A DNA stretch of 64,000 nucleotides. It comes from a virus. A program made the translations under genes and the position numbers. This document shows, piece by piece, positions 1 to 64,000 of the stretch. Below the pieces are notes generated by a model. The model saw only the letters and a list, made by a program, of their open reading frames with translations, searched no databases and was not told the DNA's origin. The stretch lies in IMG/VR virus record IMGVR_UViG_3300029928_000198. The stretch is one strand, 5' to 3'. How positions within the stretch are numbered: position 1 is the first letter of the stretch; each line of letters starts with the position of its first letter.

Positions 1-1009
1 AGGTTCCCTTGGCCGAAATCTTCACGGTGAAGCTCTTGACGGCATCCGCCCCGGTCTCGTTGCCGGTGAATCCCGCTTTGGACGGGTCGATGGTAATCTT
101 ACCATCTGCGTATTTCGCGAATCCGTCCACCGCCTTGCTGCTTCCATCCACCGCTGAAACGGTGATGGTCTCGCCGGTGACATCCCCGATGACTGAGGCA
201 TTGGTGGATGCGGAGAACGAATTGTCCCTGACCTCGCCCGCTCCCAGTTCTCCCGCGAAGGTCTCGAAGTAGGAGGGCGCGATGATGGCGTATCCCTCGA
301 CGATCTTCAGGGAAAGGCTGACGGTCTTGGTGCTGGCATCCAGAGCGTTGCTCTTGCCGTCGCTTCCTGCGGGAAGGCCCTTGTCGGAAACGGTGATCTT
401 GACGGTGTAGGGCGTCTCGGAGGATGCGGAGTCGGGTACGGTGCCGGTGACCTTCAGACAGTTGTTCGTGGAATCCCATCCGATGAAGGAGGAGATTGCC
501 TGAGGGATCTCCGCGCTCATGGTGTAGGGCGTGATTCCTCCTGTGACGGCCGGAGTGTAGAGGACAGCACCTGCGACGGTCTTGACCATGGTGCTGGCCG
601 ACTGGGAAAGTCCTCCTGTGACCTCGATGTTGGAAAACACTTGGAAGTTGATGGTCTGGTATGCGTTCTGGACAAGGGAACCCTTGGTCCAAGTGGCCTT
701 GAACTTCACGACCTTGCTGGCCGTGTCTTCGGGGGTGAAGGAGAAGGTTCCGTTCTTGAGGCAAGCATCCATCCCGGATGTCGATGCGGATTTGTCCACT
801 TCGATTGCGACGGTCGCACCGTCCGAGGAGGACAGGTTGACCTGAGGCGCGTAGGTGAACGTGTCGCCGACACGCATGTTGATGGTGTAGGTCTCGTTGT
901 TGTTGCTGGCTGCGTCCAGATCCGACATTATGACGGATGCGGAGCAAAGGGCCAGCATCATAACGAGCGCGTAAGCCATCGCTTTGTTCCTTTTCTGATG
1001 TTCGAACAT
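1..1009 (-). CDS. Secreted/surface protein with Ig-like beta domains; runs off the left edge of the window
   Basis: Absent from the ORF track. Translated by hand from ATG at 1009 (GGTGGGAGG upstream): MFEHQKRNKAMAYALVMMLALCSASVIMSDLDAASNNETYTINMRVGDTFTYAPQVNL..., signal peptide then Thr/Ser/Val-rich strands, open to position 1. Confidence 0.8.
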   Translation of the reverse strand, partial: MFEHQKRNKAMAYALVMMLALCSASVIMSDLDAASNNNETYTINMRVGDTFTYAPQVNLSSSDGATVAIEVDKSASTSGMDACLKNGTFSFTPEDTASKVVKFKATWTKGSLVQNAYQTINFQVFSNIEVTGGLSQSASTMVKTVAGAVLYTPAVTGGITPYTMSAEIPQAISSFIGWDSTNNCLKVTGTVPDSASSETPYTVKITVSDKGLPAGSDGKSNALDASTKTVSLSLKIVEGYAIIAPSYFETFAGELGAGEVRDNSFSASTNASVIGDVTGETITVSAVDGSSKAVDGFAKYADGKITIDPSKAGFTGNETGADAVKSFTVKISAKGT

Positions 1010-1119
1010 AGATGTTCCTCCCACCGATACCGAACGGTACGTTGGGCGATGGGAAACCAATCGGTTCGCTATTGAATGAGGGCTATTCCGATTTCCAGAG
1101 CAGTCTGGTTGCCTTCCAG

Positions 1120-1149
1120 TACAAGGAATCGAAACCGCTTAAATACCGA
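1120..1149. promoter_or_regulatory. Conserved ACAAGGAA-BRE-TATA promoter motif, copy 1
   Basis: TACAAGGAATCGAAACCGCTTAAATACCGA, 29/30 identical to 38151-38180. Confidence 0.65.
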
Positions 1150-1530
1150 AATGAAGGGGATTATCCCCGATCGGTTCCGAGAAGGGATGGAAACAGGGCA
1201 TCGGATGTCCGATAATCTCCGATTCCCGACGGATTCTCTTGGATTCAAGGCATTCTAGGCATCATTCCGATACGTCGGTTCGATTCGAGGGGCGTATGGG
1301 TTTTAGCGATGCAATCCGAGGGCTAGAAAAAGGAATCGACAATCTGGAATGAAATGCGGAAAATCGTCGAAAAACAGTAGAATCGACAAAAACAATGAGA
1401 AACAAGGGAAAAACGAGGAAAAAGTTTGAAAATCAATCACGCGGAACGAAGGGGGTCACCACGGAATTGCATGCGTAGAATCCGTCACTGGCGAAAGGTT
1501 GTTCAGATTGCCCGAAGCCTTCGCCATCCC

Positions 1531-1743
1531 TCACTCCCACCTTATCAGTCCCAAGGACTCGGACATGTAGTACACGGGTTCCCCCACATACTCGTCCTTG
1601 GGCTTCCTGTTCAGCATCATGAAGATGGTTGCCCCGAGGGTGGCGACCGATGCCGCAAGCGATGCGGCCTGAAGGCCCACCGCAAGATCGTCCCTGCGGT
1701 CGTTGCGCTCCGTACGAGTCATCTTGCGGTCCTTTCCGAACAT
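1531..1743 (-). CDS. Small membrane protein with basic N-terminus
   Basis: MFGKDRKMTRTERNDRR then hydrophobic LAVGLQAASLAASVATLGATIFMML; GAGG RBS. Confidence 0.65.
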   Translation of the reverse strand: MFGKDRKMTRTERNDRRDDLAVGLQAASLAASVATLGATIFMMLNRKPKDEYVGEPVYYMSESLGLIRWE

Positions 1744-1747
1744 CCCC

Positions 1748-2026
1748 TCACCTCTTGGCCATGTCAGCCTTTACAAGGGCCTCCGCATCCTCCTGCGAAT
1801 AGGCCTTGCGCTGGAGTCTGGAGCCGTCGGGCCTCTGGATGGTGTAGGTGTACCCCCTTCTGACAGAGTACCCTTCGGAGCTGGGACGCTTCATGGGGAT
1901 GACCGACTTCCTCTTGTCGCGGGTTATGACGTATCCTTCGTGGCCCCATGCCGTGGGAACGGGGTTGGAAGCCCTTCCGGGAATCTTGGCGTTCGTCTTC
2001 TTCTTGGCTTTGATCTGCTTGACCAT
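1748..2026 (-). CDS. Small basic hypothetical protein
   Basis: Start moved to MVKQIKAKKK after GGAGG; the ORF-track start MDTHDG lies inside the repeated junction motif. Confidence 0.7.
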   Translation of the reverse strand: MVKQIKAKKKTNAKIPGRASNPVPTAWGHEGYVITRDKRKSVIPMKRPSSEGYSVRRGYTYTIQRPDGSRLQRKAYSQEDAEALVKADMAKR

Positions 2027-2030
2027 CGTA

Positions 2031-2070
2031 TATCCTCCCGATATGCCGTCGTGCGTGTCCATGGAGGATA
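2031..2070 (-). promoter_or_regulatory. Anti-SD/SD stem with junction motif copy 1 in the loop
   Basis: mRNA UAUCCUCC-(AUGGACACGCACGACGGCAUAUCG)-GGAGGAUA: 8-bp perfect stem covering the RBS of the 2026 gene. Confidence 0.6.
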
Positions 2071-2077
2071 ACAGGTT

Positions 2078-2317
2078 TCACGCCCAGCGTCCCATGAACT
2101 TCCCATGGGTGATGCCGAACATGGGCTTCAGGTCCTCGCGCCTGATGTAGTCCTGACCGCCGGCCATCCTGTACTCGGAAACGCCGATGATGTTCTCGTT
2201 GCAGTCCAAGCAGCGTGCGCGGCGGAATTCGAAGTAGACGGAGTCCTTGACCATGGTTCTGAAGACGGAGCCGTCCTTTATGGAGTCGGAGCCGCAGAAC
2301 GGACATATGCCCGACAT
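2078..2317 (-). CDS. Zn-finger hypothetical protein
   Basis: CPFC...CLDC. Confidence 0.7.
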   Translation of the reverse strand: MSGICPFCGSDSIKDGSVFRTMVKDSVYFEFRRARCLDCNENIIGVSEYRMAGGQDYIRREDLKPMFGITHGKFMGRWA

Positions 2318-2565
2318 GATCGGCCCTCCATGATTATCCCGAATCTGTCCCTGAGGACCTGAGGGTCCTCCGCGATGGATTCGCAGATGTAGCCGTGGTA
2401 CATGTCGTTCAGCTCCGATGCGGTCAGGTCGGCGTAGTCCTCGGGGCGGTTGTACCTCTTCACCACCTCGTCGAAGAACATGCCCTTGGTGTAGCGGGCC
2501 TCTACGTACCCGATGCAGTCGTAGACGCTTCCGACCCTTCCGTCGGGGAAGCGGTATACGGTCAT
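2278..2565 (-). CDS. Hypothetical protein
   Basis: GGAGG RBS, operon-coupled. Confidence 0.65.
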   Translation of the reverse strand: MTVYRFPDGRVGSVYDCIGYVEARYTKGMFFDEVVKRYNRPEDYADLTASELNDMYHGYICESIAEDPQVLRDRFGIIMEGRSCRAYVRSAAPTP

Positions 2566-2566
2566 G

Positions 2567-2839
2567 TCAATCGAGCCTCCCGAGGTCGGACGAGCCTTCG
2601 GAGATGGTGCTGGCGAACCAGTCGATGTCCTCGGAGGTCAGTTCCGCCGTCTCCTTCGCTCCGCAGTAGGGGCAATGAGCACCAGTTCTGGATACCCTCG
2701 TATGCCTGTCGTTGTAGATCTTCCCGCATTTCATGCAGATGACTATCGGGACTCCCTTGGAATCCACGATGAAGTCGTTCCCGTCGATGGAGAAGCCCTT
2801 CCTGAGAAGGAAGTTCTTCAGCGTCTTCGTGTCGGTCAT
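2567..2839 (-). CDS. Zn-ribbon hypothetical protein
   Basis: CMKC...CPYC; GGAGG RBS. Confidence 0.75.
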   Translation of the reverse strand: MTDTKTLKNFLLRKGFSIDGNDFIVDSKGVPIVICMKCGKIYNDRHTRVSRTGAHCPYCGAKETAELTSEDIDWFASTISEGSSDLGRLD

Positions 2840-2844
2840 CTATC

Positions 2845-2887
2845 GATACCTCCTGAATCGTCAGTCGTGCGTGTCCATGGAGGTTTC
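2845..2887 (-). promoter_or_regulatory. Anti-SD/SD stem with junction motif copy 2 in the loop
   Basis: mRNA GAAACCUCC-(AUGGACACGCACGACUGACGAUUCA)-GGAGGUAUC; 8 of 9 bp pair over the RBS of the 2839 gene. Confidence 0.55.
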
Positions 2888-3331
2888 AATCAGCGTTCGG
2901 AGGCTCCGAACCTCTTCAACGGCCGGGATGCATCCCGCATGTCTGGTCCTTCTGGCGAACCAGCGTCCCGCCTCGGCCGAGGCTTCGGAGAAGACGTTCT
3001 CCGGGAAGATGCCCGCATCGCCTGAAGCTATCGGTTCTCCCGTCTCGGAGCGATGGAACGCCGCCGAAAGACCGCCTCCTTCGAGGCGGAGGAACGGACC
3101 TTCCGGTGAATCCACCCTTATCAGACCGTAAAGCCCGTCGGAGAAGGTCGCCACGAGGGAAGGGTCGCCCATCGTCGTGTAGACCGCGCCATCGCATCCC
3201 TCGTCGGGACAGGCCAGCATCATCTCGCATCTTCCGGGGAAGACGTAGGTGATGCCCACCGGGGCCATGTCGGACCTTCCGCACACGGGGCATCTGATCA
3301 GGATCTGGTCAGGAAGGTTCAGGAATGTCAT
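2861..3331 (-). CDS. Zn-finger hypothetical protein
   Basis: CPVC...C; C-terminus MDTHD is encoded by the junction motif. Confidence 0.7.
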   Translation of the reverse strand: MTFLNLPDQILIRCPVCGRSDMAPVGITYVFPGRCEMMLACPDEGCDGAVYTTMGDPSLVATFSDGLYGLIRVDSPEGPFLRLEGGGLSAAFHRSETGEPIASGDAGIFPENVFSEASAEAGRWFARRTRHAGCIPAVEEVRSLRTLIETSMDTHD

Positions 3332-3804
3332 CTGCCAAGCCTCTTTCTTTCAGCATCCATGAGCTTGAAAACGGCATCCTCGACGTATTCTGGCGTGTTA
3401 TCATTGTCCTTCAGATAGGTTCCGTCGGAATACAGGGAATAGCGATTGTCAAACATGCCTTCGCATTGGACGATAAAATTGGGACCGAAGTTCCCCTCCT
3501 CCCTCACGATGGACCATCTACCGTTGGGCGATACCCATAGGACATCGGAGTCGGGAATCTTCACGAAGACCTTTCCTCCGCAGCTTCCTCTGTATGTGTC
3601 CCCGAAGCATTTCCAGACATCGTATCTCATGCCGGCTTCGTAGATGATGTCGATGAAGTACATGTCACGGGATCTACCGCATATGGGACAGATCGGCGTA
3701 AACTCCCGTTCGTCGTCGCCTTCTAGCACGACCGCGCCCTCCGGGATCGTCCTGTTGGCGGGACGCCTGTTCTCTGATGAGGAGCGCATCCTTCCGAACA
3801 TCAT
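3328..3804 (-). CDS. Zn-finger acidic protein with basic N-terminal tag
   Basis: N-terminus MMFGRMRSSSENRRPANR; CPIC...C..C. Confidence 0.75.
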   Translation of the reverse strand: MMFGRMRSSSENRRPANRTIPEGAVVLEGDDEREFTPICPICGRSRDMYFIDIIYEAGMRYDVWKCFGDTYRGSCGGKVFVKIPDSDVLWVSPNGRWSIVREEGNFGPNFIVQCEGMFDNRYSLYSDGTYLKDNDNTPEYVEDAVFKLMDAERKRLGR

Positions 3805-4262
3805 CTTCTGGGCCTCCCTCTTCCCAGACCGAGCCTCTGGATCAGGTCCTCCAGCATCGCCTTCTTCTCATCGGGTTCGAGGCTGTCGTCGAAGAATATC
3901 TCATCGAACTTGTCGTAGCCTTTCTCGCCCGGGGCGACGACGCACTCCTCCAGACCTGTTATGAAGCCACTTTCGTGGAAGTCCCTCAGGGTCTCGTCCC
4001 CGGTATAGATCTTGAGTCCGCCCTCGTCGTACAGATCTTCCCAGTAGACGCCTCCGACGATGGGGTTATCTGGTTCCTCGTCCCCGTAATAGTCGTAGTT
4101 CTCCATGTCGTAGTCGAAATCCATGTAGTCATGGGCCTCGATGAAATCGCCGTCGGCGGTGCGGTAGAACCCGTCCCAGTCGCCCTCGTACAGATTGACG
4201 TTCAGATCGAACGGGCGCATGTTCTTGGAGGAGATGATGCGCTTCATGTTGAAGACGGTCAT
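3801..4262 (-). CDS. Very acidic protein with basic termini (possible DNA mimic)
   Basis: D/E-rich core; N-terminus KRIISSKNMRP; C-terminus RGRPRR. Confidence 0.75.
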   Translation of the reverse strand: MTVFNMKRIISSKNMRPFDLNVNLYEGDWDGFYRTADGDFIEAHDYMDFDYDMENYDYYGDEEPDNPIVGGVYWEDLYDEGGLKIYTGDETLRDFHESGFITGLEECVVAPGEKGYDKFDEIFFDDSLEPDEKKAMLEDLIQRLGLGRGRPRR

Positions 4263-4699
4263 CTGCGCATCCTCCTAGCGTTCTTGGTACGAATGACTCT
4301 GTAGGCATCGTTCTCGTAAGTGTCACCGACATCCATCTCCAGAGCGTCCTCGTAGTAGTTCACGACATCGAGTCCATAGACGTTCCAAGGCTTCTCGATC
4401 ATCTCGATCTTGTAGGACCGCTCGTCCAGAGGTACCGTCGCAACTTGGTCGATTCCGAGGTTTCCGAGCTGGTAGGCATTGCTCATGACGACGTTGTCCA
4501 CCCACCACTCCATCTCGTCTGCGTAGTAGCCGCATCTGATGAGGAGGTCCGATGGATCGAAAGCGCATGTATGGAAGCGCACCTCCGGATACTCGTTGTC
4601 CACCCATTCGTTGAATGCGTCGGTGCAGTGCTCCATGATCCAGCTCTTCAGCTGTTCCTCGTCTTCGGCGATGACCGAGCCGTTGAAAGTGTAGGTCAT
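4259..4699 (-). CDS. Acidic paralog A with C-terminal RTKN tag
   Basis: Start MTYTFNG at ATGA overlap; aligns with the 5193 gene; ends RVIRTKNARRMRR. Confidence 0.75.
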   Translation of the reverse strand: MTYTFNGSVIAEDEEQLKSWIMEHCTDAFNEWVDNEYPEVRFHTCAFDPSDLLIRCGYYADEMEWWVDNVVMSNAYQLGNLGIDQVATVPLDERSYKIEMIEKPWNVYGLDVVNYYEDALEMDVGDTYENDAYRVIRTKNARRMRR

Positions 4700-5193
4700 C
4701 TGAAAACACCTCTGAAAGGTCTCTTGTTCTTGGTACGGGTTATCCGGTACCCTTCGTTCTCTGTGGTTTCGCCAACTTCCAAAAATTTCACATTTTCGCC
4801 GTACCAGTCGTAATCCATATCCGAACCTTTGACTTCCCAAGGCTCGCAGATAGGCTCGATCCTGTAGACCCTTTCCTCAGGGGGAAGGATCTCGACGACG
4901 TCGATGCCGAGTTCCTTGAGTTCCGATGCATCGTGGATGACGATGTTCTCTATCCAGTACTCCATCTCCTCTTGGTAGGCGAACGTTCCGAGATTGCCCA
5001 GAACCTCGGCGGGATCCATATCGACGGTGTTCAGCTCGAAGTTGGCGAAGTTGTGGCTGATGTAGTCCTCGAACTGCTCCTCGCAGTTGTCCTCGATCCA
5101 GTTCCTCAGCTCGTCCATCGAGGATGCTATGACCGTTCCGTCGTAGACGAACTGGTAGTGTCCGTCCAAGTCGAATTCTTTGTCTGCAAACAT
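4696..5193 (-). CDS. Acidic paralog B with C-terminal RTKN tag
   Basis: Shares YxFxGxVIA...L..WI.. and YxIE.I.(E/K)PW.V.G with paralog A; ends RITRTKNKRPFRGVFR. Confidence 0.8.
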   Translation of the reverse strand: MFADKEFDLDGHYQFVYDGTVIASSMDELRNWIEDNCEEQFEDYISHNFANFELNTVDMDPAEVLGNLGTFAYQEEMEYWIENIVIHDASELKELGIDVVEILPPEERVYRIEPICEPWEVKGSDMDYDWYGENVKFLEVGETTENEGYRITRTKNKRPFRGVFR

Positions 5194-5222
5194 TTCCGTT
5201 ACCCTTCCTTTCTTCTAGGGCC

Positions 5223-5241
5223 GCCGTCGTGCGTGTCCATG
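5223..5241 (-). repeat. Junction motif copy 3
   Basis: GCCGTCGTGCGTGTCCATG, identical to 2045-2063; intergenic. Confidence 0.75.
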
Positions 5242-5292
5242 TCTGCTTTCTTTTCAGGTGAGCGATTCTCCGGGATCTCCCCGTTCGATGGT

Positions 5293-5871
5293 TCAACGGA
5301 GGCTCTTGCCGCGCCTTGTCTTGCGGTTCTTGGTCCTCTTGATGGCAAGCGTGGTTCCGGGGATGTTCAGGCGTTCACCTACGCGGATCGAATCTGCCAA
5401 GCCTCCATCAACGGCGTATTGCAGCTCGATATAGGGGATGTCAGTGTCCAGCCTGTTCCTGTACTCGACGGATGCAGGGTCCAGAGCGGCCTCGTCCGTC
5501 TCCAGCTCGGTGTAGATGGGGCCATAGTAGTCTCTGGCATTGTTGTAGTAGGTGTCGCCCAGATCCATCTCGTTCAACATGGCTCCCCAAGCTCTATCCT
5601 TCAGCTCTGTTCTGGGTACGCTTTCATGGACGATGCCTCCGTTGTCGTACACATCGTACTCCGCGTCGTAATTGATGTCGTGAGCGATGAGGAAGTGCTT
5701 CCCGCATCTCCTGCAAGTGTATCCGTTCTCCTCGGGTCCGTTCCAGATGTCGGTTCCGCCGCAGCGCGGACAGAACATATCGCAAATCCCTTGTCCGTAA
5801 GTGGGATTGGACCCTCTGACGGGTCCTCTGTACCACTTGGTCTGTGGTCTGATATATGGGTCGTTAATCAT
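5293..5871 (-). CDS. Zn-finger acidic protein with C-terminal RTKN tag
   Basis: Start MINDP at ATGA overlap; CPRC..CRRC; ends AIKRTKNRKTRRGKSLR. Confidence 0.75.
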   Translation of the reverse strand: MINDPYIRPQTKWYRGPVRGSNPTYGQGICDMFCPRCGGTDIWNGPEENGYTCRRCGKHFLIAHDINYDAEYDVYDNGGIVHESVPRTELKDRAWGAMLNEMDLGDTYYNNARDYYGPIYTELETDEAALDPASVEYRNRLDTDIPYIELQYAVDGGLADSIRVGERLNIPGTTLAIKRTKNRKTRRGKSLR

Positions 5872-6209
5872 GCTATCACTGCTCCAACCATAGCCGCCGC
5901 CATGAAGACGACGAATGTTATCACCAGAGAGAGAAGCCATCCGAGAACGGCCTGCCCTCCCGTGTACACATCGCCTTTTATCGCGAAGATGACGAGGGCC
6001 GCTATCGCTACGGCCAGTCCCCATGCGGGACCGATGAGCAGCGAAATCAGGGCCATCCCGCAAATCATCGCGGCGGGCATCATCCCCGACATGGCGGATT
6101 TGACCGTCATGACGAAGAGGATCAGTCCTATCACGATGGCAAGCGCACCGAACGAGCCGACGAATCCGGCCGCGAATGCGTCACTCAGCGTGAGTTCCGT
6201 TACAGTCAT
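5868..6209 (-). CDS. Small polytopic membrane protein (about 4 TM)
   Basis: Almost entirely hydrophobic; AGGAGG RBS. Confidence 0.8.
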   Translation of the reverse strand: MTVTELTLSDAFAAGFVGSFGALAIVIGLILFVMTVKSAMSGMMPAAMICGMALISLLIGPAWGLAVAIAALVIFAIKGDVYTGGQAVLGWLLSLVITFVVFMAAAMVGAVIA

Positions 6210-6226
6210 TGAAGACCTCCTTCCGT

Positions 6227-6248
6227 GCTGTCGTGCATGCGTCCATGG
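6227..6248 (-). repeat. Junction motif copy 4 (2-nt longer variant)
   Basis: GCTGTCGTGCATGCGTCCATGG, just upstream of the AGGAGG RBS of the 6209 gene. Confidence 0.6.
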
Positions 6249-6299
6249 CTGTAGCTAAACGGTTTCCTCACGGGCATGCCGCCCTTGAGCGTGAATGAG

Positions 6300-6899
6300 C
6301 TAATATGCGCGGTATGCGCATCGATGGAGGGCATCTCGCATCCCTCCGTATCTGAGGATCGCGGCGCGGTCGTTCATGAGCATCGCCGTATCCGCATCCC
6401 AGCTCCCGGGATCGGAGCCTTTCGTTATCGAGTACTCCATGTCGTCGGTGGGGATGGATTCCAGTAGCTGGCCGTAGTCCCCCTCGGGTATCCCGTACCT
6501 CATGCAGTACTCCTCCAGAAAGCTCTGGGCCTGTCTTGAGTCCAGTATGTGGTGGCCTCCCCCGCAGACCCAGTTCAGGCGCATCGTGTCCAGCTCTTCG
6601 CGGACCGCCTCGGCCATCTCCTCGATGCCGCCGTCATCCCCGACCTGCACCAGACCGAGGTAGTAGCATCTTCCGAGGCCGTCCCTTCCGAATGCGTGGT
6701 GGAGGCGATGCCCGTCTATCGAGATCGCTCCGCAATGGGGAAGAACGAATCCCTCCGCCATATCATCGGCTTCGAGAAGGCCATCGGGCGGAGCGATGGA
6801 ACCTGCCGACAGGTTCAGGTAGTCGGGTTCGGGGATCTCCGCTCCGGGGAAAGGCATCGCATTGTCGAATGCGCCCAGCTTGCTTTCGGTCATTTCCAT
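6300..6899 (-). CDS. Acidic hypothetical protein
   Basis: Start MEMTES overlaps the upstream TGA. Confidence 0.7.
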   Translation of the reverse strand: MEMTESKLGAFDNAMPFPGAEIPEPDYLNLSAGSIAPPDGLLEADDMAEGFVLPHCGAISIDGHRLHHAFGRDGLGRCYYLGLVQVGDDGGIEEMAEAVREELDTMRLNWVCGGGHHILDSRQAQSFLEEYCMRYGIPEGDYGQLLESIPTDDMEYSITKGSDPGSWDADTAMLMNDRAAILRYGGMRDALHRCAYRAY

Positions 6900-7639
6900 C
6901 ACTTGCACCTGATCCTAGGCTGTCCGCATCCGGGCGGGGATGCATTCCTGACATCTTCTAACAGACGCCCTTCCTCATCCATCGCCTTCCTTGCAAGACG
7001 GGCCGCACGCTTCCCCTTGGCCCGCTCCCTTCCGGTACCGGAACGGATTCTGGCCTCCTCCATCGCGCATCTTCCATCGACCTCCTGTCCTTCGACGATG
7101 CCGAGATGGTCCAGCAGCACGCGGACCAGCATCGAATCGGAGAATCCCCTTGGCAAGCGTGCTATCGGGGAACCGACATCATAATCGGAAACGAGCATCG
7201 GGGCGGAATCGGAGACCTCTATCACCAGCCCTCCTCTGGCCATGTCCTCAAGCTCACCTCTGGTGAAGGAATCCGCCATGACCCCGATTATGCGCTCCTG
7301 CTCCTGAGCCGAGGCTATGATTGCTATGCGCGAGAAGACGGACCTCAGCCTGCCATCCATCCACGGGAAGGTGCGGAACACGTAGGAAGTTCCGTCATCC
7401 ACTCCGATCAGGTCGCTGCCGTTGACCGCATCCCACCATCCGCTGGCCTCAAGCTCCTCGGCGGTGAACGCCTCCCCTTCGGGGACGTGGATCTTCGGAC
7501 CTGCCTTGTAGCGGTCCGAGGAAACCGACCTGTGCTTCCCGGTGGAAGACCAATGGTCGGAATCCAGAAGGTGGGCGTACAGGGCGGATTCCTCCACGAA
7601 TCCCCTGCCGTCCGCCGGGATCCTACTGTTCCGATTCAT
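6899..7639 (-). CDS. Degenerate paralog of the zincin at 17601 (HExxH not retained)
   Basis: Start MNRNSRIP; GWW....SDLIGVDD...RIAIIASAQEQERIIGVMADSFTRGELEDMARGGLVI aligns with the 17601 protein. Confidence 0.7.
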   Translation of the reverse strand: MNRNSRIPADGRGFVEESALYAHLLDSDHWSSTGKHRSVSSDRYKAGPKIHVPEGEAFTAEELEASGWWDAVNGSDLIGVDDGTSYVFRTFPWMDGRLRSVFSRIAIIASAQEQERIIGVMADSFTRGELEDMARGGLVIEVSDSAPMLVSDYDVGSPIARLPRGFSDSMLVRVLLDHLGIVEGQEVDGRCAMEEARIRSGTGRERAKGKRAARLARKAMDEEGRLLEDVRNASPPGCGQPRIRCK

Positions 7640-9111
7640 CTGCGCATCCTCCTTGCATATGAGCGGGCCAGAGTACCCTCCTGCCCCATGTCCACCTCGT
7701 CGTACACGCGCATCCCACGGAACCCCGGGTCGGAAAGGACCTGCTTGGGGGTCCTTCCGGAGAAGCGGGAAAGCTTGGCGACGACGGTTCCGACGTCCGT
7801 TTCGGTTCCGTCCACGGTGTATCTGCGGTCGTCCCACGGCCTTCCGTCGCCGTCGTAGCGTTCGGACATCCTCTTCCTGAACATCGCATCCTGCTCGGTG
7901 ACGGGTTCGTCCAGCATGGCCATGTACGTTCTGGGGACGTCCATGTTCGGGGAACCGGTATCGGACTGGTCCAAGACGACGGAGAACGTCCTGTCCCCGT
8001 TGTCCACGACCCTTCCGGAAACCAGAATGCGTCTGGCGTCGCCTATCTCGGGCGCATCGACCTCCAGAACGCCGTAGTACACGCCCTTGCGGACGGTTGC
8101 CTTCAGCGGTCTGGTCCTCCCCTCGGTCATCTCGATGATGGATGCCCCGATGGCGTCGGCCTTGCTGCTGGGGGTGAGCCTTCCGGCTATGGGTGCGGTG
8201 ACGACTTGGACCCCGTACGTCTGGGTGGAGTAGGTGTCCACGGGATCGGAAGAGATCTCCTCGACCCTCCTGCGGACGCTTGCATCCGAACGTCTGAGCC
8301 TGTCGGCGGTCACGAACTCTTCGCTCATCGGGGGCAAGTCGCCCACATAGGGTTCGTCGGCGATCTTTTTCCGAACAGGCTCCGCGTACTCCACCTCGAA
8401 CACGTAATCGGGGTGCGTGCGGCCCAGCTCCTCTAGCTTCCTCCTGACGGTCTCGGCCTCGTTCGGATCGTAATACTGGACGGTGGATTCTGATGCCCTC
8501 AGGACGGAACCCGTGTAGTACCACTTCCGGGAATCTCCGGGAATGAGGGCCACTATCTCCATGCGACGGCCTTCTGGACGGATGGGCGACCTCATCCACG
8601 GTTCGTAGAGCGGGTCGTCCATCGGGTCGTACGGATTGTCCAGCGGTTCATCGTCGCTGGGGAACGGGGGCCATTCGGGATGATTGGGAACGACTCTAGG
8701 CGCGAAGGAGCCTATGTCGGTCTGGCCGTCCATCCTTCTGGTCTTGGGTGCGCGGAAGTCGAATCCCTTCAGATCGGGACGGTACGAGCCTTCGTATTCC
8801 CTGTAATCGAATTCCTCGTAGGCGGTATCGTCGTCGTAGCGGACGTCGAAATCGTATCCGGGATTGCCCTCGGCCATGGACTGGGCTATCGCCTTCACGT
8901 GCTGGCGGTGGAAGAACGGCCAGCGGAGGGGTTCGTTACCGATGCCATTCCCGTCGAACGGACGGAAGGAATCGTCCTCCGGGGCGCGGACGTATATCTC
9001 CAGATCGCCCGTTCTGGGAAGAGGGGCCTTCACGGTCTGGTCGATGGTCTTTCCGTCGGCGCGTATGGCGTCGTTCCTGACGAAACGCCTTCTGAACGAG
9101 AATCCCTTCAT
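7636..9111 (-). CDS. Large acidic multi-module protein with basic termini
   Basis: Two related modules ending NPGYDFDVRY and HPDYVFEVEY; N-terminus FRRRFVRNDAIR; C-terminus RSYARRMRR. Confidence 0.75.
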   Translation of the reverse strand: MKGFSFRRRFVRNDAIRADGKTIDQTVKAPLPRTGDLEIYVRAPEDDSFRPFDGNGIGNEPLRWPFFHRQHVKAIAQSMAEGNPGYDFDVRYDDDTAYEEFDYREYEGSYRPDLKGFDFRAPKTRRMDGQTDIGSFAPRVVPNHPEWPPFPSDDEPLDNPYDPMDDPLYEPWMRSPIRPEGRRMEIVALIPGDSRKWYYTGSVLRASESTVQYYDPNEAETVRRKLEELGRTHPDYVFEVEYAEPVRKKIADEPYVGDLPPMSEEFVTADRLRRSDASVRRRVEEISSDPVDTYSTQTYGVQVVTAPIAGRLTPSSKADAIGASIIEMTEGRTRPLKATVRKGVYYGVLEVDAPEIGDARRILVSGRVVDNGDRTFSVVLDQSDTGSPNMDVPRTYMAMLDEPVTEQDAMFRKRMSERYDGDGRPWDDRRYTVDGTETDVGTVVAKLSRFSGRTPKQVLSDPGFRGMRVYDEVDMGQEGTLARSYARRMRR

Positions 9112-11396
9112 CGGTTCCCACCTTCATAGTCGTCCAGTCTGGGCTGGCGTCTCTTCTTGGGTAGCCTTCCCTCCTGACGCGCTATATCGTACCGGTCGAT
9201 GGTTCCCATCAGCTCGCCCATCACTGGTACGGCAATGGAGTTGCCCGACTGGTGGTAGAGCTGGGAATCGGAGATTCCTGCATCCCTTGCGCGGTCGAAG
9301 GCCCAGTCCGGGAATCCCTGAAGCCTCCAAGTCTCGCGGGGGGTGAGCTTGCGTATGCGCATCCCGTCGTCCGAGATCTTGGTTATCGAGTTGCCCGAGG
9401 TCCCCGTTGTGCAGGTGGGGGCCAGACCGTCGGGGGAATAGACGCGCTTGATGGATTCGAAGCCCTTCATCCCATCGACTGTTCCGATCTGGCGGCATCT
9501 GTCGTAGACGAAGTTGTCCGTCTTCCTTGAGCCTGCTCTGGTGGTGACGGTGTTGGCGACCTCGTCGCGCTGCTTGGGCTTGAAGCGGAACCCGTTGCCG
9601 GACTCCTCCTCCTTCCTGTTGGATTCGTCCAGACCCTTCAGGCGTGCGTCGGATAGGAAGTACTTCTCCGGGACGTCGTTCTCCAGAATGTCCCCTAGGA
9701 CGGTGTTGGAGCCTGTTCCTACGGGAAGATCGGGGCAATCGTCGCCCAGATGCGAAATCATGTAGGCGCGTTTGCGGTTCTGGGGGGTTCCGAAGTCCTT
9801 GGCGTTGAGGGTCCCCCAGCGCGATGTGTATCCGAGGGAATCCAGATAGTCCACCCATGCCCCGAAGTCCTCCGCGTTCTGCTTCGAGAACACGGCGGGG
9901 ACGTTCTCCATGATGAGCCATTCGGGAAGGGTCCCTCTTGCTCTGGCATCGTCCAGCAGCCTTTCGACCTCCCATAGGAGGGACGAACGGCTGTCGGCCC
10001 CCTTGGCCATGCCCCTCTTCTTGGGATTGGCCCCGCTGAGGTCGGTGCAGTTGTGGACGATTATGCCTGCGGCCATGAAGGACGATGAGCCTTCGACCGT
10101 CAGGTCGTAGACGTCCTCCTCGTCCCCTTCGTCCTCGAATCTGAAAGGCGTCCATATCCATCCGTCCTCGTAGAACGGGCCGACCTTGGGCCTCCCGTCC
10201 TTCCTGAACTTGACGATGTACTGGACGTCGCCGTCCGTGCGGACACCGCCCACCGTCGATATTGACGCCGGGCAATGGTGGACGTACGCTATGAGCCTGA
10301 CCAGATCGTAGGCAAGCTCCCTGCTGGACGCCATCATCGTGACGCGCCCCTTCTCCATGCGGACCCCGTCGCCGTCTATGCATCCGTCCAGCAGGGCCTC
10401 GGCCAGATCGTGCGGAAGTCCCATGTACTTCTCTGGGATGCGCTTCTTCTTCGGCTTCGTCCCGAATTGGGAACAGAAGGCCTCCAGCTCCCTGCTCGAA
10501 ATGTAGACCTCTATGGCGGAGCCGTCCTTCTTCGCGGTGAATCTGGTATCGTAGAGCTTGGCGATGTCGCCCGCTTTGCCTTTTCCGAAGTGGAGCGATA
10601 CCCCTGCCGCTCCGCGTTTCTTCTCCGTACGGCCTCCGGCGATGTAGCGTCCGATGGTCCACCAGAACGACGGGTCGGTCATGCGCTCCGACAGATCGTT
10701 CCTGTGGCATGGGCGGATGGAATCGGCCCACGTGATGTCGATGCCGCCCCATTCGGGCATCGGCTTCTCCTCGGTCACTGGGAATCCGACGTAGCAGCTG
10801 TCGGCCGCCTTCTTCGCGCTTATCCACTCGGGCTTCCCGAATGCGCCCCTGAAATCATCGCCGTCCCAGTCCAGCGACCAGCGGCGGGCATAGACCTTGT
10901 GCTCGGGGGTGCATCTGAACACCTCCCCGCATCCGGCCTTGTACGAGCAAACCTGCTTCGTCCCCGTCCTGCGGGAAAGCAGGACCTTGTGCCATCTCCC
11001 GTCGTGGGAAAGGACGAAATCCCCGACCTCGACCTCGGATATGTTGACCAGACCCTTGGATGTGAGGACGGGCGTATCGGCGGCGAAGCACGGGAAGCTG
11101 TAGGTGAGGATGTCGGATTCGGGGACGCTTTCGATCTTTGTTATGTCGCCCAGATTCGGATTGTCCCCGTAGATGGCCTCGTACGATTTCGTGGCATACT
11201 TGTCTATCTCGGACGTGGCCACCACGTCGTGGGGTATCCCCTTCTCGATGAGGGACATCCTCTGCGCCCCGATTCCGGAGAAAAGCTCCGTGACTCTGAA
11301 CGGTTTGCCGTCCTTCGAATTCTTATTTGCGACCAGTCCGCGCGTGCGGCGTCTGGCCTCGGATGCACGAAGTGCTCTGTTCTTACTGGAGAACAA
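9108..11396 (-). CDS. C5-cytosine DNA methyltransferase interrupted by an intein
   Basis: ELFSGIG (motif I), YSFP|C (motif IV), IMENV (VI), QNRKR (VIII), RKLTPRETWRLQGFP (IX), SGNSI (X). Confidence 0.93.
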   Translation of the reverse strand: MFSSKNRALRASEARRRTRGLVANKNSKDGKPFRVTELFSGIGAQRMSLIEKGIPHDVVATSEIDKYATKSYEAIYGDNPNLGDITKIESVPESDILTYSFPCFAADTPVLTSKGLVNISEVEVGDFVLSHDGRWHKVLLSRRTGTKQVCSYKAGCGEVFRCTPEHKVYARRWSLDWDGDDFRGAFGKPEWISAKKAADSCYVGFPVTEEKPMPEWGGIDITWADSIRPCHRNDLSERMTDPSFWWTIGRYIAGGRTEKKRGAAGVSLHFGKGKAGDIAKLYDTRFTAKKDGSAIEVYISSRELEAFCSQFGTKPKKKRIPEKYMGLPHDLAEALLDGCIDGDGVRMEKGRVTMMASSRELAYDLVRLIAYVHHCPASISTVGGVRTDGDVQYIVKFRKDGRPKVGPFYEDGWIWTPFRFEDEGDEEDVYDLTVEGSSSFMAAGIIVHNCTDLSGANPKKRGMAKGADSRSSLLWEVERLLDDARARGTLPEWLIMENVPAVFSKQNAEDFGAWVDYLDSLGYTSRWGTLNAKDFGTPQNRKRAYMISHLGDDCPDLPVGTGSNTVLGDILENDVPEKYFLSDARLKGLDESNRKEEESGNGFRFKPKQRDEVANTVTTRAGSRKTDNFVYDRCRQIGTVDGMKGFESIKRVYSPDGLAPTCTTGTSGNSITKISDDGMRIRKLTPRETWRLQGFPDWAFDRARDAGISDSQLYHQSGNSIAVPVMGELMGTIDRYDIARQEGRLPKKRRQPRLDDYEGGNR
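10050..11090 (-). mobile_element. Intein (347 aa) with LAGLIDADG-type homing endonuclease
   Basis: Starts CFAADTPVLT, contains LLDGCIDGDG, ends VYDLTVEG..SF.A.GIIVHN; the +1 residue is the catalytic Cys (CTDLS). Confidence 0.92.
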
Positions 11397-11612
11397 GGGC
11401 GCACCTTCCGGCTGCAGGACCGGAAGATCTCAACCCGTTCGCACTCTCACGCTGTACTGGTATCAATGCAATTCCTTGCCTAGATAGCACGGTATGGCCC
11501 CCGTGCTCGGGCCAGCGGTCAAGTCCAAGCGTTTCCATGCGCTCTGCCGCATGGTTGTGTTTCGTGCTTCTGTCGGAAGTTCCCGACGGTTCCATTCCAT
11601 GGTTCTCGGGCG

Positions 11613-12002
11613 TCATTCCATGTAGCCCCAGCATCCTGGGACAAGCTCCTCCGTCCCGGGCGTGAACCATGTGTAGTTGGCAAGCAGCTCCCCCGCCCTC
11701 TGGGAAGCCAGAAGGACGGCCTCGGTGCGTCCTATCTCCGATCTGACGGTCTCGCTGTAGAGGCCGTACTGGCGCGAACGCGCGTCGGGGCATACCGTGT
11801 AGTCGAAGTAGTCCAGCACCGCGTAGACCCCGTGACAGTACATCGATTCGGGGTAGCGGAGCGCGACAACGGACCTTATGGCGCGTGTTCCGGGATCCTC
11901 ACCGATGACGTGGATCTCAAGAGGGATGCATCTGTCCGACTCTATCTCCTCGCGGATCCTGTCCGCAGGGTCGTAACGCCTCAGCTGCACCATTCCCATC
12001 AT
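11613..12002 (-). CDS. Hypothetical protein
   Basis: GGAG RBS, operon-coupled. Confidence 0.65.
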   Translation of the reverse strand: MMGMVQLRRYDPADRIREEIESDRCIPLEIHVIGEDPGTRAIRSVVALRYPESMYCHGVYAVLDYFDYTVCPDARSRQYGLYSETVRSEIGRTEAVLLASQRAGELLANYTWFTPGTEELVPGCWGYME

Positions 12003-12003
12003 A

Positions 12004-12744
12004 TCATCTCCTTGTCTGACGGACTCTGGACCAGAACGATGCCTTGACCGGCTGGCGGGCCTTCCTGTGACGCCCGCCCTCGTTCGTGACGCTGCATCCG
12101 CGGCCGTTCAGCCTGTCGCATACGGTGCACATGTACTGCTCATGGCATCTGGGGCATCTCCAAGCATAGCGCACCGGACTGTCCACTCTGGCATCGTCTG
12201 CCTCCACGTCGTACAGGTACTCGTTGCGGTCGCCGTCCCACGTGTCCTTCAGGTCGTCGAACTTCGAAACCGTCCAATCGACCGGCTCGTAGACGGCCAG
12301 CTGGTCGTCCATGTGCTGATGCGTCTTCCTCCAGCCCTGAAAGTTCTTCAGTTCGAGTTCCGACGCTATCTCGTCCATCATCGGCTCTATCTCGGAGGTT
12401 ATGTCCGACGGGTCGTCCACGTGGTACAGCGTATCGGCGGTCCCCGCATACGGCCCCGTATGGATGTCCAGATCGGTGACGCGGTACAGGCGGATGCCGT
12501 TGTCCCTGCACGAGGCGTACTTCCTCATCTCCTGCTCCGCATCCCCTCCGTGGAACCTGCTTCCGTCGTACTCGATGCCTATCCTCGAAGCGGGAAGGTA
12601 GACGTCCATCTCCATCCTGCTGTCCCCGAACGGTCTGGCGTCACGAACTATGGGCTGGCCCCGAAGCATCGAATCGGGCTTTCCGTCCATCATGTCCAGA
12701 TAGTACATGATCTGCTTCTGGGGACGGGTGTTCGCGGAGGCCAT
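12004..12744 (-). CDS. Vsr/DUF559-like PD-(D/E)xK nuclease domain plus C-terminal Zn-ribbon
   Basis: EMDVYLPASRIGIEYDGSRFH...RKY..C...GIRLYRV; WRCPRCH...DRLNGRGC; basic tail. Confidence 0.65.
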   Translation of the reverse strand: MASANTRPQKQIMYYLDMMDGKPDSMLRGQPIVRDARPFGDSRMEMDVYLPASRIGIEYDGSRFHGGDAEQEMRKYASCRDNGIRLYRVTDLDIHTGPYAGTADTLYHVDDPSDITSEIEPMMDEIASELELKNFQGWRKTHQHMDDQLAVYEPVDWTVSKFDDLKDTWDGDRNEYLYDVEADDARVDSPVRYAWRCPRCHEQYMCTVCDRLNGRGCSVTNEGGRHRKARQPVKASFWSRVRQTRR

Positions 12745-12748
12745 GACA

Positions 12749-13243
12749 TCACCAGTACCTGCTGCATATGGCTTCGAGGCGGGAAGCCAGCTCGTCGGCC
12801 CTCGGGTCCGATGCTTCGGCCAGAGCCTTCAGCTCCTGCGAACCTCCGAACGAGGTTATGTCGCTGACGAGGTCCCCGTAGAATTCCACCAGCTCCGAGC
12901 TGAACGGGCCGTTCCCGCGATTCAGCCATTTCATGTAGCGCATGTAGTCGTCCAACCAGCCGCATAGCTCCGGGTCGCCTGCGGTCCATCTCAGCTCGGG
13001 ATAGAGGAATCTGGCCATGACGCCGATGTTCTCCACCGGCATGCCGGAGTAGTCCACCAGCTCGTAGGGGCCGTTGGTCACGTCGTCCGCGTAATCCGCC
13101 GGGCTTATTCCGTCGGCAATCCTGAACTTGGTGCCGCATCTGGTGCATATCGTGTTGTAGACCCTGTCCTTGTAGGGCGCGATGTCGGTGCTTCCGCAGC
13201 ACGGACAGAAGAATCCGGACCTGATCGCTCTGGAACGCATCAT
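12749..13243 (-). CDS. Zn-finger acidic hypothetical protein
   Basis: MMRSRAIRSG then CPCC..CTRC. Confidence 0.7.
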   Translation of the reverse strand: MMRSRAIRSGFFCPCCGSTDIAPYKDRVYNTICTRCGTKFRIADGISPADYADDVTNGPYELVDYSGMPVENIGVMARFLYPELRWTAGDPELCGWLDDYMRYMKWLNRGNGPFSSELVEFYGDLVSDITSFGGSQELKALAEASDPRADELASRLEAICSRYW

Positions 13244-13743
13244 GATCTGGCCTTCCTGTTCCTCTGGCCCCTCTTCGGTACATCCACTATGAATCCGTAC
13301 TTGGGCGGCTCGTCCTGCAACCACGTCAGCACATAGACCGCCTCGGACCACACCTGCTCGAAAAGGCCTTTGTCGGACAGTCCATCGACCATGTAGGGGT
13401 CCAGATACTCTCTGGCCTGTCTTCTGACCGATTGAGCATCGACGCGATAATCGTTGATTCCGCAGGGCTTGCCTTCCATGTCAACGACTTCCAGATCGAT
13501 CCATTCGCAACCATAGGCCCTACGTTCGCGTACGTCGATGTGATGGAATGCAAGCTGTTTGTTGAACCATTCCAGCTCGATCATGAACGGTTCGAGGTGC
13601 TCCCGCTTCATCAACAGAAGGTCTTCTTGAACCTGAAATATATCCGGGTCGGGACCGTAGTAATCCTCGTTCTGGAAAGCGTACTCCTCAGCTTCGAGGT
13701 ATCCCAACAGATCGAACCTGCATGTTGGAAAATCGCTGGGCAT
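13240..13743 (-). CDS. Acidic hypothetical protein with basic C-terminal tag
   Basis: Ends PKRGQRNRKARS. Confidence 0.7.
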   Translation of the reverse strand: MPSDFPTCRFDLLGYLEAEEYAFQNEDYYGPDPDIFQVQEDLLLMKREHLEPFMIELEWFNKQLAFHHIDVRERRAYGCEWIDLEVVDMEGKPCGINDYRVDAQSVRRQAREYLDPYMVDGLSDKGLFEQVWSEAVYVLTWLQDEPPKYGFIVDVPKRGQRNRKARS

Positions 13744-14161
13744 GCCATCGCCTCCTGCGACCGGCCTTCCTTCCCCTGCTGGCCACCGGTCCCTTCAGGG
13801 CCTTGATGTCGCCTACGCCCGCGTTGTCCAGAACCAGAGGTCCGGCGACGTGCTTGGCCAGAGCCGTGAGCGAAGGCTCGTAGGTGCCGCCCACCCAGAG
13901 TCCGATGGCGGGGTTGTATCCGCGCCCGTAGACGTACTCCCCGTATCCGTTGACGGCCACGACGCTGACTCCGTAGGTCGGGTCGTCGTAGACCTGTAGG
14001 ATGTGGGAACCGTCGGAGGCCGTTTCGGCGTAACGCTGGGCCGAGTACAGGTCCATCGGGGTGTCGAACTTCCCTCCGCACGAGCTGCACTGCATGCGTC
14101 CGGGTCCGAAGCTGCACGACCTTATCCCGGCCCTGCAATAGACGCACTTGTCGGTCACCAT
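13688..14161 (-). CDS. Zn-finger hypothetical protein
   Basis: CVYC..CSSC; YVYGRGYN...GLWVGGTY; basic C-terminus. Confidence 0.65.
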   Translation of the reverse strand: MVTDKCVYCRAGIRSCSFGPGRMQCSSCGGKFDTPMDLYSAQRYAETASDGSHILQVYDDPTYGVSVVAVNGYGEYVYGRGYNPAIGLWVGGTYEPSLTALAKHVAGPLVLDNAGVGDIKALKGPVASRGRKAGRRRRWHAQRFSNMQVRSVGIPRS

Positions 14162-14601
14162 CGGAAATCAGACCTCCCAATGATCTTGGATATGCCCCTG
14201 TTCTGATTGGCCTTGGCCTTCCTTCCGAGGGACACCAGCACGTTCCTCCTCTGAGCGTAGGTGTCGGGGTTGCCGTACCTCCATTCGCCGTTCGGAAGCT
14301 GGACGATGTAGCCCAGATCCTGAAGGTACTGATACGCCGCTCCCATCGCCCTGTCGGCCACGATCGGGTTGCTCTGAACCTCAAGCAGGTATCTGTCATC
14401 TCTGTCGCGGTCGTTGAAGATGTACTGGTTCCAGTCAATCTCCACATCGCCTGCTTTCAGCCAGACATCCACCCAGAGGTTGGGAAGACCTCCGCTCTGG
14501 TCAACCACCAGCACGGAGAATCCGTCACCGGGTTCTCCATCCATTTTCACTCCAGCAGGATTGTAACGCTGGACATCGTTCTCATCTAACATTTCGATCA
14601 T
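14155..14601 (-). CDS. Acidic hypothetical protein with basic C-terminal tag
   Basis: DVEIDWNQYIF motif; ends LGRKAKANQNRG. Confidence 0.7.
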   Translation of the reverse strand: MIEMLDENDVQRYNPAGVKMDGEPGDGFSVLVVDQSGGLPNLWVDVWLKAGDVEIDWNQYIFNDRDRDDRYLLEVQSNPIVADRAMGAAYQYLQDLGYIVQLPNGEWRYGNPDTYAQRRNVLVSLGRKAKANQNRGISKIIGRSDFRW

Positions 14602-14652
14602 CCTTTATGATAAGGGGGCCAGCAGGCCCCCGTTCGGTCAAGTTCCGCTCTA

Positions 14653-15024
14653 TCACCTGTAGAGGATGAAGTCGGTGTCCGGCATCACCCAGTCGCCAGC
14701 CCTGCGCTCCTTCTGGACGCGCATCTCGAACTGTCTTCTGGCCTCGTTGTTGGGAATCTGGTAGTCGCCCCTGCTGAGGGTCGCACCCCTTCCGGATTCG
14801 CCCGGGTGGTGGCTCCAATCCATCAGTATCCAAGTGGCGTACTGGTTCTGGTCCCATACGGAGTATGGATTGACTCCGAGGACGACGTACTCGACGCCGT
14901 ACATCTCGGGGTCCTGTCCGATCATCTCCATGGCGACCAGATCGTAGTTGGACTTGGCCAGCAGCCTTTTGGCCATCATCTCGGGGGACGCGCCGGACCT
15001 GACGTTGCGACTGAACATCGACAT
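14653..15024 (-). CDS. Hypothetical protein with N-terminal SRNVR tag
   Basis: GAGGAGGTG RBS; MSMFSRNVRSG. Confidence 0.75.
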   Translation of the reverse strand: MSMFSRNVRSGASPEMMAKRLLAKSNYDLVAMEMIGQDPEMYGVEYVVLGVNPYSVWDQNQYATWILMDWSHHPGESGRGATLSRGDYQIPNNEARRQFEMRVQKERRAGDWVMPDTDFILYR

Positions 15025-15025
15025 C

Positions 15026-15466
15026 TCAGCACCTCCTCTTGGCGGTCTGCTTGGTGCAGGCCTTCCTGCCGGCGGTCTGCTTCCTGTTGTTCTGCCTGCT
15101 GGGCGCGGATGCGGGCTTCGGCTTGGCTCTGGCCTGCGACTCCTTGATGGACAGATAGAGGTCCATCCCGTCTCTGGCCATGATGCGACAGTACTTGTCG
15201 AAATAGTCGGGGTCGTTGACGATGCCCTGCGTCTCCTTCAGGTACTTCTGGATGTCCTCATTGTAGACCAGAACGCCTCCTCCGCGCACCCAGTCGTAGA
15301 TCGCATCGTAGGGGGTGCGGATGCTGCCCCCCATCATGCAGTCGATCTGATCGACGAACGCATCCTCAGGCGTCATGCCCTTTCCGTAGTCGGCGAACTC
15401 CGCCAGAATGGCGGACCTGTTGGCCTTCTTGGCGTCGGCCAAGGAAACCTTCCTCATCGCTGGCAT
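15026..15466 (-). CDS. Hypothetical protein with basic tails
   Basis: Start moved to MPAMRKV after AGGAGG; ends SRQNNRKQTAGRKACTKQTAKRRC. Confidence 0.7.
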   Translation of the reverse strand: MPAMRKVSLADAKKANRSAILAEFADYGKGMTPEDAFVDQIDCMMGGSIRTPYDAIYDWVRGGGVLVYNEDIQKYLKETQGIVNDPDYFDKYCRIMARDGMDLYLSIKESQARAKPKPASAPSRQNNRKQTAGRKACTKQTAKRRC

Positions 15467-16161
15467 CGGTAAGGCCTCCTTCCGGTGAGCTTGTCCCAAC
15501 CCACTCTGGAGTTGGACTTGGCCTTCTTGGCCATGTTCTTCAGCTTCGCGCGACGGATGGAATAGACGTCCACCTTGGGATGGTCGATGGTCTGCTCCAG
15601 CTCGATTCCGGCCTTCGGAAGATCGTACCTGTAGGTGGACATCCCGATTCCCCTCTCGAAATGAGGGGGTGTTCCAGCCCCGTTGCGCTGGATGACGGAG
15701 AATTGCCTTCCATCCTCCATCTGGTCGTACATGGCCTTCCTGAACTCGGGGGACCTGTCCAGTGCAGTGGCAACAGCGGTGGACTGCTTGTCGTAGCCGC
15801 ACCCCGTAGTCCTCGGACCCTCCACGCGACGGTAGCATCTGTTGCCGTTGGAATCCCTGTAGCGGTAGTCGAATGTGGCCTGCGCCTGATCGCCCATATT
15901 GCTTTTTTCCCAATCTACAACGATGGTCCCGTCCTCGAAGTCGCCTGCCTCCTCAACGGAACGGAGGTCATCGAGCCTGCGCTCGTATTCCCTTCCGGCC
16001 GCGTCGATGTATCCGCGCTGGGTGGCATACCTCTTCCCCTCGACGTAGCGGTCTTCGCTGTAGGGGACGCCCACGGTGTTCCTGTAGGCGTCGTCGCGCA
16101 TGCGCTCGTAGCGTCTGGTGTTCCGATTATAGACGAGATATTCCCTTCTCACGGGAATCAC
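15454..16161 (-). CDS. Hypothetical protein
   Basis: GTG start at overlap; GCGYDKQSTAVA motif; basic C-terminus KAKSNSR. Confidence 0.7.
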   Translation of the reverse strand: MIPVRREYLVYNRNTRRYERMRDDAYRNTVGVPYSEDRYVEGKRYATQRGYIDAAGREYERRLDDLRSVEEAGDFEDGTIVVDWEKSNMGDQAQATFDYRYRDSNGNRCYRRVEGPRTTGCGYDKQSTAVATALDRSPEFRKAMYDQMEDGRQFSVIQRNGAGTPPHFERGIGMSTYRYDLPKAGIELEQTIDHPKVDVYSIRRAKLKNMAKKAKSNSRVGWDKLTGRRPYRCQR

Positions 16162-17498
16162 CTCTTGGAACCCTTCTTGGCTGAGGATTTGCCCTTCCTG
16201 TTGGACGATACCTGAAGCGTGGACTGCTTCGTGGTCTTGGGCGCGGCCTTCTTGGGTGCAGCCTTCGGCTGAGCATTCTTGGCGGGGGCCTTGGAACTGG
16301 TCTTCTTGGGCGCGGATTTGGCCTTGGGGGCGTTCTTAGCCTGAGCCTTGGGCTTGGAATTGGACTTGGACTTGGGCTTGGATGCGCTCTGGCCGTTCGT
16401 CTTCTTCTTGGGCCTAGACTTTGCCTTGATCTTCTCGACTTCATCCCTGCGGTAGGTGACAGGGGTGTTATCGGGCGCGTCGATGCCCTGAATGTCGTAC
16501 TGGTGCGGAGCCTCTATCCAAGGCTTGGCCTGATAGGGCGTGGGCGATGCGGGGATGACCCTCATTGCCACCCTGTGCTCGTCCGCGATCCTAGCTCTCG
16601 GATGCCTTGCGTCGTTGATCTGCTGGAGGTAGGTCTTGGAAACGAATCCGTTGGGGGTCGTCTTGACGAGATACGCCCTTCCCTGACTGTCCTTCATGGT
16701 GACATGCTGGGCAATTTCCGCCTTCGACGGAGGACGCGCGGGGCGGTAGTTCAGATAGACGGGTTCCTCCGGAGCGACGTTCCTGCTCCTGTAGACGGTG
16801 GGAACGGCGGTCTTGGGCGCGTCGATGCCTACGATGTCTCCGCATCCGGGATTCTTTATCCATGCGCCGGCCTGCTTGGGTGTGAGCCTTGCGGGATAGA
16901 CCCTCTTGGAGGTACCTCTGGCATCGATGGCGATCGCTCCGGGAGGCCTTCCATTCTGAACAGCCACGAGGTAGTCCTTCTTGACGTAGCCGTTCTTGGT
17001 GGTGGGTACGGGCATGGACCTGCTCCCCTGAGGGTAGTAGCCGTATCTGGTCTTGGCCGACATGGATCTTGCCGGACCCATGTTGAGGGACCTTCCAGCG
17101 GGCATGGCGGCGGGCCTGTTCATGGATGCCTGTCTGGCCTTCAGCTCCTCGGACTTCATCTTGCGGTTGGCGGATGCCACCTTCGCCTCGTAGGTCTGGG
17201 GTCCGCAGGCGGGACCGCTGCACGCAGGCGCAAGGTTCTTCAGAGATACCCTGACGTCCTTGTAGTCGGCCCTGTCCAGAATGTCTCTGGCCTCCTTGAG
17301 CCTCTTCTGCTGCTTGGCCTCGGCCTCGTATCTAGCGGCCTGCTCAGCAGCCTTGGCGGCCTTCTGGGCCTCCTTCCTTCTCCTTTTCTCTTCCTTCGCA
17401 CGCATCTTGTTGATCTGAGCTTCGCTCAGACCTGCTGTTCCGCCGTAGACCTGAGCGTTGTTCAGCACGGGGATGTCGTTGTAGTTCTGATACACCAT
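16158..17498 (-). CDS. Very basic protein with two internal repeats and a histone-H1-like Lys/Ala/Pro tail (candidate nucleoprotein)
   Basis: Two NG(Y/F)V.K.YL...PA..TP.QA..WI..P...DI.GIDAP repeats; tail PKAKSAPKKTSSKAPAKNAQPKAAPKKAAPK. Confidence 0.75.
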   Translation of the reverse strand: MVYQNYNDIPVLNNAQVYGGTAGLSEAQINKMRAKEEKRRRKEAQKAAKAAEQAARYEAEAKQQKRLKEARDILDRADYKDVRVSLKNLAPACSGPACGPQTYEAKVASANRKMKSEELKARQASMNRPAAMPAGRSLNMGPARSMSAKTRYGYYPQGSRSMPVPTTKNGYVKKDYLVAVQNGRPPGAIAIDARGTSKRVYPARLTPKQAGAWIKNPGCGDIVGIDAPKTAVPTVYRSRNVAPEEPVYLNYRPARPPSKAEIAQHVTMKDSQGRAYLVKTTPNGFVSKTYLQQINDARHPRARIADEHRVAMRVIPASPTPYQAKPWIEAPHQYDIQGIDAPDNTPVTYRRDEVEKIKAKSRPKKKTNGQSASKPKSKSNSKPKAQAKNAPKAKSAPKKTSSKAPAKNAQPKAAPKKAAPKTTKQSTLQVSSNRKGKSSAKKGSKR

Positions 17499-17600
17499 AT
17501 CTCTCAACTACCTGTTCCGTCACAATCTGGCCCTTGTGACCGGGCATGTAGTCAAGTCCGAACGAGGCCGGAACGGAGGAATCGATGCAATGTCTCGAAA

Positions 17601-18629
17601 TCATCTCTTCCTCACGTTCCTAGACAGTATCTGCGACTCCGCTATGTTCGAATAGGCGTAGTTGCGCACGATGGCCTGTCTGGCCTGCTTCCCTCTGAGC
17701 CTCGGTATCGCCTGATCGGGAATCTCAGGCGGCGTGTCGGTGAGAATGTGTCTGTCCTCACGATATGCGTCGCGGGGATTCTTCCCCCTGACGCCATCGT
17801 AATAGCCGGACTGGCTCGGGTCCAGCTTCGTACGGACATCCGTCTCGGCGACTGTCAATTTCTCCTCCATCTCCAAGATGGAATCGAGTTCTTCGGGGGA
17901 AAGGCATCTGATGTACTCGTCATCGAGCCTTCCCTCCTCGTCCATGGGGTACGGCGTCCTCAGGATGCCTTCTCTTGAGTCGTCCACCGCCCTGAGGTGA
18001 TGGACCATCTCGTGGACCACCCCGTCGGCGGTGCATCCCGATTCGAGTGCTATGACGGGAATCTCGACCCCGTCCTGCTTGCGCCAGTAGCACCCCGTGG
18101 CTTCCCCGCCGTCCGGTATCGTATGTATCACGAACGACCCGTGACGGCTCATCTTCTCTATCTCTGAAAGCGTGAACGAGCTGGCCAGAACCTGTCTTAT
18201 GCGGTCGGCCTCCTCCTTGGGGGCAATGACCGCTATGCGCCTCTGGACCATCTGCTGCTCCTTCGGTAGGGACGATACGTCGTAGATCGACGAATCCTCG
18301 TCGTCCAGCCCCGCGATGTCGCATACGGACGGATCAATCCACCAGTCCACGATGTCGTCGGGCGTGAAGGGTCCATACCTCACCGGCACGCCTCCATGCC
18401 CCACATCCGCGTCGAAGGCCCCCACCTGCTGGAAACGCTGGGCCAATGCCCACATGGGGACGTGTCCTTCCCTGTCGTAGGGTATCGATACCTCTCCGTA
18501 GTCGGTATCGTATACCATGTACCTCATGGAATCGTAGTCCGAAAGGGGGTCCTCGGGCTTCTCGTCCCTGCTAGCGATCTTCCTCTTCCCCTTGCGGATG
18601 CCCCTCAGTTTCTCCTTCAATCCGAGCAT
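17601..18629 (-). CDS. Zincin-like metallopeptidase-domain protein
   Basis: VVHEMVHHLR (HExxH) preceded by ATGCYW...PVIAL; N-terminal basic run; ends SRNVRKR. Confidence 0.65.
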   Translation of the reverse strand: MLGLKEKLRGIRKGKRKIASRDEKPEDPLSDYDSMRYMVYDTDYGEVSIPYDREGHVPMWALAQRFQQVGAFDADVGHGGVPVRYGPFTPDDIVDWWIDPSVCDIAGLDDEDSSIYDVSSLPKEQQMVQRRIAVIAPKEEADRIRQVLASSFTLSEIEKMSRHGSFVIHTIPDGGEATGCYWRKQDGVEIPVIALESGCTADGVVHEMVHHLRAVDDSREGILRTPYPMDEEGRLDDEYIRCLSPEELDSILEMEEKLTVAETDVRTKLDPSQSGYYDGVRGKNPRDAYREDRHILTDTPPEIPDQAIPRLRGKQARQAIVRNYAYSNIAESQILSRNVRKR

Positions 18630-19915
18630 CGTCTCGCCTCCTCCGTTGAGCATCTAAGGGGGACGGAACGCATCGGAATCCCGACGTCGTCGGAGCCGCA
18701 TCCGTCGGTCTCCTCGTTGACGGAAACGGAGCTTCCGCTACCTTCGATTCCCGCCTTCCGCTTAGAAATATATATAGGGGGTTCGAAACGCCCCCTTTTC
18801 CGTCCGTCGTCATCGATGCTGGGTGCATCCTCGTTTTGACGGACTCCGTCATCGTCTTCCGACGTGTTTTCGGGGTCGGAAACGGGCGTTTTCGCAGGGT
18901 TCCTCCTGCTATCCTTCCCCCATTCGTCGTTCCATCTTCCCGTGGACTTCAAACGGTCCGTCAAAGTGTTCCTCGGCATGCCGACGATGTACGCGATCGT
19001 CTTCCACGGAAGCCCCGTCTCGTCCTTCATGCGCGTCGCGATGTCAAGCACGTTCTCGGACGGGTCGTCCGACTCCTCCTCGGATTCCTCCTTGACCTTC
19101 ATCACGCCGTAGTAGCGTTCTATCGCCGGAAGCAGGTCGATCGATGCCGTTCCGCCGATGTATCTGTTGAAGTCCTCCCAGTCGAAGCCGTCTCCGACAT
19201 GGAATGTGGCGGAAGCCTCGTGGTCGTAGCAGTACTCCCCGGGCCTGATGGCCTCCTTCGTCTTCGTCCACTCGGTTATGGGGACCTTCACCAGTACAGG
19301 CTTGGTCCAGTTGTAGTTCTTCGCGAAAATGAACGCCTTCGGCGAATCCGACAGATTGGCCTTCTTGATGTACTTGGCATTCCAGCCGAGGTCCTTCTTC
19401 CACTCGGCGGTAAGGTTCCCGGGGTACTTCGGGTCGTTTATCCAGTTGCGGAATGCAGGTCCGATGGACTGCTTGCTGGGGCATAGGAACCATACCGCCA
19501 GACGGAACTTGCGTATCGTACCTAGGAACTCCTTCATCATCGCGGACGAGTTGCTGGAGTTGCCGTCTCCGGCTATGAAGTTCTGAGCCTCGTCCAGAAT
19601 CAGCAGGATCGTCACGTCCTTGCCGTTGTCCCGCAGTATCTCGTAGATCTTCCAGAAGGTGTCCCTCATGGTCTCCACGTGGTAGACGCCGTTGGGGCAT
19701 TCCACGACGAGCTTCCCGTTGCCCAGCTTGTGGAAGAAGATGATGTTCGTGAGGACGAACACCTTCCCCACGGCGGGATACATGCCCTTGACCAGCTGCT
19801 CGGAAACGGCGATGGCCGTATGGGTCTTACCTCCGCCGCGGAATCCGGATGTCAGCCATACGGCTCCGGGGAAGAGCATGTCGCCGTAGATCCCCTCGGC
19901 CTGCGACCTGCCCAT
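18617..19915 (-). CDS. P-loop ATPase of FtsK/HerA-related extrusion type (pleolipovirus NTPase / Zot-like) with C-terminal HTH
   Basis: Walker A GFRGGGKT, VLTNI, Walker B LLILDEAQ, TIRKF (Arg finger), LPWKTIAYIVGMPRNTLTDRL (HTH). Confidence 0.75.
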   Translation of the reverse strand: MGRSQAEGIYGDMLFPGAVWLTSGFRGGGKTHTAIAVSEQLVKGMYPAVGKVFVLTNIIFFHKLGNGKLVVECPNGVYHVETMRDTFWKIYEILRDNGKDVTILLILDEAQNFIAGDGNSSNSSAMMKEFLGTIRKFRLAVWFLCPSKQSIGPAFRNWINDPKYPGNLTAEWKKDLGWNAKYIKKANLSDSPKAFIFAKNYNWTKPVLVKVPITEWTKTKEAIRPGEYCYDHEASATFHVGDGFDWEDFNRYIGGTASIDLLPAIERYYGVMKVKEESEEESDDPSENVLDIATRMKDETGLPWKTIAYIVGMPRNTLTDRLKSTGRWNDEWGKDSRRNPAKTPVSDPENTSEDDDGVRQNEDAPSIDDDGRKRGRFEPPIYISKRKAGIEGSGSSVSVNEETDGCGSDDVGIPMRSVPLRCSTEEARRCSD

Positions 19916-20277
19916 CGGAATCCCCCCAGATCGACGAGCTGGATGTCATCGTCCTCTTTCGCCAGCTCCAGCGGGGCCTTGTCTATCAGGCCCACGGTGC
20001 GCATTATCTGCTCGTAGACCATGATGTAGTGGCGGTAGACCCTTCCGGAAACCCTCAGGTTGTCATCGTCGTCGGGTAGAGGCTCCATCCGCTGCAGCGC
20101 CTCGTACTCCTCGAACTTCCATAGCATCTGATCGGGACAGCATGGAGAAAGGCATAGCTCGAACGTGCGGAGGTAGGATACGCAGTAGTCGCCCAGCGAA
20201 TATCTCTGGACCATCGTGCGCCATGCGGAGTTCAGGTCCGTGGTCAGGTCCTTGTAGAGCGACGTCTGGGTGGTCAT
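19852..20277 (-). CDS. Hypothetical protein of the ATPase operon
   Basis: ATGA coupling to the upstream gene. Confidence 0.7.
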   Translation of the reverse strand: MTTQTSLYKDLTTDLNSAWRTMVQRYSLGDYCVSYLRTFELCLSPCCPDQMLWKFEEYEALQRMEPLPDDDDNLRVSGRVYRHYIMVYEQIMRTVGLIDKAPLELAKEDDDIQLVDLGGFRWAGRRPRGSTATCSSPEPYG

Positions 20278-21215
20278 GCGCAAGCCTCCATCAGGAACCA
20301 GTCCATGTCGTCCAGATAGAATCCGTCCAGATCGCGGCGGACGCGGTCGTGGACGGGTCCGGTGACCCAGTCCCTCATCCTTTCAGGCTCATGGTCCTCG
20401 GATTCTCCGGGGGCCTCGGACTTCCAGTACTCCTCGGATGTCGGGTCCTCGGAATCGCTCTCCTCCTTGGCCTCCTCCTTGGCTTCGGCCTCCATCTTCC
20501 CGAAGGCTTCCTCGGCCTCCTTGTAGATCGGTAGCTTCGTTATGTCGAACGGCTCATCCTCGTGCTCGGCCTCGTCCTGACGCTCCATCGCCCTGTTGGG
20601 GTCCATCTCGTCGTCCTTGGCCTTCTTCCAAGCCTCGTACTCCTTGGCGAACTTCTCCTTGGCCTCGTTGTACTCCTTGATGGACATCTCCATCTGCTCG
20701 GCGTCCTGCTCGGCCTTGAGCTTGTCATCGTCCAGAAGCTCCCTCAGCATCTCGTAGTCGATGCGCTCGTTCTTCCCGGAGGTGGCCGCCATCCACATGG
20801 TCTCGGAGATCGTGCTCTTCTCGCGGACCTCCTTCACGTGCTTGTCCACGCCCTTCAGGCGTGCGTACATCTCGTTCTTGGCCCTGCGGACGCTCAGGTC
20901 CCTAAGCGCGGTTCCGCGCTTGATGACCTCTCTGAGCTGGAGCAGGTCCTTCTGCTTTTCAGGCTCGTTGACCAGCGGTCTTCTCGACCATATCATGCTG
21001 GGGCGGTGGTTCACCACGTAGCTGCAGAACTCGACGTCGCGTATCTTGGACATCTCCTCCTTGAGCTGACGGTTGAGTTCGTCCTCCAGCGCATCCCACC
21101 ACCACGTGGCGGATTTTATGAAGGTGTACTCGTCGCCGTAGGTGATGGCCTCGGCGGTGTTGGAATCGGGACGGGTTATCATCACCGACTGCTCGAACGG
21201 CTGGTTCTCAAACAT
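20274..21215 (-). CDS. Acidic coiled-coil protein of the ATPase operon
   Basis: Long E/K-rich helical heptads. Confidence 0.8.
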   Translation of the reverse strand: MFENQPFEQSVMITRPDSNTAEAITYGDEYTFIKSATWWWDALEDELNRQLKEEMSKIRDVEFCSYVVNHRPSMIWSRRPLVNEPEKQKDLLQLREVIKRGTALRDLSVRRAKNEMYARLKGVDKHVKEVREKSTISETMWMAATSGKNERIDYEMLRELLDDDKLKAEQDAEQMEMSIKEYNEAKEKFAKEYEAWKKAKDDEMDPNRAMERQDEAEHEDEPFDITKLPIYKEAEEAFGKMEAEAKEEAKEESDSEDPTSEEYWKSEAPGESEDHEPERMRDWVTGPVHDRVRRDLDGFYLDDMDWFLMEACA

Positions 21216-22101
21216 TCTGAGCAGCCTCCGATTCCTGGGCCTCCTTCGTGGCCCTCTTCATCTCCTTGGACTTCTTCTTGCGGTCCACCAGCTCCTCCAT
21301 CTGGACGCCCAGCTCGTCCATGAAGATGGAGCTGGGGTCCTTCGACGCAAGGGCGTTGAGGACCATCGCACCGCCCTTGACCTGAGCGGTCTGGAGGGCG
21401 GTGTGAAGCTCGGCGTTGGCCACCTGAAGCTCCGCGTACTGGGTGAACATCGACTCGTACTCGTTGGAGCGAACGAGGAAATCGTACGGGGAATCGGTGC
21501 AGTTGGGGGACGGGATGTACTTCCTTCCCTGAACATGGAACTTGAACTTCCACTTCTGCACCTCGAAGTCGTTGATCTCCATCCCCGCAAGGTCTATCGT
21601 ATCCGCCTCAAGCTTGAGGAAGACGGACTTCAGGACCACGTGGCGGGTCCTCGATACGGCTGAAAGCTGGAGGGGGTTGTCGATGCCGAAGAAGACTGTC
21701 TTGCAGATCTCCTTGAAGCCCTGAGGCTGCCAGCAGAGCCTCCCCTCCTTGTTGTAATAGCGGACGATCGGCTCGATGTCCTGCCTCATCTCAACGATCT
21801 GGTGGACGCCCACGTAGATGACGTCCTGAGGGTTCATGATGTAGCCCACGAGGTATCCGGACCAGAAGGCCAGCAGCATGAGGATCATCCAGAGCTGGTA
21901 GAACACGTCGGGCGTCGTTCCGGGCCATATCATGTCCCCGATGTACGGACCGAGGGTCAGCAGGAGGACGATGTAGGACAGAGGCTCGTTGAAGGCCACC
22001 ATGGCATGCGTCCTGTTGCGGAACGAGGCTCCGACGATGTGGCCCACGAAGACCAGCAGAACGGCCGGGAAACCCATCACGACCGAGTCAAGAACGCTCA
22101 T
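21208..22101 (-). CDS. Membrane protein (about 3 N-terminal TM) with C-terminal coiled coil
   Basis: Hydrophobic N-terminal segments; YAELQVANAELHTALQ coiled coil. Confidence 0.8.
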   Translation of the reverse strand: MSVLDSVVMGFPAVLLVFVGHIVGASFRNRTHAMVAFNEPLSYIVLLLTLGPYIGDMIWPGTTPDVFYQLWMILMLLAFWSGYLVGYIMNPQDVIYVGVHQIVEMRQDIEPIVRYYNKEGRLCWQPQGFKEICKTVFFGIDNPLQLSAVSRTRHVVLKSVFLKLEADTIDLAGMEINDFEVQKWKFKFHVQGRKYIPSPNCTDSPYDFLVRSNEYESMFTQYAELQVANAELHTALQTAQVKGGAMVLNALASKDPSSIFMDELGVQMEELVDRKKKSKEMKRATKEAQESEAAQNV

Positions 22102-22337
22102 ACCAGCACCCCCATGACGGTAAGGACCGTCGTGAACAGGAGGATGCCGCTGGCGATGTAGCGTCTGAGTACGGCCGTGACGAACAGGGCGATTATCTGG
22201 CCTGCAAGGAGGACGGTCTCCCAGTTCTCGGTCACGTATTCGAATGCGGCGTCCACGGACTGGCCCTTGGCTATCCAGATCATCAGAAGAAGCCCTCCCA
22301 CCGCCGCACCCACGTAAAGGCCGGTCAGCTTGGACAT
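22098..22337 (-). CDS. Small 2-3 TM membrane protein (candidate matrix protein)
   Basis: GGAGG RBS; MSKLTGLYVGAAVGGLLLMIWIA...; first gene of the operon. Confidence 0.75.
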   Translation of the reverse strand: MSKLTGLYVGAAVGGLLLMIWIAKGQSVDAAFEYVTENWETVLLAGQIIALFVTAVLRRYIASGILLFTTVLTVMGVLV

Positions 22338-22533
22338 TGCGCCGCCTCCATCATTCCGCATCTGGGGAACCCGGGTCCGTCACCGCGTATAGCCGTCATT
22401 CGATTCTTCCTCCCGGCCATCGAGCGGTCGGGCGATGGTGAGTGATTCGCGAAATAGCATTTAACCGAGCGATTTTCGATGGGATGCGGTCAGAAGGAAC
22501 GGAGGTGTCATGCGCTGCACGAGTGCAAGGGAA

Positions 22534-22558
22534 CCAAGAAAACGCAACCCCTTAAATA
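22534..22558. promoter_or_regulatory. Conserved BRE-TATA motif, divergent copy
   Basis: CCAAGAAAACGCAACCCCTTAAATA followed by CGGAGTCC, like CTTAAATAGAGTCC in the sRNA promoters. Confidence 0.5.
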
Positions 22559-22580
22559 CGGAGTCCAGAAGGCCGCATTC

Positions 22581-22810
22581 CGAGGCTGGAAGGAATCGGG
22601 AATCGGTGCGGTCCAGCATCAACTTTGAACTTTGCATCCGAATGCAAAGTTGTGCAAAGCTGCACATCCCGAGGTCACGAGAAGACGAGGCGGACTGCGA
22701 TTCCCGATCAGAGGGCATCGGAGGTCAAGGAGAATCGCGCTCCGCTTGATTTGCAGGCATACGTCGAATAACGAATTCGTCAATCGACGTCAGAAATCGA
22801 TGCCGGAAGG
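22581..22810 (+). ncRNA. Candidate structured non-coding RNA (or ssDNA structural element)
   Basis: 10-bp IR 22596-22605/22698-22707 encloses a 10-bp hairpin (22628-22651) and GTGCA/TGCAC; second domain GGCATCG/CGATGCC encloses ACGTCGA/TCGACGT; starts about 23 nt after the TATA box. Confidence 0.45.
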
Positions 22811-22870
22811 CCATGCAGAAACGGAAGCGGAGAAGTAAGGGGTTTCCCGGCTTGCGCCGGTAAGAGGCGA

Positions 22871-25597
22871 TCAGCCGATTACAGCCCTGAACACGAATAC
22901 GATGACGATCAGGGCGACGATGATGATCATCAGGACCTTGAGGATGTCCTTCATATCGAGTTCCTTGTCCTCGGATTCCTTGTCGGGGTCGGCATGGGTG
23001 GCGATCACGTTGATGATGAAGCTCTCCTCCACCGGCTCCCTGTCGCCGTCGGTGACGATCAGGGTCACGTTGAAGCAGCCGTTTACGGCCGCCGTTCCGA
23101 CGATGTGTCCGTCATCGGAGATGGAAAGCCACGAGGGGGATTTGCCGTAGTCGATAGCGACCTTCGCGCCTGCGGGGTCCACCGTCACGGGGATGTCCAG
23201 CTTGTCTCCGACCCTGACGTACTGCGTCTGGATGCTCTTGACGATGATCGAGTCGTACTTGACCTCGCCGTCTCCGGTGACCTTGGTTCCGTCGATGGTT
23301 CCAGTGCGTCCGACCTGAACCTTGGAGCCTGCATCGTTGGCCATTGCGGTCTCGATGACTCCCTGAACCTTCACGGTCCCTGCGTTCCTGATGGTTCCCT
23401 CTCCGAGGATCTTGCCCTCCGCCTCGACCGTGAGGATGGAGGAGGCGGGAACCACGAGGGATGCGCCGTTCAGATTCAGTTCGCCATCGACTTTCGCGAT
23501 TCCGGTGACGGTGATGGTTCCGTCGGAGGATTCCTCGAAGTCTCCGCTGATGACGACGGAGCCTCTTGCGAAGGCAAGGCCCTTCTCTCCTGCGGTCACA
23601 TCGACGAACTCGACGCCGTTGGCCATGTTGGTGTCGAACCAGACCTTCCCATCGACGGAGCCTCCGGCGGGGACCTTCATGAGCCTGTTGACTGCGACGG
23701 TCTTTCCGGCATCCACGGTTCCGGTGATCTCGGCCTCCTCGACCTTGATGACGATGATCCCGACGGTCTTCTCGCCGGTTGCATCGATGGCCGTGTTGGT
23801 GATCAGATCGAATCCGTTGGCAAGCCTGATGCCGAGCATCTTCTCGGTCCCGTCCACGGCCGCACCGTGGAAGCGGACCTCGGTTTCTCCGGAGGAGATG
23901 ATCTCGGCGTCGAAGGACTGAGCGTAGGTCCTGATGGTTCCGTCGGCGTTGGGTGCGCATCCGAAGACGACTGCGGCATCGGTGAACCTGTTGCCGCTCA
24001 TCGTGAGCTTCTTGATGGACCCGGATGCCTCGGACTCGATGTCGTCGGCAACATCATCGGTAAGGCCTGCACCGCCGCGCTGGGCGATGGCGATGTCGGC
24101 GGAGAACTCGGAATCCACGATCTCGATCTTCGCGTTGTCCACTCCGATGATGTTGATGTCCAATGCGGAGCCGAAAACGGACTTCTCGACGAGAAGCGAC
24201 TTGACGTTGGTAAGGCTGAGTCCGAAGGAGCCGTAGCCCTTGATGTCGCAGGATTTGACGATGAGTTCGACGGGGCGAACGTCGCTGGCCAGATTCTTTC
24301 CGGAGATCGCGGATACGACGGTTCCGTCGCCTTCCATCACGAGGTTCCTCAGGACCACCTTGTAGCGTCCCTCCTCGGAACCGCTAGCATCCAGCTCAAA
24401 GGAGCCGGCGAACCTGTGGCCGTTTCCGTCGATGATGATGTCCTTGTCGATGAGGACGGCATCGGTTCCCTTGACATCGTTCAGGATGCCTACGGTGGAC
24501 TCCTTCTTCGCATCGGCGACTGCCGCTGCAAGGGTAGCGTAGTAGGTGCTGTCGATGACTGCCTCGGCGGAGTTCCTGACGATCTCGGGTGCGTCGCCGA
24601 CGAAGGTTGCCTTGTTGAAAACAAGAGTCTTGTCAACATCGATTATATTGCCGTCGAAGGTCCCCCCGTTGATGGTCAGCTTCGATACGATTGTTTTTGT
24701 GAATTCGTTGTAGTTGTAGACATCCCCGGTGAATGTTCCTCCGTTGATGGTGAGGGTTCCGAGGTCGTGGGATGCACCGCATCCGCAGTTGATGACGGAG
24801 TACTTGCTTTCGGCATCGAAGTTTCCGCCTTCGATGGTGCAGACATTATGGTTCTGGACAGCGGCCTGAGTATAGTTGGTGAATGTTCCGTCCTTGATGA
24901 GGATCTTCGCCCCATCGTCGTTCTTTATGGTGTTGATTCCTCCAGTGAATGTTCCTCCGTTGATGGTGAGGGTAGGCTCGGCATGGTTGACCCCCTCGAC
25001 ATACCCCTTCCTCTGGTTGGATTTCTCTCCGTAGCTGTAGTATCCGTTGTCCAGCAGGCTGGAGAAGTGGCCGTTCTGAGTGAACGTTCCGCCGTCGATG
25101 ATCATGATTCCGTGGTTCAGCACCGCATAGTAGGAATTGCCACCGGAATCGGTGTCGCTCTTGCCGTTCTCCTTGGAGCGGTCGAAGGTTCCGCTCATGA
25201 TATTGACAGTTCCGTTGTTGAACAGAGCAGCCTTCCCATGGGTTATGTTATCGACGGTTCCGTTCTCGCCGGAGTCCTTAACCGTAAGCTCGGCTCCGAA
25301 AAGGACCGTAATCGTATCGGATGATACGTTGGTCAGCTTGTGGCCGTTGAGGTCGATGGTTATCTTCTTGTCCGCAGGGATGGTGACATCCTCGGTCACA
25401 TCGCCTGCCAGCTTGAGCACGGCTCCCTCTCCGGCCGCGCTGATCGCGTCCTTCAGGGTGGGGTACCCTTTCTCATCCACGAAGACCACGTTCTCGGCGA
25501 CGCCTTCCTCCGCATCGGTACTGGGCATGCAGACCAGTACCGCAGAGCAGACCAGCATCGCGATTGCGATTATCGCGAAATTGTTCTTCAGTTCCAT
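22871..25597 (-). CDS. Surface adhesin: beta-helix-like repeats, C-terminal Ig domain and TM anchor
   Basis: Signal peptide MELKNNFAIIAIAMLVC; YPTLKDAI..A...ITIDLNG; INGGTF repeats; PSWLSISDDGHIVGT; C-terminal TM. Confidence 0.85.
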   Translation of the reverse strand: MELKNNFAIIAIAMLVCSAVLVCMPSTDAEEGVAENVVFVDEKGYPTLKDAISAAGEGAVLKLAGDVTEDVTIPADKKITIDLNGHKLTNVSSDTITVLFGAELTVKDSGENGTVDNITHGKAALFNNGTVNIMSGTFDRSKENGKSDTDSGGNSYYAVLNHGIMIIDGGTFTQNGHFSSLLDNGYYSYGEKSNQRKGYVEGVNHAEPTLTINGGTFTGGINTIKNDDGAKILIKDGTFTNYTQAAVQNHNVCTIEGGNFDAESKYSVINCGCGASHDLGTLTINGGTFTGDVYNYNEFTKTIVSKLTINGGTFDGNIIDVDKTLVFNKATFVGDAPEIVRNSAEAVIDSTYYATLAAAVADAKKESTVGILNDVKGTDAVLIDKDIIIDGNGHRFAGSFELDASGSEEGRYKVVLRNLVMEGDGTVVSAISGKNLASDVRPVELIVKSCDIKGYGSFGLSLTNVKSLLVEKSVFGSALDINIIGVDNAKIEIVDSEFSADIAIAQRGGAGLTDDVADDIESEASGSIKKLTMSGNRFTDAAVVFGCAPNADGTIRTYAQSFDAEIISSGETEVRFHGAAVDGTEKMLGIRLANGFDLITNTAIDATGEKTVGIIVIKVEEAEITGTVDAGKTVAVNRLMKVPAGGSVDGKVWFDTNMANGVEFVDVTAGEKGLAFARGSVVISGDFEESSDGTITVTGIAKVDGELNLNGASLVVPASSILTVEAEGKILGEGTIRNAGTVKVQGVIETAMANDAGSKVQVGRTGTIDGTKVTGDGEVKYDSIIVKSIQTQYVRVGDKLDIPVTVDPAGAKVAIDYGKSPSWLSISDDGHIVGTAAVNGCFNVTLIVTDGDREPVEESFIINVIATHADPDKESEDKELDMKDILKVLMIIIVALIVIVFVFRAVIG

Positions 25598-25720
25598 TCT
25601 ACCACCTAGGTTGGTGCGCCATACCATCGGCATGGCATGGGGTAGAGTGCGCCGAGCCTTGTTAAATCGGGGATAAACCGATTTTCAGTGCAATCCATCA
25701 AACCATGATTCCCTGCAAAC

Positions 25721-25745
25721 ACAAGGAACCGAAAACTCTTATAAA
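25721..25745. promoter_or_regulatory. Conserved ACAAGGAA-BRE-TATA motif copy
   Basis: ACAAGGAACCGAAAACTCTTATAAA between divergent genes. Confidence 0.55.
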
Positions 25746-25823
25746 GGAAACATAGTCGGAAAACCATCTGGCCATCGCACAACCATTAAATAGCGTCCGG
25801 GTGAGAATCTACCGTCGATAACC

Positions 25824-26039
25824 ATGATGGAGAAGATCGACATCAAGAAGGCCCAGACGATAGCGAAGAAGAAGGGACTCGTCCCCGGAAAGGTCAAGGG
25901 AACGAAGGCCATCCAGTTCACCAAGGGCGGCAACGCCAAGCTGGAAAGCATCACATGGGAAGAGTTCGAGCAGATCCTCAACGAGAAGGGGCTGGCGGTC
26001 TACGAGTCCGCCGGCTTCATGAGGCTCATGAAGGCTTGA
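25824..26039 (+). CDS. Small Lys-rich protein (candidate chromatin/nucleic-acid-binding protein)
   Basis: 71 aa, strongly basic, ITWEEFEQIL..KGLAVY; clean codon usage; TATA upstream. Confidence 0.75.
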   Translation: MMEKIDIKKAQTIAKKKGLVPGKVKGTKAIQFTKGGNAKLESITWEEFEQILNEKGLAVYESAGFMRLMKA

Positions 26040-26049
26040 ACACGGCAAC

Positions 26050-26113
26050 GCCGTCGCTGCTCGTCTTGGCATCCATCCCGCAAGAGATGGATTCCATCCG
26101 AGTCGGCGACGGC
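26050..26113 (+). terminator. Long hairpin downstream of the small basic protein gene
   Basis: GCCGTCGC/GCGACGGC outer stem and ATCCATC/GATGGAT inner stem, then CCCTTT. Confidence 0.45.
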
Positions 26114-26608
26114 CCCTTTAACCGCGCGTATTATTACACGCGCGTGCATATACCTACGTGGTCGCGGCCGGAGCACCGCTGCATCTCATTCCTCAATTCC
26201 GGCCCCGAACCTCTACTGTTTTTCGGGACCTCGGACGCGACCTAGAATCCCCGCTAGCGTGGTTTCCTTTGGATTTGACGAACGAACGGGCATATTCCCG
26301 ATACGGAGTTCATACCTGCATTCTGTCGGGGTTTTAGCGATACATTCCGCCGATTCATCAACAAGGAATCGTGTATAATTCATGCTAAAGCATGAATTAA
26401 AACGAGATTTAGGATTGCACAACATGCGATGATGATCATCGAATCAACAATATGTGCGGAAATGAAGAGAAATGGTCCAAAAACCACCGTTTAACCATCA
26501 TGCGGTGGAATCAGAATGATGCATTCCCACCACATCGGGAAAGTTCCAAAAAAAAGCGTCGTGCCGATGGTTGCTCCCCATCGGACACTACTGTGTTTTC
26601 CAACTGGT

Positions 26609-26848
26609 TCAGCAATATGCGAACGAACCGGTTCTATAAATCCAATCGTGAATGAAATCCACCATGTACGGATACATCCGCGTCATGTACAGGTCCCGTT
26701 CCTCGTCCAATAGATTGTAGACGCCTTTGTCAACGAACAGATCTATAGCATCGTTCAACGAGATTCCATACGTGTTGGCATACTCCATGGTAATGTTCGC
26801 TTTCATGATTTGATATTCCCGTTCTGGGAACTTGACGAATTCAACCAC
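26609..26848 (-). CDS. DUF3791-like small helical protein
   Basis: EYANTYGISLNDAIDLF...GVYNLL; follows the DUF3990-like gene. Confidence 0.65.
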   Translation of the reverse strand: MVEFVKFPEREYQIMKANITMEYANTYGISLNDAIDLFVDKGVYNLLDEERDLYMTRMYPYMVDFIHDWIYRTGSFAYC

Positions 26849-27614
26849 GGAAGTTCATCTCCTGAAGGTACATTTCCATGATGGCATCAGGACCCAATCT
26901 GCACAAAGACTCATCTAGCCTTATTCTCCGGAATGTATCGGAGCGCATGAATTGAGTCAAAGCGTCGTTCTGTGAGATTCCGAATCTTTCGACCAACATC
27001 AATGATATATCTGCTGCAATGTCACCGGGGTCTGGTTCGAATACTACCATGTGATCGCTTGCCTCCACGCTATCGATGAATTCAACGAATCTTAAACTTT
27101 CGCTATTCCCAAACGCAATCTGCAAGCCAATCTTCTTCGGATTTAATTTGTAAATCATTTCCATTTTGATGTCGTCTGGAAGTTCCGACATGGGAATGCC
27201 CATATTTTCGGCCAACTTCTGGTAATCACTAATGATTTTTCCAGTATTGCCATCCATTATATCGCCGATGATCATGTCGTACGGGTTGACCCCGCCGTTC
27301 TCATAAATCTGCAAAATCATGTTCAACCATTCAAGGGGGCTGTCCAATTCTATCATTTGAATATCTGGATCACGTCTGGCGTCACCTGCATGAAAGATGT
27401 ATGAATTGACATATCCTCCACGCTTATGGGACCAAACATCAGATAAACCGTGGCTGAAACTGAAATAAGCCGATTTACCGAAATCTGATTCTCTACGTGC
27501 TAATGAAAATTTGAACTTTTTCGGCCTGACATTCTTCGGTCCACCATGGAATATCGGAATATCATCCAGTTCATGCCTGAATCTACCACGATAATTCCTT
27601 GATAGCCATTTCAT
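26841..27614 (-). CDS. DUF3990-like (ADP-ribosyltransferase-fold) protein with C-terminal DUF3791-like region
   Basis: FHGG...DFGKSAY...W....G.VNSY.F...EWL..I...YDMIIGDIMD; AT-rich segment. Confidence 0.75.
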   Translation of the reverse strand: MKWLSRNYRGRFRHELDDIPIFHGGPKNVRPKKFKFSLARRESDFGKSAYFSFSHGLSDVWSHKRGGYVNSYIFHAGDARRDPDIQMIELDSPLEWLNMILQIYENGGVNPYDMIIGDIMDGNTGKIISDYQKLAENMGIPMSELPDDIKMEMIYKLNPKKIGLQIAFGNSESLRFVEFIDSVEASDHMVVFEPDPGDIAADISLMLVERFGISQNDALTQFMRSDTFRRIRLDESLCRLGPDAIMEMYLQEMNFRG

Positions 27615-27665
27615 TTAAATCGGATTACTTATCGTCATTCGGCTATTTCTATCCGGTTATAGCAA

Positions 27666-27694
27666 AAATGAAGGAAAAAGGGGCTATCGACCCC
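27666..27694 (-). terminator. Hairpin plus T-tract terminator
   Basis: Minus strand GGGGTCGATAGCCCC then TTTTTCCTTCATTTTTG. Confidence 0.6.
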
Positions 27695-27702
27695 ATTTGG
27701 TT

Positions 27703-28017
27703 TTAAGCGGAATCCTGCTCGAACCAGCGATCGAGCGGGGTTATCTTCATGTCGCAGGAAATGGCGTCCTTGACCTGCTCGTATCCGTATCCGGACATCT
27801 TCTGCTGCATGAACTGGAACGATTCGATCATGCCCATCTTCTGCTCCTCGCGGAGGTCCTTGATGCTGGTTGCCAGCCAGAAGACGGCGACGTTCATGAG
27901 TTCGGTCTTGGTGTATCCGGGGGTGACGATGGAGATCTGATCGAGGATGGCCCTAGACCTCTCGGACATCGGATACGTGCGCTGGGTTAGACCCGTGTTG
28001 GTGTTGGAACGAGTCAT
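27703..28017 (-). CDS. Ribbon-helix-helix-like regulator
   Basis: RTYPMSERSRAILDQIS...GYTKTELMNVAV. Confidence 0.55.
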   Translation of the reverse strand: MTRSNTNTGLTQRTYPMSERSRAILDQISIVTPGYTKTELMNVAVFWLATSIKDLREEQKMGMIESFQFMQQKMSGYGYEQVKDAISCDMKITPLDRWFEQDSA

Positions 28018-28020
28018 CCC

Positions 28021-28452
28021 TCATCCACCTCCGAGAAATCCTCTATCGCAGCCACCGACTGGGGGCGTCCCATCGATGCCAGCATCTCCCTGAACCTCCT
28101 CTCCGATTCGCTCATCGCCGGTCACCATCCCTGCAAGGCGATAAACACGGAACTCAGGTCCGGATTCGTAGTTGACGATGCCTTTCGAATTCAGTCTGTT
28201 CAATGCCCCCACGAGCTGCTGGCGGGTTGCGCGGGGGAAAACGGCCCTCATCTCGGAAACCATGTGTCCAGAGCCGTCCTTCATGTATGAAACGATCGAG
28301 CTGTCCAGCTTTCTGTTGCGTGACGAAAGGCCGCGGCTGGCCCTTCTCGGTTCTTGGCTTACATCTGTCAAGTTCAGGTCGCTGTTGCATGTAGCGGAAA
28401 TCATCGTGACCCAGTCCGGGGCGGCGGCGCGGACAGTAGGGGACGCCACCAT
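28021..28452 (-). CDS. Winged-helix DNA-binding protein (start uncertain)
   Basis: TRQQLVGALNRLNSKGIV...RVYRL. Confidence 0.55.
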   Translation of the reverse strand: MVASPTVRAAAPDWVTMISATCNSDLNLTDVSQEPRRASRGLSSRNRKLDSSIVSYMKDGSGHMVSEMRAVFPRATRQQLVGALNRLNSKGIVNYESGPEFRVYRLAGMVTGDERIGEEVQGDAGIDGTPPVGGCDRGFLGGG

Positions 28453-28516
28453 CCCCGGAGTAAGTGATTTTTCCCGACCGTATTAATACAGTCGGGAAGA
28501 TGGAACAGGCTGGCAA

Positions 28517-28714
28517 TCAGAGGTCACGTCCCGTGGACTCCCTCGCGACGGAATTGTTCCAGCAAATCTTCGCTTCGTCCTCGGTGTTTCCAAGTGCAAG
28601 TATCCCCCTGCAATCCATGCAGGTGACCCCGAAGAGGCTGTGGGACGATTCCACCGCGTAGCATGTAGGGGCCTTGCGGCAATGGGGACAGAGGGTCAGG
28701 CGTATCGATGTCAT
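28517..28714 (-). CDS. Lar-like (restriction alleviation) Zn-ribbon protein
   Basis: LTLCPHC...VTCMDC...TEDEAKICWN. Confidence 0.6.
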   Translation of the reverse strand: MTSIRLTLCPHCRKAPTCYAVESSHSLFGVTCMDCRGILALGNTEDEAKICWNNSVARESTGRDL

Positions 28715-28757
28715 GAGGGGACCCCCGATGCGGCATCGGCCATATGAAGGGAACCGT

Positions 28758-29003
28758 TCATTCGGCGCACCCCCTGCCGATCACCTTGGCCGTGGTGTAC
28801 GGGGTGCGCTTCCTGAGGGTCGGATTCACTCCGGTAACGGTCGTCAGGACGACGTGCGCGCTGCTGACCGCTATGCCGTCGCATCCCCCGCTGACCATCT
28901 CTCCTGATGACTTGCGGGCATCCTCCGGCGTGGCGCAGTCCTTGACCACCAGAAGCCCGTTGTCCAGATACATGGTAAGACGGTAGAACTCCCAGTCGGT
29001 CAT
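28758..29003 (-). CDS. Hypothetical protein
   Basis: GAGGTGG RBS, ATGA coupling. Confidence 0.6.
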   Translation of the reverse strand: MTDWEFYRLTMYLDNGLLVVKDCATPEDARKSSGEMVSGGCDGIAVSSAHVVLTTVTGVNPTLRKRTPYTTAKVIGRGCAE

Positions 29004-30157
29004 AGGACCACCTCAACCGAGGACATGTCGGGCGCGAACTCCGCCTTCAGGTACGTCACGGATGTGAAGCGGCTCACGGATTCGAGCTTGGGGATGGTCA
29101 GCGTGTAGTTGCTGCATTCGACGCCCCCGTTCTCGTCCGGAGCTATCCTGATGCGCCTCATATCGCCCGACATCAGGACCCTGTAGCGGTCGGCCACGAA
29201 CCAGTCCGAGCTGATCGTGTGCTCGGAGTCCCTGCGGACGGTAACGCCGGGGCGGAAGACCTGCATGTATGCCGGCAATGACGCTTCTGGGTGGACGGCG
29301 GTCCTCCTGAACTCGGCCAGCTTCCTGCTCAGCGCGTCGATCAGACGCTCCTTCCCCTCCATCTCCTCCGCCTTGCTCTTCAACGCGGAATCCCTCTCCT
29401 CCAATGCAACGGCAAGGGACTTCCGCGATTCCTCCAGCTTCGCTTCCAGCTCCTTCTTCTCCGATTCGCCGGCCGAAGCCATGTCGGAGATCGTCCTGCC
29501 AAGCTCCGAAACCTGCTCCTCCATGCTCTTCCTGACGCCCTCCATCTCGGCGACCTTGGCTTCGGATTCCGTCAATGCCTTCCTCAGCACCTCGACCTCT
29601 TCCCTGTTGGGTTTGACGGACTTCTGGGCCAGCTTCTCCCTGAGCTTCGCTATGTCCGCATCCTTCTGGCGTATGGTGGCGTTGGCGTTGTCCAGCTTCT
29701 GCTTGTACATCGCGGCGACATTGTTCATCTCGCAGTTCATCTGCAAAAGCATCCCGCTCTTGGTCAGCGTCTCGCATAGCTCGGGGGAACACTTCATGAG
29801 GGCGTTGGCCAGCTCTATCGACGGCTTCCCGCCCTTCATGAAGATCCTCTTCAGGAACTCGAAGCGATCGGGAACCGACATCTCCAGAAAGAACTCCGCC
29901 CCGACCTTCTCTATCGGTATGGCGAAGTAGCAGTTCGATTCGATGCGCTTGTCCTTCAGGCGGACGAAGTAGGTCTCCCCGGGCTGGATGCTGACATCTG
30001 ACTGGCGGTCAACGTAGACCGTGACGCCCGAGTACGTGCTCTTCACGGAGCCGCTGCTGTCGCGGACGAAGGTGAGCGGGACGGCTGATGCCAGAGAAAC
30101 GACGGCGGGATCCCTCCTGTCGAATTCGACCTTGGGGCTTTCGGCCTTCGAGGTCAT
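29000..30157 (-). CDS. Coiled-coil protein with small beta domains at both ends
   Basis: Central E/K/L heptad region of about 150 aa. Confidence 0.75.
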   Translation of the reverse strand: MTSKAESPKVEFDRRDPAVVSLASAVPLTFVRDSSGSVKSTYSGVTVYVDRQSDVSIQPGETYFVRLKDKRIESNCYFAIPIEKVGAEFFLEMSVPDRFEFLKRIFMKGGKPSIELANALMKCSPELCETLTKSGMLLQMNCEMNNVAAMYKQKLDNANATIRQKDADIAKLREKLAQKSVKPNREEVEVLRKALTESEAKVAEMEGVRKSMEEQVSELGRTISDMASAGESEKKELEAKLEESRKSLAVALEERDSALKSKAEEMEGKERLIDALSRKLAEFRRTAVHPEASLPAYMQVFRPGVTVRRDSEHTISSDWFVADRYRVLMSGDMRRIRIAPDENGGVECSNYTLTIPKLESVSRFTSVTYLKAEFAPDMSSVEVVL

Positions 30158-30882
30158 GCAGCTGCCTCCGCCGCATCCTCGGATGTGATGGAAACGATGA
30201 ACGCATCATCGAGGATCGTCACCCTGTCGGCGACCCTGCGCATCTGGACGGCCAGCGAACGCTCGTAGGACATGATCTCGATCCTCTTTCCCAGAGCGCG
30301 GACGTACTCGATGGCCGGGATGAAGTCCCTGTCGCCCGAGATGATGACCGCCGTATCGTAGGAATCGTCCACGGCTCCGGCCATGAGCCGTGCGGCCAAG
30401 GCGACATCCACCTCCTTCTGATGCTCGGTATCGAAGATTTCCCTCAAATCCAGCCCCCAGCCGCTGTGCATCAACACATCGTGGAACGGCTTGGTGGTAT
30501 CCCGCTCTGCCGTGTATATGCGCCCGTCGAAGGCGGTGGCCTCCACCAGATGGCGTCCTGAAACGGCGACGTTCTTCAGCTCCGCGTAGTCGATGAGGAA
30601 TCCGCGCCTGCGGACCTCTTCGAGAACGTTGCGGACATCCAAGAACACGGAAACACGCTCCATATGCGTCCTTCCGGCCATCTCCAGCTCGGCCTTCAGG
30701 GACTCGTTCTCCTCGCGGAGCCTCACGATCTCCTCGGATTCCCCTCCGTCCAGAAACGTTCCGACGATCTCCCTCAGCGCGGCCGCTCTGGACGAGAACC
30801 TTCCGCTCCTGACCATCTCATCTATGGCTTGGGACTGGGCGGAGGTTATGCCGCTCGAAAGGATGCTGGTGCTCTGGTCCAT
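30154..30882 (-). CDS. RHH-coiled coil-NYN (LabA/DUF88, PIN-fold) fusion
   Basis: Start MDQSTS after GGAGG; AIDEMVRSGRFSSRAAALREIV (RHH); VFLDVRN...QKEVDVALA..L...YDTAVIISGDRDFIPAI (NYN). Confidence 0.85.
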   Translation of the reverse strand: MDQSTSILSSGITSAQSQAIDEMVRSGRFSSRAAALREIVGTFLDGGESEEIVRLREENESLKAELEMAGRTHMERVSVFLDVRNVLEEVRRRGFLIDYAELKNVAVSGRHLVEATAFDGRIYTAERDTTKPFHDVLMHSGWGLDLREIFDTEHQKEVDVALAARLMAGAVDDSYDTAVIISGDRDFIPAIEYVRALGKRIEIMSYERSLAVQMRRVADRVTILDDAFIVSITSEDAAEAAA

Positions 30883-31106
30883 GCTCGGTCCTCCGACGGC
30901 GCGTCGGAATCTGGCAATGTGATCCTGATGTCCACATCGTCGCCCTCCTTCAGATCCATCTTCGCCAAGTACTGTCCGGGAACCGTCACATAATACGACG
31001 ATCCGTTCTTGCGGATGGTACCGGGGAACTGTATCCTCGTGCGCAAGCACTCACCTCCGTTGATCTCGGCGTTATCCGCCGATTTCTCGCTTCTTTCGTT
31101 CTTCAT
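30846..31106 (-). CDS. AbrB/MazE/SpoVT-type DNA-binding protein
   Basis: IRKNGSSYYVTVP...KMDLKEGDDVDI. Confidence 0.8.
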   Translation of the reverse strand: MKNERSEKSADNAEINGGECLRTRIQFPGTIRKNGSSYYVTVPGQYLAKMDLKEGDDVDIRITLPDSDAPSEDRAWTRAPASFRAA

Positions 31107-31594
31107 CTGTGTGCCTCCCATTTTGGGATATGTGGTGTTCAGACCCGATGGGTCAGACGAAGAACGTACATCCTAATATTTAACGAATACCAAAATTCAA
31201 CTTTAGTTGAATAGTATTGAATCGTTCAAAGATTCAACAAACTGGGATTTTTATACGTTCCTAAAGATAGTCAAAAGCCCTGCCAGATTGCTGTGTGAAT
31301 GTGGTGTTCGTCGAATCTGGCGGGGTTCCGGTCAACAGAGGACCTTATCGACCCAAGGGCATCTGTCGCCTATGCTGAAGAACGCCACCGGGTCGGATTC
31401 CACCGACAGCACGGAGCCGTCGCACATGGAAAGGGAAAGACAATGCTCCGAAAGTGTAAGGCCCATGACGGAATCCATGCGATACGAGCGATCGCCGCAA
31501 TGGATCCTGTTACCGACTATTGCCGCTTTCTGCATGATTGTACAGTTTGGTGCGGTTTTATAAATGTTTTCCTATAAAGGACAATTTATCACAA

Positions 31595-31699
31595 AAAGGA
31601 AAAGACGGAAGCAACGAAGATAATGGGGTCCCCGTGCGGAACACGGGGTCTTGCCGGCTCGACACGGCAAGATAGGTTAGGACCATTGGATTGCTTCCG
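31595..31699 (-). ncRNA. Candidate small RNA C (about 100 nt): paired ends, two apical hairpins, U-tail
   Basis: CGGAAGCAA/UUGCUUCCG closing stem (31691-99/31606-14); 8-bp and 7-bp hairpins; 5' end about 23 nt from TATA at 31722-29; UUUUCCUUUUU tail. Confidence 0.6.
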
Positions 31700-31715
31700 G
31701 AAGGCTATTGCCTCC

Positions 31716-31741
31716 GGACTCTATTTAAGAACCGTGGCGAT
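31716..31741 (-). promoter_or_regulatory. sRNA promoter, direct repeat copy 1
   Basis: GGACTCTATTTAAGAACCGTGGCGAT, 24/26 identical to 31986-32011. Confidence 0.65.
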
Positions 31742-31742
31742 T

Positions 31743-31796
31743 GACCGCGCGGCCATTCAATAAGGGACGACCGCGCGGAATGACAAACATCGTCCC
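31743..31796 (-). ncRNA. Candidate small RNA B (about 35-55 nt)
   Basis: Starts GGGACGA 23 nt after TATA at 31819-26 and pairs with UCGUCCC; two CCGCGCGG palindromes give an alternative fold. Confidence 0.45.
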
Positions 31797-31836
31797 GATT
31801 TACAATCGGGCATCGGATTATTTAAGGATTCTATCA

Positions 31837-31968
31837 AAATTGTGATTCGTGGCCGGACAGCGTCCCATCCTCGTGATGCCGGCCACTGCGATCCGCGATT
31901 GGACAAGAAGGTGCTGCGCACGCACGACAGGTGGTCCAATGCGCAGCGTGTGTCCATGGACACGGACC
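31837..31968 (-). ncRNA. Candidate small RNA A (about 130 nt), pseudoknot-capable, complementary to the junction motif
   Basis: 5' end about 24 nt after TATA at 31992-99; GUGUCCAUGGACAC palindrome; crossing stems GCUGCGCA/UGCGCAGC and AUUGGAC/GUCCAAU; GUGGCCGG/CCGGCCAC hairpin then UUUU. Confidence 0.6.
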
Positions 31969-31985
31969 GAATCCTCAGTTCCCGA

Positions 31986-32011
31986 GGACTCTATTTAAGC
32001 ACCATGGCGAT
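31986..32011 (-). promoter_or_regulatory. sRNA promoter, direct repeat copy 2
   Basis: GGACTCTATTTAAGCACCATGGCGAT. Confidence 0.65.
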
Positions 32012-32034
32012 GGGCCTGCTGGACTTCCCGCTCG

Positions 32035-32127
32035 TCACTTGTTCCTCCTCTCATGGTAGATCGTGTAGACGAAAACCCCGAACGTCAATACCGTCATGAA
32101 CACGGTCAGCATGACCATCAGATACAT
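32035..32127 (-). CDS. 30-aa single-TM peptide
   Basis: Below the ORF-track cutoff: MYLMVMLTVFMTVLTFGVFVYTIYHERRNK; GGAGGTGG RBS. Confidence 0.6.
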   Translation of the reverse strand: MYLMVMLTVFMTVLTFGVFVYTIYHERRNK

Positions 32128-32624
32128 CGGACCACCTCCACTTCCCAGAAAGGATGCGACCTCGGCGACTCACCGGCGACCCAGCAGACATCGCGGTTCT
32201 CCCCGAACGTCGGTTCCAGATCGACCTTCACCGCCTTCAGATTCGACCTGCTCACCGATTGGTCCGACGCATACCGCGATTTGGCCGACTCCTCGGAGAA
32301 GAGCTTCGCATCGAAGTAGAACACCGAATCCCCCTCGCTGCTGTACATGATGGGATTCGCAGTGCTGATCGGCTTCCACCCCACGGTCAGAGCGGAACCC
32401 GGGGTGAAGAAGTCGGAACCCGGCGGGATGCCGCGCGTCCACATCCCGTCGTCGTTGACGAATCCCACGGAATCGGTTCTGGTCCTTCCCAGACGGTACA
32501 GCTTCGCGCTGAATCCGCAGCGTTTCTCCTGAAGCAGATTGAACGCCCGAACCCTAGCGTCCCTTATCAGGTCGCATTCGGCCAGCGCATGGGTCCCGTC
32601 GGGGAATTCCACGAAGTAAGGCAT
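32118..32624 (-). CDS. Hypothetical protein
   Basis: Start moved to MPYFVEF. Confidence 0.65.
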   Translation of the reverse strand: MPYFVEFPDGTHALAECDLIRDARVRAFNLLQEKRCGFSAKLYRLGRTRTDSVGFVNDDGMWTRGIPPGSDFFTPGSALTVGWKPISTANPIMYSSEGDSVFYFDAKLFSEESAKSRYASDQSVSRSNLKAVKVDLEPTFGENRDVCWVAGESPRSHPFWEVEVVRCI

Positions 32625-32983
32625 CGGTCTTCGCCTCCGGAGGACATCTCGTCCCTCCAAGCCAGCATGGCTTCGAAGGGCGTATCTCCGATCTTCGAGG
32701 ACGCCTTGCACTTCGGACAGATGAAGCAGTACCCCTTGCCGCTGGGAATCCTTTCGGTTCCGAGTACGGGTGAAACCTTGCACCTCCTGCATTCGGCCAT
32801 CGGCCAAGGTATTTCCTTCGGGTCCTCCGCCCACAATCCGGCCGCCTTGCGGAGATTCTGGGCCGATACGGTCCGATGGCATCTCGTGCAGGTCATCCTG
32901 CATCCCGATGCGACATCCAGAGTCATGCGCGACGACCCGCAGTACCTGCAGCACGAGATCTCCGTCATCGGAGGGTCCCCCAT
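32567..32983 (-). CDS. Protein with two Lar-like Zn ribbons
   Basis: CRYC..CTRC..AAGLW and CRRC..CPKC..EAMLAW. Confidence 0.6.
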   Translation of the reverse strand: MGDPPMTEISCCRYCGSSRMTLDVASGCRMTCTRCHRTVSAQNLRKAAGLWAEDPKEIPWPMAECRRCKVSPVLGTERIPSGKGYCFICPKCKASSKIGDTPFEAMLAWRDEMSSGGEDRCLTSWNSPTGPMRWPNAT

Positions 32984-33324
32984 CTTCTCTCCAAGGCATC
33001 GGCCAGAACCTCGACATGCTCCTTCGGGACATCCATCTTAACCATGGAGCCGTCCGACGATATGCTGGCCACGACCATCCCGTAATCCGACGGGGAAACG
33101 GTCCACGACCGGGTTCCGTTTCCGAACTCGTGGACCCCTTCGCCGTCCTCGATGACGCGCATCATTCCCACGATGTCGGAGATCTGGAGCGATGAGGACG
33201 CATTGATGCAGATTCCGTTGTACAAGCTGCTCAGGTGTATCGCGGCCGAATCGAACTGATCGTCGTAGACAATCCTCAGGTCATCGTCCGTTCCCGCGTA
33301 ATGCCATACATCGACCGTCGCCAT
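32965..33324 (-). CDS. Hypothetical protein
   Basis: AGGAGG RBS; first gene of the operon. Confidence 0.7.
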   Translation of the reverse strand: MATVDVWHYAGTDDDLRIVYDDQFDSAAIHLSSLYNGICINASSSLQISDIVGMMRVIEDGEGVHEFGNGTRSWTVSPSDYGMVVASISSDGSMVKMDVPKEHVEVLADALERRWGTLR

Positions 33325-33424
33325 GCGACCGCCCTCCTGATCCGATTCCGTATTCCATTCAGAACCTCCTTCAAGGATGTTCTGACGACGCGGACGGTTG
33401 ATAAGCGATTCAAAAACCAGAGAT

Positions 33425-33452
33425 GCAAGGAATAGTTGAGCTTAAATATCGA
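33425..33452. promoter_or_regulatory. Variant of the CAAGGAAT-TATA motif
   Basis: GCAAGGAATAGTTGAGCTTAAATATCGA (spacer 1 nt shorter). Confidence 0.4.
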
Positions 33453-33507
33453 ATCCGTACGGATTTTGAGTTGATAGCCGCCCCCATTCGGGGGCGTAAG
33501 GTGTTTA

Positions 33508-36500
33508 TCAGAACAGACCGAGCAGGCGGGCCGCCAAGATGAGAACTATCGCGATCACGGCAATCGCGGCAATCGCCTTGATGATGCCCGACATGTCCGA
33601 GGACTCCTCCGATTCCTCGATCGTCACCGAAACCGTATCGGAATGAACCCTGTCGTTCGCGCTGTAGACGGTCAGCTTGACCACGTAGGTTCCGGATTCG
33701 GAGTAGGTGTGCTCGCCCTTGACGTCCCAAGACGATGTGCCGTCTCCGAACGTCCAGAGGACCTTCGCATAACCTCCCGACTCCGAGGCGTCGTAGCTTA
33801 TGGTCTTCCCTTTCACATCGACCTCGGGAACGGCCTTCAGGGTCCCCTCCTTCTCCCAGTAGGCGTACAGGGTGTACTTGCCGTCATCGCCGTAGTACAC
33901 CGTTACGATCTCGCCCGGCTGATGGAGAACCGGCTTGACAAGGCTCTCCGTCCATCCGACGAACGTGTATCCTTCGCGGACCGGCTTTCCCTCAGGAAGC
34001 AGGAAATTGACCGAGCCTTCGGACGATGCCTGCGGCTCCACGGTCGGCGCATCCTTCCCGCCGTTGGGGTCCAGAATCAAGGTGAAGACTCTGGAGTTCT
34101 CTCCCTCCGCCCAAACCGCATATATCGTCCTGACGCCATCCACGCTGTTCTTCGCGGTCACGAAGACGTACGATCCAGCAGTATAGTTCACACCGTCGCC
34201 ATCTTTATGGTCGGACCATCCTAGGAAGGTGAATCCCTTGCGGGTGGGCTTCTCCGTCGGAACCTCGAACTTCGCCGAGTCCCCATAGGTCTTCACCGGA
34301 TTGGCAACGGGGCCGCCCTCCCCTCCGTTGGGGTCGTAGATCAGTCTGAATGTCAGTTCGATGTGAAGCCTCTCCCATACGGCGTAAAGATATGTGGTTC
34401 CGGGTCTCTCTGCCTTGAACTTCGAACCGGGCTGATAATCGGCTGCTCCATCCTCAGCGGTCGCCCAACCCTTGAACCCGTATCCCTCCTTCACGGGAAT
34501 GTCCGCAGGTATCGTGAACTCGTGACCGTCCAATCCGCCGTTCTCGACGAGATCGGACGGCCCGTCGGTACCGTCTATCAGCTTGAATGAAAGCCTGTAC
34601 TCGGTATCGCCCTGCCATACGGCATAGAGCGTCGTTTTCTGAAGGGATGCCTTGTATGAATCCCCGGGCTGATAGGTTGCATCTCCGCCCTTCTCGTCAG
34701 CCCATCCAGCGAAGGAGTATCCCTCCTTCACGGGTATGTCCGCAGGGATCGTGAAGGTGTACTGGCCCCTAGACTTTCCGCTCTGAGGGGTGGGTCCGTT
34801 GGAACCGCCCATGAGGTCGAAGTTCAGCGTGTATGTCACTTCTGGATCGTTCGACCATTTGGCGTAGAGCGTGGTCGTACCGGGCTTCAGGACGATGGAA
34901 TCGCCCGGCTGGTAGGCGACCTTGCCGTTCGGCTCGGTTGCCCACCCTTGGAAGAGTCCTTCTTCGCTCTTCGGGATGCCTGCCGGAACGGTCGTCTTGT
35001 ACTCTCCGCGTCCATAGAACGGACCGATGGCGGAAGGTCCGTCGGTGCCGCCCATGAGGTTGAAGTTCAGGAAGAAGGAATCCTTCGGAGTCTCCTTCCA
35101 TACTGCATGGAGCGTGCTCGTGGGGGACGAGGTCGTGAACTCGCCGCCTGCTGCGATGGATGCTTCGGTCGCGCTCTTGCTCGTGGACCATCCGAGGAAC
35201 ACATGGTCCTCCCAGACGGGTGCATCGTCGGGTATGGCGAACGTATGCGAATATCCGGGGGCCTCCTCGGTGATGGAAGAAGGCTCTCCGGTACCGCCGT
35301 TGGCGTCGAAGTTCAGCGTCCAAGTCTTCTTGTCATCTACCCAGACGGCATAGATGATCGGATTCCTCTCTGAGGTCACGATCGTGGAACCGCCCTTGTA
35401 CTCGGCAATGCCGGACGCATCGGGGTTCTTCGACCAGCCTACGAACAGGCATCCCTCTCTGACCGGAATCTGCGTAGAAACGATGAACGTGCAGGTCTCA
35501 TAGCCCTGCTTGGTGACCGGCTCGGGAACATTCGTCGCATCGGACGCATTACCGTTGTAGGTCAGCATGTACGTAACGGACCTCATGCTCCATACGGCGA
35601 AGAGTTCGGTGGTCGTGGATTTCAGCACGACGTTTGCTTCGCCCTTGGAATAAAGTGGCTGGCTGCTGTCGCTCCTGTCCGACCAGCCGAGGAAGTCGTA
35701 TCCGTCCCTGACGGGTTCCTTGGTGCTCAGGGTGACAGAGGCCTCCTTGCCCTCATCGACGGTGACCGTCTGCTTCTCGGGCGCGTCCTTGCCGCCGTTG
35801 GCGTTGTAGATCAGGGTGTAGGTGATCTTGGCGACATTCTTGGTCCATACGGCGTACAGCGTCGCGCTGTCGCATGTGAACTTACCTCCGGGGCTGTACT
35901 CGACATCCCCGTTGTAGGATGTGGACCATCCCGCGAACGTGTATCCGTCCTTCGTCGGGATGAAATCGGACGGTATGGTGAACGTGTAGCCTCCCGAAGA
36001 GCCGTAGCCTGTCAGCGTCCTGTTCTCCCCGTTCCCGCCGTTGACGTTCAGGATGAGCACGTAGCTCACCTGCTTCCAGACGGCGTAGAGGGTCTTGGTT
36101 CCGGGGGAAAGGGTGATCTTGTCACCTGCGAAGTACCTGACGGTGTCGGTTCCTGCGGATTCGCCCCATCCTCTGAAGTCGAATCCGGCCTTCTTGGGTG
36201 CTCCCTCGGGTATCTCCGTCTCGTAGCTGCGCTTCTCGCTCTTGAAATGTATGTCGCCCGGACCGTCGGTTCCGCCGTCCAGATCGAATTCGAGATTGAA
36301 CTCGTACTCGGTGACGGTCTCCTTCCATACGGCGTAGAGCGTGGTGGGCGTCGAATAGATCGTTATGGAGCCTCCGGGCTGGAACGAGGCCGTAGAGGAC
36401 CCGGACGTCTTGGTCCATCCGAGGAATTCGTATCCCTCCCTGACAGGCTTCGTGCTGCTGATCGTGAAGGTCGCCGAAGCCGCTCCCGAGGTCACCAGCT

Positions 36501-37995
36501 TCTTCTGGGCTGCAGGTGCGTCGGAGCCTTCTCCGGCATCGTAGTACAGGTACCAGTATTCGGTCTGGGCCTTCCAGACCGCGTAGAGCTTGGTGGTTCC
36601 GGGGTACAGCCTTATCGTATCGCCCGGCTTGTAGTCCGCCGACGTGTCAGACGAGCTGGTTGACCACCCGAGGAAGTCATATCCGGACTTGGAGGGCTTG
36701 ACGGTGGATACGGTTGTGTCGTAGTAGCTGTCCGTGGACGAATCCGAGAACGATGTCGGTGCACCGGAGCCTCCGTTGGCGTAGTACTGCAAGGTGAAGC
36801 TGTTGTAGACCACGTCCGTCTTGACGGTTACCGTGAAGGTCTTGGTGACGCCGGAGCCGTCTCTGGCGGTTGCCTTGACGACTGCTGTACCGACTGAAAG
36901 CCCTTTGATCGTGACGGTTCCGCCCGATGTCGTATCGCCGGTGCTGGTTAAGGATATGTGCGAATCCCCGGACGAGATCGTCCAATTGACCCAGCGGTTG
37001 CTTGCCGATGTGGGGGACGATACCGCAGTCAGGACCATCGTGTCGCCGACCTTGACGGAGGAGGAACCGGTGATGGAGATCGATGTCACGGGTTCGTCCT
37101 TCTGCTGCCAGTGGGCGTAAAGCGTGGTATCACGAGTCGGAACATAACTATCGTTCGTAGTACCGACGTAAGTTCCGCCCGAAGCTTGAGTGTACCATCC
37201 GAGGAAGTTCTGGTCTGTGCGTGTCGCTGCGGGAAGGGTGAGATCGTTTCCGCCTTCCTTCCAAACGGCTGATGAAACATTGCACGAACCGCCATTGGCG
37301 TTGTATGTAACGGTGTATGCAGGAAGCACTTCTATCGTAAGTATACAGCGTATTTCGCCATAAGAGACTGCGACATTTGTAAATGTCAATGTTGAGTCGT
37401 AAGTTCCTGTTCTTGTAGGTGTACCGCTCAATGTAACAGTTTCAGAGTTTTTACTGAATGATGCAGAAACTCCCGGCGGCAAATTATCTGAACTGCCCTT
37501 TGAACCATATTTGTATGTCAAACTAACATCTTGCGAAAAATACTGATTCAGATAGACAGTTATCTTGGACGGACTGGTTTCTCCGTCCTGCAATATGCCG
37601 TAAATCGGAAGATCGTATCCGACCCCGGGAACCATCACCAGCGTGATCGTCTTCCCGTCGATCGTCATCTCCGTTGTCTTCTCCAGCACCCCGTATACCT
37701 CCGAGGTCCTGAAGTTCACGATCAGCCCCGAGCCTGCAAGCATGACCTCCAAGCCCTTGCCGTCATGGCCTTGGAAGTCTATCGAGACCGCTCCTTTCTC
37801 TATGACGTAGTAGTACGCGCCGTCCTCAAGGGCATCCCACGGTACTGTCACCCCTCCGTACGGAAGGGTGGCGGAGCCGTAGGACACAGGTTCCGCGTCC
37901 GCCTCGGCGACGGAATCCGCTATGAGGATTCCTGCCACGGACAGGACGGAGAACAGGGCCAGCGCGAACGCCAAGCGTCTTCTCTCTTTCTCCAT
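33508..37995 (-). CDS. Giant surface adhesin: shared N-domain, Ig domains, about 13 InlB B-repeats (Flg_new), PKD, TM anchor
   Basis: Start moved to MEKERR; repeated Y.L.Y.ANGG...P.(R/K).GY.F.GW...Y.PG...LYAVW; WTFGDG; C-terminal TM. Confidence 0.92.
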   Translation of the reverse strand: MEKERRRLAFALALFSVLSVAGILIADSVAEADAEPVSYGSATLPYGGVTVPWDALEDGAYYYVIEKGAVSIDFQGHDGKGLEVMLAGSGLIVNFRTSEVYGVLEKTTEMTIDGKTITLVMVPGVGYDLPIYGILQDGETSPSKITVYLNQYFSQDVSLTYKYGSKGSSDNLPPGVSASFSKNSETVTLSGTPTRTGTYDSTLTFTNVAVSYGEIRCILTIEVLPAYTVTYNANGGSCNVSSAVWKEGGNDLTLPAATRTDQNFLGWYTQASGGTYVGTTNDSYVPTRDTTLYAHWQQKDEPVTSISITGSSSVKVGDTMVLTAVSSPTSASNRWVNWTISSGDSHISLTSTGDTTSGGTVTIKGLSVGTAVVKATARDGSGVTKTFTVTVKTDVVYNSFTLQYYANGGSGAPTSFSDSSTDSYYDTTVSTVKPSKSGYDFLGWSTSSSDTSADYKPGDTIRLYPGTTKLYAVWKAQTEYWYLYYDAGEGSDAPAAQKKLVTSGAASATFTISSTKPVREGYEFLGWTKTSGSSTASFQPGGSITIYSTPTTLYAVWKETVTEYEFNLEFDLDGGTDGPGDIHFKSEKRSYETEIPEGAPKKAGFDFRGWGESAGTDTVRYFAGDKITLSPGTKTLYAVWKQVSYVLILNVNGGNGENRTLTGYGSSGGYTFTIPSDFIPTKDGYTFAGWSTSYNGDVEYSPGGKFTCDSATLYAVWTKNVAKITYTLIYNANGGKDAPEKQTVTVDEGKEASVTLSTKEPVRDGYDFLGWSDRSDSSQPLYSKGEANVVLKSTTTELFAVWSMRSVTYMLTYNGNASDATNVPEPVTKQGYETCTFIVSTQIPVREGCLFVGWSKNPDASGIAEYKGGSTIVTSERNPIIYAVWVDDKKTWTLNFDANGGTGEPSSITEEAPGYSHTFAIPDDAPVWEDHVFLGWSTSKSATEASIAAGGEFTTSSPTSTLHAVWKETPKDSFFLNFNLMGGTDGPSAIGPFYGRGEYKTTVPAGIPKSEEGLFQGWATEPNGKVAYQPGDSIVLKPGTTTLYAKWSNDPEVTYTLNFDLMGGSNGPTPQSGKSRGQYTFTIPADIPVKEGYSFAGWADEKGGDATYQPGDSYKASLQKTTLYAVWQGDTEYRLSFKLIDGTDGPSDLVENGGLDGHEFTIPADIPVKEGYGFKGWATAEDGAADYQPGSKFKAERPGTTYLYAVWERLHIELTFRLIYDPNGGEGGPVANPVKTYGDSAKFEVPTEKPTRKGFTFLGWSDHKDGDGVNYTAGSYVFVTAKNSVDGVRTIYAVWAEGENSRVFTLILDPNGGKDAPTVEPQASSEGSVNFLLPEGKPVREGYTFVGWTESLVKPVLHQPGEIVTVYYGDDGKYTLYAYWEKEGTLKAVPEVDVKGKTISYDASESGGYAKVLWTFGDGTSSWDVKGEHTYSESGTYVVKLTVYSANDRVHSDTVSVTIEESEESSDMSGIIKAIAAIAVIAIVLILAARLLGLF

Positions 37996-38150
37996 TTCAA
38001 TCTTCTCCGAAGGAGCGTCGGGTCCCTTCGGAGATGGGATCCCGCGCCCCCGATTCGATGTCCGCATGTGAGCGGACGCGGAGTGAATCGATGGAACGGC
38101 CACTTAACTTGGAGAAAACCTTGGGAAGCATCGGAGATTGGGATTGGAGA

Positions 38151-38180
38151 TACAAGGAATCGAAACCGCTTAAATATCGA
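38151..38180. promoter_or_regulatory. Conserved ACAAGGAA-BRE-TATA motif copy
   Basis: TACAAGGAATCGAAACCGCTTAAATATCGA. Confidence 0.65.
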
Positions 38181-38317
38181 TACATGAAGTGGATGGAATA
38201 TGGCGATGCGTTCATCTGACGGGATCGGAATGAGTGTTGCATAATCCGTCGTTTCCGATTCATGGATTTCGCCAGCATGGGCTAAGGTTTGATAACCTTT
38301 GAAATGATTCCATCAGC

Positions 38318-40399
38318 GTGGACATGAACGAGACGGCGGTACGAAACGGTGCTTCGCAGATGGCCGATCTGACATTATTCATCGAACGGGATGCCGGGAT
38401 GCCCGAACGGGGCCTAATAGACCTAACATCCGAGCACGTACGGAACGTGCTTCCTTCGCTGCTGAAGGACAGGACCACCAAGGGCAATATCGTCTGGGGG
38501 ACGGATGCGTACGCGGACCTCGGGTACGGGTGCTCCGACTTCATCTCACCCGAGGCCTTCAGAACAGGAATCCCCGTCCGCCTCAAGGCCAGAACGGAGA
38601 AGACCGACTCCGAGCAGCTTTCCAGAACCCGCGGGAAGGCCGAGGTCTTCACGCCCGGATGGATCTGCAACAGGATGAACAACCACTGCGATTCCGAATG
38701 GTTCGGACGCGAAGACGTCTTCAATGTCGATAACGGCGACGGGACTTGGACCGCCACCGAGGGGAAGATCGCATTCCCGGAGGGGAAGACATGGAAGGAA
38801 TACGTCGATTCCCGCCGCTTGGAGATCACCTGCGGGGAAGCACCGTTCCTCGTTTCAAGGTACGACGCATCCACCGGCGAACCCATCCTTCTAGGCATGC
38901 GCATCGGGATGTTCGACAGGAAGATGAGGGTGGTTGACGAGAACGCGACCTCCGAGGAGGAGTGGATGGAGTGGGCCGTCAGAGCACTCCAGTCCTGCTA
39001 CGGCTACGAGTTCCAAGGAGACAGCCTGCTGATCGCCAGAGTGAACCTTCTGGAATCATTCGTCGATTACTGCATGGACCGCCTCGGGCATGCGCCCGAC
39101 GAGAAGACGGTTTCGCATATTGCCAACATAATCTCGTGGAACCTCTGGCAGATGGACGGGCTTAGGTATTGCCCGCCGTATGCGGTCATGCCCGCGGTTC
39201 AGTTCGACCTTTCGATGTTCGGTCCGGATTCGGGAACGGCCTCGAACGAGAAGGTCCCGTTCCATTCTAAGATATACGATTGGAGACGCGACAATTCGGT
39301 CGCTTTCATCAAATGCAGAAAGAGGGGGAAAATGGACAGGAAGCTATTCGACTATGTGATTGGAAATCCGCCGTATCAGGAGACTCAAAAGGATACTAGC
39401 GATATACCGATTTACAATTTCTTTATGGACGCAGCCTATGATGTAGGAGATCATGTAATTCTAATCACGCCGGGACGCTTCCTTTTTGGTGCTGGAAAAA
39501 CCCCGAAAAGCTGGAACCAAAAAATGCTATCAGACTCGCACTTGAAAGTACTAAAATATGCATCTGATTCAAAATCCGTATTTCCAGCGAATGATATTAA
39601 AGGGGGCGTCGCAATAACATACCGCGACTCACACAGAACTATTGGCCCCATAGGTATCTTCACGGCTTTTCCCGAACTCAACTCGATTTGTAAAAAAGTA
39701 ACTTCCAGCAATGGCTTCAAATCCTTTTCCGATTTGATTTATGCTCCTGAAAGTTACAAATTCTCAAATAAAATGCTGGAAGATTACCCCGAGATATTGT
39801 ACAAAGACGATGGCAACGGAAACAACTTGGGAATATTGAGCGAAGGACATGACAACGACCTTGTAACTAACATTTTTGATAAACTTGAGGGAATTGTTTT
39901 CTTTAGTTCTGTTATCGACTCGAATCATTCCTATGTTCGTATAATCGGAAGGAAAAACAATACAAGAACGAGTATGTTTATCGACAGGGACTATGTAATC
40001 GGTCCAAATAATTTTCCATCATACAAGGTCATCTTACCTAAATCCAATGGTTCTGGCGCAATCGGAGAAGTGCTTAGTACACCCCTGATCGGGGAACCCC
40101 TGATCGGACATACTCAAACATTCATAAGCATAGGTAATTTTGCTACCAGATTAGAAGCAGAAAATGCAATAAAGTATATCAAGTCAAAATTCGCAAGAGT
40201 GATGCTGGGAATAAAAAAAGTCACTCAGGACAATAAGAAAGATGTGTGGGTTTTTGTTCCCGTTCAGGACTTTACAAACAACTCCGACATAGATTGGTCC
40301 GACAGCATCCGTGGCATCGACCTCCAGCTCTACCGCAAGTACAACCTTACCCCGGATGAGGTAAAATTCATCGAATCCCACGTGAAGGAGATGGATTGA
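38318..40399 (+). CDS. N6-adenine DNA methyltransferase of a restriction-modification system (Eco57I-methylase-like domain)
   Basis: EVFTP, LEITCGEAPFL, NLWQMDGL, VIGNPPYQE; AT-rich C-terminal specificity region. Confidence 0.85.
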   Translation: MDMNETAVRNGASQMADLTLFIERDAGMPERGLIDLTSEHVRNVLPSLLKDRTTKGNIVWGTDAYADLGYGCSDFISPEAFRTGIPVRLKARTEKTDSEQLSRTRGKAEVFTPGWICNRMNNHCDSEWFGREDVFNVDNGDGTWTATEGKIAFPEGKTWKEYVDSRRLEITCGEAPFLVSRYDASTGEPILLGMRIGMFDRKMRVVDENATSEEEWMEWAVRALQSCYGYEFQGDSLLIARVNLLESFVDYCMDRLGHAPDEKTVSHIANIISWNLWQMDGLRYCPPYAVMPAVQFDLSMFGPDSGTASNEKVPFHSKIYDWRRDNSVAFIKCRKRGKMDRKLFDYVIGNPPYQETQKDTSDIPIYNFFMDAAYDVGDHVILITPGRFLFGAGKTPKSWNQKMLSDSHLKVLKYASDSKSVFPANDIKGGVAITYRDSHRTIGPIGIFTAFPELNSICKKVTSSNGFKSFSDLIYAPESYKFSNKMLEDYPEILYKDDGNGNNLGILSEGHDNDLVTNIFDKLEGIVFFSSVIDSNHSYVRIIGRKNNTRTSMFIDRDYVIGPNNFPSYKVILPKSNGSGAIGEVLSTPLIGEPLIGHTQTFISIGNFATRLEAENAIKYIKSKFARVMLGIKKVTQDNKKDVWVFVPVQDFTNNSDIDWSDSIRGIDLQLYRKYNLTPDEVKFIESHVKEMD

Positions 40400-40400
40400 C

Positions 40401-43400
40401 ATGCCCGCGATCCCCATCGATCCTGTATGCGTACGCCATCCGATGATCTACGCCTATACGACGCCCGGAGTCGCCAACAACGACGGATGGGTCAAGATAG
40501 GCTACACCGACCGCGACCCCGACCAGCGCATCAGAGAGCAGACGCACACCGCAGGCATCGTCGCCAAGAGGGAATGGTCCAGCACAGCCATCTACGATTC
40601 CCAATGGAAGCCTTTCAGGGACACCGACTTCCACAGATACCTCCGCTGCAAGGGCGTGGAGCAGCGCGCGGGGACCGAATGGTTCAGGATGGCTCCAGAT
40701 GTCGCCAAATAGTGTCTGAGACACTTCAAGGACAAGGACGGATGCGCCACGGGCGACGGCCCCGCGCCGTACACGCTACGCAAGGAGCAGCAGGCGGCGG
40801 TGGATGCCGCCGAGAGGTACTTCGAATCCAACGAGCATGGCCAGTTCCTCTGGAATGCCAAGCCCCGCTTCGGGAAGACCTTGGCATCCTACGACCTATG
40901 CAAGACCCTCGATGCCAAGAAGGTCCTCATAGTCACCAACCGTCCGGCGATAGCCGATTCATGGTACAGCGACTACGAGAAGTTCCTCGGCCCGTCATCC
41001 GGATACACGTTCGTATCCACCATCAACGGAATCAGAGGCTGCAGATATGTCAGGGACACGGCCGATTTTCCGAACCCCGATTCCAAGATCATCAACTTCG
41101 TCAGCCTTCAGGACCTCAAAGGTTCGCTCCACTTCGGCGGGAATTACGACAAGCTCCGGTACATCAAGGATACGGCATGGGACCTCCTAATCATCGACGA
41201 GGCCCACGAGGGCGTGGACACGTTCAAGACCGACGTCGCCTTCGATCGGATAGACCGCAGATGGACCCTACATCTTTCCGGTACGCCCTTCAAGGCCATC
41301 GCCAGCGACAAGTTCGGTAAGGACGCGGTCTTCAACTGGACCTACGCGGACGAGCAGGAGGCGAAGAGGGAATGGGAAGAGAACTCCGAGAGCTGCAACC
41401 CGTACGGGAATCTTCCGGAACTAACCATGTTCACCTACCGCATGTCGGACATGATAGCCGACAAGGTCGGAGCCGGCATACCGATCGACGGAGAGAACAC
41501 GGACTACGCCTTCGACCTCAACGAGTTCTTCGCCACCGACGGGAAGGGAAGCTTCATCCACGATTCCGATGTGGACAGATTCCTCGATGCGCTGACGACT
41601 CAGGACAGATACCCCTATTCCACGGAGGAACTCAGGGACAAGATGGCCCATACGCTATGGCTGATGGACCGCGTGGATGGGGCTAAGAGGCTGGCCTCGA
41701 AGCTTAGGAACCACCCCGTGTTCGGACAATATACGATCGTCGAAGCGGTCGGCGACTTCAACGACGACGGAAGCAGGGCCAAGAGCGCACTGGAGAAGGT
41801 CCGCAAGGCTATCAGGAACAGCAACAGGACCATAACCCTCACCGTGGGCCAGCTCACCACCGGAGTCACCGTCCCCGAATGGACGGGCGTTCTGATGCTT
41901 TCCAACGTGAAGAGCGCATCCCTGTACATGCAGACCGCATTCAGGGCGCAGACGCCTTGGGAATTCCAAACGAAGGACGGCGTATGCAGGAAGGAGAACG
42001 CCTATGTCTTCGACTTCGACCCGGCAAGGACGCTGGACATCTACGAGCAGTTCGCAAACGACCTGTACAGCGACACCTCCGCAGGAAGAGGGGATTCCGG
42101 CAAGAGGAAGGAGAACGTCCGCAAGCTGCTGAACTTCTTCCCCGTCATAGGAGAGGACGAGGACGGGGCGATGATCGAGCTGGATGCCGAGAAGGTCCTT
42201 TCCATCCCCCGTGCGCTCCGCTCCAAGCAGGTGGTCCGCAGGGGATTCATATGCGACTTCCTCTTCCAGAACGTCACCAACGTCTTCCATGCGTCTCCGA
42301 AGGTATGGGACATCATCGGGATGATGCCCGCAGTGAGCAGGGACGAGGCCCTTAACCTAGATCGCACGGATGCCATGTCGGTCGATCTGGACGAGAACGG
42401 GGAAGTCGTCGTCGATAAGGCGGGCGTGATAGGCCTTTCCAAGGAGCTTTTCGGCGACAAGATATACGAGACCGATGCCGACGACCTTTTCCGGATACTC
42501 GAAGAGAAGGCCGACGGCCCCAAGTCCGCCGAAGACGTCAGGCTTGAGAAGATAATGGATTGCTTCCATCGGGACGTCACCGCCCCGATGATCGACATAG
42601 CCTCGGAGAAGTTCGAGAAGGATCTGAACAGGAGGACCAAGGGCCATCTGGAGAAATACATCGACCTGCAAGCCGAGAACCGCTTCCGCAAGGCCCTGAA
42701 GGAGCATTCCATCAACGAGCGCACGCTCAATTCAGAGATGGAGAAGGAGATCGACTCCGCCCGCGGCGATTCCGCCAAGGAGGAGGTCCGGCGCAGATAC
42801 GACGAACTCATCAAGGAGAACAATCGCAACTTCACCGATGCCGCCAACGAGATATGGAACTCGGCGGCGGAGGATGCCGGGAACTGCATCGTGGAGAAGG
42901 TGGAGACCGACAGGAAGGAGAAGACCAAGAAGGAGGTCAGCGAAGGCATCAGGAACCACCTCAGGGGCTTCAGCAGGACGATACCGTCCTTCCTGATGGC
43001 CTACGGCTCCGAAGCGGACATAACGCTGGCCAACATCGATACGATCGTCCCTCCGGATGTCTTCAAGGAGGTGGCATCCATCTCGGTGGAGGACTTCCGC
43101 CTGCTGCGCGACGGAGGAGAGATGATCGGGGATGACGGGATGTCGGAGCATTTCGACGGGCATCTCTTCGACGAAACGGTGTTCAACGACTCCGTGAAGG
43201 AGTTCATGGCCCTCAGGATACGTCTGGCCGATTACTTCGCCAACGATGCGGAGGACATCTTCGACTACATCCCTCCGCAGAGGAACAACCAGATATTCAC
43301 CCCCAAGCACGTGGTGAAGCAGATGGTCGATATGCTGGAGAAGGAGAATCCCGGGTGCTTCGACGACGATTCCGCCACATTCGCGGACCTGTACATGAAA

Positions 43401-43685
43401 TCGGGCCTGTATGTGGCGGAGATAGTCCGCAGGCTGTACAACAGCCCCGGGATCGCAAGGAAGCACCCTGACAGAGAGGAAAGGCTGAGGCATATATTCG
43501 CCCATCAGGTGTTCGGTCTGGCTCCTTCGGAGATCATCCATAGGATCGTGCTGTCGTATGTTCTAGGGTTCGCGGAGAACGGGAAGAGGATGGAGCACAA
43601 CCTCCGGCGGGGGGACCTGCTGGCCATGGGATCGGGGGAAGAACTCAGGAAGAATCTGATCGAGATGTTCCCCGCATTGAAGTAA
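40401..43685 (+). CDS. GIY-YIG nuclease-SF2 helicase-methylase-like restriction subunit with an in-frame TAG at 40710-40712
   Basis: IYAY...VKIGYT...EWF (GIY-YIG/T5orf172-like); frame stays open after the TAG (CLRHFKDK...YTLRKEQQAAV) into AKPRFGKT, IIDEAH, QIFTP. Confidence 0.8.
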
Positions 43686-43787
43686 GGAGCAGCCTATCCG
43701 CTGCGCCCGGCCGTGCTGGATGGGGCGTGGCGGTCTTTTGTAAACATGGTGCAGAAGAGCCATCCCCAGAAGGGGATGCAAAAGGTT

Positions 43788-44627
43788 TCAACTGCGGTAA
43801 TCGAAGACGGTCAAGACATCATACCCGTTGTACTTCTGCATATAGCCTGCAAGCGTTCCATCCTTGAGGAGGTAGTAGACGTTCCCGTTCGAATCCTCGA
43901 AACCATAGCCTTGAACCTGTCCGCTGGAGAGCTTGATGTACATGTCGTTACAGTCCTTCATGCTCTGCAAGAAAGGATTGTGGGCGGCCATGCTTTCCTT
44001 GACGCTCATGTAGCCCGGCATCGGTACTGGATCGGGTACTACGATCTCTTCTCCGCCGTTAATGTGTATCGTCGGACGCTTGATCGTCACTCCTGAACCC
44101 CAGTCCTCATTCGGTTCCTTGACCGTGGTGTTCGAGTTCTTGTTCACCAGCCTTCCGTCGTCGAATGTTATCTGGGCTTCAGTCCAGTACTCTGTTCCGT
44201 CATCGAGCTTGATGCCGCCGGAGAGATGATAGATTCCATCGAGGGCTTTGGCGTTGACCTTGTCTATCTTGCCGTTATCGCTCCTCCCATCATCTCTATC
44301 GCCATAGTCGGTGAGCACTCCCGAATAGCATACCAGCACTATGACGAGAGCAAGTACGACGCAAACGGCGAATCCCTTCTTCATCGTCGCAGTCAATTCA
44401 TTCATCGGTACGGAGTTGCTGGTCGCGACCTCAGGAGCCGGCTTCAGTGAAGCGGCGGCTCCGAACTTCCTTCCGCATTTATCGCAGAATTTGGCGTCGG
44501 AAAGATTCTCGGTACCGCAGATGGGACAGGTTATCTTCTCCTCGACGGGATCTAGACGCGCACCGCATTCGCGACACATCGTGGCATCGTCGCGGTTGTC
44601 CCTCCCGCATTTCGGACAATTCTTCAT
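43788..44627 (-). CDS. Double-Zn-ribbon membrane protein, paralog 2
   Basis: CPKC..CREC..CPIC..CDKC, one TM, extracellular domain. Confidence 0.85.
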   Translation of the reverse strand: MKNCPKCGRDNRDDATMCRECGARLDPVEEKITCPICGTENLSDAKFCDKCGRKFGAAASLKPAPEVATSNSVPMNELTATMKKGFAVCVVLALVIVLVCYSGVLTDYGDRDDGRSDNGKIDKVNAKALDGIYHLSGGIKLDDGTEYWTEAQITFDDGRLVNKNSNTTVKEPNEDWGSGVTIKRPTIHINGGEEIVVPDPVPMPGYMSVKESMAAHNPFLQSMKDCNDMYIKLSSGQVQGYGFEDSNGNVYYLLKDGTLAGYMQKYNGYDVLTVFDYRS

Positions 44628-44676
44628 TTATCCACCTTATTCTAAGGATGTTGAACTTTCGATTTAAGCGCTGCGA
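44614..44676. repeat. 63-bp exact repeat (promoter, RBS and start of the DZR paralogs)
   Basis: Identical to 45593-45655. Confidence 0.85.
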
Positions 44677-44700
44677 CATGAATGCTGGTCATTAAGTAAA

Positions 44701-44737
44701 ACAAAAAACGAAAGGAAAACATCCCTGATGGGATGTA
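44701..44737 (-). terminator. Hairpin plus T-tract terminator
   Basis: ACATCCC-ATCA-GGGATGT followed on the minus strand by TTTCCTTTCGTTTTTTGT. Confidence 0.6.
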
Positions 44738-44754
44738 AGGTGTTTTAGAAGCAA

Positions 44755-45606
44755 TCAGCCCTTGCGGTCATAAATTGTTGTGATTTTCACGTTCTCGTAA
44801 CTGAATGTGTAAGCCAGAAGCCTTCCGTCCTTGTTTACATAGTACTTGTTTCCATCCGAATCCTGGAATCCATACGCTTCCAGAGTGGAATAGTCATTGA
44901 TCTTGACCAGCTTGTCACCGCAGTGACTCATTCTGGAAAGGAACGGATTGTGATCGATGATGCTATCCATTGTAGAAACATGACCGGGATTCGGAGGCTC
45001 GGAGATCACATATTCCGTCCCATCGTGCATCGTGACGATGGGACGTGTGATGTCTATTCCGGATTCCCATTGTCCGTTAGGCTCCTTCACAGATGTGCTT
45101 ATATTCTTCTCTACGAGCTTGCCGTTGTCGAACTCGATTATTGCATTGGACCAGTATTCTGTTCCATCCTCAGCTCTGACACCGCCTGAAAGATAAAATG
45201 ATCCATCCAATGGCTTTGCATTCACGGTATCAATCAGACCAGAGCCGCCCCCATTCGAATCATCATCAGACCCGTTGGACAACATGCCTGAACCGAGTAT
45301 GGCTGCCAAGGCCAGAATAACAACCGCCACGACAGCAATCGCAACCCCGTTTTTACTTTCCTTACCGGCGTTGGGGGCCGAATCACGCTTCTGTTGTTGA
45401 GTTTCGTTCTTTTCCGTGACTGCGACATTCGGAGTGTTGAACGATTTACCGCATTTATCACAGAACTTCGATCCAGCGACATTTTCAGTTCCGCAAGATG
45501 AACAGATTAGCCGCTTCTCCGATGGAGATTCAAATTTGATTCCGCATTCGCGACACATGATTGCATCGTCGCGGTTCTCCCCTCCACATTTGGGACAATT
45601 CTTCAT
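44755..45606 (-). CDS. Double-Zn-ribbon membrane protein, paralog 1
   Basis: Same architecture; shares IDxVNAK.LDG..LSGG...DGTEYW with paralog 2. Confidence 0.85.
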   Translation of the reverse strand: MKNCPKCGGENRDDAIMCRECGIKFESPSEKRLICSSCGTENVAGSKFCDKCGKSFNTPNVAVTEKNETQQQKRDSAPNAGKESKNGVAIAVVAVVILALAAILGSGMLSNGSDDDSNGGGSGLIDTVNAKPLDGSFYLSGGVRAEDGTEYWSNAIIEFDNGKLVEKNISTSVKEPNGQWESGIDITRPIVTMHDGTEYVISEPPNPGHVSTMDSIIDHNPFLSRMSHCGDKLVKINDYSTLEAYGFQDSDGNKYYVNKDGRLLAYTFSYENVKITTIYDRKG

Positions 45607-45687
45607 TTATCCACCTTATTCTAAGGATGTTGAACTTTCGATTTAAGCGCTGCGATATAAGAGGTTTGGAAGAAGTTTGTCGAACGG

Positions 45688-47610
45688 TCACAGCCAGCCG
45701 AACGGCTTCAGATCGCTCCAAGTGAAGGTTCCCAGTATCAGCGACGATACGGCTTGAGGGATGATTATTCCGATCAAGAGAACAATCACGCCAGCAGATA
45801 ACAAAATGGAGGCCCCAGTAATTCTTCCTAGGAGGATGAGGATTATTCCGGCCTCTATGAGGATGATGGCCCAGAGATAAGACGCATTGAATACCTTCGG
45901 CATTTGAGGGGGCGTCGGATCATCATCCTCGGTCCCATCGTGCATCTTTATCGTCTGACGAGTGATGTCAATCGATTGGACTTCTTTTCCATCGGAAATC
46001 ATTTTCTTCAGTTCCAAGGAATAGTTCGCATCCAGTGGATAGTGCTTAGCAGCTGCGGTCATGGAACCATCCCAATCAGAAAATGAATCCACAGAATCCC
46101 ATATCACAATCGATCCCTTTCCACTGACATTATTGGTACCGATTTCCAGATGCTGATCCGTCGTGTAAAGATAGGGCGTGAAGACAGCATTCTCTATCCA
46201 TAGATTTCCGTTCAGATACAGGTCTCCATAACATATCAGCCCCTGCCCCTCTTCGTTGTAATTAAACTGGATGTTCTCAAGATCAGATTGATTGTTGACA
46301 TAGTAGTCTTTGAGCTGAGCCATCATGTTGATTGTCTGATTCACCTTCTCCACTGTTGACAATGTCTGACCAATCTTATTCACAGGAAGAGCTGAAGGAT
46401 GAACGTATGGAGATGATTCCTCTACCTCATCGAATATATTCCATGTTGCTTTCCCAGTACTGTAGGTATTGTCAGCGATTCTGTTGAATGACTGAACCAT
46501 GTCATCCCAGAAATATGTCAGATTATGAGCTTCTGACAACAGAGCAATCTTTTTCGTCTGAGATCCAGCAGTAACCACTACATCCAGCGAATTGCTTGTC
46601 CATTCCTTACCATCTGATGATTCTATACGAACCGAAGAATTGGATTCCGAAGATACTATATAAAAATCAGAATCTTTTTTCAGGACTAGCACTCCGTTTA
46701 CATGCTCAGACGAATCGCCTATCACCGAAATGATGGGTCCAACGTATGATGCTCCTGCTGGTAATTTGTAAATGCCCTTGGGCAATGAGGAAACATTATT
46801 TTCACCCACATTCAAGGTAAAATTAGCACCAGTGTCCATATTTTGTATCGTCTTCGATGCAGAGGTATCGCAGAGATAGATGACTTTCGAAATGGAAGAG
46901 TAATTGTCTCCCTCATTGGAGGGGTCAATATACACTAGAACATCACGGGTTGCAGTAATCTTTTGAGCCAATGCAAAAGCCAACATATCTGTTGAACTTC
47001 CATTTGTTGCCGTGATTGTCTTTCCATTCCATTCGTACGACATCGACAATTTGTCCGCATAACTCAGGTCAGAATCCCAATAATTGGATTGCTCCAAAAC
47101 ATGGGACATTGCATAGCCTAGAGCATTTGCCCATGTTGTCAGATAATTGTTCTCTGCTGCAAGGAAACCTGTTCCAGCCAGCATCTCCTTACAGTATTCG
47201 TCATACTTGCCGATATTCTCCTTGGTCCACATATCGTAGACCTGATACTCCATAGCCTGATCCCAATAGTTCTGGGTGAAGAATATCATGTCCGCATCGG
47301 AAGGCATTACTGTACATGCCAAGTTCATGATGGAGTTGGTGGCTAGCTCAACCTTGCTTATCTCCGCTTCTGCTAAAGCCTGTTTCAAACTGTCAACCAT
47401 TACAGCACTATCATCATCCGACGGAGCATCTATCACATAATGCGTGAACAGCGCACCTATGGCAAAACCGAGAGCCAATCCGACGATGAAGCCTCCCATG
47501 GGGGTCACGCCTTCGGACTCGTCGTCCTCGTCCAGAACCACCACGGGCGCGAATGCCATGGCCAGCACCAGCATTGAGCAGGCGATGGCCGCAATCTGCG
47601 TCTTCCTCAT
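45688..47610 (-). CDS. Putative pleolipovirus VP4/VP5-like membrane-fusion spike (640 aa)
   Basis: Start MRKTQ at ATGA overlap; signal peptide, then Gly-rich hydrophobic GGFIVGLALGFAIGALF, helical region, beta-rich region, C-terminal TM. Confidence 0.6.
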   Translation of the reverse strand: MRKTQIAAIACSMLVLAMAFAPVVVLDEDDESEGVTPMGGFIVGLALGFAIGALFTHYVIDAPSDDDSAVMVDSLKQALAEAEISKVELATNSIMNLACTVMPSDADMIFFTQNYWDQAMEYQVYDMWTKENIGKYDEYCKEMLAGTGFLAAENNYLTTWANALGYAMSHVLEQSNYWDSDLSYADKLSMSYEWNGKTITATNGSSTDMLAFALAQKITATRDVLVYIDPSNEGDNYSSISKVIYLCDTSASKTIQNMDTGANFTLNVGENNVSSLPKGIYKLPAGASYVGPIISVIGDSSEHVNGVLVLKKDSDFYIVSSESNSSVRIESSDGKEWTSNSLDVVVTAGSQTKKIALLSEAHNLTYFWDDMVQSFNRIADNTYSTGKATWNIFDEVEESSPYVHPSALPVNKIGQTLSTVEKVNQTINMMAQLKDYYVNNQSDLENIQFNYNEEGQGLICYGDLYLNGNLWIENAVFTPYLYTTDQHLEIGTNNVSGKGSIVIWDSVDSFSDWDGSMTAAAKHYPLDANYSLELKKMISDGKEVQSIDITRQTIKMHDGTEDDDPTPPQMPKVFNASYLWAIILIEAGIILILLGRITGASILLSAGVIVLLIGIIIPQAVSSLILGTFTWSDLKPFGWL

Positions 47611-50600
47611 AGCACGTACCTCCTTATCAGGATAAGAGCGGCGATTCCGATGAGCAGCGCGCACGCCGCGTACCTTATGACATCGTTGGAATCCTCGGAT
47701 TCCTCCGGAACCCATACCGCGTACAGATCGAGCTTGCCCTCGGGCGAAACCTCGTCGCCGGCCTTGTAGGTGGTTCCCTTGAGGTCGGGGGACGTGTTCC
47801 AATACTTGCAGGTCATGCCCTCCCTGACGAACTTGCACTCTTGGATGGTGTACTTCTTGGAACCCGTCTGGGCATCCATCGTCCCCTGACCGCCGTTGGC
47901 GTGATAGACGATGGAGGGTCCTTCGGACGAGGACAGATCGACGTTCACGGTGAACTCCCTCTGAGAAGGAGTCCCGTCGGTGGAGGTCCATGTCCAGACC
48001 ATCGAAACCGAATACTTGCCCTTCGAGGAGTACTCGTGAGTGAACTCGGCCGATGCGGCGTCCCTGCTGAGGTTGCTGCCGTCGCCCCAATCTACCATCA
48101 GGCGCATGGACGACTTGTTGGGTACGATGTCCGTAAGCGTGACCACAAGCCCGTTCGCCTTGTATTTGGCGGATGCCTCGATCTTCACGTCGTCCGGGTC
48201 TGACTGGGCGTAGACGGTGGCCTTCCACGTCTCCACGGGGGTGGAGCCGTTGCTAAGGAGGAACGTGACCTCCTTCCCGACGAGTCCGATCTCGTTGCAG
48301 GTTCCGGTGACGACGTAGATGTACGTCTTGTCGTCCGTAAGGGTGCTCTTGTTCAGCTTGAAGCAGTCCAGAGTCCTTCCGTCGCATGTCGCCTTCAGCG
48401 TCAGGTTGCTGTATAAGGATTTGATGGCCTTGGACTGATACATGGAGCCGATGTTGATGATGTCCGAGGCATCGACCGAGGGTTCGTCCAGAGTCTCCAG
48501 AATCACGAATGCCTCGGCGGTTCCGACATTGTTCTTGGCCGTGCACTTGACGGTGTATGCGCCGATGACCTTGAAGGTGTGAACCACCTCCACTTTGGTT
48601 GTCGGCTCCGTCTCCCCGTCTCCGAAATCCCATATCAGGGTATCGTAGTTCGCTACTCCGAAGGCGGAGAAGTAGTAGGTGTTGGGTTCGGCGGGGTTGT
48701 CGTCGGATGCCCCCGCATATCTGGTCGCCTTGATGGAAGAGATGGTGGGCTTCTCCTTGTACTCCCCGGGTGGTTCTGCGCGGAGCGTTATTGTCTTGAT
48801 TGCAGAGGATGTAATGGTTGAATCGACAACCAGATCTATCGTGTATATCCCCTCCTCCTTGCAGACTATGTAGAATCCCTTGTTGCCCGACTTTCCGGCA
48901 TCGTACTGGTTCGGCTTGGCGGTCTCATTGTTGAACTTGACCGTGTAGGACACGATGTACGCATCGTTGGGCCTCAGAGTGAGATTGACAGTCCACTTCT
49001 CGCCGATGATGGCTTTCGCATCTATGGGTTCAAGCACCACCGTGGACATCTCGATGATGAAATCCTGCGTTGCGGAATTGTAGCCGTTCTTCGTGACCTT
49101 TATCTGGACAGTGTAGGTCGCCGGGATCAGGTCTTTCAATGTTCCATTGATATTGTTCCCGATTCCACGGAGGCATTCCGTCGGGTCTTTGACTATCTCG
49201 ACCTTGAAGTCGGTAATATTCTCAAGAGTGATCGAATCCCTGACATACGGCGTGTAGTTTATCGTCAGACCGTTCACAGCAGCGCGCCACGTGTATTCTG
49301 GATCCAACACCAGCGACGGAACGTCCCAATGCGCGTAGAGCGTGATGTCTCCGCTGGGGGCGTATTCGGCTCCTGCGCTGCCGATGAAGTTTCCGCCTTC
49401 CTTGGCGTCGTACCATCCGGAGAACTTGGAGCTGTCCTTGATTGCAACAGGCAAACGGATGGTGCCAGTGGTAGTCTCCGTCTTGGTGCTCTGACCGTCT
49501 ACCGAACCTCCGTTGGCGTCGAAGGTGATAGTGGATTCCCTGACGAGGGTGAGGGTTCCGCTATCTGTACCATATGCGCCATAACTGTCCACCCACTGCA
49601 ATTCCGTTTCTCCCGCCTTGGGAATCAGAACGTAGTTGTGGTCGGTGGTCTTGCCGGCAATCGTACCAACACCATCGGGCATGTTTACCAGATAGGTTTC
49701 TATGTTCGGGTTGCCAGTGATGAAGCGACCTTTCAGAATCAACAGATTCACGTCAGAGTCCAGACTCAATGACTCGTTTCCATTGATGTGATCCTTCAGC
49801 TCTATTGTTTTGACGTTGATGTCGGCATCGGATACCGAGATGGTTTTGGATGCAGACACGTTGGAGCCGTCCTTGGATTTGGCGGTGATTTCTATATCTC
49901 CTTCCGATACACCGATGATTACAAGATCCCCGTTCCCATCGACATAATATCCGCCATGACCTTGGCTGGAGATGGTCCAAGAAACTTCTTTGAAAGCAGC
50001 ATCTGATGGCGTCACATCCGCATGAACAGTAATCGTGGAACCCATCTTCACGGAATCTTCGCTGCGTATCGATATGCTTGATGCGAATTTTCCGCCATCC
50101 GTGCAAATCAGAGTGCCTGTCTTCTCGGTAACAACCTTTGTTGATTTGTTGTTGTACTGGATCTTAGCCGTTACCACTCCGGCCTTGTTCAGTTTCCCCG
50201 AGATGCTTCCATCATCGGTAATCGAAAGGCCGAAGCCTTCGGTGACGGATAGAGCGGTAATTTCCACACTGAGCATCGATGTGCTTTCAAAATTCACTTG
50301 AGAACCAGGTTTCACAAAAAATGTCTGATATGCCAAATTGCTTAATTGGGCATCTACGCTTGAAACAGGGTCTTCAATCGTACCGTAATTCACCTTCCCA
50401 TAGATCGGAAGATCGGATCCATAAATCGTCGTAGAGACCAGATTTACTGTCTTACCATCCAGAGTTATCGTGGAATTCGAGTGCAGATTGCCGTATATCG
50501 ACGAATCCTCGGGACTGACGGCGAAATCCGTTCCGCCAGCGAAGGCGATGCCGTTCATCGACTTCCCCTCGAACGTTATCAGGACCTCCCCGCCAGCCAC

Positions 50601-50813
50601 GACGTAGTAGTCCGCCCCGTCCGTCAGCTCGGACCAGTCGGCGTACAGGCCCCCGTAGGGTTCCGTACCCGATCCGTACGACGCGGCGTCGGAGTCGCAG
50701 TCCCCCGAGCCGACCAGAAGGAACGCAGATGCCAGCACGAAGGCGAACAGAGCCATCGCCGGGATCGCGACCCTCGGATGCGGATCGGAAGGACGTTTTC
50801 TTTCTCTTTCCAT
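47607..50813 (-). CDS. Surface adhesin: shared N-domain, Ig group-2 domain, B-repeats, PKD domains, TM anchor
   Basis: Start moved to MERERK; WDFGDG, VDWGDG, ITFDANGG..GWY; C-terminal TM. Confidence 0.9.
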   Translation of the reverse strand: MERERKRPSDPHPRVAIPAMALFAFVLASAFLLVGSGDCDSDAASYGSGTEPYGGLYADWSELTDGADYYVVAGGEVLITFEGKSMNGIAFAGGTDFAVSPEDSSIYGNLHSNSTITLDGKTVNLVSTTIYGSDLPIYGKVNYGTIEDPVSSVDAQLSNLAYQTFFVKPGSQVNFESTSMLSVEITALSVTEGFGLSITDDGSISGKLNKAGVVTAKIQYNNKSTKVVTEKTGTLICTDGGKFASSISIRSEDSVKMGSTITVHADVTPSDAAFKEVSWTISSQGHGGYYVDGNGDLVIIGVSEGDIEITAKSKDGSNVSASKTISVSDADINVKTIELKDHINGNESLSLDSDVNLLILKGRFITGNPNIETYLVNMPDGVGTIAGKTTDHNYVLIPKAGETELQWVDSYGAYGTDSGTLTLVRESTITFDANGGSVDGQSTKTETTTGTIRLPVAIKDSSKFSGWYDAKEGGNFIGSAGAEYAPSGDITLYAHWDVPSLVLDPEYTWRAAVNGLTINYTPYVRDSITLENITDFKVEIVKDPTECLRGIGNNINGTLKDLIPATYTVQIKVTKNGYNSATQDFIIEMSTVVLEPIDAKAIIGEKWTVNLTLRPNDAYIVSYTVKFNNETAKPNQYDAGKSGNKGFYIVCKEEGIYTIDLVVDSTITSSAIKTITLRAEPPGEYKEKPTISSIKATRYAGASDDNPAEPNTYYFSAFGVANYDTLIWDFGDGETEPTTKVEVVHTFKVIGAYTVKCTAKNNVGTAEAFVILETLDEPSVDASDIINIGSMYQSKAIKSLYSNLTLKATCDGRTLDCFKLNKSTLTDDKTYIYVVTGTCNEIGLVGKEVTFLLSNGSTPVETWKATVYAQSDPDDVKIEASAKYKANGLVVTLTDIVPNKSSMRLMVDWGDGSNLSRDAASAEFTHEYSSKGKYSVSMVWTWTSTDGTPSQREFTVNVDLSSSEGPSIVYHANGGQGTMDAQTGSKKYTIQECKFVREGMTCKYWNTSPDLKGTTYKAGDEVSPEGKLDLYAVWVPEESEDSNDVIRYAACALLIGIAALILIRRYVL

Positions 50814-50980
50814 TTTCTTTCCTCCGAATCGGGGCGGCGGAGCCTGATTCGGAGATTCGATTGGACTCCGCACCCCGTTCATCCGCCGATGATAGGTGGG
50901 CGGACGGTCGGGTAAATCGCATCAGGAACGACTTAATGGGGTCAAAATCTTGGAATCCGCCTGATATTCGGAAGAGGAAC

Positions 50981-51005
50981 ACAAGGAATCGAAATCCTTT
51001 AAATA
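50981..51005. promoter_or_regulatory. Conserved ACAAGGAA-BRE-TATA motif copy
   Basis: ACAAGGAATCGAAATCCTTTAAATA, upstream of the Panacea-like gene. Confidence 0.65.
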
Positions 51006-51058
51006 ATCCAAGACCGCCGATGCGACTGGTATTTGATGCGACAGCCGTTCGTGCGGCC

Positions 51059-51592
51059 ATGGGGAAGCTGAAGGCTCTGGATGCCGCCGACTTCATCGCG
51101 GAAGCTTGCATCCTTTCGGGGAAATCCGCCACACATCGGAGATTGCAGAACCTTCTATACCGCGCGTGGATCGGATACTATGAGGAGCATGGCGGAAGCC
51201 TGTTCGAGGAGGAGTTCCGCGCGGAAGCTACAGGCCCCCGTCTGGAAAGCGTCCGCAGAAGGTACGCGGCATTCGCCGGCGTGGAGGTCTTCTTCGTCCG
51301 GAAGCGCGAAGACCGCAAGCTCCCCGGCCGTGTGGAAGCGGCGTTCCTGAAGGATCTGGTCGATTCGCTGAAGGACACGTCCACATGTGAGCTTCATAGG
51401 ATGAACACGTCTTGCGGCGGGGCTTGGTCGCGCATATACGGAAGGGACGGCTCCGGGAACGGCGATTCCATCCCGTACGCGGAGGTCGTCCTGACGGAGT
51501 GCGTGCGGCTCCGACGATTGGGCGGACGGTCGGGAACCTATTATATCGCTGAGACAAATCATAAGAGTCGATGTCAGCAGCGGAAAGCATAA
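51059..51592 (+). CDS. Panacea/SocA (DUF4065) antitoxin-like protein
   Basis: RLQNLLYRAW.GY....G.SLFEEEFRA...GP..ESV...Y...ELHRM..S....W. Confidence 0.75.
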   Translation: MGKLKALDAADFIAEACILSGKSATHRRLQNLLYRAWIGYYEEHGGSLFEEEFRAEATGPRLESVRRRYAAFAGVEVFFVRKREDRKLPGRVEAAFLKDLVDSLKDTSTCELHRMNTSCGGAWSRIYGRDGSGNGDSIPYAEVVLTECVRLRRLGGRSGTYYIAETNHKSRCQQRKA

Positions 51593-51894
51593 GAGGCTAC
51601 TGCGTCGAATGGTTCTCCGAAGCCCACGGCATCACCACCGAAGAGACCGAGGAACTTTTCGCCAGATGCGATCTCAACGACTATATCAGACGGGACTTCC
51701 TCGTATTCGGCCACAAGGGAAGGAACACAAGCATCAGGGTTTGCAGGAACCATCTCAAGCGCAACGGCATAGACGTTCCCGATCTGATCGAGGATGTTTC
51801 GGACCCCGTTTACGAAAGGCTGAAGAAGGTCGCATCCGGATTCCGATCGGACCCTCTTCTTCCTTCCTGCATATTTTCCCGATCATCTGCCTGA
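51571..51894 (+). CDS. DUF3791-like protein
   Basis: CVEWFSEAHGITTEETEELF..CDL.DYI...F.VFGH.G. Confidence 0.6.
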   Translation: MSAAESIRGYCVEWFSEAHGITTEETEELFARCDLNDYIRRDFLVFGHKGRNTSIRVCRNHLKRNGIDVPDLIEDVSDPVYERLKKVASGFRSDPLLPSCIFSRSSA

Positions 51895-51966
51895 AAAAGG
51901 CCTGCGGACTGTTATAATTAGAGCGATTGCGATTACATCCCTAGCCTCAGGCTAGGAGAACGAACG

Positions 51967-52341
51967 ATGACGAACACCACCGCATCTTACGGAAGATCGG
52001 CCAGCAACGCCGAGCTGAAAGCGAAGAAGGTCGGTCTTTCTTGGATGATAGCCCGCTTCGTGGAGGATTACGACCCATACGGATTCATCAACGAGGTTGT
52101 GGACTGCGACATAGATGGGGATGAGCGCGAAGAGGTGGAGCAGGGCATCGCCAAGTACGCGGCGGAAATGCTCCAGCTGATGAACCGGCGCGAATACGAC
52201 TATCTCGAAGAGATCCTGCACGAGTTCGACGATGAAGACAACGATCCCAGAACAGCGGATAATCTCAGGCATATACTTGCCGAACTCGAAGAGATCAGGA
52301 TGCTGGACGAAGAGGGTAGAACCCTTTATGCCGACCCCTGA
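51967..52341 (+). CDS. Acidic helical protein with F..DYDPY motif
   Basis: IARFVEDYDPYGF; resembles helical domains of conjugative-element polyvalent proteins (from memory). Confidence 0.65.
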   Translation: MTNTTASYGRSASNAELKAKKVGLSWMIARFVEDYDPYGFINEVVDCDIDGDEREEVEQGIAKYAAEMLQLMNRREYDYLEEILHEFDDEDNDPRTADNLRHILAELEEIRMLDEEGRTLYADP

Positions 52342-52549
52342 TACCGTAAAGAGCGATTGCATCGCATTCTTCTCGGATGCCTATGCCGTACCCCGTAACG
52401 AGATGAAAGGACTATTCGACAGGACGGGGCTTTCATCCCTCATAGAAAGCTGCTATCTCGTCGTGATAAGGTATTCGCGCAAGGAATACGACGGAAGAGA
52501 ATCGAACTACATTTCTGTACAGACCGCGTGCGGACATAGGGATTGTTGA
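52328..52549 (+). CDS. Degenerate DUF3791-like protein
   Basis: CIAFFSDAYAVP..E...LFDRTGLSSLIESCY. Confidence 0.45.
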   Translation: MPTPDTVKSDCIAFFSDAYAVPRNEMKGLFDRTGLSSLIESCYLVVIRYSRKEYDGRESNYISVQTACGHRDC

Positions 52550-53246
52550 AATATCCGCATGCGGTCCCCGTCTTGCCGGACCTCGAAAGCATCCCCGACG
52601 GGTCTTTCTTGTCATGGGGTCTGGCTCGCCTGCGCCTTCTTATGACGACCTCGACGTCGTCGCCCACGGACAATCCCAGCCTGTCGCAAATCTGGCTTAT
52701 CCTGAGGACCGCGCTGTTCCCCGACTTGGCTATCCTCAGCGTTCCCGACCATGCGCCCTCGTTGAACATCTCGGGGTCGGAGACCCATAGGCATGACTCC
52801 CACTCGTGGGAAACGGGGAAGTCGTCCCTTATCTCGCACGCCATGACCGTGCATGCGGAACGCTCGTCGTCGGCCATGGAATCCCAGATGCGCATCGCTT
52901 CCTCCACCGCGCCGTCGGGATCGTCCGTGTAGCCCGTCGGGGGCATCAGCTCCGATTCGGCGGAGAAGACGGCCACGGCGTACCTGCGGATGCGCCACTC
53001 GGAGTCCGAAGGTACGGCGCAATCCGGGCGGACGGGAACCGGCCATAGGCCCTCGGGGGAATCCGTTGGACATATCCCCGCATCGAGGGACCTCTTGATC
53101 TCCGCGATCCTCTTGGTATCGTCAACGGGTACGGTCTGGACCGAATGCCCTCCGTCGTCGGAGAACATTATCCGGAAAACCCTCATGCGGGGCATCCAGA
53201 GGACCTTCAGGCCGTCGAAGGTCCACTGCATCCTTCTGGAGGACAT
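52440..53246 (-). CDS. Protein with C-terminal AbrB-like domain
   Basis: LRIAKSGNSAVLRISQICDRLGLSVGDDVEVVI. Confidence 0.65.
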   Translation of the reverse strand: MSSRRMQWTFDGLKVLWMPRMRVFRIMFSDDGGHSVQTVPVDDTKRIAEIKRSLDAGICPTDSPEGLWPVPVRPDCAVPSDSEWRIRRYAVAVFSAESELMPPTGYTDDPDGAVEEAMRIWDSMADDERSACTVMACEIRDDFPVSHEWESCLWVSDPEMFNEGAWSGTLRIAKSGNSAVLRISQICDRLGLSVGDDVEVVIRRRRRARPHDKKDPSGMLSRSGKTGTACGYFNNPYVRTRSVQKCSSILFRRIPCANTLSRRDSSFL

Positions 53247-53262
53247 CGTCGCTCCTTGCGCC

Positions 53263-53556
53263 CTACAGGCGCGAATCCGTGGCGATAAGGGTCCGCATCG
53301 GGAACGGGCATCGGAGGTACAGCTCCTTCATGCATTCCAGCATCTCCTTCTCCTCGCGGTTCACCTTCGCCCAGTCGATCGGCTCGAATCTGGGGCATTG
53401 CCCCGCGTTCATCAGATCGATCTCGTCATCGGACATCGATTCCCATTCGGGACAGTCGAAATCGTCTATTCCCCCGTACCCCGAATCGACCTTGACCGTT
53501 CCGACGCATACCTTCGCGCAGTTCTCGCAGCACCTGTCCCCAATCATCCTTGCCAT
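53263..53556 (-). CDS. Cys-rich hypothetical protein
   Basis: CCENC...DCPEW...CPRF...CPF. Confidence 0.65.
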   Translation of the reverse strand: MARMIGDRCCENCAKVCVGTVKVDSGYGGIDDFDCPEWESMSDDEIDLMNAGQCPRFEPIDWAKVNREEKEMLECMKELYLRCPFPMRTLIATDSRL

Positions 53557-53807
53557 CGGTCCTCACCCAGCTTGAAAATGTCGTCTACATCTTCGTAGAC
53601 ATTCACGAAATCGTTTCCGTGACAGCGGCCGCATCCCGAGCGCATGGCCGCGTCAATCGAACCCTCCTCGGGATACGTTGCTCCGCATCCGGTGCATACG
53701 ATGCCGCGGAACCTGCAAAGCCTCGATACGCTGCGGGCGGTCACGACCTCGTAGAGCCTTCCCTCGCGCATCACCGCGTATCTGCGCGGTTCGGTCGCCT
53801 TCATCAT
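53544..53807 (-). CDS. Zn-ribbon hypothetical protein
   Basis: Start MMKATE; CTGC..CGRC. Confidence 0.6.
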   Translation of the reverse strand: MMKATEPRRYAVMREGRLYEVVTARSVSRLCRFRGIVCTGCGATYPEEGSIDAAMRSGCGRCHGNDFVNVYEDVDDIFKLGEDRWQG

Positions 53808-54481
53808 CGGGCCTCCGTCGCGATCTCCTGAAGGACGGCGGATTCCGCCATTTCGGAGAAGACGGCCTTCAGCACCCATCCCTCCATCAGGGCATCGTCC
53901 AACGCCCTGTGCTTCTGTCCGCCGCGAAGCCCCATGGGGTCTTCGGGACAGAGCGCATCATAGGCGTCCTGACATCTCACCCATCTCCCGGGATCGGCAA
54001 GCTGCTGGGCCATGAGCCTTTCCTGTAGGCCCTTATCCGCTATGGAGCCTGACCTAGCCATCCTCATGGCCTTCTCGGTGGCCAGATCGATGATGTCGTA
54101 GGCGGACGCGGTTATCCAGCGGAGGCCCCAAGGCTCGTGGTAGAGGAATCTTCCGAAGTCGAATCCCGTGTTGTATGCGGTCACGGCCCTTCCGCGAACG
54201 ATGCTTCTGACCTCCTCGGCGACGGCTTCCAAGTCCTTCTCCGCGTTCAGGGTGTCCTCAACGGTCATATCGGTGTTCCGGTAGACCCATAGCCCCTTCG
54301 AGCCGTCGGGATTGAGGTACTTCGAATCGAACTCCGTGATGTCGTCGTAGCGGATGAGTTCGGAGTAGATCGGGGAAATCCTCCCCGACAGCTCGTCGAA
54401 CTCGGCTATCCCGACCTCCAGAACCCTGTCCATGGGGTATCCCTGCAAGCCGGACGTTTCCGTGTCGATTATCAGCACCAT
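53804..54481 (-). CDS. DEDDh 3'-5' exonuclease (DnaQ/epsilon-like)
   Basis: IIDTETSG, AYNTGFD, HRALDDA; AGGAGG RBS. Confidence 0.88.
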   Translation of the reverse strand: MVLIIDTETSGLQGYPMDRVLEVGIAEFDELSGRISPIYSELIRYDDITEFDSKYLNPDGSKGLWVYRNTDMTVEDTLNAEKDLEAVAEEVRSIVRGRAVTAYNTGFDFGRFLYHEPWGLRWITASAYDIIDLATEKAMRMARSGSIADKGLQERLMAQQLADPGRWVRCQDAYDALCPEDPMGLRGGQKHRALDDALMEGWVLKAVFSEMAESAVLQEIATEAR

Positions 54482-54650
54482 GCAGTTCTCCTCCTTCCGC
54501 CTCATAGGTTGTATGCCCATGATATGTGAATGAATGTATTCCATTTATAACTAGTTATCGGCTCATTTAATATAATACTAAAATTCGGCATCCATCGATA
54601 CGGAAGACCGAAAACGCCGGGATCGATGATGGGAAGGAATGGGAACGGGC

Positions 54651-55487
54651 CTAAGGCCCGCAGTATGTGGAAACAGAATGCAATGAGAACGGCCGTCGGG
54701 ATACTTCCTGACGAACGAATGGGTCGAACGACTCCAAGGACGACTTGAGGGGCCTAGCCTCGGAAACCCTCTTCAGGGCCGTTGCATGGTACCCGGGATC
54801 GACCTCGAAGCCGATGTAGTGCACGCCCAGCTGGACGCACGCCACGGCGGTGGTCCCCGTACCTATGAACGGGTCCAGAACCGTGAACCGCCCCCCCCCG
54901 TCGGGGCCTATGTGGTTCCCTATAAGGGTGCGGACGATGTCCAGAGGCTTCACCGTGGGGTGGCCGTAGAGTTCGCGGTCCGCGCGGTTCACCCCCGTGG
55001 CCCACCACTTCTTCTTGGTGGCGTAGCTCCCGTACAGCGTGACCCCCTTCCCGCGTATGAAGACGATGTACTCGGTGTCGGACAGGTACTTGTTGGAGCA
55101 GGTGGGGACGGGGTTGGTCTTATGCCACGCAAGGATGTCCCATGTGCATCCGTGGGATTCGGCGAAGCGGATGTACTGCAGGATCTGCGACTTGCTGCAG
55201 AACGCATACATGACGATGCGCTTCATTTTCGATGCGATCTTCTCCAACAGGGCGTCTGAAAGGCCGTCGGACATTTTCCCGAGCTCGTCGAAGTAGCGGC
55301 GGTTGGCGTTTCCGAAGGCTCCCGCCCCTTGGGTCCCCATCTTGTAGGGCGGGTCCATGAGGACCATGTCCACGGAGCCGTCGGGGACGAGATCGAGGCC
55401 TTCGGAGCAATCCATGTTGAGGATGGAATCCATCATGCCCGCGTCGTTGCAGGCTTCGAGCAGTCTTTCCAGCTCCGCCTCGCTCAT
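54651..55487 (-). CDS. N4-C/N6-A DNA methyltransferase (beta class)
   Basis: MDPPY, HPTVKP, VLDPFIGTGTT, YIGFE. Confidence 0.92.
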   Translation of the reverse strand: MSEAELERLLEACNDAGMMDSILNMDCSEGLDLVPDGSVDMVLMDPPYKMGTQGAGAFGNANRRYFDELGKMSDGLSDALLEKIASKMKRIVMYAFCSKSQILQYIRFAESHGCTWDILAWHKTNPVPTCSNKYLSDTEYIVFIRGKGVTLYGSYATKKKWWATGVNRADRELYGHPTVKPLDIVRTLIGNHIGPDGGGRFTVLDPFIGTGTTAVACVQLGVHYIGFEVDPGYHATALKRVSEARPLKSSLESFDPFVRQEVSRRPFSLHSVSTYCGP

Positions 55488-55698
55488 CGACGACGGCCTC
55501 CCAGACGGTGGCGACGTTCCCGGGGTTGACCATGACGGTCCCGATCGGGCGTATCATACCCCACTTCCTGAGCTGCTTTATCTTGCGGTATACGGCCAGA
55601 CGGTCCCTGTCCTCGTTCCCCGAAAGACCTGCGGCTATGTCGGTGGCCGTATGGGGGCCGTTGGCCTTCAGGTAGCCGAACACGTCGTCCTGATTCAT
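55120..55698 (-). CDS. Winged-helix protein (the real domain is the first ~70 aa; the frame runs on over the methyltransferase)
   Basis: MNQDDVFGYLK..GP.TATDIA...VYRKIKQLRKWGMI. Confidence 0.5.
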   Translation of the reverse strand: MNQDDVFGYLKANGPHTATDIAAGLSGNEDRDRLAVYRKIKQLRKWGMIRPIGTVMVNPGNVATVWEAVVDERGGAGKTARSLQRRGHDGFHPQHGLLRRPRSRPRRLRGHGPHGPALQDGDPRGGSLRKRQPPLLRRARENVRRPFRRPVGEDRIENEAHRHVCVLQQVADPAVHPLRRIPRMHMGHPCVA

Positions 55699-56489
55699 TC
55701 CGCTCCCCCCGTCGTCCATCTCTCTTCAGGAGATGACCGGAAGACTATGCCGTAGCAGTAGACTTCCGCACCTTCCATGATGCGGAACTCCGAATGGGGG
55801 ATGGCGGTCCTGTAGACCCATGAGGTCCCCTGCTCCTCGGGCGGGTTCCAGTCGGCCTTCACCGTCCATCCTCTGGTGCTGGTTGCGACGCATCCGCCGA
55901 ACGCTCCGAACTCCTCGGAGAAGACGCCACTGAACTCCATCATGTCGTTCGATGAGCCGTAGACGACCTCCAGCCCCTTCTTGGAAAGCTCGTCGATGTC
56001 CTTGCGGCCTATGAACAGAGGGTAGTTCGACCCATCGAGGAGCTTGGCCGCCCTGTCTATCTCGGGGTCGCCGCACATGACGGGTTCATGCCCTATCTCC
56101 ACCTTCTTCCAGAGCTTTCCCAAATCGATAGGATCGACGAAGCTGCGGACCCATTCGCCGTCTATCAGCGTCAGGAAGCCCTGAAGGCCGAAGCCCATCA
56201 GGGTCCCCGTCTCCGACTTGGCGAATCCTCCTGCGGCGACCACGCCCATGGCCTCCTCGTAAACCAAGTCGTAGTCGTCCTTGAGGATCCTGTAGCCCTC
56301 CTCCCCGTTGAGATCGAACATCCGCACCTTCGAGTAGCCTTCCCTTCTGGAATCGCTTTCGTACAGGTTCCCGTCGGCGAAGAATCTGAACCTTTCCAGA
56401 CGCGAATTCACCAGCGTCCTCCCATCGACGAGGGCCTTCATCCAGTGATACGGCGTGGAGGGCCTTCCTGCGTTGTTGCCGGAATCCAT
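55695..56489 (-). CDS. Phage-type hypothetical protein
   Basis: Start MDSGN; C-terminal VVYGSSNDMMEFSG...SWVYRTAIPH.EF.IME...YCYGIVF. Confidence 0.7.
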   Translation of the reverse strand: MDSGNNAGRPSTPYHWMKALVDGRTLVNSRLERFRFFADGNLYESDSRREGYSKVRMFDLNGEEGYRILKDDYDLVYEEAMGVVAAGGFAKSETGTLMGFGLQGFLTLIDGEWVRSFVDPIDLGKLWKKVEIGHEPVMCGDPEIDRAAKLLDGSNYPLFIGRKDIDELSKKGLEVVYGSSNDMMEFSGVFSEEFGAFGGCVATSTRGWTVKADWNPPEEQGTSWVYRTAIPHSEFRIMEGAEVYCYGIVFRSSPEERWTTGGAE

Positions 56490-56491
56490 GC

Positions 56492-56875
56492 TTAACCGCC
56501 TCCTATGATGAATGGTCTGATGCCGCGGAGGGATGACCCTCGCGGCGTGTTCAGGCCTCGGTATCTCCTCCAGTCCTTGGCGGTCAGGTCGTCCAAGCAA
56601 GGATTCCATGGGATGTGCACCTCGCCCTTGGAGATGTGGATCGGGAAGGAATCGTCGCGCTCGTAGCGTTTTATCCCCGATGCGGAGATGGACCAGCCCT
56701 CCTTCCAGACATCGCGGCGGAAGCTGGCATCGCGGTCTCCCAGCATCCCCCCGACGACCTGAGCGAAGGTGAGGCCGTCTTCTGAATCGGGGGTCCGGGG
56801 GGACCCTTCCAGCATCTCGGCGACCAGCGGATCGTCGGAGAAGGTGTCCAGAAGGGCATCTGCGATGGGGTCCAT
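56492..56875 (-). CDS. DUF2829/Tad2-like protein
   Basis: Start MDPIAD; LTFAQVV..M.....FRR..W...IPWNPCLDDLTAKDW. Confidence 0.5.
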   Translation of the reverse strand: MDPIADALLDTFSDDPLVAEMLEGSPRTPDSEDGLTFAQVVGGMLGDRDASFRRDVWKEGWSISASGIKRYERDDSFPIHISKGEVHIPWNPCLDDLTAKDWRRYRGLNTPRGSSLRGIRPFIIGGG

Positions 56876-57387
56876 CACTTCCCCTCCGCCATGAGCTTCG
56901 TAAGGATGTCCGTGCATCTGTTGATCGTATCCGCATCGATCCTCGCCACATCGGGTCCGAGCCTCCTGAACAGCTGCTCTATGGGATCGGGCTGGCTGTC
57001 GGGACGCTTCTGCTCCTTCTTCTCGGATGCAGGGTCCTCCCCGGTTGCGCCTTCCGCCTTCTTGGGCGCGTCCTCCGCCTTCTTCGGAGCCTCCTTCGGG
57101 GATTCCCCGGGATCGCGCCTGTCGGCCTTGGGGGCGGTGCTGACGGGATGCGCGGATATGGCGCAAACGGTAGGTCTGAGCAGGGACAGCTCCTTGTCCA
57201 GCCTTTCTCTGGCTTCGAGCAGCGCGGCGTACCTCTGCATCGGGTCCACGTTGACGGAGTCGCGGACGGACTCCAACGCCTTGCCCATGTTGTATGACAG
57301 ATGCCATGCATCGCACACATCGTCCACGCTCACGACGACGGCCCTTCCCGCCATGGGAAGGATCGGTCTGATGTTCACACGGCTCAT
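56875..57387 (-). CDS. Hypothetical protein, N-terminus weakly DUF3310-like
   Basis: DDVCDAWHLSYNMGKAL...LLEARERLDKEL; low-complexity C-terminus. Confidence 0.6.
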   Translation of the reverse strand: MSRVNIRPILPMAGRAVVVSVDDVCDAWHLSYNMGKALESVRDSVNVDPMQRYAALLEARERLDKELSLLRPTVCAISAHPVSTAPKADRRDPGESPKEAPKKAEDAPKKAEGATGEDPASEKKEQKRPDSQPDPIEQLFRRLGPDVARIDADTINRCTDILTKLMAEGK

Positions 57388-57848
57388 GCGGCCGCCTCCT
57401 CGGAACCGTTTCCGGCATCGGGCGATTCATCCGCGCCCTCAAGCCTCCTCATGACCGAAACGATCTTGTTCTGCGCCACGACGAGGTCGTCGTAGTCGGA
57501 GTCTTCGAGGGATGAGGAAAGCCACTTGTCCTGAAGAAGCTCGGTTATCTGCGCACCCATCTGATTCAGCGCGTAATCCACGATGCTGACGGCCACGATC
57601 CGGGAATCTGGGGCGGCCGAGCCTCCTTCGGAAGGGGCCTCCGCATGGGATTCGGACTCCTGACTCCCGTTGCCCGTCATCGAGAAGAGGAAGGTCTCGC
57701 CCTTGGCCATCATGCGGTTGAACGACCTGATGTACGAGGCAGCCTCGCCGAGGGTCTCGAAGTCCGAGGACATGATCTCGTTGGGGGTGGCGCGGGGTTT
57801 ACCCTCGTCCCCTATGGCCGTACGGTATCCGGTGACGTGGATCGTCAC
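57384..57848 (-). CDS. Hypothetical protein, first gene of a leftward operon
   Basis: GTG start after GGAGGTG. Confidence 0.65.
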   Translation of the reverse strand: MTIHVTGYRTAIGDEGKPRATPNEIMSSDFETLGEAASYIRSFNRMMAKGETFLFSMTGNGSQESESHAEAPSEGGSAAPDSRIVAVSIVDYALNQMGAQITELLQDKWLSSSLEDSDYDDLVVAQNKIVSVMRRLEGADESPDAGNGSEEAAA

Positions 57849-57939
57849 GATAGCACCTCCGTTGTTGCAAACTCCATTGGAATTCCTCCGAGGACCAAGG
57901 GTAGCGATAGGGTGATGCCAGAGGCGTAGGATAGAAGTT

Positions 57940-57960
57940 CTATGGTCCTATGGACCATAG
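57940..57960. promoter_or_regulatory. Perfect inverted repeat (operator candidate)
   Basis: CTATGGTCC-TAT-GGACCATAG next to TCTATATAAA in the divergent intergenic region. Confidence 0.5.
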
Positions 57961-58300
57961 AAGAGCGGCGTCTATATAAAGACCGTAGTTCGAAGGACCG
58001 GCCATCCGCGACAATGGCTGCGGAATGGATCGCAGGAACGGAACGCTCATTTCGGAAGCATACGAGGGAAAGCGACGGAAACACGTGCAGACGGGCCGTT
58101 TCGGAGAAAAAGGTATTCCGATACCATCCGAAGGCCGTTCGCCCGTCTACGGCCCGTCCAATGGAGCGGAATCGCCCGTCCGTTCACTTCGGAGATGCGG
58201 ATTCCTTCGAACCTATGCTCCGGACCCAGTTCGAATGTCGTTGGACCGTCGAACCTTAGACCCGACTGTATAAACTATGCCGAAGAAGAATCACGTACTC

Positions 58301-58576
58301 ATGAGCAACGAATCCAAGGTCTTCGAGGTTTTGGAAGAGAAGCACGTCATGAAGACCATCCTGTACCTTTACAGGAACGGCCCCTCGACGAAGATGGACA
58401 TCTACAACGGGGTATCCGCGAATCCGCGCATGCCCGATAAGCTGATGGCGATGAAGACCATCGGACTGGTGATGAGGGTCAAGCCCGACGGCAAGAGCAG
58501 GGCGCAGGTCCTAGCACTCACGGAGAAGGGCCAGCGCGTGGGTGAGGAGCTGGAGAAGCTGATTGGACTGATATGA
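58301..58576 (+). CDS. HxlR/MarR-like winged-helix regulator (probably leaderless)
   Basis: LEEKHVMKTILYLY..GP...DIY..V...LM.M...GLV...LTEKG; TATAAA about 27 nt before the ATG. Confidence 0.8.
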   Translation: MSNESKVFEVLEEKHVMKTILYLYRNGPSTKMDIYNGVSANPRMPDKLMAMKTIGLVMRVKPDGKSRAQVLALTEKGQRVGEELEKLIGLI

Positions 58577-58599
58577 TTCATCAGCCCGAAGATGCCGAG

Positions 58600-58926
58600 T
58601 CACCACACCTCGTATACCCCGTATCCCTGATCGAGATACGAAATATCCAGATTTCCGACCCAAACCCCTTCCACTGGTTCTCCGATGCGGGCGTAGAGCC
58701 TCGCGGCGTTCTCGTTATCCGGGGCGAAGTAGAGCTTCCAGAAATCCTGTTTGATGTCGGCTATCGCCGCGGTACCGATCCCCCGTCCGCGATAACCTTC
58801 ATCGACATCGATCCTCTCGACGTATCCGCAATCGTCATCGAGTTCGAGAACAACGGCGGTCACGTGATCGCCGTAGTATGTGCGGAAAGTCCCCTCATCC
58901 TCGTCCTCGTAAACCGTATACTCCAT
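58600..58926 (-). CDS. GNAT acetyltransferase
   Basis: VERIDVDEGYRGRGIGT...NENAARLY. Confidence 0.8.
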   Translation of the reverse strand: MEYTVYEDEDEGTFRTYYGDHVTAVVLELDDDCGYVERIDVDEGYRGRGIGTAAIADIKQDFWKLYFAPDNENAARLYARIGEPVEGVWVGNLDISYLDQGYGVYEVW

Positions 58927-59034
58927 CTGCGACAATCTGTGAACCCTCCGATAGATTGGTGATGATGTTCTAGGGATAAGGGATTGTTGTCCTAAACCTA
59001 TGGTTAAAATGTCTGCGGACGGGGTAGAATGAGG

Positions 59035-59061
59035 GTCGGACGGGCCGTCCACCCGTCCGTT
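59035..59061 (-). terminator. 27-bp hairpin repeat, copy 1
   Basis: GTCGGACGGGCCGTCCACCCGTCCGTT, identical to 60874-60900. Confidence 0.65.
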
Positions 59062-59082
59062 AAAGAAATTTTCAGCAATCTG

Positions 59083-59517
59083 TCATGAGTACTCGCATAG
59101 GCCCATCCTCAAGGATTCAGCATCCTCTTCGCCTTTCATGTAATTCGCATACCAAGTGAGGTATGAGGGGTACGGCTTCACGTCGAAAAGAGCTGCGATG
59201 GATGTCTTGATGGCCGTTATGAGCGAACAGCCCTCATTTTCCATGATTTTTCCTATCATGGTCAAGCAGATGTCCGCCCTGTCGCGCGGCATCCACGTTT
59301 TGAAGTCCAAGCCGTCGGACGTCCATAGATAGAGGTCCTTCTCATCCCTGTGGATCCAGATCCCCCTGCGGAATCCCTCGGGTCTAACTGCTTCCCTCAA
59401 CCCGTGGACCCTGTACTCCCCTATGTGGATAGTGGTTGCGAAAGGCCCGTGCACATCCGCATCCATGTCCGAGTAGCGGTCTTCGACCTTCAGGATCCTG
59501 TTGTCTTGGCATGTCAT
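59083..59517 (-). CDS. Hypothetical protein; N-terminus paralogous to the 60766 gene
   Basis: MTCQDNRILKVEDRYSDMDADVHGPFAT. Confidence 0.75.
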   Translation of the reverse strand: MTCQDNRILKVEDRYSDMDADVHGPFATTIHIGEYRVHGLREAVRPEGFRRGIWIHRDEKDLYLWTSDGLDFKTWMPRDRADICLTMIGKIMENEGCSLITAIKTSIAALFDVKPYPSYLTWYANYMKGEEDAESLRMGLCEYS

Positions 59518-59564
59518 ATTCTGTCCTCCTCTTGCAGATTATCCCTGCATTTACCATATGGTAG

Positions 59565-60017
59565 TTATTCATCGAGCTTGTCACGAGCCAAGGTCAGATA
59601 CTTGGCGACAGCCTGAACACTGATCCTGCGTCCTGTCTTGCAACTCATAATGTTTGCCGCCTCCGCATTGGATGAGGTGCGACGACGTACAACGTAAGCT
59701 AGGGCCTCCATCGGCGACAGCCCATCGTCAAGAATCTTGTGCGTCATATCTATTCGGATAACCGCATCTGTCTCGGCGTCCGTCCGGTCCACGGGTGCGA
59801 CGTCGAAGCTTCCGCGCTCCGCGATGCCCTCGATGCTGTCGATGATCTCGTCATCGCTCGGAAGGCGGTCGCCGAAGCTCCTGCCGAGGTGAAGGTCCAG
59901 CTTGGAACCGTCCTCGGCGGTCATCTGCACGATGTCGCCTTCCGGGTCGGTGATGCCGCCAGTCACATCTCCCGTTTCTAGGAGCCTTCTGATCTCATCA
60001 ATGGTCCTTATCAGCAT
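59565..60017 (-). CDS. Protein with C-terminal HTH (sigma-factor-region-4-like)
   Basis: LSPMEALAY...SNAEAANIM...ISVQAVAKYLTLARDKL. Confidence 0.6.
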   Translation of the reverse strand: MLIRTIDEIRRLLETGDVTGGITDPEGDIVQMTAEDGSKLDLHLGRSFGDRLPSDDEIIDSIEGIAERGSFDVAPVDRTDAETDAVIRIDMTHKILDDGLSPMEALAYVVRRRTSSNAEAANIMSCKTGRRISVQAVAKYLTLARDKLDE

Positions 60018-60019
60018 CG

Positions 60020-60418
60020 TCAGGCCTCCCATACTGCCGCGATCTCGACCGGCTCGCAGTAATCGCCGAAGAGAATGACCTCATCCTCGTCGTTGCCGTA
60101 CTCCGCATCATATGAGTGAAGCAATGCGAAACGACCTGAGTAAGATCTCGCCTCACTCATGGCGCGTGCGATGCTCTCGACGTCCTCGGGGTCGTCGATA
60201 CCAATGCTGCATATGCCTGCCTTGTAGCCACCTCTGTACTCCTGTCCCATGGTCAGACCGTCAGTATGGTACCGGGAACAGTCGTTCGCCATATCCCACT
60301 CGTAGGACTCGCGGATGTCCCCTCCGACGACGTACTGCTCGTCGTCGCATAGTCCACGGATGCCCCATGCGCCGTCCGTCCTGTCGCCTATGATGTCTCT
60401 TATCTGCCGCGCGTCCAT
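60020..60418 (-). CDS. Acidic hypothetical protein
   Basis: GGAG RBS, operon-coupled. Confidence 0.7.
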   Translation of the reverse strand: MDARQIRDIIGDRTDGAWGIRGLCDDEQYVVGGDIRESYEWDMANDCSRYHTDGLTMGQEYRGGYKAGICSIGIDDPEDVESIARAMSEARSYSGRFALLHSYDAEYGNDEDEVILFGDYCEPVEIAAVWEA

Positions 60419-60766
60419 TTACTCCCAGTCCTCCTCTTCATCCTCATCGTCGTCGCCGACCCATGCGCGGGACCTCTCGCGGCAACACTTCGCGGGAAGG
60501 CGTCCGCTCTCCTCGACGACATCGATGAGTTCGCCGATCAGGGGGTCGCCGCCCTCGTCGTCCTCGTCGGGGACGCGGTCGTATTCGCAGACGACGATCT
60601 GTCTTCCGCCTGTCCTGCGCATGAGGTCGGAGCGCGTGCATCTGTCTAGAATATCGAGCGCAGCAGCCTTCGCCTCGCCGAAGGTCGCGAACGGTCCGAT
60701 CACGTCCGTATCCATGTCCGAGTAGCGGTCTTCGACCATCAGTATCCTCTTGTCTTGGTATGCCAT
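60419..60766 (-). CDS. Acidic hypothetical protein; paralogous N-terminus
   Basis: MAYQDKRILMVEDRYSDMDTDVIGPFAT. Confidence 0.75.
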   Translation of the reverse strand: MAYQDKRILMVEDRYSDMDTDVIGPFATFGEAKAAALDILDRCTRSDLMRRTGGRQIVVCEYDRVPDEDDEGGDPLIGELIDVVEESGRLPAKCCRERSRAWVGDDDEDEEEDWE

Positions 60767-60802
60767 TAGTTATCCTCCTCTTGCAGGACTCATCCCCTGC
60801 AA

Positions 60803-60849
60803 TTACTACATGGTAAATTATTTATTTAAATGCTCTTACTATATGGTAA
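60803..60849 (-). promoter_or_regulatory. TATA box flanked by two operator-like palindromes
   Basis: TTACTACATGGTAA (60803-16) and TTACTATATGGTAA (60836-49) flank TTTAAATA; third copy TTACCATATGGTAG at 59551-64. Confidence 0.6.
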
Positions 60850-60873
60850 TAAGAATTAAAATCTGTTAAAAAT

Positions 60874-60900
60874 GTCGGACGGGCCGTCCACCCGTCCGTT
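60874..60900 (-). terminator. 27-bp hairpin repeat, copy 2
   Basis: CGGACGGG/CCCGTCCG stem followed by a T-rich tract on the minus strand. Confidence 0.65.
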
Positions 60901-60910
60901 CAAAATGTTT

Positions 60911-61174
60911 TCAGATTCCTTCGGATTCGACCGCATCCATCCGGGAAGAGAAGACCCCTCCCGGGATCGCATCGCTCAGCATGTATGAGCAGAGTCCGTT
61001 CGGATCCATCGGACGTATCACGACGACGATCCCCTTTCCACGGAGCCTTATCAAACTCCCCCTCACCTTCTGAGTGGAGTATCTGGGCAACGAGGAGCGG
61101 ACGTCCGATACCGTCCAGACGGGGGCCGTCTGCATCAGACGGACGATCTGGGAATCTATGAGCTGGCCCCTCAT
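60911..61174 (-). CDS. Winged-helix protein
   Basis: WTVSDVRSSL...QKVRGSLIRLRGKGIV. Confidence 0.7.
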   Translation of the reverse strand: MRGQLIDSQIVRLMQTAPVWTVSDVRSSLPRYSTQKVRGSLIRLRGKGIVVVIRPMDPNGLCSYMLSDAIPGGVFSSRMDAVESEGI

Positions 61175-61353
61175 CCCTTAGCCTCCTCATTCCTCAAGGG
61201 GCATCTCCGGTCTATGCGTCCGCTCGACGCGGCGGTGTAGATCTCCCTTCCGCCCTTGATGAGCGGGTGCTGACAGCGGTAGGCGTATCTCACTGGGCAA
61301 GTGCTGCATGAAGACACCTGAACGAGCGTCCCGTCAATCTCGATGACCCTCAT
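61171..61353 (-). CDS. Small Cys-rich protein
   Basis: Start MRVIE; CSTCP...C...CPL. Confidence 0.6.
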   Translation of the reverse strand: MRVIEIDGTLVQVSSCSTCPVRYAYRCQHPLIKGGREIYTAASSGRIDRRCPLRNEEAKG

Positions 61354-61523
61354 TCCTCCGCCCCCGTCTCCGTCAGGCAAGCCTGTTCCGGACGATCCAG
61401 AGCCTTCAGCAGCTCGGCGAACATCCTCTGCATCTCGGGGTCGAAGCCCTCCACGTTCCTCACGTGCAGGCGGACGGAGGCCCCCGTCTCCGGGTTCCTC
61501 TTCGCTACGCGGAGGTCGGTCAT
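61350..61523 (-). CDS. Small hypothetical protein
   Basis: Start MTDLRV at ATGA overlap. Confidence 0.55.
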   Translation of the reverse strand: MTDLRVAKRNPETGASVRLHVRNVEGFDPEMQRMFAELLKALDRPEQACLTETGAEE

Positions 61524-61798
61524 GCCGACCCCTCCGACCCGGAGCCTTCGTCTTCCACCGGCCTGAAGATGCTGTCGCACCCGGTGGCCTTCAGGAACGT
61601 CCTCATGGTGGAATCGGGGACCCCGTAGACCCTTGCGACCGATGCCACGGAAAGCCCCGTGCTCGACAGGATGACGAGGTTCGGACGCTGGATGACGATG
61701 GTGTATCCGGGACGGTAGTTGGGGACGGATTCCTCCTCCCCCTTCAGGACAAGACGCCTAGGGCGTCCCGGAGGCCTTCCCGTAGGGATGTATGGCAT
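61520..61798 (-). CDS. HTH protein
   Basis: GLSVASVARVYGVPDSTMRTFL. Confidence 0.65.
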   Translation of the reverse strand: MPYIPTGRPPGRPRRLVLKGEEESVPNYRPGYTIVIQRPNLVILSSTGLSVASVARVYGVPDSTMRTFLKATGCDSIFRPVEDEGSGSEGSA

Positions 61799-62082
61799 CG
61801 GTCCGCCTCCAGAAGCTCAGTCTGGACGCGCCAGAACACGGCTTTGCGCCCTGTCGCGGGATCGGTCTTCTTCCCTGCGCGGTAGATCATCCCCATCTCT
61901 GCAAGCTCGTTGGTGCGCGGGGTGATCGTGTTGATCTCTCTCCTGAGGTATCTCGCGATGTCCTTGTTGGAGGGGTCCACGAGGATGACGACCGCCCTCA
62001 GGACCTCGCCTTGCAGGCGCGATACGCCACCCTCGGCCTCGAAGTCTAGGAATGCTTCAACGGAAGTCTGGGCGACGGTCAT
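61744..62082 (-). CDS. Phage-type winged-helix protein
   Basis: SNKDIARYL..EINTITPRTNEL..MG.I..AGK..D..TGR.AV.W. Confidence 0.75.
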   Translation of the reverse strand: MTVAQTSVEAFLDFEAEGGVSRLQGEVLRAVVILVDPSNKDIARYLRREINTITPRTNELAEMGMIYRAGKKTDPATGRKAVFWRVQTELLEADRCHTSLREGLRDALGVLS

Positions 62083-62696
62083 TCCTGATGCCTCCTATTG
62101 GCTTCTTGGGCGAATCCCTTCAGCCACGAGGGATCCTTCAGGTCGAAGGTGTTGTCCAACCATAGCGTGTACCCGCATCCGCATTCGATGCCGATGCACC
62201 TGACGCTGGACAGCATCTCTTCGGGGTCCTGTCCGATGTCCGCGAAGACGTCCCTGTCGAAGGAGCCGTCGGATTTCAGGGTGTACCTCATATCCTCCAG
62301 CGTCGCCTCGCAGTCGCAGAAGGTGATGAACCTGTACGTGATCTGCTTCCCGCATACGGGGCAAGGCCTGAAAAGCCCGGAGGAATCGCTCGCCGCCGCC
62401 CTCCTGTTGGCCCCATCCGCGAATTCCCTCAGCCACGAGGGATCCTTCAGGTCGAAACTGTCGTTCGGCCAGTAGGCGTATCCGCACGGACAGAGCAGGC
62501 CGACGAAGTACACCCATGAAAGCAGGTCGTCAAGCTCCTCGCCGCGTCCTCTTATCGGGGCCTCGTCGAAGGAGCCGTCCTCCCTGAGGGCTTCGTCCAA
62601 GTCGTGGAACAGGTCCTCCTCGTCAGCGAACCTGATGCCCTTGTAGGACAATCCGCGCCCGCATATAGGGCAAGGCCTGAAGGTCACGGCGGTCAC
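62079..62696 (-). CDS. Tandem-duplicated Lar-like Zn-ribbon protein
   Basis: Two FRPCP.CG...C.CGY..W...FDLKDPSWL..FA..ANRR units. Confidence 0.7.
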   Translation of the reverse strand: MTAVTFRPCPICGRGLSYKGIRFADEEDLFHDLDEALREDGSFDEAPIRGRGEELDDLLSWVYFVGLLCPCGYAYWPNDSFDLKDPSWLREFADGANRRAAASDSSGLFRPCPVCGKQITYRFITFCDCEATLEDMRYTLKSDGSFDRDVFADIGQDPEEMLSSVRCIGIECGCGYTLWLDNTFDLKDPSWLKGFAQEANRRHQE

Positions 62697-63319
62697 CGTA
62701 CCACCTTCTTCCCCACATTGAGGATGGAGTCCGTGTCCAGCGAATAGTACGCCGTCCTCCTTCCGGGCTTCCCGTTCCTGTCCCCGTCTATCCATCCGGC
62801 CGCCTTGGTACCCTCCGGGATCAGGAACATCGCCTGAAGGTCCTTCAGAGGGATCTGCGAAAGCAGGTACAGCTGGCGTCCGGTCGCCCCTCTAGCCTTG
62901 GCTCCCTTGAGGATGTGCGACTTGGTCCAATGCCTCATGGAGTATGGGCCGAAGTACCCGGGATCGGGATCGACGCCGAACTCCCAAGACTCCACCGCTC
63001 CCGAGTAGTACTCCAGAGTGGGGTATTTCTCGCACCCTTTGACGACCTGCTCCCTGCAAACGTGCTCCAGACGCCCCTCCAGCGGGATCGTCGTGCGGAT
63101 GCCGACGTTCATGACGAACTCGTGGGTGGACCTGACGGAGGCGACGAACTCCTTGTCGCCTTCGAACCCGACCGACCCGACCGTCGGCCTGTACTCGTGG
63201 AGCGCGCATCCGACGATGTCCGGAAGGCTACCCTCCACGACCTCCTGAGGGAAGTTGTCGGGGTCCTTGTAGAGCAGCGTGGACGCGAAGACGACGGTGA
63301 CGCGCCTGAGGTCGGTCAT
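62693..63319 (-). CDS. Hypothetical protein
   Basis: Start MTDLRRV at ATGA overlap. Confidence 0.65.
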   Translation of the reverse strand: MTDLRRVTVVFASTLLYKDPDNFPQEVVEGSLPDIVGCALHEYRPTVGSVGFEGDKEFVASVRSTHEFVMNVGIRTTIPLEGRLEHVCREQVVKGCEKYPTLEYYSGAVESWEFGVDPDPGYFGPYSMRHWTKSHILKGAKARGATGRQLYLLSQIPLKDLQAMFLIPEGTKAAGWIDGDRNGKPGRRTAYYSLDTDSILNVGKKVVR

Positions 63320-63741
63320 GCGGATTCCCCCTCCAGAAGCCTGTCGTACACCCCGTCGCCGAGGATGGCGAAGGACTGGGGGGCGGTCCTGACCCCGACA
63401 TCGGCCAGCGCGTAGGGGCTGGCGAACCTGTGGACCCCTTCTATGACGATGCCGTAGGTCGGACTGCCGGCCGCATATCCTTCGAACTCCTCGGGTCCGA
63501 TGCAGGTGCCGGAAAGGTCCGGGTCGGAAGGGTCTATGACCCTGTATCCGTCCGAAAGGAAGCATCCCGTTATCCCCCTCTTCCCCGTCTCGTAGACGAG
63601 GACCCTCAGGGAAGTGCGCCCCGAGGTCCTGTACTGGTAGGGGATCCTCCTGCGGACCTCGACGGTCTTCTCCCCCGAGTAGATCATCTCGGCCCACTTG
63701 GGCTTCAGGGCAAGGATGATGTCGATGCTCCTGACGCTCAT
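63316..63741 (-). CDS. ASCH-domain protein
   Basis: ILALKPKWAEMIYSGEKTVEVRR...VLVYET...G...P..L...G...APQSF. Confidence 0.85.
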   Translation of the reverse strand: MSVRSIDIILALKPKWAEMIYSGEKTVEVRRRIPYQYRTSGRTSLRVLVYETGKRGITGCFLSDGYRVIDPSDPDLSGTCIGPEEFEGYAAGSPTYGIVIEGVHRFASPYALADVGVRTAPQSFAILGDGVYDRLLEGESA

Positions 63742-64000
63742 TGCATCACCTCCTCGGACGGCTCGCAGCCCGTCTGTTGGGGTTCGGACGGGTTTAGACG
63801 GACTTCGGCGGATGTTTGGTACTCGGATACGTCCGAAGCCCCTTCGTCGATTCTAGAGGGCTTCTCGACATTGTTCTCGGACTCCGCGCACTTCATGAGG
63901 TGCAGCGGATCGTAGGGCGAAGACTCGACGTAATCGAGGATCGCGCGGCGGACGAGGACCATGACGTCCCTTCCCTCGCACAACGCCCTTCCGCGAAGCT
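63738..64000 (-). CDS. RHH (CopG-like) protein; start lies beyond the right edge
   Basis: Frame open to the edge: LRGRALCEGRDVMVLVRRAILDYVE. Confidence 0.55.
   Translation of the reverse strand, partial: LRGRALCEGRDVMVLVRRAILDYVESSPYDPLHLMKCAESENNVEKPSRIDEGASDVSEYQTSAEVRLNPSEPQQTGCEPSEEVMQ

Follow-up and report, generated by a model that had tools for sequence, protein, structure and literature searches.

How does a large archaeal replicon spread between cells when it encodes a viral-type spike and no recognizable capsid? The question is raised by a stretch of viral DNA of 64,000 nucleotides (IMG/VR record IMGVR_UViG_3300029928_000198), here called the window, for which a preliminary description had proposed a giant pleolipovirus-like element that buds in membrane vesicles and enters cells by fusion. 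We favor, at a little better than even odds (roughly 55%), the reading that the window comes from a temperate mobile element of ~83.5 kb that resides in gut methanogens of the Methanomethylophilaceae type, within a Methanomassiliicoccales (pro)virus lineage bearing a pleolipovirus-type VP4/VP5 spike. The element is an oversized member of a lineage that is already known.

Extent and forms of the element

Extending the contig, as had been suggested, joined its ends. The window overlaps an assembly block (L011) that bridges both of them via adhesin genes, a reverse transcriptase gene, another adhesin gene, an integrase gene, and attP, closing a circle of ~83.5 kb; the window makes up about 64 kb of this circle (77%), lies entirely inside the element, and leaves an arc of ~19.5 kb outside positions 1–64,000. 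This arc carries attP, more adhesin genes, about nine unknown genes, and the genes for a transglutaminase-like protein, a DGR reverse transcriptase, and the two recombinases of the element, a 524-aa tyrosine integrase and a serine resolvase. The resolvase accompanies the ATPase described below in small relatives too. About 75 genes were called in the window, most of them on the minus strand, and its GC profile shows low-GC islands at 26–28 and 44–48 kb.

About 100 assembly blocks carry genes of the element; the longest of these contigs measure 81,798–86,253 bp and start at different points. Because the entire ~82–83 kb recurs as one permuted contig (81.8–83.3 kb, 97–99% identity) in several independent metagenome samples, the element propagates as a unit. 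An integrated copy (L015) has the order integrase, junction, tRNA-Ser, host genes. The element exists both as a circular or permuted ~82–83-kb molecule and integrated by tRNA-Ser via the 524-aa tyrosine integrase. Its relatives reside in genomes of Methanomethylophilaceae, Ca. Methanoprimaticola, and Ca. Methanarcanum, so the host order given in the preliminary description, Methanomassiliicoccales, was correct. The element was found neither in INPHARED nor in the part of IMG/VR that was searched.

A VP4/VP5-like spike

The 640-aa product of the gene at 45688–47610 (minus strand) has a signal-like N-terminus and a Gly-rich hydrophobic segment, followed by helical, beta, helical, and beta domains and C-terminal TM helices; structure searches and BLASTP point to a VP4/VP5-like spike and candidate fusogen. 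With the AF2 model (pLDDT 71), three independent structure searches returned a pleolipovirus spike as the top match. Foldseek ranked HRPV6 VP5 first in the PDB (E 1.5e-3) and VP4 of HRPV-11 first in BFVD (E 2.6e-6, probability 1.00), and VIA-align found 6qgl_B (Z 8.5, rmsd 5.1, 207/229 aligned) as the sole match with Z ≥8 among 48,161 PDB representatives, the next unrelated chain scoring 6.6. The Foldseek TM-scores are low (0.14–0.26) because the domains do not superpose as a single body. None of the structure searches placed the spike in an unrelated family.

BLASTP aligned 338 aa of the spike with R9T8T5, the published VP4-like fusogen of the Methanomassiliicoccus intestinalis provirus vir422 (25% identity, E 1.5e-28), and 616 aa with a second copy (23% identity, E 2e-27); locus L042 carries R9T8T5 exactly (three motifs, 623 aa). 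Against haloarchaeal VP4, hhalign gave a probability of just 2.6%. The link to VP4 is one of modeled fold, save for the homology to methanogen proteins that others have classed as VP4-like. We conclude that the spike, as modeled, folds like VP5 and that it has homologues among the published VP4-like fusogens, which bears out the earlier proposal of a pleolipovirus-like candidate fusogen.

The spike family is present in 60 of the 261 species genomes of Methanomassiliicoccales and forms 269 clusters at 50% identity. In the window the spike is displaced 23 kb from the core module, with adhesin, NYN, and RM genes intervening. Its ectodomain has been exchanged between 98%-identical element copies (blastn, L047 versus the window), as would be expected of a receptor-binding or entry protein.

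The core module and its ATPase

Only one block is common to the whole family: spike, small TM protein, 297-aa TM protein, acidic protein, 143-aa protein, HerA/FtsK-type ATPase, and HExxH protein. In smaller relatives (L010, L016, L017, and L020) the spike is contiguous with the rest, and these conserved neighbors support the tie between spike and ATPase operon that the preliminary description had drawn; gene calls located both as it had reported. Five of the genes form a tight minus-strand operon in the window. Its first gene (22098–22361) encodes an 87-aa membrane protein with two to three hydrophobic segments, in a position kept in L016, L017, and L018. Next comes a 297-aa core protein (21208–22101) that has two TM helices at its N-terminus and ends in a coiled-coil tail; homologues with 20–39% identity fill the same slot of 12 related loci, and we found no Pfam or PHROG match for it and no hhalign match to pleolipovirus ORF6/ORF7. 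The third product (20274–21215) is a strongly acidic helical core protein of 313 aa (80 Asp/Glu versus 49 Lys/Arg) whose position is kept in nine relatives. The 143-aa reading frame at 19852–20283, which overlaps the start of the ATPase, is a real gene: it is conserved in 13 relatives, and in P0095 and P0101 it is fused with the ATPase into a single gene.

The last gene of the operon (18617–19915) encodes a 432-aa P-loop ATPase of the HerA/FtsK superfamily with a core of ~230 aa (Walker A at residue 24; Walker B, LILDEAQ), a C-terminal HTH, and a disordered tail. Using its AF2 model (pLDDT 76), VIA-align matched HerA (Z 12.2), the STIV2 B204 packaging NTPase (Z 12.1, 158/195 aligned), VirB4 (11.2), and Zot (11.0). 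Among 25 homologues, Pfam detected AAA_22 in 22, Zot in 16, and HTH_23 in 11, and hhalign against eight pleolipovirus NTPases gave a probability of 89.7% (E 1.8e-6) across 124 P-loop columns only. The structure search on this protein thus upheld a P-loop ATPase with a VirB4/packaging-like fold and did not make it pleolipovirus-specific: as modeled, it is a generic HerA/FtsK-class protein with HerA, STIV2 B204, VirB4, and Zot tied as best structural matches, a fold that cannot separate packaging from conjugation or extrusion ATPases. In the M. intestinalis proviruses with the same spike, no member of this ATPase family was found at E 1e-5 or better, so spike and ATPase are separable.

The last conserved gene of the module (17601–18653, minus strand) encodes a 350-aa putative metallopeptidase-like protein with an invariant HExxHH motif. 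It directly follows the ATPase in 10 relatives, matches DUF6782 weakly in three of 11 members, and has paralogues of its domains at 6899–7639 and 16158–17507.

Searches for virion and transfer genes

Pfam and PHROG scans of ~75 window proteins and 18 proteins from the remaining arc, which define this absence at the level of sequence, recognized no capsid, portal, terminase, VirB4/VirD4, or relaxase. The corresponding statement of the preliminary description held for the window and for the closing ~19.5 kb, and the flanks that might have held a T4SS or tailed-virus module contain adhesins, the DGR, the integrase, and the resolvase instead. For tailed-virus genes (HK97 capsid, portal, large terminase), there was no Pfam/PHROG match among about 95 proteins of the whole element; a single PHROG match to a “major tail protein” (E 3.9e-6) was, we guess, caused by Ig-like repeats. 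Of the T4SS genes (VirB4, coupling protein, relaxase), none had a Pfam match, the 432-aa ATPase being VirB4-like at fold level only. Nor was an RCR Rep, a Rep-Arvir, or a protein-primed polymerase recognized in the element.

Small TM proteins and the ~300-aa TM protein occupy positions analogous to those of the pleolipovirus block. A matrix protein of pleolipovirus type had been part of the original comparison; homologues of VP3, and likewise of ORF6 and ORF7, were not detectable by hhalign against profiles of five to eight pleolipoviruses (probability 1% or less).

Adhesins, cargo, and a variable region

The four TM-anchored adhesins reported earlier were confirmed, all on the minus strand, with an N-terminal signal, a C-terminal TM anchor, and Flg_new, PKD, Big_2, or He_PIG domains. 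One (22871–25633, 920 aa, beta-helix-like, He_PIG) occupies the slot held by the spike in relatives; its homologues fill the same slot in L022 and L025, and by hhalign it is unrelated to the spike. The second (33508–37995, 1495 aa) has Flg_new, Big_2, and PKD domains, and the third (47607–50756, 1049 aa; Flg_new, PKD) lies immediately upstream of the spike gene with a 4-nt overlap. Of the fourth, a 527-aa adhesin, the window holds the N-terminal part (2–1024); the rest lies past the window start. One TM-anchored adhesin is diversified by the DGR, and particles or lysogens may display some of the adhesins on their surface.

The extra genes, which add up to roughly 60 kb, are accessory cargo: besides TM-anchored adhesins and RM systems they encode orphan methylases, an exonuclease, NYN and GNAT proteins, and a Tad2-like protein. 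The whole element has at least eight adhesins, several RM systems, and a DGR. A plus-strand restriction-modification/defense cassette (38318–43685) comprises, by Pfam, an Eco57I-type methylase and a T5orf172 plus ResIII helicase gene that contains an in-frame TAG; 98%-identical variants have a C5 methylase and EcoRII-C in its place. The cassette lies in a variable region (38177–47124; blastn of L047 against the window) that also includes the spike ectodomain, two Zn-ribbon membrane genes, and the 44–48-kb low-GC island, and that is swapped between copies otherwise 98–99% identical. A C5 cytosine DNA methylase gene (9108–11396, minus strand; PF00145, E 1.5e-56 in two stretches) is interrupted by an intein (Intein_splicing/Hint).

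Discussion

The kind of element is not new because VP4-like proviruses of Methanomassiliicoccales (vir422–vir447) are already published, to judge from the passages of Baquero et al. 2024 (PMC10919331) that cite and use Medvedeva et al. 2023. Of the novelty first claimed, what stands is a size unusual against classified pleolipoviruses and measured relatives. The published proviruses share with the present element the spike family, the helical/beta domain order, the host order, a tyrosine integrase, tRNA-adjacent integration, and an adhesin gene as the immediate upstream neighbor of the spike gene, whereas the displaced spike, the DGR, the several RM systems, and the at least eight adhesins set the present element apart. 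Sized by att repeats at tRNA genes, vir422 measures 11.7 kb, a second M. intestinalis provirus 22.1 kb (both without this ATPase family at E 1e-5 or better), and a Methanoprimaticola relative 31.6 kb. Classified pleolipovirus genomes span 7–17 kb (PMC10919331), against a circle of ~83.5 kb and contigs of 81.8–86.3 kb here. The element exceeds any classified pleomorphic archaeal virus about fivefold in size and is far above the three measured relatives, as the preliminary description had held for described pleolipoviruses.

With the Pleolipoviridae (HRPV-1, HRPV-6, His2) and Thalassapleoviridae it shares the VP4/VP5 spike fold, the lack of a recognizable capsid gene, the order spike, small TM proteins, ~280–300-aa TM protein, and P-loop NTPase, and, with many members, integrase-mediated lysogeny; the His2 NTPase has an HTH like the ATPase here. 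Unlike them, it has no detectable VP3, ORF6, or ORF7 homologue, its NTPase similarity is confined to the P-loop core, and its host is a gut methanogen of a different phylum. We postulate that, after excision, the ATPase, by means of its HTH domain, would recruit or pump the DNA to parts of the membrane where the spike and small membrane proteins are concentrated; the DNA would exit inside a capsid-less lipid vesicle, the spike would bind a new cell and fuse the vesicle with it, and the integrase would then insert the DNA into the new host. Particle formation, budding, vesicle packaging of 83 kb, and fusion entry are inferred here. We know of no precedent for packing 83 kb of DNA into a vesicle of the pleolipovirus type, about 50 nm in size.

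A rather unlikely alternative is that the element is, strictly speaking, no virus but an integrative plasmid that, like Halorubrum pR1SE, travels in plasmid vesicles it encodes itself; the module would make the vesicles and load the DNA, and most of the replicon would be cargo of the plasmid type. The pR1SE-like elements of haloarchaea (apHPVs) are likewise large (44–271 kbp, with a core of 18–44 kbp), integrate into and excise from the chromosome, carry variable cargo and a VirB4/viral-packaging-like ATPase beside membrane proteins, and are proposed to travel in lipid vesicles (PMC10818511); the present element is large and cargo-rich with two recombinases, and its ATPase shares structural neighbors with theirs. 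However, a VP4-like spike is not reported for pR1SE (PMC10818511), this spike family being so far specific to pleomorphic viruses (PMC10919331), host and habitat differ, and the 11.7–31.6-kb relatives resemble ordinary proviruses. The distinction from the temperate provirus that we favor is largely one of naming. Improbable, in our view, is a composite in which another mobile element or gene islands fused with or invaded a small pleolipovirus-like provirus, so that the 83.5 kb is not packaged whole and a subgenomic part, or nothing, is transferred. The 23 kb between spike and module, the low-GC islands, the coexistence of tyrosine integrase and serine resolvase, and cassette exchange between copies would fit, but the whole ~82–83 kb recurs permuted in independent samples and small relatives also pair resolvase with ATPase.

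Transfer by cell contact, which we likewise hold to be improbable, would have a spike on the lysogen surface fuse or bridge donor and recipient while adhesins hold the cells and the HerA/VirB4-like ATPase moves the DNA, with no free particle. VirB4 and HerA match the ATPase no worse than packaging ATPases do, TM-anchored adhesins are many, and the genome exceeds the capacity of known pleomorphic virions; against this, neither a relaxase nor a coupling protein nor any further part of a T4SS was found in sequence scans, and VP4-type proteins are known solely as virion spikes (PMC6381117, PMC10919331). It is very unlikely that this is a capsid-forming virus, either tailed or of the internal-membrane DJR type, with capsid genes too divergent for Pfam/PHROG. 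About 50 proteins are without annotation, and B204, one of the tied best matches of the ATPase, packages DNA in a DJR virus; yet about 95 proteins gave no terminase, portal, MCP, or tail-module match, the spike/TM/ATPase module is the sole block conserved down to 20–30-kb relatives, and a capsid module would not fit into the 11.7-kb relative.

The Methanoprimaticola relative mentioned above, a provirus of 31.6 kb, resides in Candidatus Methanoprimaticola sp. MG2 (NZ_JBEQWH010000001.1, 213,493–245,128) and has att repeats of 22 bp at tRNA-Pro. All module genes lie together in one block (spike, TM protein, 299-aa and 282-aa proteins, a fused 143-aa/ATPase gene, and HExxH protein), its ATPase has 42% identity to that in the window, and upstream adhesins and an integrase are present; the provirus is 2.6 times smaller than the present element, and its spike is not displaced. 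As it lies in the genome of a named strain, it may be testable there.

The spike belongs to a family classed as pleolipovirus-type fusogens

The spike is a 640-aa membrane protein encoded on the minus strand (45688-47610), and its AlphaFold2 model (pLDDT 71) consists of a helical bundle, a beta domain, helices, a further beta domain, and TM helices. In the Foldseek search suggested by the preliminary description, VP5 of the pleolipovirus HRPV-6 was the first match in the PDB (E 1.5e-3, 583 columns), and VP4 of HRPV-11 topped the predicted viral structures (E 2.6e-6, probability 1.00). Foldseek TM-scores against VP5 were low because the two halves of the spike cannot be superposed as a single rigid body. 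With VIA-align, the spike matched VP5 chain 6qgl_B at Z 8.5 (rmsd 5.1, 207/229 residues), a result obtained both from the Foldseek candidates and independently from 48,161 PDB representatives, among which it was the only match with Z of at least 8 (next 6.6). A shape search of the ESM Atlas with the spike model gave TM values of 0.23 or less throughout. At the level of sequence, hhalign revealed no significant link to haloarchaeal VP4, either from HRPV-1 alone or from eight VP4s, and in profile searches of PDB sequences neither the spike (profiles of 15 and 77 sequences) nor the ATPase, the HExxH protein, or the 920-aa adhesin found a meaningful match.

A sequence link does exist to published proteins of methanogens. 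The Methanomassiliicoccus intestinalis Issoire-Mx1 chromosome (1,931,651 bp, single contig) contains four loci matching the spike profile, one of which encodes, motif for motif, R9T8T5, which Baquero et al. (2024; PMC10919331, supplement 53) treat as the vir422 provirus's VP4-like fusogen. Plain BLASTP aligned the window spike to R9T8T5 with 25% identity over 338 aa (E 1.5e-28), placing it in a family that had already been classified as fusogens of the pleolipovirus type. This match and the VP5 Z-score bear out the earlier reading of the gene as spike/fusogen-like. Close relatives are few (17 clusters at 90% identity), and the spike profile retrieves 269 clusters at 50% identity, each about 600-700 aa in length; the family is present in 23% of species genomes of Methanomassiliicoccales.

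A conserved block contains the ATPase and an HExxH protein

The module operon (18617-22361, minus strand) begins with an 87-aa TM protein and a 297-aa protein carrying two TM helices near its N-terminus; these are followed by an acidic protein of 313 aa, a protein of 143 aa, and a 432-aa P-loop ATPase that bears a C-terminal HTH. Across 15 related loci we found a single conserved block composed of a small TM protein, a TM protein of about 300 aa, an acidic protein, a protein of about 120-140 aa (in some loci fused to the ATPase), the ATPase, and a protein of about 350 aa with an invariant HExxHH motif. The database contains at least 139 representatives of clusters of the ATPase family, and the relatives of this family in species genomes come almost entirely from Methanomassiliicoccales (Methanomethylophilaceae, Ca. 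Methanoprimaticola, and Ca. Methanarcanum), in agreement with the host proposed in the preliminary description; a few contigs of the family were mis-binned into bacterial MAGs. Four relatives (L010, L016, L017, and L020) carry a spike homologue directly upstream of the module, and in others, as in the window, this slot holds a homologue of a 920-aa beta-helix-like adhesin. By hhalign this adhesin has no relation to the spike, so by sequence it is no second spike.

The order of the module parallels the morphogenetic block of Pleolipoviridae, which in eight pleolipovirus records runs spike, small TM protein, TM protein, NTPase. In profile comparisons, the module membrane proteins showed no homology to pleolipovirus proteins, and the ATPase matched pleolipovirus NTPases over the P-loop core only (probability 89.7%, E 1.8e-6). 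The ATPase model (pLDDT 76) has a HerA/FtsK-superfamily fold with tied structural matches (HerA, Z 12.2; the STIV2 packaging NTPase B204, 12.1; VirB4, 11.2; Zot N-domain, 11.0), and most homologues give weak Zot and AAA_22 matches. The predicted fold thus fits a DNA-handling or extrusion role, with matches that do not discriminate the kind. The 297-aa protein gave a lead only, scoring 0.83 in an Atlas feature search.

The HExxH protein has two paralogues in the window (17601-18653, 6899-7639, and 16158-17507, all minus strand); the three share an IPVD...WW.DPS.CD.GIDT domain, with the HExxHH motif invariant in the module copy. With 92 Lys/Arg and a tail rich in Lys, Pro, and Ala, the 449-aa paralogue is extremely basic; similar lysine-rich tails occur in relatives of the 350-aa protein. 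These proteins may bind DNA. At L009:5018-21017, in Ca. Methanarcanum hacksteinii, the ATPase and a 123-aa partner have an integrase, an HTH regulator, and a resolvase as neighbours, and PAPS_reduct/PglZ-type (BREX-like) genes come after these. The 20 kb inspected show no spike, so the ATPase pair is able to travel spike-free.

The element is a circle of about 83.5 kb that excises and integrates

Exact-protein look-ups identified about 100 assembly blocks carrying the same genes, none on a contig longer than 200 kb; the element is therefore common among gut methanogens. Several contigs measure 81,798-86,253 bp with differing start points, and one contig, L011, bridges both window ends. Along the closing arc, five further genes for adhesins or surface proteins precede that of a DGR-type reverse transcriptase; a 739-aa adhesin and a 524-aa tyrosine integrase come next, and beyond an intergenic region lie about nine genes of unknown function and then a serine resolvase. 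With overlaps added, the circle is about 83.5 kb, of which the window represents 77%. In L015 (109.8 kb), the match to the circular form ends 295 bp past the integrase and is followed by a tRNA-Ser and ordinary host genes; comparison of this junction with the circular form indicates that the element excises and integrates. Extending the contig, as the preliminary description had proposed, thus yielded a closed circle, an integrase, and attP, which lies outside the window between the integrase and a 145-aa gene, and its other target, Rep, was not found: no replication initiator (Rep, MCM, primase, or polymerase) was recognised anywhere in the element.

Three relatives could be delimited by direct repeats overlapping tRNA genes. 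In M. intestinalis Issoire-Mx1 (G031:C1), vir422 spans 11.7 kb (19-bp repeat, tRNA-Lys(ctt)) and a second provirus 22.1 kb (21-bp repeat, tRNA-Pro(ggg)); in Ca. Methanoprimaticola sp. MG2, whose genome has three spike copies, a provirus at G001:C11:213493-245128 (L017, L037, L038), with everything from spike to HExxH protein as a single block, spans 31.6 kb (22-bp repeat over the tRNA-Pro(cgg) 3' end). The ATPase of the module (A2 type) is absent from the Issoire-Mx1 spike proviruses (L039-L046) at E 1e-5 or better. Spike-to-integrase spacing in other genomes is 15-32 kb, and classified pleolipoviruses are 7-17 kb (PMC10919331). The element thus exceeds the relatives measured here 2.6- to 7-fold in size, and its surplus genes are accessory: at least eight adhesin-like genes, the DGR, two or more RM/defence cassettes, orphan methylases, and numerous small genes of unknown function. 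In both delimited M. intestinalis proviruses, an adhesin gene lies immediately upstream of the spike.

In tblastn searches of INPHARED phages, the ATPase and spike had no match, nor did the ATPase, as single sequence or profile, match the part of IMG/VR scanned; the element itself is absent from both sets. A word-indexed search with profile A7 returned the close set alone.

The spike ectodomain is exchanged between near-identical copies

A variant copy of the element (L047) is 98% identical to the window over 55610-47124 and diverges within the spike gene past about 160 codons, leaving an ectodomain 69% identical to that of the window. Beyond it the zinc-ribbon genes are mosaic and the RM cassette differs (C5 methylase plus EcoRII-C), until 98.8% identity resumes at 38177. 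Thus, between copies 98-99% identical elsewhere, 38177-47124 has been exchanged, comprising the spike ectodomain, two zinc-ribbon membrane genes, and the entire RM cassette. This region is a recombination hot spot with one breakpoint within the spike gene; a low-GC island (44-48 kb) lies inside it. Ectodomain exchange is expected of a receptor-binding entry protein.

Interpretation

The most economical interpretation places the element in the VP4-spike lineage of Methanomassiliicoccales, as an oversized and temperate member. Spread would occur in lipid-bounded particles without a capsid, with the ATPase loading the 83-kb DNA into a vesicle, cell entry proceeding through spike-mediated fusion, and adhesins possibly acting on the particles. 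The data show that the element is mobile, with a circular and an integrated form, and establish the family and fold of its spike, the conserved module, the host, and the size; the vesicle, DNA-loading, fusion, and adhesin roles are inferred. In its fullest form, this reading holds that an envelope-only archaeal virus lineage has grown beyond 80 kb, that one vesicle with a VP4-type fusogen delivers about five times the largest known pleomorphic-virus genome, and that DGR-diversified adhesins and swappable ectodomains retarget it in the gut; we give it roughly one chance in three.

A close rival is the lifestyle of pR1SE, a Halorubrum plasmid that spreads in self-encoded vesicles. Elements of this type measure 44-271 kbp, of which 18-44 kbp form the core, and encode a VirB4/packaging-like ATPase (PMC10818511); the proposal differs from an envelope-only virus mostly in name. 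A composite element is less likely: although spike and module lie apart in the window, the full 82-83 kb recurs as one permuted contig in several samples. Contact-dependent transfer, or a capsid virus whose capsid genes escape detection, is likewise less likely. Although the ATPase resembles VirB4 and B204 alike, Pfam and PHROG scans of all window proteins returned no match to capsid, portal, terminase, VirB4, coupling protein, or relaxase. The absence of virion and conjugation genes noted in the preliminary description therefore holds at sequence level, and it extends to the flanks, where the 18 proteins scanned from the arc outside the window were free of virion or conjugation signatures.

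Methanomassiliicoccales proviruses with VP4-like proteins were reported in 2023 (Medvedeva et al., cited in PMC10919331) and reused in 2024 (PMC10919331), so this kind of element is already known. What may be new is the scale of this member, the ATPase/HExxH module defined here, and a spike that is displaced and swappable. If the envelope-only reading is true, a virus of more than 80 kb would blur the boundary between virus and vesicle-borne plasmid in methanogens, linking pleolipovirus-type viruses with plasmids such as pR1SE. The small size of capsid-less pleomorphic viruses is attributed to the need for a vesicle that lacks capsid and condensing machinery to take up the DNA, and an 83.5-kb member would test this packaging limit. 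The adhesins, DGR, and defence and anti-defence genes could alter the attachment of gut methanogens and their resistance to other viruses, and the 31.6-kb relative in a named strain, MG2, is a possible experimental handle on fusion-based entry beyond haloarchaea.

Further gene content

The window (G+C about 58%, with high GC3 marking real genes) contains about 75 genes by a codon-usage-based call and lacks tRNAs; almost all of the genes lie on the minus strand, packed into tight operons. All genes named in the preliminary description were located, namely the 640-aa membrane protein, the TM/ATPase operon, and four adhesins, which have an N-terminal signal, a C-terminal anchor, and Flg_new, PKD, Big_2, or He_PIG domains. 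Among the full protein set, Pfam and PHROG recognised methylases, including one of Eco57I type, a T5orf172/ResIII gene, NYN, RNase_T exonuclease, GNAT, DUF3990, and Tad2-like domains, and zinc-ribbon membrane proteins. A C5 cytosine methylase (9108-11396, minus strand; PF00145, E 1.5e-56) is split by an intein (Hint/Intein_splicing, residues about 100-450).

The T5orf172/ResIII gene (40401-43685, plus strand) has a single in-frame TAG between the T5orf172 (GIY-YIG-like) domain and the ResIII helicase. Pyrrolysine is used by the host order, and decoding the TAG as pyrrolysine would yield a product of 1094 aa. In this product the match to ResIII (residues 124-297) starts ahead of the GTG that opens the 961-aa ORF, an argument for read-through or for a start further upstream. 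A repeat of about 140 bp (59434-59569 and 60683-60822, 82% identity) lies within the run of small acidic genes and points to paralogy among small genes. In the closing arc, a 491-aa DGR-type reverse transcriptase (RVT_1) adjoins the 739-aa Flg_new/PKD adhesin at L011:13125-16870, about 7.4-11.2 kb beyond window position 1, and several contigs of about 82 kb break around this site, as expected at a hypervariable repeat. Contigs of the element family binned into Dialister hominis and Lachnospiraceae bacterium MAGs (L016, L018, and L026) are almost certainly a mis-binned mobile element.

Follow-up and report, generated by a model that had tools for sequence, protein, structure and literature searches.

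GcvB of enterobacteria reportedly uses a G/U-rich single-stranded seed to recognise a C/A-rich element common to many mRNAs, and the c4 antisense RNA of phages P1 and P7 is said to pair, through two loop segments, near the ribosome-binding site (RBS) of its own operon. Other RNA-based switches comprise the synthetic toehold and loop-targeted riboregulators, and natural anti-antisense activation such as that of DsrA-rpoS. To our knowledge, targets have been assigned to few archaeal small RNAs, and to none from the mobile elements of gut methanogen-type archaea. A precedent is sRNA41 of Methanosarcina mazei, an archaeal, trans-acting RNA that masks several RBSs in polycistronic mRNAs (Buddeweg et al. 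2018, summarised in PMC5867862).

The locus presented here lies in a 64,000-nt stretch of viral DNA, hereafter the window, in which a short motif recurs before gene blocks and is complementary to a candidate trans-acting RNA, named RNA A. As in GcvB, a single-stranded seed would address a short element inside or upstream of the RBS, shared by many mRNAs. However, GcvB is a chromosomal RNA of bacteria that depends on Hfq and acts on separate transcripts; we know of no equivalent chaperone requirement in archaea of this kind. The likeness to c4 resides in a structured RNA of a mobile element with two short loop segments and two matching sites near an RBS of its own operon. Yet c4 represses the transcript from which it is itself processed, at a single target region, whereas RNA A would have 4-5 dispersed targets, has its own TATA box and is located 26 kb away. 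Copies 1-3 of the motif resemble toehold riboregulators and DsrA-rpoS in that the RBS or AUG pairs with an upstream arm, the proposed trigger site lying across the loop and the final 2-3 nt of this arm. Here, in contrast, the trigger site is in the loop and not in a 5' single-stranded toehold, and the stems are short and not general, only one of them covarying. RNA A is comparable to sRNA41, for which action as an archaeal trans-acting sRNA on several RBS-proximal, near-identical sites of polycistronic mRNAs is likewise proposed (PMC5867862). sRNA41, however, is a chromosomal RNA that covers the RBS itself, whereas the candidate RNA A and its targets are carried by one mobile element, the site is upstream of the SD and the match is in two parts.

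Results

A two-block motif in the gaps between gene blocks

The exact 15-mer ATGGACACGCACGAC occurs three times on the minus strand of the window, while by our own estimate at least three copies of one 15-mer in 64 kb are expected with a value of ~4e-5. An indel variant, CATGGACGCATGCACGAC, constitutes the fourth copy (Table 1). The motif is made of two blocks, (CC)(AU)GGAC and GCACGAC(A), separated by a spacer of 2-4 nt. Scanning the 64-kb window with the degenerate pattern GGRC N2-4 GCACGRC returned these four sites alone, versus ~0.9 matches expected, and no fifth site. All four copies are on the coding (minus) strand, with an SD-like sequence 9-17 nt downstream and a start codon 20-32 nt downstream. 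Hence, the claim of an earlier note on this DNA that the motif stands at four junctions just upstream of the RBS is borne out, with three exact copies and one variant. Its description of the junctions had to be corrected in two places: copy 2 falls within the 3'-terminal part of an upstream ORF, and the AUG of copy 1 is in frame with ORF 1748-2026, of which it opens an in-frame extension. The four sites are the sole gaps between four blocks of otherwise overlapping genes; the gene downstream of copy 3 is the first of five such genes. Partial matches, each within a gene, at 17940, 54428, 46832, 63090 and 26558 are probably due to chance.

Table 1 Positions of the motif copies, their local hairpins and the RNA A locus in the window
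Feature	Position	Strand	Details
Motif copy 1	2048..2064	-	CCAUGGACACGCACGAC; exact 15-mer at 2048-2062; 21 nt before start codon 2026-2024 of a 92-aa gene; motif AUG in frame
Motif copy 2	2864..2880	-	exact 15-mer at 2864-2878; in the last codons (SMDTHD*) of ORF 2861-3331; 24 nt before start 2839-2837 of a 90-aa zinc-ribbon gene
Motif copy 3	5226..5241	-	exact 15-mer at 5226-5240; 32 nt before start 5193-5191 of a 165-aa gene
Motif copy 4	6230..6248	-	variant CCAUGGAC-GCAU-GCACGAC-A, indel variant at 6230-6247; 20 nt before start 6209-6207 of a 113-aa membrane-protein gene
BRE/TATA-like sequence	6252-6267	-	GGAAACCGTTTAGCTA; precedes motif copy 4
Copy-1 hairpin	2031..2070	-	5' arm UAUCCUCC (2063-2070) : SD arm GGAGGAUA (2031-2038); 24-nt loop with motif; z = 0.17
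Copy-2 hairpin	2845..2887	-	GAAACCUCC (2879-2887) : GGAGGUAUC (2845-2853); 8/9 bp; 25-nt loop; z = -3.1
Copy-3 hairpin	5186..5246	-	GCAGACAU (5239-5246) : AUGUUUGC (5186-5193, start codon included); motif in loop; z = -0.76
RNA A core, candidate trans partner	~31968-31912	-	H-type pseudoknot, 57 nt
RNA A H1	31968-31964 : 31937-31933	-	GGUCC : GGACC
RNA A palindrome	31963-31950	-	GUGUCCAUGGACAC
RNA A H3	31947-31940 : 31920-31913	-	GCUGCGCA : UGCGCAGC
RNA A invariant loop	31929-31921	-	UGUCGUGCG
TATA box	31992..31999	-	CTTAAATA; 23 nt upstream of the first RNA A helix

Conservation of the motif

The Hadza relative (~88% DNA identity over 5 kb) retains the 63 nt of the four copies without a single difference, beside changed flanks. 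The more distant element CAVDBZ010000001.1 carries five copies at junctions of its distal operon, on the sense strand and each upstream of an SD; none of its four upstream gaps has the motif. The coding status of the motif differs from copy to copy (C-terminus, N-terminal extension or non-coding), and copy 2 is unchanged in relatives where a premature stop renders it non-coding. All four motif substitutions seen in relatives are non-synonymous in the AUG frame. The encoded peptide MDTHD was thus ruled out as an explanation, since the frames and the coding status differ and every substitution is non-synonymous. Altogether, these comparisons support a real, selected, strand-specific element adjoining ribosome-binding sites. 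Because its coding status varies by copy and a TATA-like box is present at one junction type only, the selection on the motif, as judged from the alignments, acts on nucleotides and not on a peptide or a promoter.

RNA A, a candidate structured partner

RNA A is located on the same element, 26 kb from the motif-bearing junctions. Its base pairs were counted in a hand alignment of three lineages, used because MAFFT misaligned H1 of the distant RNA A. Across these lineages, H1 and H3 show five double-sided (compensatory) base-pair changes, and none of the 18 pairs is broken. In addition, G-U pairs in the helices occur in the minus sense only. The loop UGUCGUGCG is invariant, and so is the palindrome, while the neighbouring helices covary. 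The TATA box is conserved in lineages L016 (BRIT16-1 scaffold_733) and L024, and is seen in three lineages in all; a T-run after RNA A is found in the window lineage only. Rfam gave zero matches at gathering score in the window, and only chance-level matches at E up to 10 in both regions. A small protein gene was ruled out at this locus, the reading frame not being kept in L024. On the evidence of the alignment, RNA A qualifies as a structured RNA with a conserved seed that is predicted to be unpaired.

Complementarity between RNA A and the motif

Each of the two motif blocks has a complement among the invariant stretches of RNA A, namely in GUGUCCAUGG and UGUCGUGCG. By our own, window-corrected estimate, the chance of an 11-mer and a 10-mer match within one 120-nt stretch is ~1e-4. 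When 21,324 windows are ranked by duplex energy with the loop seed, three junctions come 2nd, 3rd and 6th, several unrelated GC-rich sites equalling the junctions on duplex energy alone. Duplex prediction with the whole RNA A against the window returned long spurious GC-rich duplexes, which makes it uninformative. The target sites of the candidate sRNA, four in the window and five in CAVDBZ010000001.1, are near RBSs and conserved.

The complementary segments follow each other in RNA A in the order opposite to that of a contiguous antisense, and overlap on the target. Either their simultaneous pairing would need an unusual topology, or the two segments are alternatives. The first segment is half of the palindrome, so that block 1 is equally present in RNA A in the sense orientation. 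Of the 4 substitutions within the conserved blocks, 3 replace A by G on the mRNA strand, and in the spacer C is replaced by U; these changes keep the pairing with RNA A as G-U. A variant in L015, GGAC to GGAA, breaks the pairing with the first segment. Covariation between seed and target is not seen, because the seed is invariant in all three lineages where it is found. Junction blocks are altered in L028 (for example CACGAACGAC) and in L032, and RNA A was not retrieved from these two lineages. The L026 lineage (SRR22923250_7342) lacks RNA A. If the pairing is true, a lineage with the junction block CACGAACGAC should carry the RNA A loop GUCGUUCG.

Since the motif matches two invariant loops of the structured RNA A, we tentatively propose that it is an RNA A docking site, a cis-acting RNA element controlling the gene blocks; we give this proposal a little under an even chance.

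Alternative readings of the motif

The motif may instead be the site of a sequence-specific protein, as a DNA operator or as RNA, the same protein binding where the RNA A gene begins, at the palindrome GTGTCCATGGACAC; motif and palindrome would then be alike as sites of one protein, not through RNA-RNA pairing. An invariant palindrome amid covarying helices would suit such recognition, block 1 is present in sense orientation within this palindrome, and genes for an AbrB/MazE-type DNA-binding protein and an RHH-NYN protein adjoin the RNA array in every lineage. However, block 2 is present at the RNA A locus as the reverse complement only, in an invariant loop, which a protein site would leave as a ~1e-3 coincidence. 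Moreover, every motif copy is oriented with transcription, and the A-to-G changes at the two blocks, neutral for pairing, are not obviously neutral for a protein. On balance, we regard a protein site as unlikely.

A mark for processing is a second candidate, at which the polycistron would be cut into block-sized mRNAs by a nuclease of the host or of the element, possibly guided by RNA A. The position of the motif at every boundary between translationally coupled blocks fits this function, the adjacent NYN-domain protein, whose gene is syntenic with the RNA array, is a candidate nuclease, and a two-segment match would fit the positioning of a substrate. Yet a search of both regions for ribozymes and processing motifs detected no known one, and the order of the segments is unlike that of known two-arm guide RNAs; we regard the processing mark as quite unlikely. 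Processing and docking of RNA A are compatible, not exclusive. RNA A might also be more than a simple antisense regulator, namely a guide that docks on the two blocks by an unusual, permuted two-helix geometry and leads the syntenic RHH-NYN nuclease to cleave the polycistronic mRNA site-specifically, or to remodel it; we consider this guide function improbable. If true, an archaeal mobile element would carry an RNA-guided mRNA-processing system.

The earlier note had seen the motif, at two junctions, as the loop of a stem hiding the RBS, and had proposed a toehold-like switch opened by a trans factor. Both stems are present as described, but the count was too low, copy 3 being also in a hairpin loop. 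The proposal finds support in part: a candidate for the trans factor is now at hand in RNA A, which is complementary to both blocks and has a covarying fold. The switch itself fares less well as a property of every copy, that is, if the motif were always the loop of an RBS-sequestering hairpin opened by a trigger. Only copy 2 folds significantly better than shuffled sequences (Table 1; z = 0.35 for copy 4), its hairpin in the Hadza relative having z = -2.6. The covariation of the stems in relatives, which the same note had called for, gives a divided answer. Among the motif hairpins, a compensatory change is found in the copy-3 type only: the L031 equivalents of the arms are CCGAACAU/AUGUUUGG, and a G-C to C-G swap keeps the pairing. 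The copy-2 arms show zero sequence variation in relatives, hence no covariation signal is possible. The copy-1 5' arm is not conserved in relatives, being cut from 8 bp to 5 bp in the Hadza relative with no compensatory change. At one L031 junction, an anti-SD arm abuts the motif; on the other hand, folds of copy 4 and of L031 junction 5 show no RBS-hiding stem, and at the homologous copy-1 junction of the more distant element the anti-SD arm is absent, the motif being 2-3 nt from the SD. Finally, the SD-AUG pairing probabilities of the four genes rank 3, 10, 21 and 57 among 79 candidate starts; in this model, the RBSs of these genes do not stand out within the element by their pairing. The motif does not in general come with an RBS-hiding stem, and we hold a toehold-like switch at every copy to be very unlikely.

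A boundary repeat left by block duplication or cassette shuffling, or a recombination site, without regulatory role, is highly improbable. The gene content of the blocks does vary between lineages, and in CAVDBZ010000001.1 and L032 a tyrosine recombinase comes after the array. But the observed indels do not map to the motif, the inverted-repeat architecture typical of an integron-like attC is absent, neither recombinase nor integrase is found at the array end of the window lineage, and the perfect conservation beside changed flanks would stay unexplained, as would the match to RNA A. There is just as little to be said for a part of an internal promoter, between TATA box and transcription start: the box of the copy-4-type junction (GGAAACCGTTTAGCTA, GGAAACCGCTTAGCTA in the Hadza relative) is near the element promoter consensus GAAACCGCTTAAATA and would put the start just past the motif, but a TATA-like box at the required distance of an archaeal BRE/TATA promoter (~23-30 nt upstream of the start site) is absent at the other junctions, two of which are GC-rich there.

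Distribution of the element

No matches were found in IMG/VR to the motif, to the palindrome or the pattern of RNA A, or to two proteins. Scanning GTDB with the 5' end of RNA A returned three chance matches, in bacteria, and a JGI metagenome scan returned only the same lineage again, together with one chance match. The phage and plasmid collections held no relative of the 491-aa neighbour protein. The motif is carried by an uncharacterised gut archaeal mobile element, archaeal-type and of ~86 kb. The sample behind ERZ26859193 is rich in this element, with a contig coverage of ~105. As the family is without relatives in the phage, plasmid, IMG/VR and GTDB collections searched, everything about it is uncharted.

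Discussion

The motif, its conservation, the fold of RNA A and the complementarity between the two are consistent with an sRNA-target regulon on an archaeal mobile element, which we consider probable from sequence. In the docking-site reading that we favour, the motif would operate within a long operon of the minus strand, in the leaders between its cistrons. We infer that RNA A is expressed, as a pseudoknotted small RNA transcribed, like its targets, from this element, and that the two RNAs pair in vivo. The single-stranded RNA A loop UGUCGUGCG(UG) would pair with block 2, and the 5' half of the palindromic hairpin, (C)GUGUCCAUGG, may be able to pair with block 1. The duplex would sit 2-17 nt upstream of the SD and, given this position just upstream of it, would set the efficiency of ribosomal initiation at the gene that heads each translationally coupled block. 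At copies 1-3, with the motif inside a local hairpin that pairs the SD or the AUG, RNA A would reach 2-3 bp into the stem and might favour its opening. At junctions without hairpin, RNA A pairing would be more likely to occlude the RBS. The expected direction of regulation, and with it the presumed sign of the effect, differs between hairpin junctions and hairpin-free ones.

The element supplies a small, testable regulon, with one covariation-supported 57-nt pseudoknot RNA and 4-5 near-identical sites before blocks of unknown cargo. If the docking-site reading is true, it would offer a compact model of sRNA-mRNA recognition in archaea, and archaeal viruses or plasmids would time their distal gene blocks post-transcriptionally via their own sRNA.

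Gene content and relatives of the element

Genes in the window lie mostly on the minus strand, and the majority of their products have no known family. Recognisable ones include an intein-interrupted C5 cytosine DNA methyltransferase, Eco57I-like and ResIII-like genes, and large surface proteins; the window contains no tRNA gene and no Rfam match. A CTTAAATA-type box is recurrent, several copies lying inside a conserved 30-nt family, and the promoters are archaeal in appearance. Human-gut metagenome assemblies contain contigs, as long as 86-105 kb, that are identical to the window or nearly so; IMG/VR, GTDB species genomes, and phage and plasmid collections gave no relatives. In our reading, this is an archaeal virus or plasmid that is as yet uncharacterised.

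Genes for large surface proteins on the minus strand start 50-190 nt away from every copy of the promoter-like 30-nt family. Gene content varies among relatives: one lineage (L001) carries a 721-nt stretch with a 255-aa gene after the last operon gene, which the window lacks; the Hadza relative, at about 88% DNA identity, is missing a 158-aa gene of the window; and, unlike the window lineage, L031 and L032 have a tyrosine recombinase gene after the distal gene array. Short repeats in a 500-nt non-coding stretch 3' of the operon could be iteron-like or regulator sites.

Coordinates of the features discussed (window positions unless a lineage is named)
Feature	Position	Strand	Remark
Motif copy 1	2048-2064	minus	AUG at 2060-2062
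Motif copy 2	2864-2880	minus	AUG at 2876-2878
Motif copy 3	5226-5241	minus	
Motif copy 4	6230-6248	minus	variant
GGAATCGA(C)-type repeats	1300-1400		
Site of L001 721-nt stretch	about 1451-1500		
158-aa gene	3328-3804		
C5 methyltransferase	9108-11396		Hint and intein-splicing domain matches
67-aa, AbrB/MazE-like and RHH-NYN genes with RNA array	30154-31535		
RNA B	31745-31800		GGGACGAUGUUUGUCA...CGCGCG...GUCCC
RNA A core	31912-31968	minus	
CTTAAATA box	31999-31992	minus	upstream of RNA A
30-nt family ACAAGGAATCGAAACCGCTTAAATA	1120-1149, 22533-22562, 25720-25749, 38151-38180, 50980-51009, near 33441		
Tyrosine recombinase	L031:18053-19597; L032:12775-13272		
CGAACTCGACCG	L032:3799-3810; L032:9159-9170		
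CACGAACGAC	L028:2809-2821		

A two-block motif at gene-block junctions

The 15-mer ATGGACACGCACGAC occurs exactly three times in the window, always on the minus strand, and an indel variant, CATGGACGCATGCACGAC, occurs once. The earlier note had described a repeated motif at four junctions, each time just upstream of a downstream gene's RBS, and this description stands: a looser pattern matches the same four sites only, other partial matches in the window being inside genes and looking like chance. In the mRNA sense, each copy is followed by an SD-like sequence and, 20-32 nt downstream, by a start codon. The four copies fill the only gaps separating four gene blocks, within which genes overlap at ATGA-type junctions. 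A role as a general promoter part is unlikely, as a BRE/TATA-like sequence close to the element's consensus is confined to the copy-4-type junction (GGAAACCGTTTAGCTA in the window, GGAAACCGCTTAGCTA in the Hadza relative); a TATA-like sequence is absent at the required distance from the other junctions, two of which are GC-rich there.

The Hadza relative (88% identical across 5 kb) keeps every nucleotide of the four copies, 63 nt together, and differs at flanking intergenic positions. The more distant element CAVDBZ010000001.1 (L031), whose neighbouring proteins are 54-64% identical to those of the window, carries the motif at five junctions of its distal homologous region (mRNA sense: GGACACGCACGAC, GGACGGGCACGAC, CCATGGACACGCACGAC, CATGGACATGCACGAC, CATGGGCACGCACGGC), once within the end of a methyltransferase gene; the motif is missing from the four gaps that lie farther upstream in that operon. 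The core that stays constant is therefore two blocks, GGAC and GCACGAC, spaced by 2-4 nt.

Copy 2 encodes the C-terminus of the upstream protein, copy 1 extends the downstream protein in frame, and copies 3 and 4 either are non-coding or make up a short uORF. A CGA-to-TGA change in some of the near-identical contigs shortens the upstream gene by 12 codons, so that copy 2 and its arm are non-coding yet unchanged. Read in the AUG frame, every motif substitution seen is non-synonymous, which argues against peptide-level selection. Selection acts on the nucleotides of the motif.

The motif AUG shares its frame with the downstream start codon at five of seven AUG-bearing junctions of the window and L031 (p about 0.045), and at three junction types this frame is open and could yield N-terminal extensions of MDTHD type. 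Junction motifs may differ between lineages: the more distant L032 has its own 12-mer at two junctions, and L028 has CACGAACGAC in place of the window's CACGCACGAC.

Local stems around the RBS

The RBS-hiding stems that the earlier note had proposed at copies 1 and 2 are present, and a third is found at copy 3, where GCAGACAU pairs with AUGUUUGC, start codon included. In the distant element the AUG-pairing helix of copy 3 persists despite a G-C to C-G swap and two compatible changes on one side only, and a second helix lengthens it there. The Hadza relative retains 5 bp of the 8-bp copy-1 stem, the loss being uncompensated, and the homologous junction of the distant element is without the anti-SD arm, with a motif-to-SD distance of 2-3 nt. 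The copy-2 stem is identical in all relatives, leaving no variation for a covariation test; its fold is better than shuffles (z = -3.1 in the window, -2.6 in the Hadza relative). At the other junctions of the distant element, arms pair with the SD or early codons, with z-scores that are not significant. By predicted SD-AUG pairing probability, the four junction genes rank 3, 10, 21 and 57 among 79 candidate starts in the window, so RBS sequestration does not appear to distinguish them. We conclude that predicted local hairpins modulate some junctions and that the common element is the motif itself.

RNA A, a candidate small RNA with a pseudoknot fold

About 26 kb from the motif copies, a candidate small RNA, RNA A, is positioned 3' of a CTTAAATA box and reads GGUCC GUGUCCAUGGACAC AC GCUGCGCA UU GGACC ACC UGUCGUGCG UGCGCAGC. 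Rfam has no family matching it. Homologues are found in L016/L017 (neighbouring protein 66% identical) and L024 (NYN protein 64% identical). Across lineages, GGUCC/GGACC in helix H1 is replaced by AAUCC/GGAUU, and GCUGCGCA/UGCGCAGC in helix H3 by GCUGCGUU/AACGCAGC and by GCGGCGCG/CGCGUCGC. Five pairs have both-sided changes and none of 18 is broken in three sequences, as counted from a hand alignment since MAFFT shifted H1. Because H1 and H3 cross, RNA A is predicted to be an H-type pseudoknot, with a palindromic hairpin in the first loop. G-U pairs in the L024 H3 and the L016 3' hairpin would be A-C on the opposite strand, which points to a minus-sense RNA and contradicts a plus-strand promoter reading of the boxes. 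Among the stretches of RNA A that do not vary are the palindrome GUGUCCAUGGACAC and the loop UGUCGUGCG.

All lineages seen share one gene order: RNA array, 67-aa protein, AbrB/MazE-like protein, then RHH-plus-NYN nuclease. L017 has an inserted HEPN/nucleotidyltransferase pair beside the array. A second RNA, RNA B, is conserved in four lineages, including homologues in L016, L024 and L026. L026 lacks a homologue of RNA A, and its CCATTATATAGCGCGCA box occurs five times in tandem.

Complementarity between RNA A and the motif

The 5' half of the RNA A palindrome is complementary to CCAUGGACAC (block 1) and its loop to CGCACGACA (block 2). At copies 1 and 2 of the window the matches are 11 and 10 nt long; at the others they come to 9-12 bp once the next bases are counted. 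Taken singly, 10-mer matches of RNA A to the window are as frequent as expected by chance; the chance of two RNA A segments falling on one 17-nt motif is, by our own estimate, ~1e-4. When 21,324 windows are ordered by duplex energy with only the loop seed, three junctions come 2nd, 3rd and 6th, with comparable values at some unrelated GC-rich sites. Three A-to-G changes in the blocks (both blocks of L031 junction 5, and L029) and a spacer C-to-U change at L031 junction 4 would stay paired as G-U; a C-to-A change in L015 would not keep pairing. The RNA A seed is invariant in the lineages seen, hence seed and target show no true covariation. The two segments follow an order in RNA A opposite to that of a contiguous antisense and overlap by four bases on the target; either they are alternatives or an unusual geometry is required.

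Discussion

The most economical reading of these sequence matches is that the motif would be a docking site of RNA A on the polycistronic mRNA. Two rivals are live. As the first RNA A segment is palindromic, RNA A also holds block 1 in sense, which fits a protein site shared by RNA A and the motif equally well. The motif could also be a processing site, as the earlier note had suggested, perhaps with the RHH-NYN nuclease, whose gene is syntenic with the RNA array.

As a docking site, the motif would let RNA A bind beside the RBS and so govern initiation at the leading cistron of every coupled block. Where a hairpin is present, block 1 pairing would reach 2-3 nt into the stem and favour opening; where there is none, pairing would more probably impede the ribosome. 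The sign of regulation could therefore go either way.

Functional analogues are GcvB, with its C/A-rich sites, and c4 of phage P1, an RNA with two segments. The closest archaeal case is Methanosarcina mazei sRNA41, for which masking of RBSs inside polycistronic mRNAs has been proposed (PMC5867862). What would be new here is that one archaeal mobile element carries both a candidate sRNA and its multi-copy target, the two-block match between them, and RNA A as a predicted pseudoknot RNA family.

Follow-up and report, generated by a model that had tools for sequence, protein, structure and literature searches.

A conserved array of structured RNA units, each preceded by a TATA-type box, on a mobile element probably of archaea

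Gene content of the locus and its relatives

The array described here lies on the minus strand of a 64,000-nt stretch of viral DNA (IMG/VR record IMGVR_UViG_3300029928_000198), the whole of which is referred to as the window. It fills a region of about 440–500 nt without a credible gene, located between a 30-aa peptide gene (32035–32127) and a 67-aa gene (31332–31535). The 67-aa gene carries its own A-rich/TATA promoter (31332–31564 with promoter included; box at 31557–31564, ATG at 31535, box-to-ATG distance of 22 nt) and serves as a fixed landmark downstream of the arrays. It is followed by a MazE-like gene, an NYN gene and a coiled-coil gene. The downstream proteins match NYN (PF01936) and, weakly, a MazE/AbrB-like antitoxin fold, and analysis with PADLOC reported only HEC-09 and NYN. 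The structural model of the 67-aa protein is confident (pLDDT 92.5) and adopts a small PH-like fold, for which the best PDB matches were weak PH-like or FtsH N-domain hits (E above 0.04) without any functional hint.

Upstream of the array, the 30-aa gene encodes a hydrophobic membrane micropeptide, has a good ribosome-binding site and overlaps the end of the gene before it. A micropeptide gene of 30–34 aa is kept after a 168–174-aa gene in L001–L003, L067–L069 and L072. The ORF of 304 aa at 32118–33032 (minus) probably represents a pair of overlapping genes (138 and 168 aa), which is how gene calls divide it on every related contig; the database protein P0001 covers only the 168-aa part.

Many genes of the element belong to no known family. 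Those that could be assigned include several Flg_new/PKD adhesin-like proteins, DNA methylases, a restriction enzyme and zinc-ribbon proteins, and TATA-type promoter boxes on the element sit at leaderless or short-leader spacing. From this gene content and box spacing we infer that this large mobile element likely has an archaeal host, although no taxon was obtained. The adhesin type and a GC content of about 58% are compatible with a gut or rumen methanogen, for example a member of the Methanomassiliicoccales, as one possibility.

To place the array in a comparative setting, related loci were found through homologues of the neighbouring NYN protein (56–68% identical), giving syntenic contigs of other samples that represent six diverged lineages: L066, L067 (L067–L069), L070 (L070/L071), L072 (L072–L075), L076 and L077 (L077/L078). 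Contigs of distant lineages include GCA_963607185.1 contig CAVDBZ010000001.1, SRR22923250_7342, ERZ15610001 NODE_2151 and SRR14369170_78116. All six keep the 67-aa/MazE-like/NYN/coiled-coil operon with a long gene-free stretch upstream, and in 6/6 an array of 2–8 units occupies the same place, just upstream of the 67-aa gene. We designate the unit types A, B, C and D. Two units (A and B) are present in L066, L067 and L070, five in L077, six in L072 and eight in L076. The order in the relatives is A, B, several D, C and then the 67-aa gene; type D is absent from the window, and nhmmer profiles of the four types detected no further copies there. In L076, three further box-preceded units (within 897–985 and 1450–1660) fall outside types A–D, so the RNA family exceeds the four described types. 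After the last unit of the same array, a hairpin loop (L076:1880–1920) shows a copy of the loop-1 sequence of unit A.

The element's DNA occurs in ERZ26859174, ERZ26858495, SRR29834378, ERZ808262 and ERZ808244. Five closer relatives (L001–L003, L079 and L081) are 95–99% identical to the window and give no covariation. Compared with L003, the array is not more conserved than its flanks, the divergence lying in the adhesin gene; all four substitutions within the array fall at unpaired positions. The differences from L003 over 34000–35100 concentrate in the 1531-aa adhesin gene (51–86 per 250 nt vs 0–8 elsewhere), which makes this region a hypervariable or exchanged module. Other searches gave no further relatives: scanning genome and viral collections at the protein level, with the flanking genes as queries, found none, blastn of a phage collection gave no match, and a 14-nt box pattern yielded 62 matches in viral contigs, all of them chance matches without extended similarity. 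The conserved core of unit B was absent from species genomes and viral contigs, and among metagenome contigs was found only in the near-identical L079.

Boxes, repeats and predicted start geometry

The box CTTAAATA occurs on the minus strand at 31992–31999, 31819–31826 and 31722–31729, upstream of units A, B and C, respectively. The window contains seven copies in total vs 0.42 expected, a number reached in 0/100 shuffles. The boxes of A and C are embedded in a 31-nt direct repeat, with copy 1 at 31986–32016 (promoter region of unit A) and copy 2 at 31716–31746 (promoter region of unit C), 270 nt apart and identical at 27/31 positions (87%). A 25-nt consensus of this repeat matched only these two array sites in the window vs 0 expected, and the extended box motif matched the two array sites and one other site within the 64 kb.

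The boxes are conserved in the relatives. A box homologous to that of unit A, with its adjacent GAGC/GCGC, is kept in all of them, and the box of unit B (TTTAAATA or CTTAAATA) is invariant in 7/7 lineages. An A-rich, BRE-like stretch lies just upstream of the unit B box in the window and in all lineages; units A and C lack one. Across the relatives' units the boxes vary only among A/T (TTAAATA, TTATATA, TTTTATA), followed by GAGC or GCGC.

The strands of the first helices begin at G31968 (A), G31796 (B) and G31698/C31699 (C), at 23, 22 and 23 nt, respectively, past the last base of the box (22–24 nt overall), and the predicted start G of all three window units is preceded by a pyrimidine. The same spacing of 22–24 nt from box to first conserved helix strand was found in 21/21 pattern-classified units, and inspection by eye of window A, window C and L076 A gave 23 nt. 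A promoter-driven archaeal small RNA is expected to have a TATA box about 22–27 nt upstream of a purine start, and this holds for the window units and for the classified units of the relatives. The array spacing agrees with the start geometry found elsewhere on the element: the box of the 67-aa gene is 22 nt from its ATG, and on the plus strand a called 71-aa gene begins 29 nt after a box of this kind at 25785.

A first-pass annotation, made without database searches, had placed three boxes at exactly the minus-strand positions above, and these held. It had also reported repeats of 24/26 identity at two of them, which is essentially right (27/31 over the longer alignment), and first helices beginning about 23–24 nt downstream at 31968, 31796 and 31699, which held within 22–24 nt, with C beginning at 31698/31699. 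This spacing had been its main evidence, and the spacing is now supported by every classified unit of the relatives. The claim that the units are TATA-driven is inferred from motif, spacing and conservation; expression is not shown.

The spacers between box and start carry features of their own. Those of A (31969–31991) and C (31699–31719), both minus and 23 nt from box to start, each contain a short inverted repeat, of different sequence in the two cases, and spacers of several relatives' units also contain short inverted repeats. Conceivably, these are operator sites for a repressor acting between TATA box and start. Elsewhere in the window, a further CTTAAATA box (22551–22558, plus) is followed by a 290-nt gene-free segment (22551–22870) with a fold z of -2.7 vs shuffles. 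This segment could be another promoter-driven RNA, and its sequence is unrelated to units A–D.

Structures of the units and absence of coding signal

The core RNA of unit A, about 70 nt (31899–31968, minus), forms an H-type pseudoknot, as established from alignment A4 and pair counts. Helix P1 pairs 31964–31968 with 31933–31937, with 100% of cells paired and 3/7 pairs changed on both sides, while helix P2 pairs 31940–31947 with 31913–31920, with 84.5% of cells paired and 7/12 pairs changed on both sides. Loop 1 (31950–31963) is a palindrome with an invariant GUCCAUG, loop 3 (31921–31932) contains an invariant GUCRUGCG, and a pyrimidine tract (31905–31912) follows the pseudoknot. Overall, 10/19 pairs are compensated and 89.6% of cells pair, values reached in 0/500 shuffles, and controls with slid partners lowered the pairing to 32–52%. 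G-U cells (10) exceed A-C cells (4), which favours the minus strand as the transcribed one. A 3' extension (31836–31886), comprising a hairpin (31849–31886) and then UUUU (31836–31839), is confined to the window lineage and is variable or absent in the relatives, which places it outside the conserved core.

The RNA of unit B, about 56 nt (31741–31796, minus), is supported as a pseudoknot only in part. Helix P2 (31771–31778 with 31745–31752), which crosses P1, has an invariant palindromic core with covarying flanks, where four pairs are changed on both sides. Helix P1 (31790–31796 with 31764–31770) is invariant, retaining a 5-bp pairing throughout alignment A3, and has no covariation support; a small alternative hairpin that competes with it cannot be excluded. 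The 16-nt segment at the 5' end (31781–31796) is the same in seven lineages except for one G/A position.

Unit C, about 105 nt (31593–31698, minus), is organized differently. A 9-bp terminal stem (31691–31699 with 31606–31614) encloses two hairpins, H1 (31649–31672) and H2 (31630–31648), and is followed by a U-rich tail (31593–31605). Three lineages (L072, L076 and L077) have both hairpins, built from other stem sequences and placed after a 5' hairpin that starts at the predicted +1. The comparative support for this unit is thin, amounting to four sequences and one clearly compensated pair; its fold z of -5.7 to -6.4 vs shuffles is the strongest of the three in single-sequence folding (B, -2.6 to -3.0; A, -1.2 to -2.1; whole array, -4.9). 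In the D-type units, which occur only in relatives, the first six or seven nucleotides pair with the loop of a 3' hairpin, and this pairing covaries in 7/7 units through changes from A-U to C-G or G-U. Runs of U follow A (31836–31839) and C (31593–31605); after B no clear run of U is present. All four unit types carry, in unpaired loops, a short motif that includes AUG.

The only sizeable ORF in the array (31757–31963, 68 aa, spanning A and B) has a GC3 of 0.59 and a GC2 of 0.57, vs 0.68–0.86 and 0.40–0.49 in the neighbouring genes, and was not called by gene callers on any related contig. Short ORFs that begin at AUGs inside the conserved loops differ in length between lineages, and the invariant nucleotides, including the loop-3 motif of A, are read in different frames in different lineages. 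Because the frames shift, the GC3 is that of non-coding sequence and the L003 substitutions are all unpaired, we consider it very likely that the units are non-coding and reject the possibility of small protein genes.

No described RNA family accounts for the array. Rfam 15 at the gathering threshold gave no match in the window or the six related loci. Relaxing the cutoff to E up to 10 on 31300–32300 returned three noise matches (14–17 bits vs thresholds of 34–90), and E up to 5 on the L076 array returned none. ARAGORN found 0 tRNA or tmRNA genes in the window and seven related loci. The array is real, conserved and in no described family, and a search of the literature found no description of such arrays.

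Several specific candidates were tried and rejected. For an archaeal C/D-box sRNA, neither strand of the array contains the C-box sequence (RUGAUGA/UGAUGA), the single copy of the D-box sequence CUGA (31978) precedes the point at which A is predicted to start, and no snoRNA match in Rfam rose beyond noise. For an archaeal H/ACA sRNA, ACA occurs only at 31953 (in loop 1 of A) and 31843, and the hairpin at 31849–31886 lacks a two-sided pocket and is not conserved. A CRISPR array would need identical repeats of 24–48 nt with unique spacers of like length between them; here there are just two 31-nt repeats, 270 nt apart and 87% identical, separated by segments that are conserved and structured across lineages. 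An integron reading was also rejected.

The structural claims of the first-pass annotation largely survived the comparison with related elements, in which the helices of A and B keep pairing through two-sided changes. Its crossing stems in A proved to be a pseudoknot in which both helices covary; the 3' hairpin and UUUU that it added are present, in the window lineage only. The GGGACGA/UCGUCCC stem that it drew in B corresponds to P1, which is invariant and so remains without covariation support. For C, the 9-bp end-pairing, two hairpins and U-tail held in the window, with H1 and H2 recurring in three lineages. Its statements that no credible ORF covers the array and that the folds match no recognised class also held, the former given the non-coding composition and lack of a conserved frame of the 68-aa ORF, and the latter by covariance search with Rfam in window and relatives. 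The overall interpretation is supported, with transcription itself inferred and not shown.

Candidate targets, proposed function and comparison with known systems

A 16-nt motif is present in three exact copies and one variant in the window, a total of four that 0/100 shuffles reached. The copies lie 35–45 nt before start codons at gene junctions 26–30 kb from the array, all on the minus strand. Copy 1 (2048–2063) forms the loop of a hairpin whose stem includes the Shine-Dalgarno sequence, and copy 2 (2864–2879) has the same layout; at copy 3 (5226–5241), bases flanking the motif on its 5' side are paired with the region around the following gene's start codon. The variant copy 4 (6230–6247) is a further candidate target. 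A 12-mer of unit A in loop 1 and a 10-mer in loop 3 are complementary to the two halves of this motif, and the complementary stretches are the invariant single-stranded columns of the A alignment. Searching with the 165-aa gene that follows copy 3 led to two close loci and to one distant element, L082, whose homologous protein is 37% identical. There the corresponding junction carries this motif pattern, again base-paired to the start codon, and the second half of its motif is the exact complement of the loop-3 variant in the type of RNA A found in L072, L076 and L077. In L080 (93% identical), the motif has two substitutions.

Several points temper this match. Chance alone often yields complementary 10–12-mers between array RNAs and the window, a palindrome accounts for part of the match of A to the motif, which is therefore also a same-sense identity, and on the target the two complementary stretches share 4 nt. 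For unit B, no complement of its invariant loop was found in the window, and no candidate target emerged for unit C. That A acts as a base-pairing sRNA on the junction motifs is a proposal that rests, within the window, on the complementarity of its conserved unpaired loops and on the junction folds, with the motif pattern recurring in L082.

Two further observations concern these sites. The 16-nt motif begins with AUG, which would create a mini-ORF of five codons at copy 2 and extend the N-terminus in frame at copy 1; a role as upstream ORF or in translational coupling (window copies; L082:654–670) competes with sRNA targeting as an explanation. In all lineages seen, a 7-nt stretch that contains the start codon of the coiled-coil gene is complementary to loop 3 of the A-type RNAs (window 30155–30161, minus; L070:5784, L072:5718, L076:3422, L077:5594), with one G-U pair to the window's own RNA A, although the sequence is too short to weigh.

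Our preferred explanation, which we hold with moderate confidence, is that 31593–32016 on the minus strand is a cassette of three separate genes for structured small non-coding RNAs acting in trans. The motifs, spacing, conservation, covariation, lack of coding signal and complementarity are shown; transcription, the RNA ends, the action in trans and the direction of regulation are inferred. In this model, the three genes belong to a cassette family carried by one group of large mobile elements. Each unit would be transcribed from its own TATA-type box, starting at a G 22–24 nt downstream, and the transcripts would end in a pyrimidine- or U-rich tract, so that A, B and C would measure about 70, 56 and 105 nt, respectively. 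Every RNA would begin directly within a helix, namely a pseudoknot stem in A and B and the terminal stem in C, which would stabilise the RNA and display its conserved unpaired loops. The RNAs would most likely act in trans on gene expression of the element itself.

For unit A, a more detailed proposal can be made. From general H-type pseudoknot geometry, in which loop 1 starts and loop 3 ends where the two stacked helices join, we infer that the invariant loops L1 and L3 of A would leave the pseudoknot at one junction and together pair with both halves of the 16-nt motif. A contiguous target could then bridge the two loops where they meet, pairing with each and creating a four-way junction. 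Pairing at the motif would open the hairpins hiding the ribosome-binding site or start codon, changing translation. A bolder reading, which we regard as possible, is a cassette of up to eight different self-promoted RNAs, in which the 5'-terminal pseudoknot of A would join two seed loops to capture one mRNA loop as a four-way junction, unlocking hidden ribosome-binding sites in a set of the element's genes.

Four rival explanations were weighed against this cassette of trans-acting RNA genes. The strongest, which we still consider unlikely, is that the RNAs act as decoys, titrating a protein or host factor much as CsrB/RsmZ or RNA anti-defence decoys do, with the loops as protein sites and the junction motif as the mimicked natural site. 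In its favour, 11 nt of unit A repeat the opening part of the junction motif in the same sense, the AUG-containing motif recurs in unpaired loops of all four unit types, the 16-nt segment of B is conserved apart from its one G/A position without a complementary site in the window, and several different RNAs in one cassette would suit titration. However, loop 3 of A is the reverse complement, and not a copy, of the second half of the motif, which mimicry leaves unexplained, and no RNA-binding protein was identified, the PH-like model of the 67-aa protein giving no informative match. An RNA-antitoxin-like partnership with the downstream NYN nuclease, following type III logic with pseudoknots that inhibit or are processed by the nuclease, appears very unlikely. 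It would account for a pseudoknot array with a U-rich stop beside an operon with MazE/AbrB-like and NYN nuclease genes, kept in all lineages, and ToxI antitoxins are also tandem pseudoknot RNAs. Against it, the units differ in sequence and length (56–105 nt) and each has its own box, unlike identical repeats under one promoter; no toxin of the ToxN/CptN/TenpN or AbiEii type is present; and the association with NYN is partly built in, since the relatives were found through the NYN gene. Moreover, array and nuclease are kept apart by the 67-aa gene, which has a promoter of its own, and in L066 a reverse gene stands between them.

A third possibility, likewise very unlikely, is that the boxes are not promoters, the array being a single precursor or a DNA element (origin, packaging or recombination) in which the box is a site of processing or protein binding. 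The near-confinement of the extended box motif to the arrays, the inverted repeats in the 23-nt spacers of window A and C and the lack of an A-rich upstream element in these two units speak for it. On the other hand, compensated RNA helices begin 22–24 nt after each box, the box varies only among A/T, as for TBP binding and unlike a sequence-specific site, and unit B has both an A-rich stretch and a TATA box; there is also no turn in GC skew at the array, and a unit spacing of 90–150 nt is unlike that of iterons. Nevertheless, the A/T-rich boxes are nearly symmetric and A and C are without a BRE-like stretch, so one precursor with processing is not excluded. The near-symmetry of the box also bears on a type I toxin–antitoxin arrangement, in which the boxes fire on the plus strand to give an antisense RNA to the 30-aa hydrophobic peptide gene, which has a good ribosome-binding site and ends 35 nt from box 1. 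This arrangement is all but ruled out: L066, L067, L070 and L076 have other genes, some reversed, between array and micropeptide gene; it is the minus strand, downstream of the boxes, that carries the conserved helices, G-U pairs and U tails, with nothing conserved on the other side; and the conserved structure is on the same strand as the peptide gene, downstream of it.

If the cassette of trans-acting RNAs controls translation of element genes, it would show RNA coordination of genes in a large archaeal mobile element, and the bolder reading, if true, would represent a mode of RNA–RNA recognition and a regulatory architecture undescribed in archaea or their viruses. To our knowledge, very few regulatory RNAs from archaeal viruses and plasmids have been reported, and hardly any archaeal small RNA has a tertiary structure supported by covariation. 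At least four new families of structured RNA emerge from the locus (A, B and C from the window, D from the relatives), together with a sharply defined promoter-to-start geometry and a concrete candidate RNA–target pair. It would also provide a compact new pseudoknot scaffold for structural biology, and the conserved box with its fixed spacing could help to annotate promoters in such elements.

Among known systems, phage tRNA arrays and archaeal C/D and H/ACA guide RNAs resemble the array as clusters of stable RNA genes of 55–105 nt, and archaeal guide RNA genes each have their own promoter, as proposed here; the array contains no tRNA, C box or Rfam snoRNA match beyond noise. CsrB/RsmZ share a repeated short motif in unpaired loops of structured small RNAs, whereas here the motif is spread over several RNAs and has an antisense match to mRNA sites, and the partner protein is unidentified. 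The ToxI antitoxins are also tandem small pseudoknotted RNAs upstream of a nuclease operon on a mobile element, but their units are identical 34–36-nt repeats within one transcript cut by ToxN, in contrast to the differing units with their own boxes found here, and the nuclease in the present locus is an NYN-domain protein behind two other genes. A further likeness is to sRNAs that act in trans to free a ribosome-binding site blocked within its own mRNA, such as DsrA and RprA acting on rpoS in E. coli, and archaeal sRNAs like those of Methanosarcina mazei and Haloferax volcanii; none of the described sRNAs is related to the array RNAs by sequence or in Rfam. Common to both are an own promoter and a U-rich stop (predicted here), a length of 50–110 nt and, as proposed for unit A, a conserved unpaired seed with complementarity beside a hairpin hiding a Shine-Dalgarno sequence or start codon. 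In the array, by contrast, the putative seed would be divided between two loops of a 5'-terminal pseudoknot, brought together where the helices join, and several unrelated RNAs are arranged head to tail in one cassette of a mobile element.

Follow-up and report, generated by a model that had tools for sequence, protein, structure and literature searches.

The window, meaning the whole 64,000-nt stretch of DNA analysed here, is an archaeal mobile element of gut methanogens. Its control region holds, in order, a tandem array of short units, a 67-aa Cys-rich open reading frame (ORF), an AbrB/MazE-like gene, an RHH-NYN gene and the gene of a 385-aa coiled-coil protein, and the order from the array to the 385-aa gene is the same in relative contigs. 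Pfam matches in these neighbours were to AbrB/MazE, NYN, DUF3990 and DUF3791 only. The unannotated 67-aa ORF (31332-31535, minus strand), directly after the array, is regarded as real because six relatives keep it at 51-55% identity; a TATA box lies about 21 nt 5' of its AUG, and its transcript looks leaderless. Upstream, the non-coding stretch 31536-32034 contains the predicted small RNA that we call RNA A, and directly 5' of this stretch lies a gene for a 30-aa hydrophobic micropeptide (32035-32127, minus strand), which is kept in relatives. The NYN-domain gene is also paired with a distant homolog of the 385-aa gene in 38 of 261 genomes of the Methanomassiliicoccales, and the context was otherwise unrelated in the six loci examined; the genomes with this pair had nothing else in common with the element and no TATA arrays, so the array is not an obligate partner of the NYN protein. 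Elsewhere in the window, a C5 cytosine DNA methyltransferase gene (9108-11396, minus strand) is split by an intein with Hint and intein-splicing domains, as is the case in an L149-type relative of the element.

In every relative, a tandem array precedes the 67-aa ORF, with between two and seven TATA boxes that each head a GC-rich folded unit of 70-110 nt. Boxes with the pattern NTTAAATA are found 22-64 nt 5' of protein genes at 31184 (minus), 25785 (plus) and 60830 (minus), and further upstream of 38169 (plus) and 50998 (plus); since the same boxes precede protein genes, those on the minus strand at 31999, 31826 and 31729 within the array are credible archaeal promoters. The features of the array in the window are as follows.

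31992-31999, minus strand: TATA box CTTAAATA of the RNA A unit, with spacing kept in homologs.
31897-31969, minus strand: predicted RNA A, about 70-85 nt, from the conserved unit and folds.
31953-31964, minus strand: segment a, CGUGUCCAUGGA, a 12-nt match to junctions J1 and J2 (listed below).
31940-31947, minus strand: 5' strand of the main hairpin stem, GCUGCGCA, pairing with 31913-31920.
31921-31939, minus strand: main hairpin loop, its 3' part being segment b, GUCGUGCG, at 31921-31928.
31913-31920, minus strand: 3' strand of the main hairpin stem, UGCGCAGC, from stem covariation and folds.
31897-31912, minus strand: pyrimidine-rich tail 3' of the hairpin, beginning ACCUUCUU.
31590-31826, minus strand: array units B (box 31819-31826) and C (box 31722-31729), ending in a U-rich tract.

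The 5' end of RNA A (around 31969) was placed from the TATA spacing and its 3' end was set at the pyrimidine tract, which is possibly a weak terminator and anti-SD-like; that RNA A is produced, and its strand, promoter use and ends, we infer from the sequence. Unit C (31590-31729, minus strand) has two hairpins, whose stems, read by eye, are apparently kept with changed sequence in the relatives L149, L153 and L157, and a clear U-rich terminator closes it; a repeated target complementary to unit C was not seen. The arrays of these three relatives (L149:7349-8178, L153:7400-8579 and L157:7419-8579) consist of five to seven tandem units and share a promoter block of CACCY, then ATTATATAG, then GCGCA; the last L149 unit starts with a second copy of GUCAUGCGG. 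A different, near-identical 25-nt promoter block (ACAAGGAATCGAAAYCS then YTTAAATA) occurs on the plus strand of the window at 1121-1145, 38152-38176 and 50981-51005, with weaker versions at 22551 and 33441; two are without a downstream protein gene.

Homologous elements were reached via the neighbouring 385-aa protein, giving divergent relatives (41-65% identical) on contigs L149, L151-154, L157, L158 and L179. Seven sequences carry RNA A as a conserved unit, and they form two subfamilies, one comprising the window, L151, L158 and L179 and the other L149, L153 and L157. The RNA A homolog is the first unit of each relative's array, and the order is always a TATA box, 30-34 nt, GUCCAUG, the hairpin, and ACCU followed by pyrimidines. 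The most conserved parts across the seven sequences are the 5' segment, whose GUCCAUG core (31955-31961 in the window) forms invariant columns of the family alignment, and the loop segment. Across the family the hairpin loop ends in GUCGUGCG or GUCAUGCG; its 3' end is GUCGUGCG in the window, L151, L158 and L179 and CGUCAUGCGG in L149, L153 and L157, the family consensus is GUCRUGCG, and the loop of the L153/L157-type elements reads ACGUCAUGCGGAU. A small ORF starting from the AUG within GUCCAUG was considered and rejected, its frame differing between homologs.

The stem sequences are unrelated between the two subfamilies, and pairing is kept within each: the window, L151 and L158 show two compensatory pairs with 100% pairing, and L149, L153 and L157 three compensatory pairs and one G.U with 95.8% pairing, against 13-67% in slid controls. 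Fold stability was unremarkable (z from -1.2 to -2.7), and the argument for structure is covariation and not stability because the fold energies are unexceptional; in the predicted folds, segment b is partly paired inside the loop.

Other routes to homologs recovered little. Relatives of the adjacent 304-aa protein were near-identical, with non-coding DNA 99-100% identical, and were uninformative for covariation for that reason. A DNA search of 261 Methanomassiliicoccales genomes gave no homolog of the region, a search of viral contigs with the 385-aa alignment gave no matches, and a covariance model built on one subfamily gave only weak recovery of L158 and L151 and failed to detect the copy in the window. 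Exact 17-mer scans for the junction motif described below found nothing in viral contigs and scattered single matches only in species genomes, one of them within a coding region of a Methanoplasma genome, and a search for the palindrome-plus-loop pattern returned only the same element and one chance match in a high-GC bacterial contig. Neither a tRNA nor an Rfam family was found for the RNA A region, even at E<=1, and RNA A is outside every described RNA family. It does not read as a box C/D or H/ACA guide or a TIGR array: in addition to the lack of an Rfam match, no RUGAUGA box was seen on inspection, the units are TATA-led and 70-110 nt long, and no Nop-domain protein occurs among the scanned neighbours.

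The strand of the unit bears on what it could do. If it were transcribed from the plus strand, as the original prediction had allowed, the RNA would carry motif-sense copies and titrate a motif-binding factor as a 'sponge'. The TATA box is nearly symmetric, and a terminator-like hairpin with a T-run lies on the plus strand at 31972-31998, as would suit such a transcript; however, the stems of L153 and L179 contain G.U pairs, which become A.C mismatches on the plus strand and so fit the gene-sense strand only, the upstream CACC/AACC and downstream GAGCGCA elements share their polarity with the confirmed mRNA promoter at 25785, and the plus-strand fold of the unit has a z of just -0.4. Minus-strand, gene-sense transcription is favoured because of these G.U pairs, because the layout of TATA box and upstream elements matches that confirmed promoter, and because U-rich tracts occur on the minus strand; the sponge appears very improbable.

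On the minus strand, RNA A would contain complements to both halves of a motif found at distant gene junctions, as had been predicted: the plus strand of 31913-31968 reads CACGCACGAC at 31919-31928 and CCATGGACACG at 31954-31964, and the 10-nt match of segment b to the motif reaches into 31919. The 17-nt motif, CCATGGACACGCACGAC, occurs on the minus strand exactly at 2048-2064 and 2864-2880 and, with a single mismatch, at 5226-5242. At 6230-6248 lies a variant that is longer by 2 nt and can pair with RNA A through CUGUCGUGC, as claimed for this copy, the match extending to 12 bp with one G.U. The junctions are:

2046-2065, minus strand: J1, 27 nt 5' of the AUG at 2026, within the loop of a predicted SD-hiding stem.
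2864-2881, minus strand: J2, 24 nt 5' of the AUG at 2839, within the loop of a predicted SD-hiding stem.
5226-5242, minus strand: J3, 32 nt 5' of the AUG at 5193, the orthologous site being kept in the L149-type element.
6228-6248, minus strand: J4 (variant), 20 nt 5' of the AUG at 6209.

These junctions are all found at the distal end of a single long minus-strand operon (about 22337 down to 1531), 26-30 kb from RNA A and in a different operon. The sequences of the copies were as predicted, but the second is not intergenic: J2 forms the last five codons of gene 2861-3331. At J1 (2026-2080, minus strand), the upstream ORF, the motif AUG and the downstream ORF share one frame with only a TGA between them, which may be coincidence. 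The motif could also be read as a peptide (M-D-T-H-D, M-D-P-H-D, M-G-P-H-D or M-E-A-H-D), for which the C/U difference between sites would be a synonymous His change. This reading was rejected: an in-frame AUG is missing from at least three of the 11 sites (L160:8726, L160:16539 and L177:15391, on contigs of the relatives described next), J4 is frame-shifted, and the residues beyond HD are unrelated.

Junction motifs were compared across window-type, L149-type and L151-type elements. The L149-type contigs L159 and L160 have distal genes syntenic with those of the window, and L160 carries four sense-strand motifs (8726, 16539, 17224 and 19183) with the core CGCAUGAC, which reads CCGCAUGAC in three of the four; the one at 19183 sits at the junction orthologous to J3, and a fifth L149-type site lies 5' of the gene at L149:4178. 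The second L151-type contig, L177, has two motifs with the core CGCACGAC, one of them (L177:16776) at the junction orthologous to J4. Every one of the 11 junction motifs is on the sense strand, and 10 lie 20-32 nt 5' of a start codon; that all 11 are on the mRNA strand fits an RNA-level role.

Loop and target change together between the two subfamilies. The loop GUCGUGCG goes with the target core CGCACGAC, and the L149-type loop CGUCAUGCGGG with the core CCCGCAUGACG, such that CACGCACGAC pairs with GUCGUGCGUG in the window type and CCCGCAUGAC with GUCAUGCGGG in the L149 type, whose loop matches five sites over 14, 12, 11, 10 and 9 nt. RNA and target are compensated at two positions between the window/L151 type and the L149 type, as expected from the co-variation that had been named as a check on the original prediction; as there are only two independent subfamilies, this is a single evolutionary contrast. 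Target variants within the duplexes, at J4 and L160:8726, are changes from C to U opposite G, which still allow G.U pairing. In the L151 type, segment b has C in place of U; the stem of RNA A itself compensates this change, which leaves a mismatch with one of the two known targets. The pairing model further predicts that junction cores of the L153/L157-type elements would read UCCGCAUGACG(U). Taken as sequence comparison, these data support a functional link between RNA A and the junction motif through base complementarity, and RNA and motif changing together in related elements points to a real trans-acting RNA regulator.

Single 10-12-mers common to the 500-nt non-coding stretch and the window are frequent, at chance level, and about 40% of shuffled loops match some 10-mer, with 2.7% matching three or more. 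The chance of both motif halves being matched within 50 nt on one strand is estimated at about 1e-5 or less per whole window. By seed-only hybridisation energy, the junctions rank modestly among all translation-start regions (z about -2), and whole-RNA duplexfold against sliding windows did not single them out, a comparison that is non-discriminating in DNA as GC-rich as this.

The co-change of all sites would be predicted equally well if the shared sequences were double-stranded DNA sites for an element-encoded DNA-binding protein (the AbrB/MazE-like, the RHH-NYN or the 67-aa zinc-type protein), the control-region copy acting as an autoregulatory operator, the junction copies as roadblocks or internal operators, and the protein having changed its specificity. 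The adjacent genes do encode DNA-binding proteins, and segment a sits within a palindrome of 14 nt (31950-31963) that is perfect in window-type and L151-type units and lies just 3' of the predicted start, the classic position for a repressor. However, this palindrome is absent from the L149, L153 and L157 units, and the 11 junction sites share one orientation with the control-region copy in the opposite one. The half-sites are adjacent at the junctions but 20-27 nt apart and swapped in the RNA A unit, a covarying flanking stem with G.U pairs would be superfluous for a DNA site, and the target variants are of the wobble type. A role as DNA sites is, on this balance, improbable.

A purely structural origin appears still less probable. 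The RNA A hairpin might terminate the upstream adhesin-micropeptide operon or serve as a processing signal at its end, or it might be a leader element of the regulatory genes; its likeness to the motif would then stem from shared ancestry of short sequence blocks, and it would have no pairing function. The unit begins 36 nt past the stop codon of the micropeptide gene, its hairpin is followed by a pyrimidine tract, and the interval from the TATA box to the predicted start seemingly retains a small hairpin, all of which would fit; left unexplained are the top conservation of the loop and GUCCAUG, and the tracking of the motif by the loop in the L149 type with its 11-14-nt matches.

Gene content beside the motifs differs between relatives, and extra L149-type genes are bracketed by the motifs L160:16539 and L160:17224, as might be expected if the junction motifs were cassette recombination sites and the control-region copy their partner, in the manner of integron attI and attC. 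The motifs, however, are short and without attC-like inverted repeats, their placement follows the distance to the start codon and not the ends of cassettes, and the neighbour scan, by its Pfam matches, detected no recombinase near the control region; we give integron-like cassette sites hardly any credence.

The reading in which we have moderate confidence is that minus-strand RNA A pairs in trans with the bipartite motif and likely coordinates the distal genes post-transcriptionally. Under this base-pairing model, the control region of a mobile element or provirus of the Methanomassiliicoccales type would hold a tandem array of RNA genes, each led by a TATA box, with RNA A as the first unit. 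The target of RNA A would be the bipartite motif, CAUGGAC then CGCAYGAC, which several genes at the operon's far end have mostly 20-32 nt 5' of their start codons. The main contact would be made by the 3' part of the hairpin loop with the CGCAYGAC core, and, in targets that have the CAUGG(A/G)C half, a second one with it by the conserved 5' GUCCAUG. The distal genes would then likely be co-controlled post-transcriptionally, via translation initiation or mRNA fate.

The geometry of the pairing constrains how both contacts could be made. A single ordinary continuous antisense duplex is impossible, because segments a and b share the 5'-to-3' order of the target halves, and the two segments overlap on CACG, to which both are complementary; simultaneous pairing therefore requires a clamp or pseudoknot-like geometry, in which the helix of segment a would lie alongside the stem. 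RNA A has linkers of 7 and 0 nt in one subfamily and of 1 and 3-5 nt in the other, lengths that would at least permit such an arrangement. The original prediction had segment a invading the anti-SD strand. Its 11-12-nt match holds for the window type, where it belongs to the 14-nt palindrome, but it is special to that type, and in the other element types the match covers 6-8 nt.

The proposal that RNA A acts as a switch likewise held in part: the pairing is backed by conservation and covariation, but an SD-pairing stem with the motif in its loop was predicted at just three of 10 folded junctions (J1, J2 and L149t:28671). The specific version, in which RNA A is a two-handed clamp that uses a 5' seed and a loop seed around one stem to recognise a dedicated address motif 5' of selected distal genes and turn on their translation by opening hidden ribosome sites in toehold fashion, is rather unlikely; if true, the specificity code would differ between element lineages, as in phage heteroimmunity. 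Of the possible outcomes of the pairing, repression as by immunity RNAs and the unmasking of hidden ribosome sites are about equally probable, and guide-directed processing is less probable than either.

By analogy, RNA A most resembles, in function, phage immunity antisense RNAs and archaeal trans-acting sRNAs. The c4 RNA works through two segments, and between P1 and P7 the RNA and its target carry matching changes. Like c4 of P1/P7 (immI) and the P4 CI RNA, RNA A would be a small structured RNA that a temperate element carries in its immunity or control region, with short single-stranded segments that pair with sites 5' of the controlled genes; a passage of PMC8198154, citing Citron and Schuster 1990, describes c4 as an antisense RNA needed for blocking ant. 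Unlike these RNAs, whose target is just downstream in the same transcript, RNA A is archaeal, has TATA promoters and has several candidate targets 26-30 kb away in another operon, and there is no sign of its processing from a target transcript; neither is there sequence or Rfam similarity to c4 or P4 CI at gathering score or E<=1.

Among archaeal RNAs, RNA A is comparable to the base-pairing sRNA162, sRNA154 and sRNA41 of Methanosarcina mazei, which bind 5' regions or ribosome sites, and some M. mazei sRNAs have several sites within polycistronic mRNAs. Those RNAs are chromosomal and linked to metabolism, whereas RNA A lies on a mobile element in a tandem RNA array and would recognise a dedicated repeated motif and not the SD itself. 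Two characteristics of trans-encoded sRNAs were found here, namely conserved seeds complementary to sequences near translation starts (the loop GUCRUGCG and the 5' GUCCAUG) and seed-target covariation, seen in one contrast. J1, J2 and L149t:28671 also recall the targets of anti-antisense activators of the DsrA/RprA-rpoS type and synthetic toehold switches, as their SD is predicted to pair with an upstream arm while the motif is looped, and RNA A binding could free the SD at these three sites; unlike in those systems, seven of 10 junctions are without an SD-hiding stem.

The adjoining gene for a 30-aa hydrophobic peptide recalls type I toxin-antitoxin systems, as the 5' half of the RNA A loop can form 13 bp (one G.U) with the micropeptide SD and AUG at 32125-32137. 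This match is near chance for an 800-nt region and occurs in the window only, being lost in the relatives although they keep the micropeptide, and the conserved parts of RNA A point instead to the distant motif; RNA A was not assigned to this class. The same loop half (GGACCACCU, 31929-31941) has the look of an anti-SD mimic, and it could form 9 bp at 29005-29013 with the ribosome site of gene 28758-29003.

To our knowledge, archaea have yielded few well-characterised trans-acting base-pairing sRNAs. Literature searches of a general kind, not aimed specifically at the RNA A family, returned no paper on an archaeal virus or provirus that encodes a base-pairing sRNA and none describing this family. 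The case of RNA A offers a short conserved RNA, a defined address motif with multiple targets, and natural compensatory variants in sister elements. If the base-pairing model is true, the combination of array, hairpin loop and motif would be a signature for spotting such control regions in metagenomes, and mobile elements of gut methanogens would coordinate a distal gene block post-transcriptionally by means of lineage-specific RNA-target codes.
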